Positions 1 through 64,000 are shown, numbered from the stretch's first letter. The stretch: DNA of 64,000 nucleotides from Hyphochytrium catenoides (GCA_900088475.1 FLMG01000265.1:186001-250000), one strand, 5' to 3'. Numbers and translations are program-made. Notes: generated from the sequence alone by a model not told the origin.

Positions 1-1
1 T

Positions 2-575
2 AGAGACGAGCGTCGTAGAAGGACGACTAGTCATGTTCTTAGGAAGTTCAGGTCATTGACCCTGAATGATATGCGGACATTCGCCAAAGCCGTTACGAGC
101 AGCAGCAGGTGAGCTTTACCATTCAGCTAGACGGGATGTAGAGCGGCCTAAAATCATCTTTATGAGCAGAGACTTCGCCGTTACCACCGGAAGCGAGGCT
201 TCATCTTCCACCTTCGACGATGTTTTAAAGAGTACAGCAGCGGATTGCATCAAGCACTATGACGCAGTCGTTCAGAACGAATCTGAAGAGCTATTTATAT
301 TTCAGACACGAAAGCCAACCTGGAATAGTGATCTTCGAGCTTGGACCTTGAACTTCGGCGGTCGTGTAAAGCAAGCGTCCAAGAAGAATTTTTTGATTAG
401 CGGTGAAGAAGGAAACAGCAGGATGGAGGAAGAATTTGGGACCGACGACATCGTCTTCCGCTTTGGCAAGGTGAATAAGAATAAGTTTTCCTGTGACTTC
501 AGCTATCCGTTCTCTCCTGTCGTCGCGTTAGGTACGGCAGTAACGTCTTTTGCCGACAAGCTAATAGTAACATAA
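2..575 (+). CDS. Tubby-like protein, C-terminal Tub domain (5'-partial, runs off the window)
   Basis: Tub C-terminal motifs KPTWNSDLRAWTLNFGGRVKQASKKNF and FRFGKV...FSCDFSYPFSPVVALGTAVTSFADKL. The frame is open from position 2 to a GT donor at ~109, with an acceptor at ~168. TAA stop ends at 575. Confidence 0.9.
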
Positions 576-602
576 TCCTTAATACAATCTTTCAATCTTT
601 CA

Positions 603-1819
603 TCAGTCTTTTTTAGCAACGTCAATCCCTAAGCTGTACCTTTCCACTATGTCAAGAAAGGCTAAAAGCTCCCCTGATCTTATGCATGATGCGGTGCCTT
701 CAATATACTGAACTGCTTCATGCTTGTCGGGCTGGGGGTTTACAACCCCTTCTACAACTCCGATAGCACCACTGTCCCTGATGATTGGACCTCCGCACAT
801 CCCCCAGCCCATAGGTTTATCTGTTCTAATAAATAGCTGGTGGTCCGTAAAAGCTGCTATCTGCCCCGACATTTCTTTAGGAATCTGGGCCAAAGGACGA
901 GAAGGATCTAGATCAGAAAGGGTCTGGGGAGGGGGAAAAACGAGACAGCTGGGCTACCTGAACTCTTGTGTCCTGTTGACTCTCTGGGACACTACCGCTT
1001 TCTGAGATCTCATGTCCTACACATTGAACGATCTAGGACGATATGACATTAAGCAGCGCCCCATTGAGTATGACTTGAGGGGTGCCCTCACCTCCTCGTG
1101 CTTCACTGGCAACAGGTCTAGGGTAAGAGGCTGAAGAGGACTTCCAGAGGCAGACAGCTGCCTGTTTAGCTCCACCTAATACCAGTCACGGTAAGGTTGA
1201 GAATGTTAAGGTCTCTTCTGCACTACACGGCGTTTCCTACCTCGTCCTCGAAATGAACCACCGCAAGGTCACGAGAAGGATGAGTAAAGACCTTCCTTGT
1301 TAGCGGCACCTCAAGGAGAATTTGACCAGTCTCTACCTACAGGGGCGGAGCGCTTCAGTAAATAGATCCAATAAGATACGAGAACCGCAAATCTCGTGGA
1401 GCTAGCACCTCACGGAACTCCACAGTCATCCGAGTGTGGGACTCATTGACATGCTGGAGCCAAGACCAGACATCTTTGAAATATCGCTCATAGAGCCATG
1501 GAGATGTCACATGCGCTGACGTGATCAGGTGCAATCGCTTCGGAAACACCTCGCGATTGCGGCTTACACAAAACGCTGATGCCCTACACGTCATACCAGT
1601 TGGCAAGATAGTACCTTGGAGAAGAAAACACACCAGCCTAGATACAGCTCTTTAGATAAGTACCTGGATAGAATCTCAAAGTCCTGCATGCCAAAAGCCG
1701 GCTGTTTGAACCTTGATAACGGTGCATCAGAAGCCAGGACATTTAGTCAGGGCCATGAGTCCTTACCATGTAGATATTGAAACGACATGCCTCAGAAGGC
1801 CTTTCCTACTAATCTCCAT
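603..1819 (-). CDS. Chymotrypsin/trypsin-fold peptidase with Cys in the nucleophile motif (multi-exon; 5' end may extend to ~2033)
   Basis: Spliced reading FEILSR|ASAFCV...LITSAHVTSPW (His motif), DLAVVHF at ~1250-1270 (Asp motif) and GWGMCGGPII (nucleophile loop, TGC codon 795-797). Introns are GT-AG, e.g. 1673-1584. Confidence 0.75.
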
Positions 1820-2389
1820 GGCACCAGGAGTAGACTTGAAGCCTGTTGCACCCTCAACAGATCACGGAAACTCGACCCTGGGCTACACAGACGTGAACGA
1901 TTCCTCTGAAACCTATCAATAAAGTAAGGCCAGACAACAAGCAAGCTCCGGACAGCTCTCCGGACTATTCGCCTTCGTTTCGAAGCTTTCAGAGCTTACT
2001 AGGTGCTGGTGATGGCTGCAATCTTGGCCTCATAGAGGTGCTGTCCGCTGGATCAGAACAGCTTCAGAGCTTCAGAGTATTTGTTACAAACCAGAGCACC
2101 CCCAGTACTCCACCAAAGGCTGTGCTACGGCAAAGCATCAACAAAAGTGAAACCTCTCGTGTAGGGCAAAAGATACTCACTAACTCCTCTCATTCCCAAG
2201 GATACTGGGAAGAGACCGAAGGGAAACTTTTCTGACCGCGACAGCATTCAGCCATAAGCTGTTCAGGTCGTTCAGGAAAAGCTAACGCTTAACCACGCCG
2301 AAGCATCTGGCGATCTGCCCATAACCAACTAGCAAGACGTTGGAAAGTGAGGTGCGTGCTGTTAAGTTCTTGTTATATCCTCTGGGATA

Positions 2390-5300
2390 ATGGATGAAGC
2401 AGTGGACGATGGCCTTATCGAACAGCTGACGAAAAGGCTTTATGAAGAGGTGAGGAGCGATAACGTCTTCAGGGAAGAGGCTTCAGAGACAACTTACCGT
2501 ACAACAGGTGATTCTAGGTAGCTCATTGGACAAGAAAGCCGACATTAGGCGGATTTTATGCGAATCGCTGAGAAGACCGATCACCACTCCTCCACTGCCG
2601 CCGTCACGTCTAACGTTGGGCATACAGCCAATAATAACTTCCCCCAGCAGGCGAAGTCCGCAGTCCCCAACACGGTCCGGCGCTTCCTCTCCAGTTAGTG
2701 TTACCCCCATGCTAGAAGATAGCAGGGTCTATCTCTCCATACTGACACCGCTGTTGACAGGTTTTCAAGGTATGGACGAGCGAGGATGCCACAACATGCG
2801 GAACGAAGGTGAGCGATGACAATGTGGGAGCAGTCAATAAAATTGCTCAGTGAGGCCCATGCAGTTGCTCGGACGCTATGTGCTTAAGTTGGACCGCTTT
2901 CCCGACTGTGCTGTGATCAAATCTCCTTTTCCAGATGACGTAGGTGAGCAAGATCTGAACGCTTAGGATATTGCTCAAGCCCCTCTAAACTATGTGACAG
3001 TACCGAACTTTCGAAGACTACCAGGCACTCCGTTCTACGGTGGTGGTCAACCGACAGAGGTTAGTGGCTCCGAAGGCCTGTCCTGCTAGAGCCGTGCTAA
3101 TCAGCCTCGCAGGAAGGTGTAGTGAAGATCATGGACTACATCAAAAAGGATGGCTTTTCAAAGGCGATTTGGCTCAATTTGAGAGAGGTTCGCGATCAGG
3201 CATCAAATCTGCAGTGTAGAGTGTGACTCACTGNNNNNNNNNNNAGGTCCTCTTGTTAACCAACATATTTGTTCTCTTCAGCAACCCTTATTCACATACA
3301 GCAAGATATAATACGCGAGACGGTGGACTGCAGAAAGCCACTTTATTATTGGTATGAGCCACAGCTCAACACGAACGCTCTCAAAGCTACGGAAGTGAAG
3401 GCAGACCAGGTAAGCGCACTGGGTGTCTTCACCAAGAATGCTCCTTGTTCACCACTGGAATTCTTCAAAAACTCAGGTTAAAACAATAGCAGAGGTCTTT
3501 GAAGACATTAAGACCAGACTAGACTGGCATGTGACATATCTCCGGGTGCCTGTGGACAGGTGCAGAACCTGAGCAGGATTGTACGACTGCATTTCCAACG
3601 TTTAATGGTTTAGGGAAAATGCACCAGAAGAAAAGAGTTTCCAAAAGCTACTGGATATGATAAAGAGTCTGGATACCAGCACCGCAGTCGTCTTCAACTG
3701 CCAGGTATTATAGAAGCAGAGCACTTTCTCACAAAAATAGGGATATTGATAGTATTTACATCTTAGATGGGCCGAGGGAGGACAACCACAGGTCAGCTCA
3801 AATCACGCTTACTCTAGCGAGCTGCTACTAACCTGAGATCACCATAGCCTTGGTTATTTCTAGTCTTATACACGGTATTTCCAGCGGGAAGTATGTTGCA
3901 AGCTCAGCGACTGTGCCTTCCTTCAGTCGACGCACCTCAGAGACCGCCAACCTGGCAGAGGGAGAGTTTAAGGTCTAGCATAAAGACTACCTGAGATGGG
4001 CACCGACGAACTCTTATCTCTCTCTTCCCTATATATTCCACCCTATCAACGTTGACTCATCTATCTAGCTTGTTCGCGAACTCTTCAATATCTTGGAGTA
4101 CTCTATGGAGGCGAAGTGGATGGTGGACGAGGTCATCAAAGAGAACGCTAGCATCACGGATCTTAGGTCCATTATCTATGAGTACCGGGAGGTACAGTAC
4201 CGTTCATTGGTCTCGAAAGAGATGAAGAGGGTTCTACAATCTGATCTAACTTCGACCTTGCTCTTTGCCATTGACAGAAGTCCGACATTGAGCCAAAGCC
4301 AGCACTACGAGCCGTTTATTTGGTACGACTTGCAACTTTCGAGAATCTTGCTGTACCAAATGTGTGCTCTCGTTTTCTGGGGCGCTACTTTTTCTCACTA
4401 TGCAGTCCTCAATACCGTTGCACGATTCGATTCGATCAACTCCACGTGATCTGACCGCATTCACAGACTCGTGCTTGTCACTTCCTGGAGCGCTACTTTT
4501 TCTTGATACTATTTGCCACTTACTTAATGGAGAGACGAGAAAATGGCGGTACAGAGCCATTTACCCAATGGCTAAACAGAAGACCACAACTGTACCGACT
4601 CCTGGTGAGAAAGCCTCTTTCATCTACTTGCCAGCATATGCAGGCACTTCTTCCCTAATGTGCCTGACCCCTATTACTTCCGACCCAAGCTTCTCGCTAA
4701 TACTTGTTTTCAGGAGACTTTTGGCGGCATTGAATATGACGGCCCAGTATTGGGTCTAAAAATTTTGAAGAAAGATCACTTTCCAGATATTCATAAGCTA
4801 CCACAGGTGTGGTTTGGCCTGCTGTTTGGGCAATCAGTTTTGAACCGTCTTCGCCCCTTCTACCTCCATTTGACCACCTTCTTGGGGATGAAACCTTCTT
4901 TTTTAGGTCTTTGGAGAAGCAGTTCCTAACTTCAGGCGAATAGGAGATATGCCTATTTATGGTGTTGGTCAGGTATGAGCCATGCACGGCGAAAAGAGGT
5001 CTCAGGGGGAGTTACGCAACATCAGCTTATGCCCTTGAAGTGTGCGTTAGACGGTTTCCATAAAGTATTGGATGCGATCGAGCAGGATGGGTTTACGAAG
5101 GTAAGAACTTTACGCTTCTTGCTTACACATCCTCAGGGTCCCCCCCATCCTGGTCCATTGTCTGAAGCTTAACAGGTCTGTATTTAGTTCATCTGGATCA
5201 ATCTGAGGGAAGAAGCGATAGTCTTCGTCCGAGGACAGCCTTTCGTCATGCGCGAACCAGACAAAATCTTTCATAACCTCGAGTATCCAGGAATAGAAGT

Positions 5301-7114
5301 GAATGAGCTGGAGCGCATTGAAAATGTACTCAAGAAGGAGGTGTTGACTAGAGTTGAGAAGCTAGGGGGCATCTTTGTATATTGGTAAGCCCCTCGAGGT
5401 CCACCTCGCTCCCCCTAGTCTATTTGATGGGTTCTAGTCCTAGAATGCCGTTCTTTTGCACCACTTACTTGGTGACTTTCACAAAATCCTGCCATCGGTC
5501 GCTTGGCTGACCCTTCACTCTATCTGTATTCCTCTTCCTGCATATTGCGGGCTCGCTCTGACTCTCTTCAAGGCACGAGCCCCGAATGTTTGTCAACGAA
5601 GAGGCAACGTACAGTATCGAGGAGAGCGATATACAAACTCCGGCTGAAATTTACTCCGCGCTTGCTCACGATTACCCTCTCAAGTATGCGCGCATTCCTG
5701 TAGGTAGCGCTTAAACTTTGAACCCTCGTAGAAGCCTTAGAATTCAGAAATAGATAGCATTGGGTTGATACCTGTCCCTGCCCCTGCCTCTACGCTGGTT
5801 CAGGTATCGGATGAGACTGCTCCAGAAGAGAAGGATTTTGACGACATCCTCCGTCTTATCCTTCCCAGCGTTAGCGATCTGGATGTGGCGATCATTTCTA
5901 ACTGTCAGGTAGCAAATCCGAAAGGTTTATTCTTACCAATCTCACCTCTTTTAATCGGCAGATGGGCAGAGGAAGAACGACAACGGGTAAGCCTTTTTCT
6001 AATGTTCTCGATAAGCCATGAATCGATGGAGTTCCTGTGATGTGTGCTAATAAGAGGCTGGCGCCAAGCTCTTTGTGTTATCCAGATGATCACTGCTATT
6101 CAGCTTAGAAGAGAGAAAACTAAGTACCCCCCTGGTTCAGTTCCTGCCCAGCCAGGTCAACCATCCTATAAAAAGTAAGAGAACAAGGGTAGGTGGAGTA
6201 AAACCATCCTCTGACTCTCTTGCCACCTCTAGTGGTGAGTTCGATGTTATATGCAAGCTCTGTTCAATTCTGGTGGACGGACCGGAGGCGAAACATCTCG
6301 TGGATCAAGCAATTGACAGGTCCAAAGTGAAGCTAGAAATGCTTTATTGAGGTTTAGAGGCAGAGATGTACAGAAGGCCAACATGGGAATAAGAAATAAG
6401 AGTAACGCGCGCCTTGGCGTTGGCTGGAGAGAAAATATTGTTCTAGAGAAGGGGCGAGATTTTGTCACTAGGCAGATGCAAGAAGGCGACTAGTACCTTT
6501 GCAAATCTCTTGGGTAAAGCGACTAACCTCTCTTACAGTTGCGAGCACATGCAAAACTTGCGGGAGGCCATCATCTTCACCAAACAGCATGCCGAAGAGC
6601 AGACTTCACAAGAAAAGCGTGAATTTTATCTAAAACGTGCCTGTAGGTGACCTCTTCCCTCGTTTCCCTGTGGCTACCGTGTGACGTGACTAACAGTCGG
6701 ACGTGTTTTATTAGTGAATTACTTGGAGCGCTACTTTTACCTGATTGCATTTGCGTCCTACTTGCGTGATCAAGTAAACAACGGATTTGGTCGGCTCTTC
6801 ACCATCTGGATGAGGGAAAAATACTCTAATCAGCTATACAACCTGTTAGACAATCTCTACTTCGAGCACACTTTAGGTCAGTCAATGCTCCGCTCTCCTG
6901 TCTTGCTTTGTGTCCGCCTGTCGGTGCTCTCTGTACGCCATTCTTCAACTTACTCTTTATGGAGGAGCTTCGCAGCTTTGGCATTTTCTTTCTCAATGTC
7001 CTTACTCTGGCTGACCTCTCATATTGACGTTTTTGATCAGGGCAAGAGTCCTATCTCGCTACCATGAGGTGGCGCTGGCGGAAGGAGCGGAAGACCGTAC
7101 ATCGTCTCCGTTAA
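2390..7114 (+). CDS. PALD1: Paladin-like phosphatase with two PTP-like domains (intron-rich)
   Basis: Repeated paladin motifs LKLDRFP/LKKDHFP, PNFRR...YG, WLNLREE/WINLREE, two NCQ|MGRGRTTT loops, and YLERYFYLIAFASYL. The last exon reads GQESYLATMRWRWRKERKTVHRLR-TAA (7112-7114). A small N gap lies at 3234-3244. Gene ends were assembled by eye. Confidence 0.85.
3767..3791 (+). other. 25-nt micro-exon encoding the MGRGRTTT loop, paladin domain 1
   Basis: tcttag|ATGGGCCGAGGGAGGACAACCACAG|gtcagc. Confidence 0.8.
5962..5986 (+). other. 25-nt micro-exon encoding the MGRGRTTT loop, paladin domain 2
   Basis: cggcag|ATGGGCAGAGGAAGAACGACAACGG|gtaagc. Confidence 0.8.
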
Positions 7115-7526
7115 TAGTCAGGGTTTTCTACATATATAGATCAAATGGGAGTAGTGTGATTACTCTTCATGACAAGGAAATGGCATCTCCGAAGGAGACT
7201 CATTGTTACCTCAAGGTAACCTTGCACTCCTCTCAAAGGAATGTCTTGACAGAGGAGTTATTAACACGGCTACAACTAAGCACCATATGATATGTGTCCG
7301 TAGCATGGGGCGGGGAAGCTCTCATTTATCTGATAACAGCCTTGGCAGCTCCCCCATCAATGATGCGAAGGGACTTGACACATGGTCTGGCCTTTGAAAG
7401 ATGCTATTGTAGTGCAGCTTGCACTCTGGACACTCTTGTGCTGACGAGACCAGTCTTAAGTTCAGGGCCGGTCGATAGCTTTCCCCAAAATAAAGGAGAA
7501 CCAGGAAGACAGTACTCTCCTAGGAG

Positions 7527-8111
7527 TTACACGACCACCTGCACACTTGTTGGAGCCTCATCTGGGATAAGAGTGGGACTGGCGGGAAGAAGGGGCTCTC
7601 CTTCCTCAAGAGCAATTGCTTGATCTTCTCGTAACGACTTCTCATACCAGACAGCCCACACTATAAAGGCTGCTGTGATCACAACGCCTGATACTATGAG
7701 GATGGTAGGAATGGGCCAAGAAGGCTCTACCAGTCGCAAAAAAGCGCGAAAGAGAGACAAGACCACAACGAGCTGCAGAGCGAAGAAGATGGTTGCAGCA
7801 TACCAGTTGACCGGCAACCACTTCGGAGAATCTCTAGCTTGACTTCGTGCTTCCTCCATTATCTCAGTTGGTATGAGCTTGATAGCGAGCCATAAAAGGA
7901 AAGGGAGGATAATGAGGTCGTCCAATAGCCCCAGAACAGGGATGAAATCCGGGATTAGATCGATGGGACTGAGAGCGTAACCCAAGGCTGCGAATGCCAA
8001 AAGCTTGGGGCAACTTCCCACTCGTGGGTCATGAACAGCAATATAGAGAGCTACCAAGTCATGTTTGAGGTCACGTGCTTTGCCTTTAAGCCACCGCAAC
8101 ATGTTAGCCAT
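7527..8111 (-). CDS. DUF1232/YkvA-family membrane protein (single exon)
   Basis: Signature YALSPIDLIPDFIPVLGLLDDLIILP, followed by two extra hydrophobic C-terminal segments. Confidence 0.9.
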   Translation of the reverse strand: MANMLRWLKGKARDLKHDLVALYIAVHDPRVGSCPKLLAFAALGYALSPIDLIPDFIPVLGLLDDLIILPFLLWLAIKLIPTEIMEEARSQARDSPKWLPVNWYAATIFFALQLVVVLSLFRAFLRLVEPSWPIPTILIVSGVVITAAFIVWAVWYEKSLREDQAIALEEGEPLLPASPTLIPDEAPTSVQVVV

Positions 8112-8343
8112 TCTGAGCCCCTCTCAGTCGGTCTGGGGCAGCCCTCCCTAGTGCTTGTTGAAGAAGCGAAGCCTGAAGCCGATCTCTTGCGGCAGTACTG
8201 CTGATCCTCCGTTAGGAAGAGGAAAGCTGTCACGGCAGGGCGGCCTACCACTTCTATAACCGAGTGTTTCCAATGAGTTTGCAGATTTTCTCTTGAGCCT
8301 TACCGCTGTCAAACAACGATTATAAAGCTGGCATCACGCCTCA

Positions 8344-11300
8344 CTAGCCATGAGCAAGCTTTTTTATGAGCGGAACTCCCTTCTCTCCAAGCTGCAGAAG
8401 GTCTTGAGACCCACGTCTTCTTTCTGATGACTTGACTTCCGCCCTGAAAGTCAAACAGGAAACAGCATGTCTGTTCTGCATCGTACAACCCGATATATTC
8501 ATAATTAGGGTTAAGCTGCTACAGGATAAATAGAACAAGGCTACTTGTATTCCGGATATCCGTCGGGGCAGAGTGCAGGTTTACTAACAAATCGTCGTCC
8601 CAAGGATCCCAACTTCCCTTGGACCATCACAAGGTAGACCACCAGCAGCAATGAGACTGCAAGTCCAACGAGTGTCCGTTCCATCACCAGTCTCAGCGGG
8701 TAGGTTGAGGGCACCGAGATGAAGACAAGCCAGATAGTAAGGGCAGAGGCAAGCCACATATCTATGAACATGGCCAGCACAGGGTGCCGATACCTGGTCA
8801 GGGCAAAGAAAGGCATGCGACAGAAAGTGGCTAAGTCATGGGCTCAAGAGCTTTGAGACAAAGGCAAACAGACCACACAAAGGGTGTGAACAACATCACG
8901 CACCTGAAGTCAAATGGCGATGGACGGCGGCGCAGTGGCACGTAGTGGCCCAGGAAGAGGTCATAAGCATCCTGGCGAAACCCATCTCGGAAGTTGTTGA
9001 TGAAGTACCGCCGTGTCGACTTGATTCCGTCCGTTAGCTTGGAAGAAGCTCCATGCTTTCCTGTTCTCTGAAAGTCTGACCGCAGTCCTTTGGTACCTGT
9101 ATATTGTTCGCTGATAGCGTCGCCATGATCCGTCCACAACTGTCTGAAGCGTATCTCAAAGCTTTCGAAGGAGGTTGAGAACAAAGGTGGATCCTGCTGC
9201 TCCAGCTGCCCAACTGCTTGCATTATCGCCCTTCGGGATAAGAAAGCCTGGACAATATTGGTTCTATCAGCGTTGTCCATGCAATTCACCCTGAAAACGC
9301 CGTTCTGTCTCTCCTGGACTCTTCCCACGGCGTCAACCTTGAAGCAATTTTGTACCCGGAATTCTTCATCAAGCTGAAGCACAACATGTTAGCCGTGAGG
9401 TTTAGACCAGATGGGCAAGCACTAACACCGTTTTGAAACTGGGGTCTCTCCAACCTCCAGCATAAATCGATGAGAATGGGCAAACGTGAGGAAATCTCGA
9501 ATGGCGACAGGAGCAGCCTTTCGTATAGTTAAAAAGCGATGGACTTCGGGCACCGGAGCTTCACTCGAGCATCAGGAAAAGAAGTTTCAGAGGTCTTAGG
9601 AATAGGAGAAAAGCATTCGCAGTACTTGCAGGTCCCACCTGTGTCATCAGTTTTTCTAGATTTTGATACCGATTATATCCACACTCCGCGTGGATGTCAA
9701 ACCAGACCGCCTTGATTCTACCCTCTTGGAGCCGCTTCACATATTTCATGTAGGAAGACCCGAGCTGGCTTTCATCCTGAACTACGCTACCTCGTCCATT
9801 TCTTCTTAGAAGGTTGACAATACAGAGTCTGCCATATTTGATGAGATGCTCCTCCAAGTGCTGGTTCAGAACCCCCTCATTGTAGTCCTGCGTCTGAGTT
9901 GAGTTAAAGTAGCGCACACGGGGCTGCTTCTTCAGTGTGGGAGGCTGATCCCAATACAGAGGAACGGATCCACGGACCTAAAATACAGAGCAGAATTTGA
10001 TTGGTCACGGTCGAGCAGGTTAGTATCCTTGACACGGAAGACTTTCTTTAGAAGTGACGTCCTCCCGGAGCATTTGTTCAAGCTGTCCCTCACTTCACTT
10101 GCAAGTTCCTTTGCACCGATTGGGCACATACGTATCATCCATGTGAATCCACCCACTATTCCAAGCTGCATGCAGTACCCAACGCTGTCGAATACCCCCG
10201 AAGTTCTTTTTACGATTCATCGCCTTTATGTCAAGGTAAATGCCGGGTTGTCTTTCTAAACGCGCTCGTATATTATGCCCATACTCACTTGCACATGCGA
10301 TATAAGAGATCCGTCAGGTTTTTCGAAAAGCACTTCGCTCTCAACGTAGTTGGCAACCTGTCCATAGCGGTCTGAACCTCTCATATTGAAGCGGGTACCT
10401 GCACGGCGGCAACTCCGCCGGGCGAAGAAATAGAGAGAGCCCTTTGTGCTTCCCATATTTACAGCTGGAATGACAACACAACGGACAGATGGTAGGTGAG
10501 AGTAATGTCATTGCGAGCAGATAAACACAAGGAAAACGCCAGTCTCGACAAAGCATCAGAGTAAATGAGGCTAACAAAGATCAGTGAATAGTTTTAGGTA
10601 GATCCAGTTCTTACTACATCTAAGCAGCAAAACCAATGACATTTTTTCATAGATCCAAATGGCTGCTTTGTAAGTGGAGGAGAAGAGAGTTGTAGATGCA
10701 GTGAACATAACGTAAGAAGGCTAGTCCCACTGATTAGCCTAGTCACAGTCGCTCAATACCACTGACTGAGCGGAAGAAGCCGTTTGTGACAACTAGGAGC
10801 CATTTGTCCATGCCCAGATCTTCCAGGTCTGCTACCAAGTGCTTATTCCAATAGAATCGCCGCTCGGCGCGAGCACAGGGGGCTTTTCTAGAGAGTAAGA
10901 CGTCGCCTTTGACCTCCGACAGTCGTTGAGCTGTATGAGTTATCTCAAAATCATAAGAAAAGTAGAAAGACCTATGTTGGGGAGCATTTTGATGAAAGGT
11001 GCAGCCAGTGATTAGAGCATTACCCACAAGACACGCGCTATACTACAAGACTACAATTGTAAGTGTCAAGCTCAAGAACAGAAGAAGACTTACTTTGACT
11101 TTATCAGCAACTTCAGCAACTCTACGTAGATTTTCTCATCTCGCAGTTCCCTCGAAGTAAGCTTTGTCTTGGCATTCGAGCCCAATAAGGGAAATAAATC
11201 ACAGTCATGGATGCAGAAGATTTTGGTTCCCTTTGGGCCTGGGCAGACTAGTTCAGCCTTGGTGATAACGCAGACATAAGGGCCTAAAAGTAGCCGAAAG

Positions 11301-11479
11301 ATTCCCAAAAGGCCAAATGCGGCTTTGGAGCTCAGGGACTGCTCGTTGATCTCAGCGCTACGGATCTCAGAGATATCAACTTTCTGGTTTTCCTTGCATG
11401 AGATGCGGAGGCAGTTCGCCTCTCGGATGTTTTCAAGCACCACATGGTCAGCAAAGGTATGATACTTGAAGGCCACCAT
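8344..11479 (-). CDS. SAC1: Sac1 phosphoinositide phosphatase (multi-exon, C-terminal TM hairpin)
   Basis: Motifs FYFSYDFEITHTAQR, RFYWN, RRSCRRAGTRFNMRG, NYVESE, RGSVP, catalytic CX5R RVNCMDNADRTNIVQ, and QYTGT...DF.RTGK, RYFINNFRDGFRQDAYDLFLG. Two TM segments are followed by GRRFVSKP. Confidence 0.92.
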
Positions 11480-13121
11480 GTCACTCCGCCAAGAGTTCGC
11501 GAAAGGCCTTCCTGACGAGCAGAATTGTTATGAGGAACCACTTGACCCAGCCGATATCCATCTTACCCTGGTGTGCGCCTCCAAGAAGAGTATGATGGGT
11601 CAGCTTTCCATCTCAATGGATGGGGTTGGAAGTACAAGTAAAAGGTGCTTGCAAGGCCAACGGTGCCCTTTGCATCGGTGACGGGATTTCAACTCACCAA
11701 CAACGAATAAAAGCTAGATCAGATGTCATATAACTAGCATAAACAACGCGACTCCAATCGAACCGTCACTTGGCTTCAGAGTCTCCTTCCGGATCGTTAG
11801 ATGAGGCCGGCAATGATGAGCTCCTTCCAAGATCCACCGCTCTCATGAAGATTAGAAAGGAAGGGGACAAAAGCCCTTTGTAAAGTATGAGAAGCGACTA
11901 CAGATGATGATTCCCCTCCTCTTATTTACTCACTCCCTTGTCAGAGCTATCTTTTGATATGAAAAACTATACCTAAAGATAACTAAGTCTGGGCGTTACA
12001 TTGTGCGCTTCCACCTCTCTCCTCGTTAGTTTGTGCAGGTGATGGAGGAGGATGGTGCTGTCTACAGTGACTTGGAAGTAGACAGTACTTATCCCTCTCA
12101 CCCTCCTGATGATGTGAGAGAAGGCGTTGTTGGCAGTGACAGTCACTGACAGAGTCCAGTGTCTCGTCTTACGGGTAGTGAGGCCGCCGTGTTTGTGAGT
12201 TAAGTGAATGAGTTGGGAAGTGGATACGGGCAAGGTAAGGATTTTTGGGGGATCAAGGATCTGTAGTTGCCTCATCTCCTCGCCCTTTTTTTTCCTCTTC
12301 CTTCTTCATACGGGTAAGTAGTCTCTTTCACAGGTGTGGACTTTGTCTAATCACCTTACTAAATCAGCGCCGCCGTCACTGAGAGCTATGGTGGCAAGTG
12401 AGGGAACAAACGTCGCCGGGCTAACTATTGGCGATAGTAGTCTTCTGATGGTGAGGGGCGTTGGAGAATCAGGTGGTTTTAGCACTGAACCCTCCTATCG
12501 TGGCTTGGTGTCAATATATATATTTTATCCAAGTTAGTTGTTGTTACTTCCTCTATTGAAAGAGTCATTATCTTTGACCGCTCAGGGTTCCATCCAGTTC
12601 ATATAAGGAGGATATAATACGTAGTAGGTAGCAAGACAATAGTCTTAGGCAGCTGCTGCAGAGATACGACCATCATTACCAGAAGAGGGTTTGCGCCTTA
12701 GATTGCGATCTATGAGGCCTCTTTTACCTTGCAAGGATGCCATATTTGAAGAGCTCTTGACCCCGTTGGGCTTCGTTTGGATATTCACAGCATCTTTCAG
12801 GATGATACTGCTTTGTTGACGGGAGGCACAAGACGACTGCGACCTGAAGAAACGTCAGAAGAGCGATATATAGTGTTCCCTTCTAGATTCAAAGTTTCTG
12901 GGATTTCGCTCTGTTACCTAGAGCCACCCTCCTCGAACGGATGGCACCGGTCAATACTTTTGCAAAGAAAGGGGAAGCAGGGAAACAAGTGGCTCATCGC
13001 TCTAATCTGAAAAGGTTTATATTTGCTATGCCATTACTAAAAGTAGTAGGACACTTTCAAGAAGAAAGGTCCTAGAGTCCTTGAAAAAGTCTATCACCTG
13101 GATGTAACACTATCTGCACTA

Positions 13122-16100
13122 TCACTGGAAACGCTCAAGCATTGGCTGGTCATGAGGACCCACAGGGGTAATGTTGAGGCTGAAGACGGAAGCCGAGCCT
13201 GGTGCCATAACTCCTCCTATGAGGTTATTCGTACCTCTGGTGCTGAAGGATGCATTGTCTAGCCCCGGCTGGGCGTTATCTAAGCCTACGGCAGTTCCGG
13301 CCTTGTTATTTTTGCGCCTGAGCTCTTCTGCAGCAAATTGGTCCTTTTGCATCCTCCGCTTCAAGAAAAGTTTGGCATAAAACTTGTCTCCTAAATAGGT
13401 CATCAAGAACGCGGTAGAACCAATAAACCTCCAAAGGTTGAAGAGACCAATCGCCACATAAAGAATGGTCAAGAAGCGATCCGGAGAGACGTAAATCTGC
13501 ACTGTGAAGGTGTATGTCAAGTTAGACACGAGCCAGAAGGTAAGGAGCCGTGTGCGGAAGAGATTGAAGGTCTTTTCTAGCTGTTCCTTCTCTGCTGCCG
13601 CCGCTTTCTTAACCTCCTCTGCTGCCTTTCTGGCTGCAACCATATCTTGATAGCTTCCAGTGCCCTCCTCTTTCTTCCTCTTTCTGTCTCCTCCTCCTCC
13701 TCCCTCTCCTTCTGCTCCAGCGTCGTCGAGTCCCTTGGTGCCCCAAGATAAGTCATGAAGGTTGCAGAAGGAGTAGGACATGAGGACGTTGATGGTAGTT
13801 GGCAGGAGAATAAAATATTGTACGATCGACATGACGATGTGATGAAGCTCGCAGTGGAAGCCCGCGGAGATAAAGTAGACTCCCAAAATGAGCGTGGCGA
13901 ACGAGATAGTGAAAGCGTTGAAATCTGAACCCAAAAAGAAGATCAGCGTGGCCACCACCACCGTGATCGCCATCAATATGCCGTAGTAGACAGCGGATAT
14001 CAGATATAGGTACGGGGTATGCTTCGGTTTACTGCCAAGACCCCAAATAACTTGAATGAGGAATAGCAATCCATACGTATACTGGACGAGGTTGGATACG
14101 AGAAGTCGGGTCTCGAGAGGTACCCTGTCAGTTTGTACAAAGCCATATTTGTTGTCCACGAAGCCTCTGAGGAGGACAAAGTATATCGTCAAGTAAAAGT
14201 TCGCCACAAGAAACCAGTTGAGCACCACGGTGATGACGTTGAAGAAGTATTGGGTGAGCAGGACCAGCTTTCTGAATATTGAGTGACTGCTCTGCGTATA
14301 GATCCGACCCCAGTAGAAGATAGTATAGAGAATAGCAAAGAAGGAGCCGTTCAGCCAGCGGCGCCGCTGGCCAATAAGCGCAACCAGGTTTGTCGGAACG
14401 TCGGTTCGAGCTATGGCATTCTTCACATAGTGTAGAGTCCAACGACAATTAGCCTTGGCCACGATCTCAAAGCAAAGGATACGGTCCTCTGCCAGATACA
14501 TGTTACCCTGGAAGGGTCCCAGCTCTTTCATCGGGATTGTTAGGGCCTTGAAATATGCTCGAAGCGGCTCCCCTCGGATGGCTTCGTATCGATAGGCAGA
14601 GAAGGCTCCAGGCAGCACACTGATGAAGCCGAACACACTCTCCATCGATTTATCAAGGACGTTGGAGATCTTGTACTCATAGTGCTGCGCAGCGATGACC
14701 CAGTTGCAGAGATTAGGAATGGGTCTGTCCACAGCAATTTCGCCGCAGACACCACCGATGCGTCTGTTTCCCTCCATGGCTACGAGCAGTCTATAGAATG
14801 CGGACTTTGTGGGCAGTGTCCCAACGTCAAGAAGCACTGTGTATTTGGGCATCACTTGCTCTGCAAAAGCGTTAAAGTACCACTCGTGGGAGTTCAGCTT
14901 GCCAGCATTGTACTCTTTGAGGGCAAAGACCAACTGTATAGGCAGGAACTGCTTCCCCGTCTCTTCTTCCGGCATGAGCTGTAGAGTGTACTCGAAAAGG
15001 TGCATTCTCACGTCTGTTCCTACTGAAGTAATCGTCATGGCCTCCTCGTCAAAAGCTCCGGCACCTCTCAGAAATTGCAAGGTCGATGGGTTTGCCTTGG
15101 TCTTGCCGTCTGAGACCACACATACCAGGACATTCTGCCACGCTTTGTCGTTGTCATAGCCTGGAAGTGCCATTCTCTGCAGATATGTAAGGTTATTCGA
15201 AACCTTCCGCAGCGTCTGTCGAAGCTCCGTATCGTCCTCGTTGTACATGGTAATGACCACCATCAGCTTTGGACGTCTATTATTCTGTATGCAGTTCAGT
15301 ACGTAACCATCCTGTGTGAAGTTGCTGGGCTTTCTCGTGGTAACCGCCGTATAGAAGAGAGTCGTAAACTCTTGGGGGTCTGTGGGGGCAAGAGGAGCGA
15401 TAATTCCTCCTTGCGCCACGCGCTCCAGCACCGGTACTGCCACAGTGCGTCCTAAGCGCTGCGGAACCGGACCTGGTTGGCCACAGTCAAGCCAGTTGGC
15501 CAGGGCCTCAGTCCATCCAAGTACATCCATCGCCTTCTGATGGAGTCTGCAGAAAATTGAGAAAGTAAGTCATAGCAGGAGAGAGTTTGCTTGGTATTTA
15601 AGTCATCGTGGAGTGCTGTTAGATAGAGACATTGAGAGAACTAAGAGTCTGCTGACATGGGCGAGTCGCATATAAGGAAGGAGTTGGCGGAAGAAAGCAC
15701 TACTACGACAAAAAAGAAGGGGAGTACAAAAAGGGCTAGCATAAGAACGTAGCCTTCATCTCTGAGAGAATAAGCAGCTTACAGGTTTCTGATGTGTTGG
15801 TCCTCCTCCTTGGCACCCACCCGGGTAAGCATTTCTCCAGCGTCAAGGAAGCTCTTCATGGCTAGGGCATACTTTCCTTCATCCTCAGCCGTCGCACCTT
15901 GAATAATAAGCCGAAAGGCCTCCTCTGTAGAGTCTGGGAGCTCGACTGTCATGAGTGCTCTCCTTCCGGGTCCTTCGGAGCCGTCGTTGAGAAGGATACT
16001 GACAGTTTGAGGGCCACCCAGCGCCGCAGCTGCCCGGTGAGGACTGGCGCCTCCATTGATGTAATAGCTGATAATGACGGTGACGACGACAAGCGGAAGA

Positions 16101-16251
16101 ATTTTATAGAGCAAGGTAGGCACACGAGCTTGTTAGACAGAATAAGTCAGAACATTGGGGAGAAAGAAAAACTCACGCCTCTATGCAGACTCGCTAGTAA
16201 CTTTGGATGGTACGTACTTTGCTGTTGTGGGGCCTCCATCTGGCCGCGCAT
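13122..16251 (-). CDS. CHS: Chitin synthase A (GT2) with N-terminal MIT domain; start codon uncertain (15952-16251)
   Basis: Motifs [54 protein letters not shown] and [12 protein letters not shown]-like helices EEAFRLIIQGATAEDEGKY...FLDAGEML are joined to LHQKAMDVLGW by intron 15782-15547. Confidence 0.93.
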
Positions 16252-19200
16252 CCTGGTGGCTCCACATCGTCCTTATGGCGTTGCAGTCTGTATATAGGGA
16301 TATATATCTATGATGACGGAGGTGATCGTTTACCAGGTGTGACCTCTTGATGAGAGCTTAGTATTGGGAAAGGAGACACCGCGTATTATACAGAGAGCGG
16401 CTGCGGATTTGAGCCAGGAAATAGCCAACAAAAAGAATTATCTTCTCGTCCCGTACAGAGGAGAAGGGCAGGAAGCAGCAAACGGATTAAAGGGAGCGAA
16501 GCTGTCGGCTCTGCAGCTGCCAGCATTGACAATATGCAGAGCACCAGCGCATTAACATATTAGAGAAAGATAAGAAACTCGATATAAGAAAGAGGGAATT
16601 GAGGCTCAAGCGGCGCAAGTTGATGAGCTTTGCCACAGCAATAGAGCTGTGACGATGCGATGAAGACATGCACTGTAATCGCTCTCAAGAGTACCACAAG
16701 CGTCACCACTGAATGCTTCTATACAGGGGAAGGGAAGGGACTCTTGAAGCACTCTTCTGGTTATTGTTATCAGCTAGGATGGCATCAGCTAGGATGGCTA
16801 TCTTCTAAGAACCGTGACATCCTTTCAGGACGACAAAGGGCTGAGAAGATGAGCGCTTCTTATTTATTACAAGGGCAGGAGTCTAGGTTCATGACGAAGC
16901 AGCATACTGGAGAGCCTAACCCCACTACGACAGCTGTTAAGGAGGTAGGACGTCATTGGGACGAGTGAGCCTTTTTAAGGCTTTCTGCCTCCTTGAGCCT
17001 ATCCTATCAATAAAGGCATATCGCATCATCAGAACCCAGTATGTACCACCTCAAAATTCTGATGGCCCCTGAGAAGAAGGAAGAGCAATGGGAAAAGGAT
17101 CTGGAGGGACACAAGGGGGAGTGCTTGGTGGTAAGTAATGGGAAGAGAAGAGGCGCAATCATATCTCTGGGTGTAGTTGTCCATCACCAATGTACTCTCA
17201 GAAGACTGAAGCCCTAGCTATAACTCTGTCTGAAAGGTTGTCGTCAGTCCAATCTCTTCTCATTCACCATCTGACTCTCATCTCTTCTCTTACTACGGCT
17301 CCTCAGCCCTCTTGCATCAGAAATGAGGATGAGCCCAGAAGTAGAATAGAGTACAGTAGTACAAGGGCAAAGTGCCATGAAGTTAGCTCTCATCATGTAA
17401 GCATGTAGAAGGACTTGACTGGTTCATGAGCCTAAATTTCTTCCTCTTCACTAGGAAAGAACTAGATATTTCTTTTCAACAGTTGTACTATCGTACATCT
17501 TGCTCATACACCGCCTCCTTGTTCTCCTCCTCAAAGGTAATATCACATGTCTCCTCACCTACTTCTGCTCATCTCCAAAAGTTCGCCTCACTTGGCCCCG
17601 GTCTATTTTTAGCTCTCCACCCCTGTGTTGTCCGTCTCTTTTCCACCCCGTGGTCATCACTTCTATTACTTAGGGAGGAGTCAGATCACTCCTCTTTACT
17701 TGATGGCAGCCTGCTGGCTGTCTGGCTCCGTCCTGACCTGGATGATGATAGACAGCCAAAGCACTTCCTATAGACCTATAGTCAGTCACTGATCATAGCG
17801 GTTGTGGAGTAGTTCATAGTAATAATTTGGCTGCTGTGACTGAGGAGGCGTAACGCCTCCTCCCCCCACCTTCTGTAAGCGTTACTGTGTGTGGAATGGA
17901 GATGATAACTGATCTGAAGATACATTGAAAGAGGGGACAAGGAGCCAGACCTCTAATTGATTGATGAAGGGAATCGCTGCTGCTGCTCATGGCATCTGCT
18001 TGCTGATGAGCTGCGGTCGGACTCTTCTCTTCTTCTTTTTTGCCATCTCCTTCCTTGCAAGCTCTTCTTTCTTCAGCCGTCGTACAGCTGCTCGTACAGC
18101 TGCTTGACATGCTTGCGGGTGCTACCTGGAAGGCTGGAAGCACCAACATTCTTGTTCACAGGACCTTTAAATTAATGCTTTGGCTGCTACCCCTAGCTGC
18201 GACGACGACGAGGAGTCATTTACACCCGTGCTATTAATCACCCCGCACCAGAATAGCGGCCATTACCTAGTGAATCTACCCCCAATAGAACATTATGTCT
18301 TCTATACCTCGGAGTACTACGACGATTGGCTGAGACCTAGTGGCGCGTTGGGAGAGACATAGGTGGCTATGTTGGGGCAGTCAGGGCGTTGTGGTGAATG
18401 CATTATTGTCTCTAGAAAGATACTGCACCGTTTGAGGGCTAGCACCAGTGAGGCTGTGCTAGTCGCCAAGGAAGAACTTAGAAGCTGAATGATTATAAAG
18501 CATGTATCGATTCAGACACCTCCTCCACAGAAGTCCAGTCCTCGCATGGTAAGATCGCTGCGCGTGCTTCACAGGAGCTAATGTCACATCGGAAAGTGAA
18601 GGTATTGAACAAACACGTTTTAAAAAGTCGCCTCCGTGCGGTTAAGCTTGTTGACGAAAGCACAGAGCAGGAGTTGCCGTGCGCTGAGCCTTGATTGTTA
18701 ATGTCCAAAGCAGACAGACACTACCATAGCAAAAGACCGCAGATGGAGCAGAAGAAGAAGGATTCTGCAGATGATAGATTCGAGGTGACACTAACGCAGG
18801 CCGCCGAGAAGGGAGATGGTGGTAAAGGAAAGGAGGAAATGTGGTGTGCTTGCGGCAAGTCGTGACTCATGGAGCTAGGACCATAAGAAGGAAGTCCAAA
18901 CTACCCTGTTCGTTTAGGCATGATGTTGTCCAATGTGTTATCTAGCAATCTAAGCGAACTGGCACAGATCTATGCTAAAATAGAAGCAACTAAGGAACTT
19001 TATCGTCTGCTAAGAACTTGTTTTGAAGCTAGTAGTACCCTAATGTTAGCCTACATGGGAGGGGGCATGTTCAGGGTTGTTGACCATCGCTTATGAAAAG
19101 CGATATCGTGCATCATTGTTTAATGACATGAGTCCAAATGATCTTACGATTCGCATGGTCATGCTAGTTTTAGGTCCGGGAGGAGTGTAGTTAACGCTAA

Positions 19201-19348
19201 GGCAACAAATTTTAAAGAGCATTGGTCTTTTGTTATTCTTAGAAAAGGCTTAGGAGGATAAACTTCATGTTGATCAGAGAGGCCACCAGAGGACATGGCA
19301 CAATAGGGGACTGAGCTGGATATCCGAAAGGGTCAAACTGGCTGCAGC

Positions 19349-22323
19349 TTAAACATACGTGTGACCCCGTGGTGGAGGGGCACGGTTTGATGGGCGACCA
19401 CCATTTTGGGCGGCAGCACCTTGGGGCGGACCCGGAGGTCGCATAGGAACCTGTACCCCTGGGTGTCCTCCAGGAGTGTTCATCGCGCTGTAGCCCATAG
19501 GTGGCGCACCTTGTGCGGCTTGTGCCCTCGCGGCCTGAGCCGCAGCCTCCTGCCGAGACCTCTCCTCATTACGTAACCGTCCCTTGAGGCACATAAAGCG
19601 GAAGATTGTATCAGCCGCGTACGTAACAAGATACATACATGATCCTATAAACCGCCAGATATTGAAAAGACCCACGATGACGTAGAGAACAGTAAGGTAT
19701 GATGTGGGGTCGTCGTTTAGCGCGATCTGCACCACTGCTGTGAAGAGAAAGTTTGATATCAGCCAAGCGAAGAGCAGGAAAGTACGGAACCCGCTGAACT
19801 GCTTCTCCACCTCCTCCTTCTCTTTAGCTGCTTGCCTCGCCCGCTCTTCAGCCGCCTTTTGTGCCGCCAGAACGTCTTCGTAGTTACCCTTTTTCTCATC
19901 CTTTGGAGGTCCATGGCCGCCAGAGCTCTCCAGCCCCTTGGTGCCCCACGAAAGATCATGAAGGTTGCAGAAGGAGTAGACCATAAGCACGTTGATGGTG
20001 GTTGGGAGGAGTGCAAAGTACTGAAAGAACGCCATACAGATGTGATGGAGCTCACAATGCGCNNNNNNNNNNNNNNNNNNNNNNNNNNNNNNNNNNNNNN
20101 NNNNNNNNTTCTTTGTGTCCGGTAGGTATTTACCCCAATTGTCGTTGAGGAGACCCGATATGACGTTGAAATAGATTGCCAGGTAGAAATTGGAGACCAA
20201 GAACCAACTGAGAACGACCGTGATAACGTTGAATCCGTACTGCACCATGAAGCTTGTCTTTCGCAAGACACTGTGGTTGCTTTCAGAAAGAATGCGACCC
20301 CAGTAGCGGATAGTGTAAAGGATAGCGAAGAACGATCCGTTCAGCCACCGACGACGCTGACCAATAAGTGCAACCAAGTCCTTAGGTACATCCGTGCGAG
20401 CAATTGCGTTCTTTACATAGTGCAGTGTCCAATTGCATCCTCTCCTTGCGACGATCTCAAAGCACAATATGCGATCTTCTGCAAGATACATATTGCCTTG
20501 GAAAGGCCCCAACTCTTTCATAGAGGTTGTAAGAGACTTGAAGTAAGCCTGAAGCGGTGGGCCCCTAATTGCCTCATATCTGTAAGCAGAGAAGGCACCA
20601 GGCAGTACGCTGATAAACCCAAACACACTCTCCATGGATTTATCCAAGATGTTGGAGACCTTGTATTCATAATGCTGCGCCGCAATGACCCAGTTGCACA
20701 GATTGGGAATGGGTCTGTCAACAGCAATCTCACCACAGACGCCACCAATTCGAGGGTTCGACTCCATCGCGCCGAGAAGGAGGTAAAAGGAGGTCTTCGT
20801 AGGCATTGTACCCACATCTAGAAGAACGGTGTACTTCGGCATGACTTGCTCTGCAAAGGCGTTGAAGTACCACTCGTGAGAGTTGAGCTTGCCGCCATTG
20901 TGCTCCTTGAGGGCGAAAACAAGCTGAAGAGGAGGATAAACCTCCCCTCTCTCTTCCACTACAACCTCTTCTCCATCTCTCTTCACCTTATGTGCCATCA
21001 TGCGTAGAGAGTACTCGAAGAGATGCATCTGCACATCCGTAGCAACAGAGTTGATGGTCATTGCCTTCTCGTCAAAACAACCAGCATCGGAAAGCCACTT
21101 CATTGTGCCAGGATTGGCCTTGGTACGCCCATCTGACACCACACAGACAAGAACATTCTGCCAGGCTTCATCNNNNNNNNNNNNNNNNNNNNNNNNNNNN
21201 NNNNNNNNNNNNNNNNNNNNNNNNNTCGTTCTCGTCCTCGTTGTACATGGTGATGACAACCATCAGTTTGGGCCTCCTTCCCCTTCTCATACATTGAAGA
21301 AGGTATCCATCCTCTGAGAACTTATCCACCTTCTTGGTGGAGCAAGCTGTGTAGTACATCACGCGGAACTCCTCAGAGTCTGAGCCTAGAGCTGGGGCCG
21401 CAGCCTTGCCCCTAATTCTGCCTATAAGATCGGTCGTCACTGTTCGCCCAAGTCTTCGAGGAGGAGGTCCCTGCTTTCCATTATCCATCCAATTTGCAAT
21501 CGCCTCACACCAGCCCATGACATCGAGCGCTTTCTGATGAATTCTGCCAACGAAATGGTTAGCAGAGCTTGGTGGAGCAAACTTAAGAGATCGAGAGCAG
21601 AGGGACAGTAGAGCCTATGTCTGATCAGATCACATGTTACAAACAGTAACATAGCACGCACGAATCAACAAAAACATGGACTAGTAAGAAAACGACAGCA
21701 GAGCACGTGACATGAAGAGTAATCACTCACAGGTTCCGCACATGAGGGTCACCCTCATCATCACCGACTCTGGTAAGCATTTCTGCTCCATCCAAGAAAG
21801 CCTTCATGGCCACGGGATATCTTCCTTCTTTCTCCGCATCCACACCCTGATTCAAGAGCCTAAAGGCTTCATCCAAAGAGTCGGGCACTTTGTTCATGTT
21901 GGTTAAGGACTTGGTTCTGTTTTTCATAAAGGTAGTGCGGGGTGATGGCGTCGCGTTGGGATCCATGTAAACTGAGGCACCACGGTTCTCTCCAAGGAGA
22001 TGCCTCCGGCTGGGCTCATCAACCCACACAGCTGGATCGACACCTGGGGTACCTCCAACTTGAGTTTGCCTTGCTACATCCGGGTTGACAACTGGTTGCG
22101 GACCGCCCCCCATCTGCCTGGGATTACCGCCATAACCGTGATATGCAGAGGGGTCCTGATGAAAGGTGTTGGGAACGTTACCTCTTGACGGATAGCCTGG
22201 GGTAGGATTGGGTTGGTAGCTGCCTGCTGCTTGATAGTTACTAGGCTGATAGCTCTCAATGCTATCAGCGCTCTCCCCCGTTCCGTAGAACTGGCGGGGA
22301 TTGCGTGGGGCACGTCCAGCCAT
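19349..22323 (-). CDS. CHS: Chitin synthase B with MIT domain and Pro/Gly/Gln/Tyr-rich termini (two assembly gaps inside)
   Basis: Exon 1 (22323-21731) ends in [22 protein letters not shown]...HVRNL. Intron 21730-21544 is followed by [11 protein letters not shown] and all GT2 CHS motifs, including EDR and QRRRW. N gaps lie at 21173-21225 and 20063-20108. Confidence 0.92.
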
Positions 22324-24501
22324 TTGACCTTGTCCCCTCAGCAGTTACACGCAGAAAGTGGCTGGGCAGCTTTGCTCCCTGTCACTTCGGGGACAACAGG
22401 AACTAGAGCCTAGTCCGGCCCGGACCTCAACGGGCTTGATGATCAAATGAAGAGTTCTGATCTGATGATGCGTGCGATTGCTCTTGGAAGAAGTGAGAAT
22501 GAGAAATTGACTTTCTGATGGTAGTGCCCACAGCTAAAGCACTGCTCTGCACGAAACTCCGGCAGGTTGGTAGCTTGTATGGCGAATTGGGGATGCGCAG
22601 AGGGCGACAGGAAGGGGAGGAAAATGGAAGCGTGAGAGACGTGAAAGAGTCCAATGGAAAGCTTGCGTGGAGCCGCGAGGGCTCAGGCAATTTTCAATAC
22701 GGAAGTGCAGAGGGAAAGTAGAAGGGGAGGATCTTTCCAGCGTATGAGAAGAGGCAGACTGACACAGGGACAGAGGAGGAAGAACAGAGGGCTCTTTTAC
22801 ACACTATGTGCTCGGCGGGTGGGAGGGGCAGATGAAAGCCATCTAGCCAGGTAGTAACTAGGCCCACCCATCCTGCCTGTGTGCACAAGGGGATTCCTGT
22901 CCTCTGTCCTCTCCGCAGTGTCTCTTCTTTATAGATCTCTGTGTACTCTGTCTCGTTGCCGTTGGTTCTGTCAGACCACTTTACCTAGGGAATTTGCCAA
23001 TGATAGGATGTCTCTCGCTGGCTCGCTTTGTGATTCGAGTTTGATTGTGCTAGTGATGGAAACTGTCTTGTATGAGGGTAGAGGTATCCCTTCAAAATAA
23101 GACGTCTTGGATACCTAATAAGTGGATTGTTCTGAGTTCTAATTACCGATACACAGCGCTAGCACACCATCACCCCTATCGCTATATTCGTCTGTCTCAG
23201 ATTATTGGACTGGCTCTTCCTGTTGTTCAAAAGACAGACTCAGACCATAAGCTTCGACATGGAAAAATAAGAGTCAGGACAAAGATGGGTTACTCTAAGT
23301 CAAGAAGTGGTAGGGAGACAGACAGAAGGAAGAGAGATAGAAGTGTTAGTAGTCCAGTCATACACCACAATGATCCATGACCAAAGTGAGGGAAAGGGAT
23401 TCAATGGCCACTTTGACCCCTGTCCTTCCTCCTCCTAGTCCATACATAGAACTACATAATCCCCAGTCCCTACATAAAGACATAGGTTTCCCATCCTATG
23501 GGCCTAGATATAACGTTAGCGGCTCCTGAAAGCAGGGCAGGGATCAAGTGGATCAATTCTCAACGTCTGACTGGCTAAAAGGAAATTTGGATCTCTGTTT
23601 TATAGGCAAAAGGACCGTAGATCGACAGGATCGGCGGTGCCTCAAAGCGGATGTGCAGCATGAAAAGGCTCAAGTTCTAGGTACAGCAATGTTGGAATCA
23701 GCAGTAGACTCGAGGATCATTAGAGCCTTGGATCATCTTCATAAAGTAAGATAGCTTCCTTCATAGGTGTGCAGAGAAGATAGAGCAGTTACAGATTGTG
23801 GGGCGGAAGAAGGAAGCCACGAACGGCTTTTCTATTACTCAGTCCTTTTCCTCATAAGAGTCCCTAGGTAAGAGAGGTATACGTATCGGTCGTACAAGGA
23901 TAGAGTCGCAGGTGAAGGCTGGCGGAGAAGACAGAGAATGACAATCAAACCATGAGGTAGCACCATAAAGCATATAAGGGACGACAGGGTCTGGAGGCAA
24001 CATAGCCGTCTGATTCATCCCATCATTAGCGACCAATTACCACTACTCCGCATGTCATTTGTTTGAGATGATCCTTACCTGCCTTCGACCGTGTCTGACG
24101 TTTCATAATAGGAGCCAAACATTTGTGATCTTCAACATTTGAGTTAAGACGAAGGGCGAGTGAGAGGCATGCTGTCTCAGGCAGCGATCCTGCCAGTTGT
24201 CTCGACAAGCGGTGCAGACAAGCGGTGCTGATTTAGTCAAAGATTTAGGTGCACCAGAGGGACTGCCTTTGATACCTAATCGCTATTCTAGTAGTCATTG
24301 TGCGCACAGCTATTCCTTTTCAAACACGTTGGTGAGGGAGGTCAGCTGCGCAATCTGATAACTCTCCGGCGATAGCCTCACCTCCCGCAGTTCCTTAAGG
24401 CTTCACGTGGCATCATTCTTAGAGGACATTGCAATCCCTAAGGCATTAGAAAGTATCGCTATCTGTCTCCAATTTGGCTGTGCCTTCGCTTCCTCCCCTG
24501 G

Positions 24502-24568
24502 CACCTTCTACACTGACCATCTGCTCTTCAAGCTCCATCTCCCACCTTCTACACTGACCATCTGCTCT
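24502..24568. repeat. Short direct repeat CACCTTCTACACTGACCATCTGCTCT x2
   Basis: Two identical 26-nt copies about 40 nt apart. Confidence 0.8.
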
Positions 24569-25737
24569 CCAAGGACGTCTTTCTTCCATGTTGGATTGAT
24601 TTCGATCATGGTGGACCGTCACCATCCTCCATCATTGTTGTTCACTCCGCCGCCCCAGTCATAATGAAGCATTGTGCGACTGCCCTTTGGCCCCATTCCT
24701 GACCTTCTAATCCATGTAGTGCCAATGCATTCTATCAAGCAGATACTATATCGGCAACTAATGTTCCTAGGGGTCGAGGTCATTCCTAACGGTCCGATCA
24801 GTAGCAGTAGTTGGCAGCGTAGCGAATTGTCAAAGTTCGTTAACAACCGGTCTGTCGTCACAATCAGCGTCCTTCAGCGTGTTCCGATACGCACCGTATC
24901 ACTACGCTCAAGAAGTCAGGTCACACCATTGTTGGCGTCCCATTCGTGCTAAGGCGTTCACAACTCATCTCTAATGAGTAGCTTAGCCTATTCCTCCAAT
25001 CGAAGCGCGTCGTCCCCAAACCCGGAGATGATGCGGGTGAAGCATCGGCTGGACAAACACCACTTTCTGCCGGCGGTAACAAACATTGTCAAGCACCATG
25101 TTATACTGCTCCACCTTGACCTCTGCATGGTACTTTCCTCGCATGCGACCCTTGCCGAACAGAAAAGACTATGATCCAAGAATTTTACGTCTTGCATAAA
25201 CTTTGCGGCGCTGCTGCTGCAGGCCCTCACTCTAAGGCAACCATGCATAGGACTTACCTTTAAGTGGTCAAAGCGCCAAGCGCTGCTTTGCCTCCCGTTC
25301 CCACTAAGATCTGCATATACCTGGGCCGTAAGCTGGTTTGAAGGTGTCTAATTATAAAGTAGTTGATCATGGAAGATCCTTTTCCTCTCAATGTCTGAGG
25401 GTGCACCTTTAGCTCTACATTCAATCTCATTCGACAGGCAACCTTACTAATTCTCGGCTTGGCTCCTCTACATCTGCTAGGGTCGCCTTCCAGCGTTCGG
25501 CTGAGTTGGACAAGAGCTACATCCCACGTGTGCTGGGCTTCTTCTCTCGCGCGCTTTCCCTATTTCCTACTGGCTCCAGAGACAGCGAGGGACGGTGAAG
25601 GGAGTGAACAACAACGATAGAAAGATGAAGAGACAAGGTGGAAAAAGCGAAGCAAGAAGAGGAGGTGATGAGACATGGGATGTTGTCTTCTTATTATCTT
25701 CCCGCAGGCAACGCGCTCTTCCCAGCTGAAGAAGAGA

Positions 25738-26040
25738 AGGATGCCGATGATTATCTAAGGCTGAATCGAGCTCAGAGAGTTTGAGCCAGACAAGGAAAGA
25801 AGAAACGCACTGCAAGTGCAGCTGGCTATCCCTACCTTTCTAGCTCCTGAATGCGTGATTATATGCGGTATGTTAGAGGGATTCTGAGGATTGACTAAGG
25901 CTGAACGGAGCTCACAGCTCGTGAGGCAGACAGAGACGAACGCAGTATTGACGACTACCTTTCCAGCTCTTCCTTTAATGCTTGATAATTCTAAAGGATG
26001 CCGAGAATTATTCCAGGCTGAACGGAGCCTCACAGCTCCC
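25738..26040 (+). repeat. Three diverged copies of a ~40-nt motif (GGAT.C.GA...ATT....AGGCTGAA.(C/G)GAGC.CA.AG)
   Basis: Copies at ~25738-25778, ~25878-25920 and ~25995-26040. Confidence 0.65.
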
Positions 26041-26398
26041 AAAAAAAGACGAGGCAACCAACCTCTTCTGGGGATACCCGTGAGATGATATCCGCCTGCT
26101 CTGCTGTATCTTGGAAGACCTTTCAAAAGACCTTCTCACCCAGAGGTCGATGCTGCACTGTGATACACCAAAAAACAATGAAGCGGCAACGCTATCGGAA
26201 TTCCTCGAAGGAAGAGAGTCGTCTGGAGGAGGAAGAATCTGAGCTTGACTCTATTGGTCTTTACCCGATAGGCTGCTATTAATAGGATTGAGAAGGTTCT
26301 ACCGCGAGGAATGGCTCGAAGGCCGGACTGAATCAGAGTCGTATGACAAGCAAATAATATGCATTCATTGGGTTTACACGTCACTAATAATGAAGGAC

Positions 26399-29300
26399 CT
26401 AGCGCACAATGTGCCGGATATACTTGAGGGCCAAGTAGCATAAAAGGAAAGTAGAACACCACTCGATCATGAGAACGCCCATGTTACGAAGGGTAATGTC
26501 CGCGTCAAAGCCAAAGTTCTTCTCAACAAAGGCCTGGACAGTGACAACCTCCTTGCCACTCTGTATCTCACGGCAACCAATAGAGCTCCCATCTGAGTTA
26601 CACTGAGCAAACTGTGAAGCAGAAAGAGCACTGAAAGCGTTGGAAGATGGGGCAATATATGTAATCCAGCGGTACCAAGGCTTCATCTGATTGACCGGTA
26701 GAAGGAAACCCGAGAAGATGTTGTAGATGATGGTGATAGCCCCGACAGCAATGTTTGCCACCTTCTCGTTTGGCAGCACTTGGCAGCATAGTTGGCCCAC
26801 GTAGGTGGCGAGGCCGCCATACAAGAAGTATATCCACAAATACCAGCCATAGTCCGCAGCCGTAGGTGAGAACCCAACCATCCAGTACATGATAGAGACG
26901 AAGATGCTGATGTTTACTGCCAGATAGGGCAGCTCCGCAAGGAACAATGCTGCTTGATAGCTGAAGGCCGAGTACATGTTTGCGGCACGCTCCCGATAGT
27001 AGACAGCACGCTCCGCGCAAGTAATCTCGATGACCGTCATGAGGTTGAAGACGCCAATGAAGTCCATGATCATGTAGTTCAGAGCCACAGCGGAGTTGAC
27101 AGCTGACGGAGAGTCAATCTTGATTTGCCAAAAGACGCTACCAAAAAAAAGGCCGAAAAAAGGAAAGAGAATGAGACGAACCAGGTTGTATCGCGGTGTC
27201 CGCCAGTACGCCTGAGCAGCTCGTTTAACCGTAAGACGTAGTTGGTAGCTAATGGGAGTGTTTGAGGAAGTAGTAGAGCCAGCACCGCCATCCTCTTCTC
27301 CAATGTTCTTCTCTGCTGTGCCGTCAAGCACTTCAGACTGCAATTGCAAGGTAGCCGCAAGCTCCGACTCCATGTTACGCTTAAGGTCACTGGCGTTGTA
27401 GACCACAGCATAATCAGTGTCAGTATCCAATTTCTCTCTTCCAACACCGGCACCAATGACTTCTAGCATATAGGTGGCAGGATTAGCATGGGAAGGACAA
27501 GGCGACGTTCCGGGAACCGATGCAAAGTACTGGATGATATCGGCACTGCCGTCACCAAGTGGACCAAAGTACACCACATGTCCACCCATCCTCAGAAGCA
27601 GCAGGTTATCAAAGGACTCAAAGATCGCGCGAGAGGGCTGGTGGATTGTGCACACCACGGTTCGACCGCTGCTGGCAATGCGCCGAATCACCTCCATGAC
27701 CATCGTAGCTGCTAGCGCATCCAAGCCGCTGGTCGGCTCATCCAGGAAGAGAATGGAAGGATTCGCAACAAGCTCCACACCAATTGTTAGTCGTTTCCGT
27801 TGCTCGACAGTCAAACCGCCCTTGCCCAGCTCTCCGACCATCTTGTTCTCAAGAGGTGTAAGCTCTAGCATCGCCAGAATTTTATCCACAAACGCTAACT
27901 TCTGCTCGTCGGATACACCATAGCCTTGACGAAGGCGTGCAGAGAAGACTAAAGCCTCTCTCACAGTGGTCGTCTGGCTGTGAATGTCCATCTGCTCACA
28001 ATAGGCAGCAAGCTTAGCGAACTGCTTATCATCCTTAGGGACCCTATTAATAAAGATATCCCCACCCATAGTGCCGCCAGTCTTGCGGCCCGCGAGGACA
28101 TCCATAAGGGTGGTCTTGCCAGCACCCGTTGCACCCATCAATGCGGTCATAGTACCAGGTTTAGCAAAGGCGGATACCCCGTTCAAGAGCCTCTTGGTCC
28201 TTCCCTTGTCAATGGGATCAGGAACCTCATAGGTCAGATTCTGCCAGACCAGCGTAGCAGGTATGAACTTTTCCATGTCCCCGTACTCAGCAGCACCACC
28301 TTGCTCCAACGTGGAAAGAGAGGTACTTGGTTGCACGATGTTGCCACTGCCATCAGTATGCTGCTGTACTGCTGGAGTATGCTGTCGCCCAGCCCTCAGA
28401 TGCTGCGCGAACTCCTTCTCATGTACGGCAATGACTCTTTTGGTTGGCTTGGTATAGCGAATCTTGTGCAAAGCCACCGTCGCCAGGCACGTGAACAGAA
28501 TGAAGTAACCAAGCAGCACTCCCAGTCCACCCCAAATGAGCTCCTCACGCTTGACGACTTGGTAAGTGTCAAGCCAGTAATCCGTGTCCTGTCCTGGGAG
28601 AGGGTAACCACCTCCTCCAGACCCATCCGAAATGTAGCGGTCGCTGTAGAATTCATTAAGAACCAATATTCTAAGAGTCCATCCAAGAGGGTTGATCCAG
28701 AAGAACCACTTCCACCACGGAGGAATTAGGTCGGGAAAGATGATGTTGCCTGAGAAAGTCAAAAACATCACCACAGACACAGCATCCAAGCACTGCGCGA
28801 TCACAATCTGTGGCGACACTGCTCCAAGTAACATCATATACGCCCCAATGGCATGCTGGTAAGCAACCAGGGCCAAGATGAAGATGAAGAAGGCGTAAGC
28901 ACTTGGTGCCAGACCAGCCATCCAGTACATCGATATGCCCAGGACAAGAGCGACCATAAGGTTGACAGGGACCCAGACCAATGTGTAAGCTATACCGTAA
29001 GATGAAGTGCGATAGAAGTTTCGCGGCCGTTGCTTATAGAAGACGCGGCGTAAGTCCAGAGTCAGTGGAATCTGCTGCCACGCTTGCCGTTGAAGAATGG
29101 CAGCACTAAAGAAAAGCATGCGGAAGTAGAGCTTGGGGTTGATGTCAAAGTAGAGAATGCCGACGCCGAGACCAACAATCAGTGCCTCCAAGAACTTGCC
29201 AATCATGAGCGGCCGGTCACGATAAGTAAGCTTGGCTTGCCTCTGGGTCAGAATCCATGTACTTTTAAAGAAGTCAAGGACAAAAGGACTCTCATCCTTC

Positions 29301-30748
29301 GTTTTGACAATAGACGCGTGCATCTCTAGCTTCTTGCGATTCTCTGTCTTCTCGACATCCATATCGTGCAAGAACCCCTGTTGGAGCTGCGTGGCCATAG
29401 TCCGGGCGTAAGTTGATTCCTTGAAGGCAGCAGCGAACTCTGCCGAAGTTTTCGGAGCCTCGGAGGCAGCTCCTGGCATGACGTAGCGCTGGCGTTGTTC
29501 CGTAGTTAACATCAAGAAGAACTCAGCGACATCGCAGTTGGCAGGGCAAAGGTATCCCAAGGACTCGAAGTATTCCAACGCTTCCTTCGTGGGACCGTGG
29601 TAGATGATGTGTCCTCTGTCAAGGAGAATGAGCTGGTCGAACAAATCGACCACCTCGGGTGGGGGCTGGAGAAGGGCCACGAGCACCGTACCATGCAGCT
29701 CCTTGGCCCACGTCTTCATTCCCTTGATAATGTCGAACGTAGCTGCGCTATCAAGGCCAGTAGAGATCTCGTCACAGAGAAAGACACTTTGATGACCAAC
29801 CATAATCTCGCCGATGGTCACTCGCTTCCTCTCCCCGCCTGACACACCTCGCAGCAGCTCGTTGCCGACGACGGTGTTAGCGCACACGTTCAAGCCCAAC
29901 AAGTACATGATGAGTTCAGCACGCTTCTCTGCCAAGTTCCGCAGCTCCTCAGTAGGCTGACTAGAAGGCAGGCCGTTGAGGCACTTGTCGGCGAACTCGA
30001 TCGTCTCCCGCACCGTCAGAGTTGGAGCATGGACGTCGATTTGATCGATGAGACCAACGATCTTGTCAACATCCACTGCACTGGCATCCAGCCCATTGTA
30101 TTGAACCGTACCCTCCAGACGGCTCTGCTTGGTGCTCTCCAGCTTGCCTGCGATGGCACGGAGAAACGAGGACTTGCCTGAGCCTGGCCCTCCAAGTACC
30201 AGAGTCGTGGAGCCAGGAGGAATGACACCGCTGAGGTCGTTCAGGATGGTCTTGGTGAAGGAACGGTCACGGGAAAAGGCTCCAGAGACGTGAGTACCGA
30301 TAGACTCTCCCTGATGCTTCGTGATAGGGACATCGGCTGTATATCGAAGCTTCTGGAAGCGCAGCTCTGTAGAGGGCATTCGTCGTCGGTAGAGCTCGAA
30401 CAGCGCCTTGTATTTCGAGTAGAATCGGTCCAGACCTCCCTTCATCATTGTCTCTACGGTCTCGGTGTCAATCTCGCTCAGCCGCTCATCGTCATGGAGC
30501 TTGAAGCCGCCGCGGAGGCTGTCAACGACCTTATGAATAGATCGCTGAATAGACTCGGCAAAGCCATGATGAGAAGAAGCGCTGCGAGGAGTGTCCTTAT
30601 GGCTGCCTCCTTGTAGCGCTATCTTAGCATCAAGCATCTGGTCGCTGGGCTTCGGCGTGAGGGCCAGTCCAGTTTCATCTTGAAGGCCCCTCAAGGCTGG
30701 CCGGCTGCGATCGGCGCCGCCGCCACCGCCCGAAGACTCGGCGGCCAT
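26399..30748 (-). CDS. PDR: Full-size PDR-type ABCG transporter (NBD-TMD-NBD-TMD), intronless, 1449 aa
   Basis: NBD1 GGPGSGKSS / VSGGERKRVTIGE / LCDEISTGLDS; NBD2 GATGAGKTT / LTVEQRKRLTIGVEL / FLDEPTSGLD. Two ABC2-type TMDs. The QRQAWQQI...FYKQRPRNFYRTSSY segment resembles oomycete ABCGs as I recall them. Confidence 0.97.
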   Translation of the reverse strand: MAAESSGGGGGADRSRPALRGLQDETGLALTPKPSDQMLDAKIALQGGSHKDTPRSASSHHGFAESIQRSIHKVVDSLRGGFKLHDDERLSEIDTETVETMMKGGLDRFYSKYKALFELYRRRMPSTELRFQKLRYTADVPITKHQGESIGTHVSGAFSRDRSFTKTILNDLSGVIPPGSTTLVLGGPGSGKSSFLRAIAGKLESTKQSRLEGTVQYNGLDASAVDVDKIVGLIDQIDVHAPTLTVRETIEFADKCLNGLPSSQPTEELRNLAEKRAELIMYLLGLNVCANTVVGNELLRGVSGGERKRVTIGEIMVGHQSVFLCDEISTGLDSAATFDIIKGMKTWAKELHGTVLVALLQPPPEVVDLFDQLILLDRGHIIYHGPTKEALEYFESLGYLCPANCDVAEFFLMLTTEQRQRYVMPGAASEAPKTSAEFAAAFKESTYARTMATQLQQGFLHDMDVEKTENRKKLEMHASIVKTKDESPFVLDFFKSTWILTQRQAKLTYRDRPLMIGKFLEALIVGLGVGILYFDINPKLYFRMLFFSAAILQRQAWQQIPLTLDLRRVFYKQRPRNFYRTSSYGIAYTLVWVPVNLMVALVLGISMYWMAGLAPSAYAFFIFILALVAYQHAIGAYMMLLGAVSPQIVIAQCLDAVSVVMFLTFSGNIIFPDLIPPWWKWFFWINPLGWTLRILVLNEFYSDRYISDGSGGGGYPLPGQDTDYWLDTYQVVKREELIWGGLGVLLGYFILFTCLATVALHKIRYTKPTKRVIAVHEKEFAQHLRAGRQHTPAVQQHTDGSGNIVQPSTSLSTLEQGGAAEYGDMEKFIPATLVWQNLTYEVPDPIDKGRTKRLLNGVSAFAKPGTMTALMGATGAGKTTLMDVLAGRKTGGTMGGDIFINRVPKDDKQFAKLAAYCEQMDIHSQTTTVREALVFSARLRQGYGVSDEQKLAFVDKILAMLELTPLENKMVGELGKGGLTVEQRKRLTIGVELVANPSILFLDEPTSGLDALAATMVMEVIRRIASSGRTVVCTIHQPSRAIFESFDNLLLLRMGGHVVYFGPLGDGSADIIQYFASVPGTSPCPSHANPATYMLEVIGAGVGREKLDTDTDYAVVYNASDLKRNMESELAATLQLQSEVLDGTAEKNIGEEDGGAGSTTSSNTPISYQLRLTVKRAAQAYWRTPRYNLVRLILFPFFGLFFGSVFWQIKIDSPSAVNSAVALNYMIMDFIGVFNLMTVIEITCAERAVYYRERAANMYSAFSYQAALFLAELPYLAVNISIFVSIMYWMVGFSPTAADYGWYLWIYFLYGGLATYVGQLCCQVLPNEKVANIAVGAITIIYNIFSGFLLPVNQMKPWYRWITYIAPSSNAFSALSASQFAQCNSDGSSIGCREIQSGKEVVTVQAFVEKNFGFDADITLRNMGVLMIEWCSTFLLCYLALKYIRHIVR

Positions 30749-33700
30749 CTTTTGAGACGTTGATCAGGGTACAAAGGTTGGAGCTGCTGTTGTTGTTGTT
30801 CCCGGCCGTCGCAGTCCGTCCAAGGCAAGAGAAGATTGATTTGTGATTGAAAGGAACTGCTGTCGGCCGACCACCACCTCCGCTGGTGCCTCAAATGGTT
30901 CACTAGAAAATCCTAGCTGGGTGGTGGCAGGAAGAGCACAGAAGCGATGCGCTTCTCCTCTTCTCTTGATCTTTCTAGCACCCACTGCTGGCCTACCTAC
31001 ACTTGCATCTAGTGCTCTGCGCCTACTCCTCTCCTCTCCTTGCCACCACGAAGCTCTCACTATCTCTAGCTTATCAACAAAAAAAAGAACAGCGCTATTA
31101 TAGCGCTGGCTGGCTGTGTTCATCAACAAAAACTAGCAGAGGTTGAGAAGAGAGTTCTAGGGTGATCCTGTCTCGTCTAACCTAGAACCTTTCCTTCTTC
31201 CGATCAGCCTGACTCTTCGCTTCTCGCTTCCACTACCGGCCACCACATTTCCCGTTCGATTTCCTCCCTTCATTTACTGGCTTTGCCTCTGCTGCTTCCA
31301 GGTACTCTTCCTTAATCAAACAAAAGATATCTCTATTATTAGTGTTCATAAGCCTCTTGCCTCTACTGCCTCCTCCAGAAGGCGCGAGCAGTAGTAGTAA
31401 CGCATCTGCTGCTTCTTTGCCTAGGGTTCAGGGTGGGAGGAAGATATCAACAACAAGATATCTTCTATGTTGGTCTTCCGTTCGCCCTAGTCTCATCACA
31501 CCCGTCCAACCGTAGTAGTAGACAGGCAAAAAGGATGGCGAGATCTCTTGCGACAGGTCTGGCCCAAAAGCTGGCTGATCTTCCTGCTTCTCGAAAACCT
31601 GAGCCAAGAACCAAGAATGCTTCTTCTTCCCTTCTCGCTGCTGTTATCTTAGGCAGCTGCAGCATAACTGCAGGGGTATGATGGGAAAGAGAAGAAGAAG
31701 GAGAGGAGGAAAAAAAGACCAGGAAGAGCCGGGAAGGAGTTGAAAATAAGGACGGAGGCCAGAAGATTCTCTTTCTTCCTATCTCCAAGTAGACAGCCTG
31801 TTTGGCATCATCAAACATCAGTCCATTGTTGCCTGCAGAGCCCAAAAAACGCTTTTTCTCCGGTCCTCTCCTCCAACTACTAGCATTTCTATATAAAGAG
31901 AAGATATGTGTAAGAGGACATCATCTGTGGATACTAAAGCGTGATGCGTCTTCTATTATCCCCTTCTCTGAGTGCTACGAGGAAGGGAGATAGACAGCTT
32001 TAAATCTCCTAGCTGAGCTTTTTACTACTTGCACCTACCTGAAGCCATTGTTACTATTAGTAACAGATCACTAGCTCGAAAGCCGGTCCAGAGAGCGTCA
32101 AGTAGGCAAACGATAGCTAGGCTGGATGGGCATGAAAGCGAAGGTAGCTAAGATTTATTCATCAATGTAAAGAAGAGTGCAGAAGCAGAAATCTTCCGGC
32201 TTTCGGCTGACGGCGATCAAGCATCTGAAGATTTCCACAAAGGGTGATTTGTTACAGGTCTCACCAGGCGGTTGGGCCGTATTAGATGACGCAGACCACC
32301 TTTCGTTCTCTGTAGGAAATGGCAGTGCGTGGTGTCAGAGGCTTGGCAGAGCAGGACTACTATACGCCGCCTCACTGATCCCATCCGCTGGTTGTTCTGG
32401 TCACCTTGTTCTTCTCTTCTCCTCTGTCGCCCCTTCCTGCGTGCTGCGGGCTGTATCTTTGATCATGGAAGAGCAGTATATCGCCACAGCAGTCACCTGC
32501 TGCCTTCTGCTTGTGTCCCGTTAAACCCATCCGTCCTTTCGATCTTACTACACCCTTTCCCCCCTGTCGTTTGCTGTTGCAAGCAACTGTCCTCTCATCC
32601 CCCTCTTCTTCTGTTGTCCCTGTGCTGTCTCAATGGTCAGACCAGCGTTACTGATCATGCTCCTGCACTCTTCGGCAGAGCCTCAAGGATATGGCCATCC
32701 TTCATTTGGTTGATAGACCTGATCAGTCAAACCCCCGGCAGTGCTACGGCATAGAGAGCGGGGATAAGAAGAAAGAACAAACTCACTTCCTTGATAGTGT
32801 CCCCTCTCTTTCGGATTCAGACCCTCCTCAGGTCCTCAAAGATTTCACATAATTAGCTGAGCCAAAGTGCTGGTGTTGGCGGATATAAAAGCAAGAGGAA
32901 GAGAAAGGGTACAATAGAGGACAGAAAACTAAGGGCAATGACAGACAAGAGGAAATTCTCCAAGTAGGAACTATGAGTCCTTATTAGAGATAGGAAGTAT
33001 ACGGAGTAGCTAGGCCGCATGTGTGTGGTGGGTAGGAGAGCTGATTAGCTAATAGCCAAAAGGCCATGAAACCCCCAAAGTCCGTCTCGATCTCACAACA
33101 CAAACAGCAAAGAGTAACATTATAAGTGTGGGCACCTGCTGGTCGGGTGGGAGACTGTTCAATAGCAAGGAACCAGAGCAGAGAAAGTGAGCTGCCGCGA
33201 CCTACAAGTACTCTACAATCTGTACCCAAAACACACCTCATTTCCCACAAGCCCACTTACTGGCCACCCACCAGTCCTGATCCTGACCATCCACTCTGGC
33301 TTGTGCCCTCACTCTTATTTGGAAGACATGCGCCACCGGCTTGATATTACTACCAAAGATGGGAAAGACAGCAAGCTTGCCTATTATTTGGCGTGCGAGA
33401 GATCTTTGAATGCATTCGAGGCATTATAGCAAGAAGGAAAGCCACAGAGCAGCACCACCAACTCAAGGCGTACCATTAGTACAACCACTAACTTAATAAA
33501 AGTAAGGCTGACGTCCTCTATCTAGTTCTACCTGTACTCCTCCTAGAGTAGGAAACACTACAAGAGGTGGGTTTGTTTGGGGGTTTGGATGGGTTATGTC
33601 TGTTCACCCCGTCACCTTTGTTACAGGAATTGTTATAGTTCACGGTGAAGCTTCCCAAGTTGGCTAGTTTATTTTGGTTCCTAGGTCAGTCAGTTGCTTG

Positions 33701-35106
33701 GGAGAAATGATTGGACTTTGTGCTTTATTAGACTCTGGTTGAAGGTTGTGTGCAACAGAAACCTACCAGAGTTGAAAGCTCCCTTCTATTATTGCGGTCT
33801 ATCAGCGATATTTACAAGCGCTCATCAACAGAACCAACACCTTCAAAACAAACTAAATAAACTAGGACCCTTCCTAGACAATCAGTCACTTCTTTCTGTA
33901 TTGTGAGCAGAGTGAATGACTAGGAAGGGGATTCACTGTGGATTGGTCAGTGTGTGAGTCGTCAGCAGCTGCGCGCGCCACTATTGGGTGGCAGGCATGG
34001 AGCTATAAGCCAGGCAGGAGGCAGGAGCCAAACCCTCCTGACTCCTGACTCTCTCTAATTCTATGGAGGCATGGAGCACACAGTTCGCCTAGAAACACAG
34101 CACAACCCTTTGGATCTGCTGCCTTTGGACGTCGTACTGGTACAGTTAGTAGTGAAGGTATCCGCGGTATTGATAGGGAGCGTTGCTTGCTTTTTATTGT
34201 ACTTGGCGAAAGGACAACCAATCCTGCCGCCTCTCTGGTCTGGCTTTTTCTTCTCGAGCGAATAAAATCTGCGAACGAAGAAGTGCATGTCCTCTGTCAT
34301 AATCTTTGAAGAAAGCGCTTCGCACTGACATCTTTATAAGGAAAGATTTTATAATGCCTAAAAAGAACTAGTTCTCAGGGTAGGCACGAGGTAACATCCC
34401 ATAATATGTATGTTCCGTGCCTAGCCCTAACAACGCGCCTTCAGCGCTCCCTGAAGGAGATCTGTGGATAGCTGCTGGGATGGGATAAATACACTACAAG
34501 TACTCGTATTACAGGCACGAGAGTAATGTGAGGAGTGATAATAATAAGCGCGTTTTTAGAGCTGCACCAGCCGAAGCAAGCACAGCAATAGCTCTATTGA
34601 GTGCTGTCAGTACATTTCGCTGGACATTATACTACGCATCCAACTCCATAGTGGCATTCAAAGGCTGCTTCCATCGACATTTACTATTTTCCAACCAGGA
34701 CAGGTTGGTTGCCAGCTCTATGTTTTCTAGAGCTTCAAGTTGAGTGGGTAAGAGGATAGGCTCTCTCGTACCTCAGTCTCCGCCATGAGTTGCCATGCCC
34801 CAAATGAGCTAGACTCTATGGCTTCTAATAAGCGCTAACATGTTGTTCCTTCCAAGCCGTGACGTGCGAAGAAATCGTGAACGAAGTGGCTAAGAAGAAT
34901 GACTATGTGCGCAATAAGACGAAGTATTTAATAAGTGGCCTATCTTCTCTACCTTCAAGAGCTATAATAATGCTCTGTAGCCTGTATGACTCCATCGATG
35001 CGCCCGAAAAAAGGAGCAGATTGCGTATAGACGGCTAAATATTACAGTCTAAATATTACAGTCTTATAATATAATGGGCGGATCTACCTACATCCAGGAG
35101 TTTCTG

Positions 35107-38100
35107 CTACATCTGCCACCATTTCTTCTTCGACTGCTGCAGGTTAAACTTCCGCATCTGCTCTGCGAACTGCTCCGCGGTGTCTTTCATCTGCTCTGTC
35201 TTCTCCAGCACATTTTGAATCTTCTCTCCGCGCTCTTGGACTCGCTGTGCAAGGTGAATGAGACAAGTGAACCACTAAGTAGAGCTCACGAGTCGGACTA
35301 GCTTATAAGGCCCGCTTTCTCCATGAGGCTCTTCTACTACGCGACGACCGCCTACCCCCTTTCTTTGAATTTACCTGCGTGATCTCCCCCATTGTATTGA
35401 TGATGTCACCAATGCCGCCTTGAATCTCTTTTTCGTCCCGATCGATAGCCTTTCTCTCTTGAGGTGCGGCAGCTCTCTCCCCAAAAAGCATATGCCGGTT
35501 GATGTCGTCGGCGGACGCGTTGAAGAGCTAGTAGGACAAGAGGTTAGGGAGGTAGAGGCCAATATTTAACCGAATGTACAGACAGAAGATGAAGGTGAGG
35601 ACTAAGTCCTTGACAGGTAGAGAGGGGACAGGATAAGAAGCTTGTGGCACACCGTGGCAAATAATGGCAGACATCAGGCACAACTCCAGCCTACCTCAAT
35701 CACTTCCTTTGCCGTAGCTGTGCTTTTGGAGGATTTCTTCAGGCTGTTTAGGATTGTTGACATCCCTCTTCCCCCTGCCGGGTTCTTTGGAGACTCTTTC
35801 CTAAAGGATGGCAACACATTGTTAGACGAGTGTCTCCTGCAAAAGTTGCAATGAGGCTAGACAGTGCAGTCGGGACGGTCTTCACAAATAATTCTAAATG
35901 CGAGGCAGCCATGACCAAGGTGTTCCCTATTACCGTTCCGTTCCTTCAGCCGTCGTCTGCTGAACGCTAAGCTGCTTCTTGGACTTCCAACCGTCAAGCA
36001 ACACCTGATAGAAGTCACCATACACTCTCTCATGCACAGAAGAGGCTAGTAGGGTAGCTCGCTTAATGGACTTATCAGCCCAATAAAAGAGCTCATGATT
36101 GGCAGCGGTGATAGTCTGGATGCTTATGTCACCCTCGACGGCTGAGTCCATAGAGCCGGACCACACCTCGCGCAAGTTAGGCAAGTCGAAGAGATTGATT
36201 CTCCCTGATTGCTCTACACACAGGACGCAATTGATCCGCCTAGATTCAAGCAATGGAGACGGGCGGAGATTGAGCAGGAAGACGTCAAGGTCAAGGCATC
36301 GACAGGCGGGAACATAGATGTTGGGTTCCATGCTTGTTGAAATGCAAATCTTCACAACTAGACGGCAGGGGCCATGGACAAAAGTATTGATAATGCACCT
36401 ACCGCCCCTCAATGCAGAGCTCTTGTAACGCCGAATAGATAATGGAGGATGATACTGTCGTCTGACAAACCGTGTCACAGCAGAGAACTTCCTCATTGTT
36501 CTCCCCTAATCGAAAGGGTAAGACACGAACGCTGATCACTCTGCCTGTAACCAACAAGAAGTACTGTGGTCTTTGCATCCGCTTTGGCAAATGAAGCCCT
36601 AGTGAAGCTGCACAGCATACGTTCAGCAGTAAGGACAGAGAAGTGTTAAATCTCCGACTATATCGCTAGGAAGGGACCAACCAAGAAGGAGGAACACCCA
36701 AGAGGAGCCATCGTCCCAACGAACAGATACGCGATACGGGCAGTCTGTTCGCCTCAGCTGGTGCTGGAAGCAAAGTAAACAGGACAAGTACGCGACGCGG
36801 CAAAGAAGGGAGAATTCCAAATTTTACAGGACAGCGATGGACAAATAACCCAGGAGCGACGGAAGCTAAGGAGGTGATACCTGGTAAGATGCCGCTACCG
36901 TCAGCAAAACGGACTTTTCGATTACTGCCTGAGCGAGAGGCCAGCCACGGGGTGACCTCAGCCGGACTTTTCTTGCTCACATCGTCTCCATCTAAGCCCA
37001 CTATAACATAGCCACGCCTCACCTCCCCGCTCTTCTGCAAGACACTTAAAGAGCCATCTGGAAGAGGATAGAAGGAATCTATGATGCATAGAGGGGCACC
37101 TGGGACAAGCCGGATGCCCAATGGACCAGCTGGGACTTCTATTTCGACCTGATGCGCCGAGGAGAAGTCAAGTAGTGGTAGGACCGAATCCATCGTTCCT
37201 TTGTCATGGCGTGCTTCAGAGAAATCAGCGTCCTGGAGCCAATCTTTGTCTTAGATTCTACCTAATAAGGACCTAAGTACCCTATAGCGCCGCATTGAGG
37301 ATAAGGAGAAGGGGTACTGCCTACTTTCTCCCGTCAGCCTCTTCTCTCAATCCGTTCGGCACAATTTGCCACCTAGGTGTTTTTTACCTCTAGTGATGGC
37401 CCTGGGCTACCGCGATCTTCTTCCTGAGCTCCTTGGCTCTCGAAATTGCTTTCCTTCTTCAACGTGGGAGACAGTGGTATTTTTTGATCCATGTTCGTCG
37501 GAAGGCATTGTACAAGTTTTCCTGATGGATCCAGAAGCGCACAGAGAACCCCTCGCGATTCAAAGAGCTCCTCCACCGGGCTAGAAGCGATTTTCTGTAG
37601 CAGAATGTTATCTCGTAGGTCATATAACTCTGTCACCCCAGCACTTTTGACAACCACCGCCACGGGGATTGAAGTGTCATCTCGCGGTTCTCCTTCCGAA
37701 CATTCAGGAAGTGAGAAAGAAGGAACAGAAGCAATAGTAAATCCAACCACAGGTGGAGGTGCATCAACCTCCAGGGACATCTCGAATAAAAGGAGTGAGG
37801 ATATCGATGTTGATAGGCAAAGAGAACTAACGATTCCTGCCGCATCAGCGGCCAAAGCGAGCTTATAATTCGGTAGCACGCCGATCTGGCGGATAGGCGA
37901 CTGGTGAGAATTGTTGACTGCTAGCAACTCGAAGCGATAGGTGCCTGTATAACATTTGGGACAATTGTAAGCACTCGTAAATAGAGTCTGACAGTGAAGA
38001 GAATCATCTCAAGACTTATTGGTATGGACTTGAGTTCCTACCTCCTAACCGAGCTCCGAACACCGCAATGCAACCATTCTCAAAACCCAGTGCCAAGGTG

Positions 38101-41100
38101 CCAGTGATAAGGCACATGGTAGCAGCCGAGAAGGTAGAAGGCCAGGTATAATCCTCATAGGCGCCGCCTTCCTTCGAGGTGGAGCTACTCAAAAGCAACT
38201 CAAGAACGTTAAAAGAGTAGAGAAGAGTAAGACTGGCTCCTCCTGGTACCGACGTAGAGGACGGATAGGTTATGGCAAGGGAGATTTTGCCCTCCTTCTG
38301 TCCCAGGAGAAGAAGGGTGAAGGAAAGGTGTTCCTCCTTACTCTCCCTAAGGAATTGGAGTAAATGCTGGGACTCCAATGTACTCGATAGGACCTGACAG
38401 GATGGACGGTCAGGCAAGTAGCCGGCCCTATGTGAGACAACCTCGCTGTGAAGTATATCTGAAATACTAAGTAGATAAGCACAAGCGCGAGACAGACTTT
38501 ACTATTACGGCAATGGGAGAATGGGGGACTTAGGAGCCTAGCTACTCTTTCTACCTGAGACGTCAAAGGTCCGCCTGACTGTTCAATACCTTCATCATAT
38601 AGCAGTCCAACAAGTGCACGTAGCTCATTTCCATTGACAGACTGGGCCTCGAGTACCACACCGTCAGAGCTACCAAAATCTACCTCACAGCGTCGGGGAG
38701 AAGGGAAAAGCTGAGGAGAAGAACTAGCCTCGCATTGAAGCATCCCTTCTATGGGATAGATGAAAAGGCCAGGATACTCTCCTTCCATTGGATTCCCTTG
38801 TAAACAAACAATATCTGTCGGGAGCTTATGCTCTGCCACAGTTCGAGTTCCCATTCGGCAAGAGCATAATAGGCCAAGTTTTTCCAAACGGTGAAAAGAA
38901 GCAGCAGAAAGGTTAGAGGAATAACCGTGTTGATACTATGGGCATCAGGGGCAATACGTAGAATTTGAGTGGTATAAGACACAGTGGAAAGAATGTCGAA
39001 TGGACGCAGAATGTAGCCTTAGGACGCAACAGGTGATGATGGGATGTCTAATGTGGAGCCTGTATCTTCTCCTGGCAACTTGCAAGAACCCAAAATACCT
39101 ACCTTCACTATAGGCAAGAGACAGAGCAAGGAGTCTGAGCTTGGAAAGCACTGGAAGGAAACATACAGGTTGAAATTGGCTGGGACTTAGAGCTCTGCTT
39201 GACAGTGACAAGTAGAAGGGATGGATTGTTACTCAGCAGGATGCGGCGTTTGCAGAACATAGTTATCGAGCAGCAGCAACCGTAGCATTAATGGACACAG
39301 CACTTCATCCACGGGTAAGTCTCACTTTTCGCCTTTCAGAAGAGCTCCCAGGCCCTTCTCCTTCTTGGGGCCTCCACCCATACAAGCAAGTATTGTGATC
39401 CCTGACGAACAGCCAGCCGCGTTTCCACCTGCAATGACCAGAATGCCTACGGTCCGACAAAGGCAGAGTGAGTTTAAGGTTACCAAGAAGCCCGAGAGCA
39501 CATACAGGTCAAAAAGCAATTGCAGAGCTGGAGGGTTACTTAAGTCAGGCAGCACTGCAATTCCGAAGCATATCTTGGACTTCCACTTCTTTTTTCTATC
39601 ATAGGGTGGCTGTTCTCACCTTCGTCGTCACCCTCCCCTTCGTCCTGAGCCTTATCTCGCTGTAGCCAGCATACCGACAGGATCGCTTCCCGAGGTGCGG
39701 TGGAGATTGCTCCATCCTCTAAAGGAAGCAGGCCCCGAACGCCAGTGGCTTTTTCAGTATGAAAGATAAAGAAGGAACCATCGTTGTAACCCGCTATGAT
39801 ATGCTCGGCAGTGGGACTCCAACTCAGGGTAACCAGAGCACGAACTACAAGGTTGAAATACCGATTAGTACAAGTGCAGGATAGACTCTGCTTTCCTTCT
39901 CTTTCGCACACCATGTAGACATACTCTGTGCAACCCTCTTGCTCCTTCCCTCTTTCCTTCCAATCTTCTCACCACAATGTCGTATTTCAGTCCCTCTTAC
40001 CCTGGCTCGAGCTCCCATCTGACGCTGAATAACTGCGCACCACTTCTCGCTTCTTTAGATCCCAAAGAAAGATTCCACCATATTCGTAGCCAAGAAGCAG
40101 CCTGCCGGTTGCGGTTGGATGGTCCGCCACATCTATAATGAAGTCCGGTTGGTTTGTAATCTGGCACACTTCTGGCAAACCAACATCACTTAGGGACACT
40201 CCATATGCGCTAATTTGGCAGGTGACAACATTTAGCATCTAGCGGCCACAGAGAGGACAAGCCAGGTGTGAGCAAGCAGATTTTCTTGTCGACAAGCTGT
40301 GCAAGCTTTGGCAGATGTCTACAAGTCTTCTTTCTCTTTGTGCAAGCTTTGGCAGAAGTCTACAAGTCTTCTTTCACTTTTTCGGCCGTCCTCCTCGTTC
40401 TCCCGTCTCCAAATGTCCTCCGTCGTCAAAGTCTATGCCTTCCTACCACTCTGCATCTTGATGTCCCCGCAGGAGACTTTCTACTCTCCTAAACAGATAC
40501 TTACCTGCAGAGTTCCATCGTCAAGGGCAATGAAGACGTAGGGCAGCAAACTGGATGCCTTCAGAGCGGTCACGCGACAAGTGGTCCATCTAGAAGGGAA
40601 GAAAGGACATGGAGTCAACAACAAAGATTGGCGAATAGAAGTGTGACGTGAGAGGTGGGCACAGTGGTGGCATTAGACATACCAAAGGGTAGCGAAAGAT
40701 GAGGGAGGCATGGGCAGAGGAGGATAAACGAGGCTGAAGAGCCCTCAGAACGAATGAAGGCCTACTGCCTCAAGTAGCAAGTTTAGTCTGCTCCTCTTGT
40801 CTCTGAGGCACCAATACTCTTACGTCGCGGGTAATAAGGCCTTCAAATACTCGTTAGACCCCTCGGCAGCTCTTCGTACATCCCAAATAGCCAAGCTTGA
40901 GTCCGCAGATACGCTGACAAGGTATTCATAGCCACTCACGAACGTCAGGAAGAGAATGCCTCCACCTGCGCTTCTCTGTCCTTCTCTTTCCCCTTTTAGC
41001 TCCAGCTCTAGACCATGCGGGCCGTAAAGTTTGATCTGCCCGAGAGCTGAGCCAACAGCTACGTGCGGACTATTCGTGGCGCAAGCAACAGCCTGACAGA

Positions 41101-41483
41101 TCCGTTTACAAAGGACTAAAGTTAGATTCTACAGAGGTCGGACAAGGAAAGAGGCTAAAACAAACAGAAGGCACTTAAAGAGGAAGGAAGGAACAGCGAA
41201 AGAATGGGACAGCTGAAGGGCAAAGGAGCATGAGAAGGAGGGAAGCTAAGGTATAGAGCGAGTGATGAAGATAGATACATCAGACCCAACACCGGCGGAG
41301 GTCTAAGACATTGATAGGATACGGAAGTGAGAGAGAGAGAGGATTGCTTGCCTTTGAGTTCAAGGGAATGCCGTGACTGCCACGATGCTTCAGTTCGAAA
41401 ATGTCCGAGGGATACTCCGCTGCGTGGTTAGTGGCAAGCTGCGAGCTGCCTCGAGCTCTGGACCCTGAGGCGTTATTCCCCAT
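35107..41483 (-). CDS. STXBP5: Tomosyn/Lgl-like protein: WD40 propellers, internal PDZ domain, C-terminal R-SNARE motif (intron-rich)
   Basis: N-terminus MGNNAS...HGIP, VAVGSALGQIKLYG, LLLGYEYGGIFLWDL, WSPTAEHIIAGYNDGS. PDZ-like segment at ~36905-37150. The last exon encodes RVQERGEKIQNVLEKTEQMKDTAEQFAEQMRKFNLQQSKKKWWQM-TAG (35107-35109). Confidence 0.85.
40298..40379. repeat. 41-bp tandem duplication inside a tomosyn intron
   Basis: TGTGCAAGCTTTGGCAGA(T/A)GTCTACAAGTCTTCTTTC(T/A)CTT x2. Confidence 0.85.
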
Positions 41484-41567
41484 CGGCTGAAGGGAAGGCA
41501 AGAAGCAGCAATGAGGGAAGAGACTGGAGGGACAGTTAGGTACAAAGCGCCTACCTCACGGGTCGTC

Positions 41568-42381
41568 CTATGGACCTTAAGAGACAGGAAAGAGGACTAG
41601 ATGATTTGGCTAGTCTCTAAACCTGACCACGACACCTGCGGCATTTACCAATCCACTGTCTCTTCAAGGCAGGAGCTTCCTCTTTGAGGCTCTTGTCTTC
41701 GATCCTTCGCTTCCTCTCTCCGCCGTGGTGTAGCGACAGAGGAGAGACTGCAAGAGTTGTGATCGGTTATACTATTTAGTGCCTTGGCGGAAAGATGAAG
41801 AGACAGCTACTCGAAGCAAGAGGAACGAGGGAATGAAGAGCTGGGAGCGATGGAGGAAGGGAGGTAGGATCGAGAACGAGGCATGAGAAAGAAAAGACAG
41901 AAATACAAAGACGAAGTGAATGGGAGAGAGAGAATTGAAAGAGAGAGAGGGAGAAATTAGGAAAAAGAGAGGAACGAGTGTCAAAAGAGGGCAAAAAGAG
42001 TTGCAGGAAAAAGAGAGAGAGAGAGAGAGAGAGGGACAGAGAGAGAGAGAGAGAAGAGAAAGAGAGAGAGACAGAGAGAGGTAGTAGAACTGTGATGCAG
42101 GTTTCCTGCTGATGAGTTATTAGCAGCAGTACCCTTTCGCCCAGAGGCTACTACTACTACGTAGGCTCTGCGTAAGGTACTTAGTCAATCCCGCGTTGGA
42201 CTGATATTATTACTGACCTGACCAGTCTGTGCTGCAGCCAAGCAGCCAAGCGCTCAGGGAGCGGAGAGCTCGGTCCGGACGCTGATGAGGAGGAGGACGA
42301 GGTGACAAGAAGGATGGTGGCGCAGGCCAGCAGGCAGGCAAAGAGGATAGCGGAAGTGTGAGAGGTGCGAGAAAGCGGCAT
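41568..42381 (-). CDS. Putative small spliced ORF (~100 aa, N-terminal hydrophobic helix) immediately upstream of the tomosyn ATG
   Basis: Exons 42381-42218, 42167-42133, 41747-41649 and 41575-41568 join in frame through GT-AG introns. The product begins MPLSRTSHTSAILFACLLACATILLVTSS and ends WIGP*. No homology recognised. Confidence 0.3.
42012..42080. repeat. (GA)n microsatellite, imperfect
   Basis: Directly visible GA run. Confidence 0.9.
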
Positions 42382-43216
42382 AGCAACATGAGAGATTGAG
42401 AGAAAGGCCAGGTGAATAGCAGAGAGATACGCACAGGAGATCATAGGAGGGCAATGTCGTTACCACCCCGAATATCTTGGCGTGGTGAGAGATGAGAAGA
42501 AATAACCGGACCGGGTGAGAACAAAAACGATGAAGGCGTGACAGGTCGAGATGATGAGGGTGATTCAGAGCTGAACAGGAGTTAGTGGCCTACCTTCTGA
42601 CAACAGAAAACACCTTGAGTGGGCATAGGCCTCTCTGATGATTACTATTCCTTTCATGGTGGTGCCTGGTCACTTGTCGTCTTAGGGCCGCGTTAGACAG
42701 TGTGTTGGTGCTTGGATGAGATGTATATACCATCGGACAAACCAGTAGGATTCTGAAGTCCGTCTACCGTGAGGAGGAAATGGTCACCGCTACACTGATT
42801 GGAAGTAGCCACTAGAATAGTGCTTATGTTCGCCTTCCTACATCGGCATCACCGCCTTAGCCAGAACGTAATCCGCTTCTATATAGATGGTTAGAGCATG
42901 CAAGAAAGGATGATTTGCCACGCTGCGATGATTTGCGCGAACAAGTTTACCGTCCTTGATACCTCGTGTTGCCGGTTAATAGACGTCGCTTGGACTTAGC
43001 TAGATATGAGATATCAGATAAAAGAATGAGAAGAAGCGAGGTATAGGAACCGCGACTTTGGTGCAGCAACCCTTTGAAAGAGAGAAGACAATAGGCCGCG
43101 CAGTTCTGCCCAGGCCAGGATAGTGATCGAGAAAGTGAAGATCGGGACAGAGAATATGAGATCAGGCCAGACAGTTGGATAGTCAAGCGCCACAGCTTAT
43201 ATATATTTAACACTAA

Positions 43217-43437
43217 TTAGACAGAGAAGGAAGTCCAGGTTACAGAGCACATGATGCTGTCGTTCTCTAGCTGTGGTCCGGAGCTGCGGTTCCTTGTATA
43301 GCGACGTCTTTTAAATCTGATAGCCTACTTAGACAGAGATGGAAGTCCAGGTTACATAGCGAGCGGTGCTGTCTTTTCACTAGCTATGGTTGGAGCTGCG
43401 GTTCCTTGGATAACGGTGTCTCAAAGATCTGATAGCC
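43217..43437. repeat. Diverged ~110-bp tandem duplication spanning the CHS-C C-terminus, stop codon and 3' UTR
   Basis: 43217-43325 versus 43329-43437; both read TTAGACAGAGA.GGAAGTCCAGGTTACA...GGAGCTGCGGTTCCTTG...ATCTGATAGCC. Confidence 0.85.
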
Positions 43438-46124
43438 ACCTGGAGGAGGGGCCCCTGGACCTCCCATTTGTCTGTGTGCCTGTACACTGGCGCGGTAGCG
43501 CATCTCCCGCTCTCTGATGTCTTCCTTCCGTAGCCTGCGCCGCAGGAAGAGCATAGCATAGAGCTTATCGCCCAAATAGGTTACCAGGTAGGCAGCGGAG
43601 CCAATAAGGCGCCAGACGTTAAAGGCACCAATAACGACGTAAAGGACCGTCAGGTAGCTATTGGCATCAACATAGAGCTGCACGCCGAAGACAAAGGCCA
43701 TGTTGGAGAGAAGCCAGAGGAAAAGAAGCTTCAGTCGAAAGCCGTTAAACTGCTTCTCTAGCATGTCCTTCTCCGCAGCCTCCTTCCTTGCCTTTTCTTC
43801 TGCTGCCTTCTGAGCAGCCACAACGTCCTCATAAGTACCTTTCTTGTCCCCAGCTTTCGGACCATGCCCTCCACCACTTTCTAGACCCTTCGTACCCCAC
43901 GAGAGGTCGTGAAGGTTGCAGAAAGAGTACACGTTGAGAATGTTGATCATCGTGGGCAACATGGCGAAGTACTGGAGGATCGTCATGAAGATGTGGTGAA
44001 CCTCACAATGTAGTGCGGCAGCTATAAAGTACACGCCCACAATCGCGATGGCGAAGACGATAGTAAAGGTTGAAAATGTGTCCTGAAAAATGAATATCAA
44101 AGTTGCGACCACGAAAGCCACCGCCATCACTAGGCCAAAGTACGCCGCAGCCACCGTGTATATCCAGGGGATGTGCTTAGGCTTGTTTCCAAGCCCGGCC
44201 AAGATCTGGAGAAGGAAGATCACGGCGTATGAGAACTGGAAGAGATTGGAAATCAGGTCTTTCCATTTGGTAGGAAACTCATCCACCTTCATAAACTCTG
44301 GGTAGCTGTTGTTATACATCGCGCGAATGACCACGAAGTAGATCGCCAGGTAAAAGTTACCCACCAAGAGCCAGTTCAGTAGCACAGTGATGCAGTTGTA
44401 GGTGTACTGAACCATGAAGGCCGCCTTCCGGAAGTAGCTGTGCCCACTCTCAGAGTAGATTCGTCCCCAAAAGGCCACAGTGTACAGGATAGCAAAGAAA
44501 GAGCCATTCAGCCATCGGCGTCGCTGGCCAATGAGAGCCACTAGATTAGTAGGTACATCCGTTCGTGCTATAGCATTCTTCACATAGTGTAGGGTCCACT
44601 TGCAGTTTGCCTTTGCCACGATCTCAAAACAGAGAATACGATCCTCTGCCAGGTACATGTTACCTTGGAAGGGTCCCAACTCTTTCATTGACGTGGTCAA
44701 TGACTTGAAGTACGCCCGAAGCGGCTCTCCCCTAATGGCTTCGTATCTATAGGCAGAGAAGGCTCCTGGCAAGACACTGATGAAGCCGAAGACGCTTTCC
44801 ATAGACTTATCCAGAATGTTAGAGACCTTATATTCATAGTGCTGCGCGGCGATCACGAAGTTGCATAAGTTGGGGATGGGCCTGTCGACTGCAATTTCAC
44901 CGCACACGCCTCCAATCTTAGGGTTCCCCTCCATAGCCGCTAGCAACCTGTAGAAGGCTGATTTAGTCGGCATCGTGCCCACATCCAGAAGGATTGTATA
45001 CTTCGGCATCACTTGCTCCGCAAAAGCGTTAAAGTACCACTCATGGGAATTCAGCTTGCCTCCATTATACTCCTTAAGAGCAAACACGACTTGTAGGGGA
45101 GGGTAGCGCTCATTTTTCTCCTCTATCCTCACCCCACCGCCAACGCCTCTGGAAACCTTATGATGCAACAGCTGCATGCTGTACTCAAACAGGTGCATTT
45201 GAACATCGGTGCCGACTGAGTTAATGGTCATGGCCTCCTCGTCAAAAGCACCAGTCTTGTTGAGCCATGATAATGTGCCTTTGTTTGCCTTGGTCCTGCC
45301 GTCGGACACGATACAGACCAAGACGTTCTGCCACGCATTATCGTCCTGGTAACCAGGGAGCTTCATCTGCTGAATATACTGGACATTGTTCGCAACCTTA
45401 CGAAGCGTGAACGCCAGTTCATTTTCATCCTCATTGTACATTGTAATAACCACCATAAGCTTTGGTCTGCGTCCATATTGAATCGTTTTCAACACGTAAC
45501 CATCACGGGTGAAGTCATCCACTCTTTTTGTAGAGACTGCTGTGTAGTACATTGTCCTAAACTCCAAAGTATCCGTCGGCAGAACCGGGGCATGCACCGA
45601 AGGTGAGAGACGATGGATGACATCGGCGGCGACGCAGCGGCCCATTCTCCGCGGCACTGGGCCCATTCGGCCATTATCTGTCCAGTTGGCAAGGGCTTCA
45701 GTCCATCCTAGTACGTCCATTGCCTTTTGATGGAGTCTGCAGGGGGAAGGACATGAGATTCTGCACACTAGGAAACAACTAAACAATGGGACGAAGACAC
45801 CTACAGGTTTCTGACATGCTGATCTGGTTCCTGCTCTCCTACTCGAGTAAGCATTTCCCCTGCGTCAAGGAAGTGGCGCATCGCCGCTGCAAAACGACGG
45901 TCTTCCTCTGCTTCTACACCGGCATTAATAAGACGAAAAGCCTCCTCAGTAGAGTCGGGGGTGTCAGGAAGGACCATGGACTGTGTCTTCATTGCAAAAG
46001 AAGAGATATTCTCTGAGAATTCTTGGTGTCCTGGAGGGAACTGTCTGCCGTACAAACTCCTTTGCTGCGAATTAGGGCTGCCGGCCTCTTGCCAGCTAGC
46101 CTGGTGCTCCGGAGGATTGTACAT
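43384..46124 (-). CDS. CHS: Chitin synthase C with N-terminal MIT domain
   Basis: Exon 1 (46124-45805) carries EEAFRLINAGVEAEEDRRF...HVRNL. A 68-nt intron (45804-45737) precedes exon 2, which has complete CHS motifs (TMYNED, EDR, QRRRW, SWGTKG). Confidence 0.95.
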
Positions 46125-49100
46125 CGTGCCTATGAACTAAAGGTACAGATCCTGGACGAATCTAACCCCTAATCGATTGCTCTCGGGGTGTCTCTATCGC
46201 CGCCGACTAGTACTTTTCCTTGGGCAAGCCAAATGAATTATGGCCAAGTTCTCTGGCGTTGGAAACACTTCCAACGACCGCAGTCTGCGGGGAACGGGAG
46301 CGCTTGTGAAAACTGCGCTCTTTTGCAGAATCTGCGGATTGCTCTTTTGTCGTTGCTCTGGTCCTTGTTGCTGTGTGACTCAGGCACTCCTTGCTGCTGT
46401 AGCTTCTGGCGTTTTGAAGACTTCCCTCTGCTGGCTGGCGACTGTGGGCTAACTAAAATAGCCTCCTCCGTGCGATGACGGCTGCTCCACGGCCGGGGAA
46501 AACGAGCCGCTGTTGACAGCTCCACAAGCCCATCATCCCTAGACTCCACCTCTGATCTTACTCACATACTGCCTCTATACTGATCCTCTGACTCTCCTAT
46601 GCTGTATCTCAGGAACGTAAAGGGCGTCATTATAGCTTTGGAAAGTTACTCTGTTTCACTCATTGCATATCTTGGGCTCGCTCTGTCTGCCGTCTATCCG
46701 TTCCTACGCAGCCTCACCTTCCTCCCTCCTCTCTCATGGCTCTTCATCAATCACCATCCTCTATCACTGAAACCTACGAACGAAAAAGCCCCACAGCTGA
46801 AAGAAACAAAAGGAGATAGATAAGGAATAGACATTCTCATCCTTTCATTTCCTTTAGTTTCTTTCAGAGAAGTTTCAGAGAGTTGGGATCTTCTGCTTCT
46901 TTGTCGGCCAACTTTGACTACCGACACATGGTGGGTGGGCTCCTTTGCATCTGCATTAGACAGTACTTCACCATTGGGATGGGTGGGCCTCTGTAGAGCT
47001 ATACGTTTGGGGGACGCCATGGCCAAGAAATGCAAAGAGCCGCGGGTGGATGGTCCCTCCCATCCACCTGTCTGACTTCCTTGCATAACCGCTACTCAAC
47101 ACAAGACAGTCCGCTTTCTTGATAGAGGCTAACAATCAATGTTCTAAAGCCCATCACAGTGCCTGCTCCTTTATTGGTCGATACTGAGGACTGAGGTCAG
47201 CAGCCTCAGCCAATCCGATCGCGAGAATCAGTCCTACTTCACCCAGAAATAGTCGCATTGTTCAGCAAGAGGTAGGCTTTCTATAGTAGTAGATGGCTTA
47301 TAGGAAGCCTTTATTACTTGTACTCGCATAATCTTTTTCTGGGTAATAATGGCTAACGTCTCTAGTTCGGTGGAGCTCAGTACCTAAGATGTTCGACAGT
47401 AGTTCTACCTGTGCAGCCAAAATCTGGATTGTCAATTAGAGGAACAGAGGATCTTGCAAAGATCAGCTTCCAGGTCCAAAGTAATGATGAGAAAACAGCT
47501 TGCGCCACTCTTCATCATGACAGCTCTACGTCTTTTGTTCCCCTTGCGCTGGTACCGACGATGCTATGCTTGTCTGCGGACAACTAGGTAATCAAGTAGT
47601 TCTCGAGACCTCGACGGATTGCTATTATTCTCACCAAAGGAGGATGATCGCAACAGCTACACCAAGACAACAATTTCACAAGGACCTCAGAGTGCGACGC
47701 AAACAACCACTAGGGCTGCTGCAGTAAGAAGCAGGTACGTTTAAGGGTGCTGCATGATGATGTTAGGGGCGTAAGCACTTCGAATACTCCGTAGTGGTGC
47801 AACAACATTGACCGTGTTGGTCTCTTCGCCCTTAAACTCTTTCTAAGTAACAGCGTTCGCTATCAAATTGATGTAATTTAGATAGTTCTAAAACTCTACG
47901 TGTCCTTCCATGGCCCTCATTAAAGAGGAAAATTGCTAACAGCACCTTCATGGAAAAGACCTTTCCCTCTGTAGAATACATCACATCTTACCAACCATAA
48001 CCTTCTCGTACACCAAGAGCATCACTTGGCGTTATTACTTTACTCTTTCTCTCGTCGATGATGAAAGCGCACAATTGATTATTATTGTTTATGTCACTAT
48101 GGAATCCAACCTGGAGGTAGTAAGACGACAACGAGTAGATAGCGGAGTACGCGGAACGATAGAAACATTGAAGAGTGATGAGATTGTGCAGCTACCCTGA
48201 GAACGTCTGTCGCTTAGTTCGGCAATGAAGAAGCTTTATTATAGTTCTCTTACAGGCCTAGAATCAAAAGAGATGATGATATACATATCCCGATGCGCTG
48301 AGGTAAAGGTTCTATTGTAGCAGGACGATAGTTCCTACGACAGCAAAAGAAGATAACGCGGGGACATGCGGAGTCGTTATAGTTGGGAAAAAAAGAGAAT
48401 GAGCCATGCATTCGTCTTCCTGCTCGTGCTTCTTGTTACCCCCATTTTGCTAGCGACTCAAGGGGAAGAAAATGTGCTGTTTCTTAGATCTCGGAGAAGA
48501 AGATTGCGTATGAATAACATCTTCTCTGCTGTCGGTCGCCTACAATAAATGCAGGAGCGAGGTCGGAGTGTCTTACTTACGACGTTCTGCTTCTCATCAT
48601 CATCATCAATAATATCTCGTCATTATTGTGCAGCAGCAAATCACTAAACCAGGCCCTCTCCTCTCTTATAATGAAAATCGGGGAGAACCTTCCATATTTG
48701 TCAGCTCTATCTTCTTGTCTCTCATTTCTCTTTACATGCCCTATGCTCATCATCATTAGAATACCTTCTTTCCTCTGGTCATCGTTGTCCTTCGTCCTCT
48801 TTATAAAAAGTCAAATAGGATGGTGGCAAAGCACAAAATCACATGTCAGGTTATATATACACAAGCTTTACAGGAACTAACATCGCGAACAACCACAACG
48901 CACTGCTTTCGTACTGACCCTGCGACATTTCTTGCGGCCAAAGAGCGGCGGCGGGCCAAGTAATAAAGGCTGGCTAATAATGGGTAAGATAATATTCTAC
49001 GCTTTCTGATGCCGGACCAGATTTTACTTCGAACTACCGGTTGCTTCATCTTTCTTGCCATCTGCCATCTGTCTCTTCTTCTGACCTCTGACCTTCTTCC

Positions 49101-49325
49101 CTACTTATTTTTCTATAAAGCTTGTTGCTCTTGGCTTCTTCCGCACTTGAGATCTGCAAGAGTTGCCTATCTCCCAGATTGAGTGGAACAGCCTGGACTG
49201 GGCACCATCTTTACTGTCCTGTTCAGTTCTTAATCTCACACACTGGACACCGTGCAGCCTAGTAAAACAGAGTATCGATCGTTCGTTCCGACTCCTGGTC
49301 TTATCTGTGCTCACTGCGTGTCAAT

Positions 49326-50075
49326 ATGACGGCCAACAAGAAGCAGAAGGTTTTGCTGATTGACAACTATGACTCTTTTACCTATAATTTGATGCAGGTA
49401 GGCTTATCTAAGGGTTAAACGCACCTGTCGTCATCAATTCCTGCTGACCGATGACTTTCGGCTAATTTCTTCGGCAGTATATGGCGGAACTTGGGGCAGA
49501 AGTCACTGTAAAAAGGAACGATGAGGTGGATGTTGCCTGGTGTGAGGCTTTTCAGCCAGATAGGATCATGATCTCTCCTGGTCCAGGATACCCCAGGGAT
49601 GCAGGAATATCGAACGATGTTATCAGGGCATTCGCTGGAAAGGTCCCCATCTTTGGAGTTTGTCTAGGTGAGAGTGTTAACAGTCCAATCCTAACTTCAG
49701 GGTACAATTTACTTCATGTTGCTGACTGTACCGTGGTCACCCTGAAAAGGTCATCAATGCATGTTTGAGGTCTATGGGGGCACCATCGGCCCTGCGGGTG
49801 AAATTATGCACGGCAAAACGTCGGAGATGAAAAATGATGGCAAAGGCGTCTTCAAGGGCCTACCTGCAGTTACGCCAGCTGTGCGATACCATTCACTAGT
49901 TGGTCTACCGCATACTCTGCCGCCTGAACTTGAAGTTACGTGCACCAAGAAGGACAGCGACATGATCATGGGCATTAGGCATCGTGTCCATAAGGTAGAA
50001 GGGGTGCAGTTTCACCCAGAGAGTATCGCTACAGAGGCTGGGATGCAGATGATCAAAAATTTTCTTGAGATGTGA
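49326..50075 (+). CDS. trpG: Anthranilate synthase component II / class I glutamine amidotransferase (stand-alone)
   Basis: Motifs LLIDNYDSFTYNL, ISPGPG, GVCLG|HQ, MHGK, RYHSL and GVQFHPES. Exons 49326-49397, 49478-49667 and 49750-50075 have canonical introns. Confidence 0.93.
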
Positions 50076-50477
50076 GAGGTTGAGGTCCAAGCAGCCAAGC
50101 CAGGCTATCGCGCTTGCTTTATCCTTCAACCTTTGCCACATCATCATCTGTTATTTATGTGTCATATCTCTTCCAGTTTAGTCTAAGAGCTGGTATAGTC
50201 TAACAGTGGCACTTCACACCCAACCAGAAACAGCAGAGCGATGGATCCTTTATAACAAATATGGATGGGAGCCAGGACTATAGAGTCATAAGACCTATTA
50301 GCGAAAGAATGAGACTCAGAAGAAGCACCAATCATATATCTCTATGCTTCGCTCTCGACTAGCAGATCCCACTGCTCGCTATCATCCTCCGCATCTGCTA
50401 TCGTCTGATAGTTCTTCGGCCGGTCCACCCGGAAGAATATTCCTACGGAGCGCGCCCAGATTCAGTCGGGGTATAGC

Positions 50478-51939
50478 TCAAACCATCACTTCGCCGGCTG
50501 TCGTACCTGTGAGGACTAGAAAGAGTCCCACCGCGAACAACGCAATCCGAACGGGAGAGAGAAACTGCCATTCCTGTCATTGCACCATCGGCACTATGTT
50601 CGCTCAACACAAATTAACGAAATCTACGCACCTGGAAAAAGAGGAACGGGGACGAGGTGGTGACCAGTACCAGGAGAGCATAGTGCACAGGAATGACAAG
50701 GATGGGATCATATTCATGCAGAGCACGGTTGAGATCCCAACGCTAGTAACGTAGCCCAAAAGTTAGTTACCTTCAAGGTATGTCAAGTGGCTTAGCTAGC
50801 AGTATACCTGCAAGAGCAATAAGCAGGCACCAACTAGCCCAACCAGCCACGTCTCAAGCCCAAAAGAGCCCCTAAATAGCTTCATCTTAGCGTCGGTCTG
50901 AGTAGTCTCGTTAGGCGCAGTCAGCTAAAACCTTCGGCCATGTATCAGCTCCACGAAAATCTTGAGTTGCAGGTTTGCGATGCCACCTAGGAGTCCTCCT
51001 ACAGAGCTGAAGCATAGCCGACGCACTTCAGATCTCACTCTTTGGGAGGGGCGGGAGAGAGTCAGGCTCGCTTATTTGAACTGTGATAATCAAGGCGTAC
51101 CTCTCAGCTTTAGATAGCTTTCGCCTCGCAGAGCTTCTGCCATTGTATGCAGGAGTAGGCGAGGCGTACATCTCGGGCCGAAGATGCAAGGACGGCCGCA
51201 GAAGACGTCTTCCGCAGTAGAATATGGCGATCAAAAAAAACTTGAAGATCATATCAGTGGCTGACAAACTAAAATAGCTAAGAAAAGATAAACCCCACTC
51301 ACTGTGACAGCCAAGTAGATGACGAAGGGTTTTTGGTGGAAGTAGGTCCATATCTCTCGGTTAGAATATCCCTGGCGAACATGGACACCCCAGATAACGC
51401 AGATTACACAGCCAGCGATGACTAGGGTGTTTCCGAAGGCTCCATATTGGTAGGCGAAGGATTCATGAAGGACTAGTCTGGCTGAAAGGGAGTGCCAGAC
51501 CAAAGCGAGTCCTTGAAGTGGCGCAATCAGGCTCTGAAGGGTCAACAGGAACATAATTGTGTCTCAGCCGCTGAACATTGTGAGAGTTACTCTAGCAACC
51601 TTACCAGCGACGAGAAGAGAAGTGAGATTACGGTTAGTGGTAGATAGAGTCCATAATTGAAGATGATGCCTGAAATGTACAGAGGATTCTTGTAGACGGG
51701 TGGCTGCATGTACCAAGAGGGACAGAAAAGCAGGTTAGCTCTGTAGGTAACACCTCATGTAGGTGACTTACCGCTTCCCCAAACCTACAGATAGTGTTCT
51801 CGTGCATGATTCGAGCCTTCGTGATAAGCGTCTCACCCAGCGCTGAACATGCAGTCGCGAAGATGATGCAGAGAACGCTGACCCACCACATGCCAATCGA
51901 TAGCTTCCGAGTCATGCTATCCAGACCATCGTCTATCAT
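50478..51939 (-). CDS. NIPA-like (DMT superfamily) putative Mg2+ transporter, multi-exon
   Basis: QSLIAPLQGLALVWHSLSARLVLHE, F.QKPFVIYL, LNRALHEYDPILVIPVHY, and FFQ|EWQ...IALFAVGLFLVLTG. Multiple TM segments. Stop at 50478-50480; start ATG at 51891 or 51939. Confidence 0.75.
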
Positions 51940-53309
51940 AGAACATCATCAGGCATCTACTTTTACCACCCAAACAGCCACATACGAGGGAGAGTATGAA
52001 AGAAGAAGGTCTCTTGCCCTGTATATCCCTACCGGGTTGACCTTCGTAGGGCAAAAAGAGGACTGGTTCCATAACTTCGGACATGGCGCTCTTATGACCA
52101 AACCGTCTAAAGCTGGGTGGGGACTGGAAAGGTTGTTTGTGCCTTGCTGCGTTGGGCGTTAGTAGCCTTCTTTACGATGCTATCTTTCTAGGAATGGCCT
52201 GATTTCATCTAATACTGATTGCCTGTAGGCTATGTTTCTATTCTCCAGGTGCCGCGCCAGGGCAAGCAGCAACGGTAAGCTGCTACGAGTACTTCCAGCG
52301 AGAAAGCACTCCGCTATAAGACAGTGTGCTTCTTCTAGACATTCTCGGCATCAGCTAAAGGGAACACGAGGCCTTATTAGGAACACTTCGGGAGTCCGGG
52401 ACTGATGCATGCATTCCGATAAAGGATATGAAGTTTTGGAGGTTCTTCAGTGCTTCAGGATGCAGGACATAAAGGCTGTTCTCAGAAAGAAGTCTAAAGA
52501 TCTTCCACTCCTGTTCGTCGTATTCACTTCAAACACACAGTGCAAAGTACTGGATGGCTGTATCACACTAAGGACGAAAGCCCTATCGGTATTACGAATA
52601 GGACTTACCTTATTCCGTCATCATGCTAAGGATCTTCATAATAATCATGATACACGCTTCCTCCGGAATAGTATTGCTATTCATTTAGGATCATCATGGG
52701 AGTTACAAGTATCATGATGGATTGAGAGGCTGGTCCTGTCAGGCGTGAGGAGCCATCAGACCAGGGCAGTAGAGAGACTTCCTCGTCCTGGTCAAGAGCA
52801 GAGAAGGCAGTGAACATACGACGGAGGCTATGCAAACGAGAAGATGGAGATGGAGAGGACCGACGAGCCGGAGACGATGTGAGAAGGAACGTAAGGTAGG
52901 GTGGCGGAGAAGCGTGAGAAAGAGCCCGATTAAAGCAAGAATGATTAAGAGCGTAAGCATTACAGCGAGTCAGTTTATCAGAACACGCAGGTTTAGCAGA
53001 AGAGATGGAGTTCTGGACGCAATGTCTTTAATGCCTGAGAGCAAAACTCCGTAACCTACCGTAATCTTTTTATGCTGCCTACTCGTGGGCTATACCGGTG
53101 ACCTCGCGTGACTCGAAACAAAAAGGCTTCATCACAGTCAGCGAGGCAATTCCGACTCTAGTGAGGTCACGTCTGAAGCCCCAAAACATGTTATGCTCTC
53201 TGAGGAGTACCATGATTCTGCCATTAGTCTGAGTAACACTCTAAACAGCACTTAATAGCTGTTGTCCTGGACTCTTCTCTGCCGCTCGACGGGGAGCTTC
53301 TATCTCAAG

Positions 53310-56300
53310 ATGGCGGATAGCGCGCGGGAAGAAGGCGAAGGCCAAGACTATGACGATGACTTTGCTGACGATGAGTTCACCGAAGAGAAGAACGAGGATG
53401 CTAACCCCCAATCGTCACCGTCAGCAGCAGAGACTATCCATCTAGTAGCTCAAGTCCACGGGCCTGCCACTGTTCTTGTGGGCACTGCCATTCATCAGGC
53501 CCTTGTTCCCTTTTCGTTGGTCAAACGTAGTCCTGAGGATAAGCCTTTAGACGTCGAAATGAGCTCTGATGCGTTTGGGGAAAGGCAGCAGACCTCTGTA
53601 GAACCCTTGCCACGGTCATCTATTCTACAAAGCCTATCAGAGAAGGAGCTCGAGAAAGGAGCAGGAGAGGCAGCTATTCATCAGCTAGCTCAGGTCCATG
53701 CCCCAGCAGCCGTACTGGTTGGCTCCGCCATTCATCAAGCGCTGGCGCCCTTTTCAGAAACTTTACTTCCAGGGAAGAATGGACCTATCATTTCGGGATC
53801 AGAAGCCCAGCCAACTACTGATGAGGATGGAAGCAGGGATGTACCATTGGAAGTGCCAGTAACCGAGCTTGATACAATAGTCCCCGGGTCAAGCGTAAGT
53901 GAGTTGAGACATAGGAATGAAGTGGCAGAAGCATGTCGCCTAGCCCAAGTCCATGCACCGGCGATGATTCTTGTTGGCTCTGCCATTACTGAAGCCCTGA
54001 ACCCTTTCACCGCTGACGCGAACAAGGACCCGGAACAGAATACCTTCAAGCCAATCCCAACAGGCACTGACGACATCAACACTGGAGGGCAACATACGGA
54101 TGAATTGGGAAGGAAACAGAAGACAGATGCTGCTGACTTGAAAGGGGCTGAGAATAGAGACGTAGGGGCTGCCATTCAACGCATAGCGCTGGTACATGCA
54201 CCTGCGGCGGTTCTGATAGGGTCGGCCATTCATCACGCCCTGGCACCTAGTTCCCCAGCCTCTCTGGCGCACCAAGAGAGCCTCCATAAGGTTGAAGAGC
54301 CGCAGTCCGCCTTTCCGCAGACCACAATGGAGGATAACGCCTTCGCCGACGATTTTGAGACAGATGAAATTGGTAAAGAATCGAGTGGACGACCCATAGA
54401 GAAGACTAAAGCGGAGCTTCCTCCCAACTGCTCTGGAACTACACTGGATGCCCCTGGGCCCCCAAAGGAAGAACCAATCAAGAAGGACTATCAACCGCTC
54501 CTAGGTTCAGAGACGAAGCTAGAGAACGACGACGACTATGGTGACGATGCTTTCTTCGCCGAAGACGACGGACAAGAAGCGTTCGAAGACACAGCGGCTC
54601 CAACCTCTCTGGGGACTGCAGCATGCGAGGCATCCCTCTCTCTTGCCTTGGCTAACGATACATCACGTGCCATTTTGCAGGAAGCAGTAACCAACCACGT
54701 CTCTGCGAAATCTGGGGTTAATAAGCTGGCTATCACAGGTATGGAGAAGAGAGTGACTCAAGGGGCCAAGGAAGAAAGGGCTCAGGAGGATAAAGATCCT
54801 GAAGAGGCAGTAGGAGCAAAATGGGAAACAGAAAGCCACCCTTCGATTGGCAATGCAAAGATCCCCCTAGACCAAGGACTATCTTGCCCACACCGCGAGG
54901 GGTTCCAGGATGGCGAGGAACCAGATAGGCATGATGAGGCCGTTGAAGCACACTTACTGAGAACAACGAGAGAGCAGGAGTGTCTAAGGGCTACCTCAGT
55001 GGCAGTGGCTAGAGAATCTATCGGCCTAGGTGTTGAAATTGCGGCGAGAGGTCAGAGTTCTCCCATCCTCGTAAAGTCTCCAACTGTAGACACGTACGAA
55101 CAGGCGGAACTTCTTCTAGAGAATTCTCCGTCGGTAACGGAAGTAATCGTCGGAGCTAATCATGCCCAGATTTTCAGCAAGACAGAGGCAGGCGGGGAGC
55201 CTTCCGCTTGTATTGATGCAAAGAATGAAGAAGCAACGACCTCTCGAACTGGTAAAGAGGACCAATTGGAGCAGATACCGGACCCCCCGGACGAAAGCCC
55301 TTACTCTATCGGCGAGTTTGAAGAGGGGACTGACATCATACGTGATGGCAACAAAATAGAACTGGCAGTGAAGCTTGAGAAGGTTGTTGTCCCCGATGGC
55401 ATGGTGATCGATACGAAAGAGCAGGTTGAGAAGGACAGTGAGGAGGCGCTGCCAGCTCTCTCGGCTGTGGTCAACGCTCCGGTTGAGGATAGCATTCCAA
55501 AGCAGGAAACAATGTCAACAGGAAGTCAAAGAGGCGGGAAGCCGGAGAAGGCAGAAGGGGCTATAGACAATCCCTACAATGATAGTGATTTCGAGATAGC
55601 CACCAGCGGAAGTGACAAGAAGGCAGGAGCTGAGAAGAAAGAGGACGATCCCTACGGGGACGCTGACTTCGACAAGGAAGAGAGCGAAGGACCTGCAAGC
55701 TCCGGACAAGTTAGGAACGTGGCAGGATCTACTTCTAAGCCAGATCTGGAGCAGAGAGTGAGCCAAATGGATGTGAGTACGACAGAAATAGAAAAAGACA
55801 GCACTTCGGCTGTGGGTCCAACGAGGGACGGCAAGGGCACCGCTTTTACCGATGATGCACCTTCCGTAACATGTGGAAGCTATTCTTCGGAGGCTGGAGA
55901 CTATCAAGGAAAAAGCCAGTCAGGTGTTGCCAGGGAAGCGCAAAACGCGACCTCCCCGGGGGCTGCTTCCGCTGAAGCCACAACGCCCTCGGGCAACTAC
56001 GGGGCTTCAGAAGACCAGAAAGAAGAGGAGAGCAGTGATCTCGTGGGCGCTATCGAAGAAAAGAAAGAGAATAGGGAAACCAAGAACGAGGCTGGCGCTT
56101 TATTGGGTTCAACCCAAAAACAAGAAGAGCGAAGTCCGCGACTTACCTTAGAGAAGAACGTGGAACAAGACGCCAAGACATCAGAGGCGACGGAAAGTTC
56201 TAGCGGCGCTAAAGAGCAGACTGGAGACAAAGTAGGAGGTGGTCACTCGCAAAGAGAAGTGAAGCTGGTGAAGGAGGAGATAGGTTCACGGGGTTCCAAA

Positions 56301-57290
56301 GGATCCAGAAGTACGTCGAACAAGAAAAACGATTTGCAGGAGGTGACCGTAGGGAAAAGTGCGAAGAAAGTTTCGGTCCCACGGAAGGCGACGGGGCCGC
56401 AGGGAAAGGCGTCGGAAGTCCATCATCGCCCGCAAAGCTCAAGCAATTCTGCATCTGCCGCCAATGCCAAAAAAGTCCTTGGGAAAGTAGGTACCACAGG
56501 TTCGCAGCAAAGGGCCAACAGTGCTACAACAGCCACAACAATCATAGGAGGGAACGAGTCCCACAAGTCCAAGGGGACGATAGAAGAGAAGAAGCCCAGT
56601 GCACCTTCAGCGATGACTCCACAGGGAAAGAGACTCCTCTCCTCTCCACTGCTGAAAGGAGCAGAAAGGAAGTCCACGAAGGTGATGAGCCAAGTATCGC
56701 CAACTAAATCGATGAAGCAGAGTGTCGACCGGGGTAAGTCTATCTCCAAGCAAGGAGAAGAGAAGGTTCTACCTCCTCTCCAAGTTCGAACCCCACGAAT
56801 AGACAACAAGCCGGCTCCTCTTGTCTCCCCTGGCCCATCATCAGCAGCTTCCCCCAAGAAGTCTGGTGGGAACCGTGGGAGTAAAGACGAGACCATGACA
56901 GCCGAGGAAGTGGACAGAGAACTTGAGGCAATCAAGAACGCGCTAGAAGAGCTTCGCCAGCAGAAGATGGGAAGAGCAGGTCGCGGCTCACGCTCTCCGC
57001 CATCTTTCCGCTCCTCCCGCTCTGCCACACAGCATCTGCCGAAGCTACGGACAGGTGACTCGGGGAAGACTATTGTGGCCGGAACAGCTCGAGTAGGCAA
57101 GGCGACAGACGATTTAGATGTAGACTTATGCAAGCGGGCAATCAAATGGAACCTTACTAAGGGCTCAAGCTTCGTGGTTGACGGCTCTGCTCCAGGGGCC
57201 GCGGTCGAGGAGTCATTCAATGCGCATGACACTCGTGTTGAGGGCGGCTATGTCTTTCCTGCTACGTATTTAAACCGCATAGGGCGGTAA
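53310..57290 (+). CDS. Large acidic, largely disordered protein (~1326 aa) with four ~30-aa amphipathic-helix repeats
   Basis: A single 4-kb ORF with first ATG at 53310. Four copies of (L/I/V)A(Q/L)VH(A/G)PAxx L(V/I)G(S/T)AIxxAL.P, recurring YxDxxF acidic motifs, a basic Ser/Lys-rich C-terminal third and a short coiled coil (EVDRELEAIKNALEELRQQK). Confidence 0.8.
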   Translation: MADSAREEGEGQDYDDDFADDEFTEEKNEDANPQSSPSAAETIHLVAQVHGPATVLVGTAIHQALVPFSLVKRSPEDKPLDVEMSSDAFGERQQTSVEPLPRSSILQSLSEKELEKGAGEAAIHQLAQVHAPAAVLVGSAIHQALAPFSETLLPGKNGPIISGSEAQPTTDEDGSRDVPLEVPVTELDTIVPGSSVSELRHRNEVAEACRLAQVHAPAMILVGSAITEALNPFTADANKDPEQNTFKPIPTGTDDINTGGQHTDELGRKQKTDAADLKGAENRDVGAAIQRIALVHAPAAVLIGSAIHHALAPSSPASLAHQESLHKVEEPQSAFPQTTMEDNAFADDFETDEIGKESSGRPIEKTKAELPPNCSGTTLDAPGPPKEEPIKKDYQPLLGSETKLENDDDYGDDAFFAEDDGQEAFEDTAAPTSLGTAACEASLSLALANDTSRAILQEAVTNHVSAKSGVNKLAITGMEKRVTQGAKEERAQEDKDPEEAVGAKWETESHPSIGNAKIPLDQGLSCPHREGFQDGEEPDRHDEAVEAHLLRTTREQECLRATSVAVARESIGLGVEIAARGQSSPILVKSPTVDTYEQAELLLENSPSVTEVIVGANHAQIFSKTEAGGEPSACIDAKNEEATTSRTGKEDQLEQIPDPPDESPYSIGEFEEGTDIIRDGNKIELAVKLEKVVVPDGMVIDTKEQVEKDSEEALPALSAVVNAPVEDSIPKQETMSTGSQRGGKPEKAEGAIDNPYNDSDFEIATSGSDKKAGAEKKEDDPYGDADFDKEESEGPASSGQVRNVAGSTSKPDLEQRVSQMDVSTTEIEKDSTSAVGPTRDGKGTAFTDDAPSVTCGSYSSEAGDYQGKSQSGVAREAQNATSPGAASAEATTPSGNYGASEDQKEEESSDLVGAIEEKKENRETKNEAGALLGSTQKQEERSPRLTLEKNVEQDAKTSEATESSSGAKEQTGDKVGGGHSQREVKLVKEEIGSRGSKGSRSTSNKKNDLQEVTVGKSAKKVSVPRKATGPQGKASEVHHRPQSSSNSASAANAKKVLGKVGTTGSQQRANSATTATTIIGGNESHKSKGTIEEKKPSAPSAMTPQGKRLLSSPLLKGAERKSTKVMSQVSPTKSMKQSVDRGKSISKQGEEKVLPPLQVRTPRIDNKPAPLVSPGPSSAASPKKSGGNRGSKDETMTAEEVDRELEAIKNALEELRQQKMGRAGRGSRSPPSFRSSRSATQHLPKLRTGDSGKTIVAGTARVGKATDDLDVDLCKRAIKWNLTKGSSFVVDGSAPGAAVEESFNAHDTRVEGGYVFPATYLNRIGR

Positions 57291-57959
57291 CACATCCATA
57301 AACATTGCGCTGCCATAGAGTTCCACGTTAGACGCTTTCTTCCCTATTTTGACAGATAGTGTTAAAGGCAAAGACCTAAGCACTAATAACCGTTTACGTG
57401 CCTTGGCATTATAATTAGAGGGTGATCATAGAGCAGGAAGTTGGCGACAGGCAAACAGAGTAGGTTTTTGTCAATGTGCCGCGAGCGGAAAGGGTTTGGG
57501 CTCAGGGTTTGGAAAACGGCCAAAGTCTCTAGTTGGTTTTGCCCTTGTACTCATTAGAGAGCTAAGGACGGAGTCCTGAACTGGGAAACATCACTGGCAT
57601 GCAGGACAGGATCTTGAGGTTGAACAGTCACGACTTCTGGTAGAACTATGAGGGCGACCATGGTCAACAGATGATAACAAAGGGAAGAAGGGAGCTAATG
57701 CTGCTTGAACATCAACAGCTGAGCTCACGCAACTGAGGACAAGGACAATGGTGAACGATGACAGATCCTGGGCAGCCATGAGCCATGACACGCTATAGTT
57801 GTTCGTGAGCTCGTCTCCCTCTGTCATTGCCTGGTTCCTGATGGAGAAACTGGTGCCTTTCGTAGGAGAACGAAGCTCCAAGCTCTTTGCTGTGTGAGGA
57901 TGCAGGGTAGCTCCGCGATAGATTGCAAAGAGACAGATCGAGGAAGGGGGGGCAAGGCA

Positions 57960-58031
57960 ACAGAGGGAAGAGAAGAGAGAGAACAAGAGAGAAAGAGAGA
58001 GAGAGAGAGAGAAAGAGAAGAGAGAGAGAAA

Positions 58032-58072
<41 letters not shown>
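57960..58072. repeat. (GA)n-rich purine microsatellite
   Basis: Directly visible; it generates several spurious low-complexity ORFs. Confidence 0.9.
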
Positions 58073-59110
58073 TATTGTTGGGTACGCAGACAGAGTGACG
58101 TCGGACAATGAAAATGGGGAGACGAAGCAGACCCCATTGTGGCAGCACCAGGGCCAGAGGCCTAACATTATCTATGGACACGGAGAACTATTGTGTACAC
58201 CTCTCTTCAACGAGCTAAGTGGCGTTTAGCTTTCCTTTTTGATTGTCCAGTGCTGATGTAGACGGTGCCTGAAGTGAATGACATCAGCGGTTATAAGACA
58301 GAGATTATCGATACTTTCTAGATCCTCTTCTGACCTTTCACGGGCTGGGTAGAGGAGAACAGTTGTGACTGAGAAGGTTCAATCTCGGTCTCTCTGTCAC
58401 GGTTTCTGCTGCTGGTTCTTCAGGTATCTATACCGACTCTGTCTCACTTAACTCGCATCTCTCGATTGCTCTGTCTCGCTATTGTGGGGGAGATGATAAT
58501 AACTCTCGTCAGTTTTTTCGCAAATGTATGGGTACTGGTACTACTTGCTAATAATAGACGCATTCTTACCCCTCTCTTCAAACTCTGTCTCTCGCTCTCC
58601 TTGGTTCATTGACCTCTTTCTCGTCTCTTTGGGTCGCTCTGTCTGGTGTCTCGTCTCTTACGAGGACTTCTTATCTGTGGTCTCGTGTCTTGTGCCTGTC
58701 AACATCTCTTAGACCGCTTGCTTGAGAGGCAGAGGTCCATCGTCTGCTCGGCTCAGTACGAGCCTGGGGATTCTTTCAGGCATCGGCGCTTCCTGCTTCT
58801 CATCATCGTCGATTGGCACAGCAGAAGCTAGTTGTCATGCGGCAGCAGAGGTAGAGAGAGCTGCGCTGGTCCTTCGATGGTTGCAGCCAGTGAAAGTGAA
58901 GACGCGAGTAGTGTGGGTGCATTTTAGAGCTCACGACAAGCTGACTGAAGTCTCTGTCACATCGTCCTCTCTTTCCATAAGCTGGAAGTCTCCTTCCACC
59001 TATTGCCACCCGAATAGGGTGCCTAATCCGCGTACCAACAGGGCAGTTAGCTTCTGCCTTGTGCAAGGATAGTTACCTTNNNNNNNNNNNNNNNNNNCTC
59101 TCTCTGAAAG

Positions 59111-60958
59111 GCTTCTGGAGGTTGAAGAGCGGCTGTCGGCCGCTGAAGTCGTGGAGAAGGATAAAAGCTTTCCTGCTCTCATTCCAACCATTTCGCCGCT
59201 TCTTATCGGCCTTATTCTCGCCACAATTGCATCATACCTCATCCTCATCTTCCCCCTGCAGCCTGTTATCGAAGATGCGTATGGTAGTAAGTATGACATC
59301 CTGCACCTCACTGTCATCTGGTCCATCCCGTTCATCTCTGTGGTCTTCACGTACTTCCACATCTGGGCAGCGCTCTGGATGACTTTCTATCCTGTCCATT
59401 TTGTTGGAGTCTTCCAGCTCAAGGGGGAACTCATGGGCAACGTCGGGTTACCCGGCTGGCAAGGGATCGTCCCCTTCAAGGCTGAAAAGATGGCAAAGAA
59501 GGCAGTGGAGCTGATGACCACTAAGTTGATCAATGTCAAAGAGGTTTTTCAGAAGCTTAATGCCATCCGAGTCGTTGAGGAGCTCGGACCAATGATCAAC
59601 ATACACACAAGGGAGCTGGTTGACGTCATAGCTGCGAAGTATAACCCGACGCTGTGGGCCGTGCTGCCTGGTCGGGTTAAGGACGAACTCATGACAAAGA
59701 TCATTGAAGACGCACCACCAGTTATCGCCGGTATGGTGGAGGACTTTAAGGAGAATATCGAGAACATTGTTGACCTGGAAGAGTTGGTCGTAGGACACAG
59801 CAAAAGGAATCCCAACCTCCTCATTCGCATGTTCATCAATTGCGGCTACTCAGAGCTCGTCTTTATCCGCAACTGCGGCGCCACTATGGGTTTTCTCTTT
59901 GGTCTGATTCAACTTGTCGTCTTCTTCTTCTACAATAACAAATATGTGGTCTTTCCCGTCTTTGGAACTGCGGTGGGAGCCTTCACAAACTATATCGCGC
60001 TGGCTTGTATCTTCAAGCCAGTTAACCCGATCTATATTGGGCCAATCAAGCTACATGGTACGTCTCCGTCTAGAAGTCTGTCAAGAGTGAGCGGGACCTA
60101 CGTACAGTAGGTTATAGGAACATCTGAAAGGAGGAGAAGAAGGCTTTCTTTGTTTCAGTTATATAGTATGTCGCGTCACTTAGATGAGATGATTAAATAT
60201 CCTTGTTTGGGCTTAATGTGTCAATAACCCTTCCCGTTCAACCCAGGTCTGTTTCTTCGTCACCAGAAGGAAGTCTCCAAGGAATACGGTCGGCTCGCTG
60301 CTAGGGACTTCCTGAATCCGCAAAATATCGCAGAAGCTATTGTGAAGGGCAAGGGCGATACGCTGATCACTATGATCTCCATGCACGTAGACAGGGCCGT
60401 TGACGAGCAATTTGGACGACTGCAGCCGGTGGTCTCGGGCGTGATGGGACCCAGAGAGTACGAGGAGATGAAGGAAGATTTCTCCAAGAAGATCGTAGAG
60501 CTCCTGCCAGAAACTGTTTGCGAGGTAAGGATAACCCAGCTCCCTCCGCTCTCTCCTCCGTCGTCGCCCCGTGTTATTGCCTTCATGATACTGCCTATGT
60601 ATGCCCAGGCTGCTTACGGTTGTTTCCTTAGCATTATTCGCCCTGATGCTTGGCCTCACTTTCAATGTTTGGAAAGCCGACTTGGTGTCTCTGGATGTTT
60701 GTCAAAACAGTTGGTTTTCCTGCTCTCGCGAGTACTAAATCATTCCCTGCTCTTTTCTGCATCTAGGTGGAAGGTTACCTACAGGAAGCCTTGCAGATCC
60801 AAGATACTCTTGAGACGGCTGTGGGCGGACTCACTTCCGAGAGCTTTGAGCAGCTGCTACACCCTGTGTTTGAGGAGGATGAGTGGAAGCTTGTTTTCCT
60901 AGGAGGCTTCTTGGGGGCGGTGATAGGTGCCATACAGATGACCTTTCTAGAAGGATAG
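59111..60958 (+). CDS. DUF445-family membrane protein (5' exon(s) not resolved, next to an N gap)
   Basis: WAALWMTFYP...GWQGIVPFKAEKMA, TNYIAL.CIFKP, G|LFLRHQKEVS and FEQLLHPVFEEDEWKLVFLGGFLGAVIG. Exons 59111-60057, 60247-60524 and 60767-60958. Confidence 0.85.
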
Positions 60959-61545
60959 TAAGCTGTCCTTTTGGTTCGCTTTTTTTTTTGTGTCCCAGGG
61001 CTATTTATATAAGACTAAGTCAAAGACCGAGGATGGTCTTATCCCCTTTCTGTGTCGGTCATACCATAGCAATCCTAAGGAGTCAGGGATTAGCGTTTCA
61101 CGGCGTCCTCTCTTGGCTAGTATGCTTCTTGGCCGGAGGAGTTTATCTTTGGGTCCCTCTTGTTGGGCCTGTTTTAGAGCTCCTATGTCCTATGTCTCTC
61201 CTCCACCTCTCCCATGGTACTTGCGATCAAGTCTAGCATTAATTCAAACCCTTGTCGCCCTTCGTCCATCAGAACATGCACGATATATATGAAAGGCCAA
61301 CGACAAACGATCGGCTGATGCATTTATTACGGCCATAAAAGTTAGAAAATGGGCCAGCTAACCCAAGATGATAGTGTTACTAACAGAACTGGAAGTGTCT
61401 AGTGGAGGCATGGACGTGTGAAAGTGATGATCAAAGCAACCCATGCCTTGCACTGTGGGATACTAGCTGATAGTAGAGGAACGTAAAGAGGAAAAGGAGA
61501 CGAACATAGAGAAGGAATCCCTCTCATATTCAAAAAAATGCCTAT

Positions 61546-63021
61546 CTACACAAGCCTATCCAGAAGCAAGACTAACAAGAAGCCCGTGTAGAACTGCAGC
61601 GTCACATACCAACGATCGGCATCCTCCTCCGCATGGGCTTCAACAAGCAACTCGTCCGCCACGAGGTAGAGCAAGGCAGCGATGCCGAATGCAATAAACC
61701 CAATGAAGAGTAGACCGGAGGCCCCTGCTAGCAAAGTACCTCCCAGTAGTCCTCCAATCAGAATGGTGAAAGGAAGACCCACCGAGGTGACAATCGCAGT
61801 TGACCGAGGCACTCCTCTCTCTCTCATTGTAGCAGAGACAGACATGCCTAAGAAGCTCATCTCGAGTGTGGAAGCAATGGCCAGGATCAGCCCTAGCTTT
61901 GGCTCTGCAACAGAGGATATACCAAGAAGGAGACCGTCGACCATGCTATCAACGCCTGCAGCAGCTATCAAACCCCATGGCATGCCCTTGAGTTTGCTCT
62001 GCGCCTTCGGCTCTGCAACTTCATCCTGAGCTTGGACCTTTGCAATGGCTGCCGCTTTGGTCTCTGCTGTTACCTTGATTCCTGTCGGTGTGTTCAGCTT
62101 CTGAAAGTATCCATCTACTTGCTTCTGGTTGGTAAGAGACGCAAGCTCTGCATGATAGGGTTTATGGGGTCGCTGATAGAAGTCATTGAACCCAGGAAGG
62201 TTGGTTCTTGGAGTCCTGTACGAGGGGTAGGGTTCATAGTAGGGTGAGGCTACCGGTGGATGAGGAGCTGGGGTGTGCGTCTCCGGGTACAACTGGGGAG
62301 AGACCAACGAAGACGGGTAGTGTGATGTGTGGCTATTATACTGCTTCTCCTGAGAGTTGTAGGACTGTTGCCCTTGCAGGACATAGTTGTTACTCTGATA
62401 CTTCATTGCCGCCTCCTCGTAGTATGTCGGCGCTCCTGAAGCCTCCTTGTTGCTATATATGAACATTAGTCCGTCCATGTTTGGGCCAAGCACTGTCGAC
62501 CTCCGTGCCGTAGTCCTTCGTTGATAGTGGTGATAGTGTCTTACACTACGTCGATACCTAAAGGCTGTAGACTCTCTAGGTCTTTGGGGAGGATAGAGAC
62601 TAGCCCGAGGCACAATGACTGATAATCGGCCATCCGGAAGCTCCTGGACAGCGATAGACTGCCGTCTCCCTTCTTCTGCCGTATTTCCACCTGCCACGTG
62701 TTCTTCCTCTTCATTGTCTTCTTCATCCCCTTCCAATGTCTCACAGATGTATCTGCCTACAAAGAGCATGATGGCTACACCACCGACAAAACCTATCACC
62801 ATCGCGATAGTTCCATTTATACTCATGTCCTTCTCTAGAATAGGCACCATCTCCCCTGCAATAGCAGCAAGGACGATACCAGCTGCAAAGTGTTGCACCG
62901 AGGACGTGATTCTTGGGCCTGGCTCATTCTTCAGGCACTGGAAGAGCAGCCCGCCTAGAATCATAGACGTCGTGGGGAACGCAGCCAACATGGCCGCGGT
63001 TGAGATGTCTCCCCCTCTCAT
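61546..63021 (-). CDS. ZIP/ZupT-family divalent metal transporter with a long cytosolic insertion
   Basis: QHFAAGIVLAAIAGEMVP, VDSMVDGLLLG, LEMSFLG and AALLYLVADELLVEAH. Three N-terminal TMs, a ~250-aa hydrophilic loop, then five TMs. Confidence 0.88.
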   Translation of the reverse strand: MRGGDISTAAMLAAFPTTSMILGGLLFQCLKNEPGPRITSSVQHFAAGIVLAAIAGEMVPILEKDMSINGTIAMVIGFVGGVAIMLFVGRYICETLEGDEEDNEEEEHVAGGNTAEEGRRQSIAVQELPDGRLSVIVPRASLYPPQRPRESTAFRYRRSVRHYHHYQRRTTARRSTVLGPNMDGLMFIYSNKEASGAPTYYEEAAMKYQSNNYVLQGQQSYNSQEKQYNSHTSHYPSSLVSPQLYPETHTPAPHPPVASPYYEPYPSYRTPRTNLPGFNDFYQRPHKPYHAELASLTNQKQVDGYFQKLNTPTGIKVTAETKAAAIAKVQAQDEVAEPKAQSKLKGMPWGLIAAAGVDSMVDGLLLGISSVAEPKLGLILAIASTLEMSFLGMSVSATMRERGVPRSTAIVTSVGLPFTILIGGLLGGTLLAGASGLLFIGFIAFGIAALLYLVADELLVEAHAEEDADRWYVTLQFYTGFLLVLLLDRLV

Positions 63022-63298
63022 AGCTGTGGTTGTGCTAATTGAGGGGACAACGCTGTCCCTTAAACTCTGGGAGAAAAGGGAGAGAAAACGCCGCTAGCGG
63101 CGCGGCGATCGGGGATCCAATGCTGTCGCGAAGAAGTTGCGTCTGCTGGTGAGAGAGTTATTGACTGATTGTCCCTCTTCCATGTCTAGTCGATGCTATG
63201 CAAAGTCCTGAACAAAAAGTAGAACTACTTCCTTGCAGCTTGAGAAAGTACCAGGAATGATGGCACAACCATCACGTCAACCCAAGGGACCGGTCTAG

Positions 63299-63301
<3 letters not shown>

Positions 63302-63369
<68 letters not shown>

Positions 63370-63505
63370 CCGGCCCACGAGTGTCCTGCAGTGTGAGTGA
63401 GTGAGAGAGAGAGAGACCTGCAGTGTGAGTGAGTGAGAGTGAGAGAGAGAGAGACTGCAGGACACTCGTGGGCGGGGGAAGAGAGAGAGAGAGAGAGAGA
63501 GAGAG
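63302..63505. repeat. (CT)n ... (GA)n flanked near-perfect inverted repeat (fold-back element)
   Basis: 63341-63392 is the reverse complement of 63454-63505 with one mismatch. The spacer contains a second copy of CCTGCAGTGTGAGTGAGTGAGAG. Confidence 0.85.
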
Positions 63506-64000
63506 GTGTTAGGTCACCAGAAAGCTGGGAGCGGAGGAGCTTCTGAAGAGTTCAGATGCTGAAGGAGGCCAAGAGACAGACAGAAAGCACCAAAAATTCA
63601 TCATCAACCTCTCGCCTACCAACGTTCTCTCTCTACTTTTAAGCACCCATATATATATTCAAATCTTCACTAACATTGTCCACCTCTATCGTTCTCTCTG
63701 TCTGCCCATCTCTCCCCCTCTGTCTCGTTAGATCTTCTGCTTGCTGTTGTGTGTTCCGCTTACCCCTTCGTCCTCCTGCTTCCTCCCTCCTCTTCATGAT
63801 GATACATTTCTACTCCAACAACCGCTTCTTGTAAAAGGTTCGTCTCTCGAGCCCTGTCCCTCAACTAATACGCTAGGCAGATGACGCTCTGTCTTGTGGA
63901 CCTTCCTACCCTTTAAGGGATAAAAGTGTTGGGCTCACAAAGTCATGATGGTGAGAACTTCTGGTTGAGGTTGGCCTAATATTAGCTATGGGAAAATAGA

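Follow-up and report, generated by a model that had tools for sequence, protein, structure and literature searches.

A probable proximal array of three paralogous MIT-domain chitin synthase genes in Hyphochytrium catenoides

Results

Gene content of the locus

Three division-1 chitin synthase genes (CHS-A, CHS-B and CHS-C) were located on the minus strand within 33 kb of the window, i.e. the whole stretch of 64,000 nucleotides analysed here (GCA_900088475.1, FLMG01000265.1:186001-250000). Two other genes, a full-size PDR-type ABCG transporter and a WD40/R-SNARE gene (hereafter "tomosyn-like"), lay between the synthases, and all five recognised genes were on the same strand (Table 1). No convincing plus-strand gene was seen among these five, a count that genes with small exons could escape. 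A gene encoding a SacI-domain phosphoinositide phosphatase was observed immediately downstream of the array, also on the minus strand. The host was probably the hyphochytrid H. catenoides; its genome paper says no more on this subject than that the organism has a chitin wall and oomycete-like division-1 chitin synthases, and its supplements contain no chitin synthase list (PMC5795050). The original prediction was of a stramenopile depending on chitin more than model oomycetes do; that H. catenoides is a chitin-walled stramenopile had already been published in that paper.

Table 1. Coordinates of the genes, exons, introns and assembly gaps of the array (positions counted from the first letter of the window).
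Feature	Position	Strand	Remarks
CHS-A gene	13122-15952	-	
CHS-A main exon	13122-15546	-	MIT helix 3, GT2 catalytic domain, transmembrane region, stop; Pfam Chitin_synth_1 159 bits
CHS-A intron	15547-15782	-	236 nt, GT..AG, phase 2, within MIT domain
CHS-A exon 1	15783-15952	-	MIT helices 1-2; PDB 2MPK match E 5.6e-8
CHS-B gene	19349-22323	-	
CHS-B main exon	19349-21543	-	two assembly gaps inside; Pfam, motifs, acceptor site
Assembly gap	20063-20108		46 N written; true length 262 letters, from bridging contigs
Assembly gap	21173-21225		53 N written; true length 76 letters, from bridging contigs
CHS-B intron	21544-21730	-	187 nt, GT..AG, phase 2, position as in CHS-A
CHS-B exon 1	21731-22323	-	long Pro/Gly/Gln-rich N-terminal tail, then MIT helices 1-2; 2MPK E 1.6e-8
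PDR-type full-size ABCG transporter	26399-30748	-	intronless, 1449 aa
Tomosyn-like gene	35110-41555 (limits approximate)	-	multi-exon WD40, R-SNARE motif at end
Tomosyn-like gene, last exon	35110-35274	-	Synaptobrevin 27.5 bits (cut-off 26.4); ends ..KKKWWQM, then stop
Tomosyn-like gene, weak Lgl_C	35933-36505	-	13.9 bits, below cut-off 20
Tomosyn-like gene, WD40-like exons	39543-39968, 39990-40238, 40823-41128	-	
CHS-C gene	43384-46124	-	
CHS-C main exon	43384-45736	-	Pfam Chitin_synth_1 165 bits; PsChs1 (7WJM) match
CHS-C intron	45737-45804	-	68 nt, GT..AG, phase 2, position common to all three genes
CHS-C exon 1	45805-46124	-	ATG at 46124, MIT helices 1-2; 2MPK match E 7e-9

Catalytic domains and gene models

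All three synthases matched the Pfam family Chitin_synth_1 (PF01644) far above the cut-off of 25 bits, CHS-B with 131 bits, and Chitin_synth_2 was matched in the same minus-strand frames (13122-15530, 20109-21172 and 43384-45786). The motifs TMYNE, LDVGT, QxxEY, LAEDR, QRRRW and SWGTKG were found in each of them. Together with the N-terminal matches to PDB 2MPK, these data bore out the original prediction of three minus-strand GT2 synthases with EDR and QRRRW motifs and an MIT domain at the N-terminus. The closest solved full-length enzyme was Phytophthora sojae Chs1 (PsChs1, 7WJM), with which CHS-C was collinear over residues 145-848, membrane channel included (E 8.6e-209).

The exons of CHS-A add up to 864 codons, counted from a putative start at the in-frame ATG at 15952, and are joined at IRNL/LHQKAM; those of CHS-C add up to 890 codons, the acceptor of its intron having been chosen by homology to CHS-A and CHS-B. 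CHS-B comprises 1008 codons including the fills of its two assembly gaps, which are the only ones in the array and were bridged by independently assembled contigs from two runs (X1 and X2) with even depth. With two leftover bases each, the 262-letter fill gives 264 nt (88 codons) and the 76-letter fill 78 nt (26 codons), and the parts absent from CHS-B correspond to CHS-C residues 530-617 and 149-174, respectively. Since the fills match the codon counts missing with respect to CHS-C, all CHS-B pieces fall in one frame, and the frame shift apparent at the second of these gaps (76 letters) disappears. The CHS-B reading frame is predicted to be intact from the lengths of the fills, in which a stop codon is possible; the predicted transmembrane part of the protein falls in the 262-letter fill.

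The MIT domain and its intron

Exon 1 of the three genes matched the MIT domain of Saprolegnia monoica CHS1 (SmCHS1; PDB 2MPK residues 3/4-52), and the genes were exactly collinear with SmCHS1, the boundary between exon 1 and the main exon falling between residues 152 and 153. The three-helix MIT domain lies N-terminal to the GT domain, with helices 1-2 in exon 1 and helix 3 in the main exon, and is split by a phase-2 intron at an identical codon in all three synthases. The exon-1 pieces alone scored 13-18 bits against Pfam MIT (PF04212; profile positions 1-47 of 66, gathering score 30; E 0.0024 for CHS-B), values that refer to exons searched separately; the unspliced relative P0001 and SmCHS1 reached 26.8 and 34.6 bits. 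MIT exons were also present at two further loci of this genome.

Neighbouring genes

The ABCG gene, one of approximately 14 ABCG loci in the genome, encoded ABC_tran twice, ABC2_membrane twice (256 bits) and PDR_CDR (27.8 bits; cut-off 20.5), i.e. the reverse topology (NBD-TMD) in duplicate plus the PDR signature. The C-terminal R-SNARE of the tomosyn-like gene matched VAMP8 (E 0.014) and the tomosyn SNARE 1URQ (E 0.42). LLGL and Lgl_C were not found in an exon-wise search of the whole genome; comparison of three exons with the PDB, Atlas look-ups and a further Pfam scan of eight exons gave generic propeller or R-SNARE signals and no family match to tomosyn in the PDB comparison, and the sole match of the Lgl_C-like exon in a large library was a repeat in probable intron sequence. 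The minus-strand neighbours originally proposed were therefore corroborated for the ABCG gene by its Pfam domains, and for the tomosyn-like gene in architecture but not in Lgl domains; its identity, being based on architecture, is best given as "tomosyn-like".

Divergence and phylogeny of the three copies

CHS-A, CHS-B and CHS-C were 66-79% identical in protein sequence, with dN values of 0.16-0.26 and saturated dS. Their DNA was 67-73% identical in coding sequence only, the flanks showing no similarity; DNA alike in the coding parts alone, together with saturated synonymous sites, points to old paralogs and not to haplotigs. In the phylogeny, the three genes and P0001 formed a clade (100/100) apart from every oomycete chitin synthase sampled, which supported the lineage-specific expansion originally proposed, and CHS-A grouped with CHS-C (99/98), so that the gene order A, B, C disagrees with the tree ((A,C),B).

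P0001 is a transcript that joins the three-gene clade; if it comes from the same species, a fourth copy missing from the assembly is implied.

A genome-wide count, suggested along with the original prediction, gave at least 8 chitin synthase loci. With a genome size of 61 Mb, three of them in a stretch of 33 kb represent same-strand clustering far beyond chance, and the three genes were monophyletic (100/100), co-oriented and interrupted at the same phase-2 intron site, as are the members of a proximal array.

Discussion

The locus is best read, with a probability of roughly 0.85, as three intact paralogs in a proximal array, each a gene for an MIT-domain division-1 (GT2) chitin synthase of a hyphochytrid, with the ABCG and tomosyn-like genes as likely chance neighbours. 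Old duplications within the hyphochytrid line would have separated first CHS-B from the ancestor of CHS-A and CHS-C, and then CHS-A from CHS-C; all copies would have retained the ancestral phase-2 MIT intron and stayed under purifying selection. The complete divergence of tails, introns and flanks would fit copies specialised for different stages or places, and it is possible that one copy or more is not expressed, as two of the six chitin synthase genes of S. parasitica are undetectable in mycelium (PMC6923183).

Two other origins of the three copies were weighed against this array of old paralogs. The genome, a diploid one with approximately 2.75% SNPs, is a short-read assembly (PMC5795050), two N gaps lie inside CHS-B, and two chitin synthase contigs (C293 and C3507) with 91% DNA identity are probably allelic, all of which would agree with an assembly artefact, i.e. 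with copies that are haplotypes of a heterozygous diploid, or one or two of its genes that were collapsed or duplicated in scaffolding. The divergence of the copies in protein and DNA and the dissimilarity of their flanks argue against it, as do the N-free stretches at 3245-20062 and 21226-59079 and the contigs from two runs that bridge the gaps in frame with even depth; haplotigs and mis-assembly, the danger to the expansion named in the original prediction, were rejected, such an artefact being extremely improbable. It is also very unlikely that the three genes are ancient paralogs, orthologous to different oomycete clades and side by side since the oomycete-hyphochytrid ancestor. The existence of six old Saprolegniales clades (PMC6923183), the saturated dS and a tree that does not settle where within the CHS1-like group the hyphochytrid clade belongs are in keeping with that history, but the three copies are monophyletic with respect to all oomycete clades sampled and more alike mutually than to any oomycete enzyme (57% identity at most).

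The original prediction went beyond an expansion to a co-regulated wall- or cyst-building locus, whose synthases, tomosyn-like regulator and ABCG exporter would be activated jointly for synthesis, vesicle delivery and export. Polarised exocytosis delivers chitin synthases to the membrane, which counts for this reading together with the co-orientation of the five genes within 33 kb and the SacI-domain gene on the same strand just downstream, and five co-oriented genes with spacers of 3-4 kb are compatible with shared chromatin control. The linkage, however, was not conserved: an ABCG gene, a tomosyn-like gene or a second chitin synthase was found within 10 kb at none of six chitin synthase loci of relatives (two Saprolegniales and four further), the two Saprolegniales orthologue loci having PNPase and MaoC neighbours in common instead, and only five contigs, short and distant, came out of a search of metagenomes for closer relatives. 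No convincing shared promoter motif was found upstream of the synthases; one 9-mer common to the three upstream regions, at scattered positions, and missing from those of the ABCG and tomosyn-like genes, was treated as noise, control regions having as many 8-mers in common and its null model being a crude mononucleotide shuffle. Moreover, a story for whatever genes lie between the synthases is post hoc, and the tomosyn identity is itself architecture-based. With neither shared linkage nor a convincing upstream motif, the co-regulated cluster was not supported and is considered unlikely; the ABCG and tomosyn-like genes most probably lie there by chance. A wider scenario would combine a fusion older than the oomycete-hyphochytrid split with at least five MIT isoforms in Hyphochytrium, three of them neighbours, that form homo- or heterodimers via the MIT/N-terminal interface for cyst, thallus and sporangium walls, the 33 kb with the tomosyn-like and ABCG genes being one chromatin block; as a whole it is quite improbable.

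As a proximal array of paralogs the locus is ordinary, and what is modestly new is the extension of MIT synthases beyond oomycetes. The presence of the MIT-synthase fusion in a sister lineage, at this locus and at two further ones, dates the fusion before the split of oomycetes and hyphochytrids. The expansion would be independent of, and parallel to, the six Saprolegniales clades; it may be useful for tracing the evolution of fungus-like walls in these organisms and for the choice of isoforms in inhibitor or structural work, and it leaves the understanding of the chitin synthase mechanism unchanged.

Comparison with known systems

The Hyphochytrium enzymes have the layout of PsChs1 (7WJM, 7WJN, 7WJO) in common, with MIT domain, GT domain and transmembrane channel, at approximately 45% identity, PsChs1 belonging to a Peronosporalean clade; this common layout leads one to expect that directional synthesis proceeds by the same mechanism. 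By analogy, each enzyme would accept UDP-GlcNAc on the cytosolic side, at a GT-A site with the EDR and QRRRW motifs, elongate a beta-1,4-GlcNAc chain and export it via a membrane channel of its own. The three-helix MIT bundle may contact the membrane (phosphatidic acid), the partner subunit of a dimer, or both: the MIT domain of SmCHS1 is known to bind phosphatidic acid (PMC8851075), and the dimer interface of PsChs1 contains the MIT and SP subdomains (PMC9556331). The MIT domain in chitin synthases has been regarded as confined to oomycetes (PMC6923183, PMC9556331), and the MIT and SP subdomains have been stated to occur in oomycete enzymes only (PMC9556331), whereas the MIT part was found here in a hyphochytrid.

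MIT helices 1-2 align with those of SmCHS1 at E 1e-8 and all motifs are common to both, but the Hyphochytrium genes differ from SmCHS1 and the Saprolegniales clade by a phase-2 intron that interrupts the MIT domain. The genes of the Saprolegniales clade of SDRG_09152 and Aphanomyces LEN26_010192 likewise encode division-1 GT2 enzymes whose N-terminus holds an MIT domain, and identity to them amounts to 53-57% across approximately 90% of the main exon. In Saprolegniales there are six genes for chitin synthases, distributed over six clades (PMC6923183), and the premise of the original prediction that oomycetes carry one or two was inaccurate; the examined Saprolegniales genes are single at their loci, whereas those of the window form a clade of their own and are three neighbours. 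In common with tomosyn, Lgl and Sro7, the tomosyn-like gene has WD40-propeller exons, after which the predicted protein terminates in an R-SNARE-like coiled coil, but the gene is known from separate exons, its Lgl_C is below threshold and LLGL was not found. Finally, the array resembles tandem or proximal arrays of wall-synthase paralogs in its same-strand clustering, and differs from them in that its copies are old, unrelated genes are interspersed and the gene order does not follow the tree.

Three chitin synthases with an MIT domain

Chitin_synth_1 and Chitin_synth_2 (Pfam) were matched in three long minus-strand open frames of the window, CHS-A, CHS-B and CHS-C, each with the complete set of TMYNE, LDVGT, QxxEY, LAEDR, QRRRW and SWGTKG motifs. 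The main exon of CHS-C (the large exon with the catalytic and transmembrane part) covered residues 145-848 of the cryo-EM enzyme PsChs1 (7WJM; E 8.6e-209), and the top outside protein matches were Saprolegniales enzymes (53-57% identity). Exon 1 of each synthase, the upstream exon with MIT helices 1-2, matched the MIT domain of S. monoica CHS1 (PDB 2MPK residues 3/4-52; E-values 5.6e-8, 1.6e-8 and 7e-9 for CHS-A, CHS-B and CHS-C). On full-length SmCHS1, residue 152 was the last to align with exon 1 and residue 153 the first to align with the main exon; the intron between them was GT..AG, phase 2, at an identical codon position in CHS-A, CHS-B and CHS-C (236, 187 and 68 nt respectively). Whole-codon totals from exon lengths were 864 for CHS-A, 1008 for CHS-B and 890 for CHS-C. 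Scored alone, the exon-1 pieces, which are part of the MIT domain, fell under the Pfam MIT threshold; the unspliced nearest relative (P0001) scored 26.8 bits and SmCHS1 34.6 bits. The Pfam, motif and 2MPK matches confirm the original prediction of three minus-strand chitin synthases with catalytic motifs and an N-terminal MIT domain.

Both N runs fell within CHS-B, with no further N between the three synthase genes. In contigs assembled independently from two runs, 262 letters stood in place of 20063-20108 and 76 in place of 21173-21225. With the two leftover coding bases ahead of each gap, the fills amount to 264 nt or 88 codons and 78 nt or 26 codons; they are known by length alone, so that an internal stop is possible. 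The alignment with CHS-C predicted exactly these numbers of missing residues (88, 530-617; 26, 149-174). The true gap lengths do away with the apparent frame shift and make CHS-B collinear with the paralogous genes. Contig depth was uniform over the 6 kb examined around CHS-B.

Features of the window, and PF03142-only loci on other contigs of the same genome
Feature	Position	Strand	Evidence
CHS-A	13122-15952	-	Pfam
CHS-B	19349-22323	-	Pfam
CHS-C	43384-46124	-	Pfam
Full-size PDR-type ABCG, intronless	26399-30748	-	Pfam
Tomosyn-like gene, multi-exon	~35.1-41.6 kb	-	WD40-like exons, C-terminal R-SNARE motif
SacI-homology phosphoinositide phosphatase, multi-exon	8834-11527	-	Syja_N, E 7.8e-20
DUF1232 protein	7530-8123	-	
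ZIP-family metal transporter	61549-63093	-	
Unbroken 1343-codon open frame	53259-57287	+	no Pfam family
CT/AG-type microsatellite	41775-42147		
CT/AG-type microsatellite	57594-58226		
PF03142-only locus	C2762:23967-24749		Pfam
PF03142-only locus	C4034:12591-13493		Pfam
PF03142-only locus	C2875:4177-5058		Pfam

Origin and number of the synthases

Two trees were built, one of 59 rows and a careful version of 22 rows. CHS-A, CHS-B, CHS-C and P0001 grouped together in both (support 100/100), within the oomycete CHS1-like group, in support of the proposed lineage-specific expansion; the trees gave this clade no settled sister among the oomycete clades. CHS-A and CHS-C were sisters (99/98), and the pairing of CHS-B with P0001 was weakly supported (84/72). 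The gene order A, B, C conflicts with the tree ((A,C),B), which implies a history beyond simple serial tandem duplication. P0001, the sole outside member of the clade, is an 895 aa protein on an intron-free 2.8 kb Logan contig (SRR33633051_50240), 79% identical to the CHS-B core.

That the copies might be haplotypes was ruled out by their protein identity (66% for A vs. C; over the core, 76% for A vs. B and 79% for B vs. C), by DNA similarity of 67-73% limited to coding sequence, with no alignment of introns, tails or flanks, and by saturated synonymous sites (dN 0.16-0.26). From these sequence comparisons, the three genes are old duplicates on which purifying selection acts. The age and intactness of the copies, together with their unrelated tails and promoters, suggest that wall deposition may be divided among them by stage or site.

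A genome-wide search with PF01644 also matched contigs C428, C942, C1808, C1520, C293 and C3507, the last two probably alleles (91% DNA identity). The C1808 synthase was CHS2-like and that of C1520 of non-oomycete type. An MIT-type exon lay upstream at C942 and C428 (divided by an extra intron in C428), and these two synthases, placed as single-exon fragments, clustered weakly with the window trio. The genome thus holds at least 5 MIT-type synthases among at least 8 division-1 loci. Three more loci matched Chitin_synth_2 (PF03142) and not Chitin_synth_1; these GT2 genes merit classification, since the genome paper reports division-II chitin synthases as absent from these organisms (PMC5795050). 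The premise that oomycetes carry one or two chitin synthase genes holds for Peronosporales only: Saprolegniales have six, in six clades (PMC6923183).

Two 2024 sequencing runs of organism B, X4 and X5, contained 21% and 11% of sampled CHS-C words, and nothing from X4 was placed on the CHS-B stretch; these may be RNA, with CHS-C as the only one of the genes to assemble, or may come from a relative that has part of CHS-C in common.

Neighboring genes and the functional-cluster reading

About 14 ABCG loci were counted genome-wide, among them the ABCG gene between CHS-B and CHS-C. The other gene between them is quite probably tomosyn-like in architecture, sharing with tomosyn the layout of WD40-like exons followed by a terminal R-SNARE motif: its last exon, forming the protein end, scored 27.5 bits for Synaptobrevin/R-SNARE (cut-off 26.4). 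Lgl_C reached 13.9 bits, under cut-off, and other searches for a link to the tomosyn family gave generic signals only. Convincing open frames were absent from both strands of the 2-4 kb spacers.

The phosphatase gene follows closely downstream of CHS-A in the same orientation, and the ordinary-looking ZIP and DUF1232 genes border the region. The plus-strand open frame has an acidic N-terminus, and the stretch that contains it is strongly AT-skewed (0.25). The microsatellite tracts are long, their translation reads SLSLSL, and one falls between the tomosyn-like gene and CHS-C.

The synthases, the ABCG and the tomosyn-like gene had been proposed as a co-regulated wall- or cyst-building locus. 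At two Saprolegniales orthologue loci, which had PNPase-like and MaoC dehydratase genes as common neighbors, no ABCG, tomosyn-like gene or second synthase was found within 10 kb, and the same three were absent from S. diclina SDRG_08436, a 67 kb metagenome scaffold and two SRR27418475 contigs. Comparison of the upstream kilobases for common motifs gave nothing convincing. The 9-mer AAGAGCAAT occurred upstream of all three synthases (-966, -162 and -222, in regions 16124-17123, 22324-23323 and 46125-47124) and not upstream of the ABCG or tomosyn-like gene; its sharing is probably chance. Conserved linkage did not hold at the relatives' loci examined, and the functional-cluster reading is unsupported.

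Comparison with known systems

By homology with PsChs1, each synthase should bind UDP-GlcNAc, lengthen chitin and export the chain via a channel of its own, and it probably works as a dimer (PMC9556331). For the MIT bundle, contact with membrane rich in phosphatidic acid (PMC8851075), with the partner protomer or with the two together is probable.

The observation is real and clean: the locus holds a proximal array of paralogs, specific to the lineage, and their enzyme type is a known one. Chitin walls were already known in this organism (PMC5795050), and the novelty is modest: the MIT-synthase fusion, oomycete-only in the literature (PMC6923183, PMC9556331), is present and expanded in the oomycetes' sister lineage.
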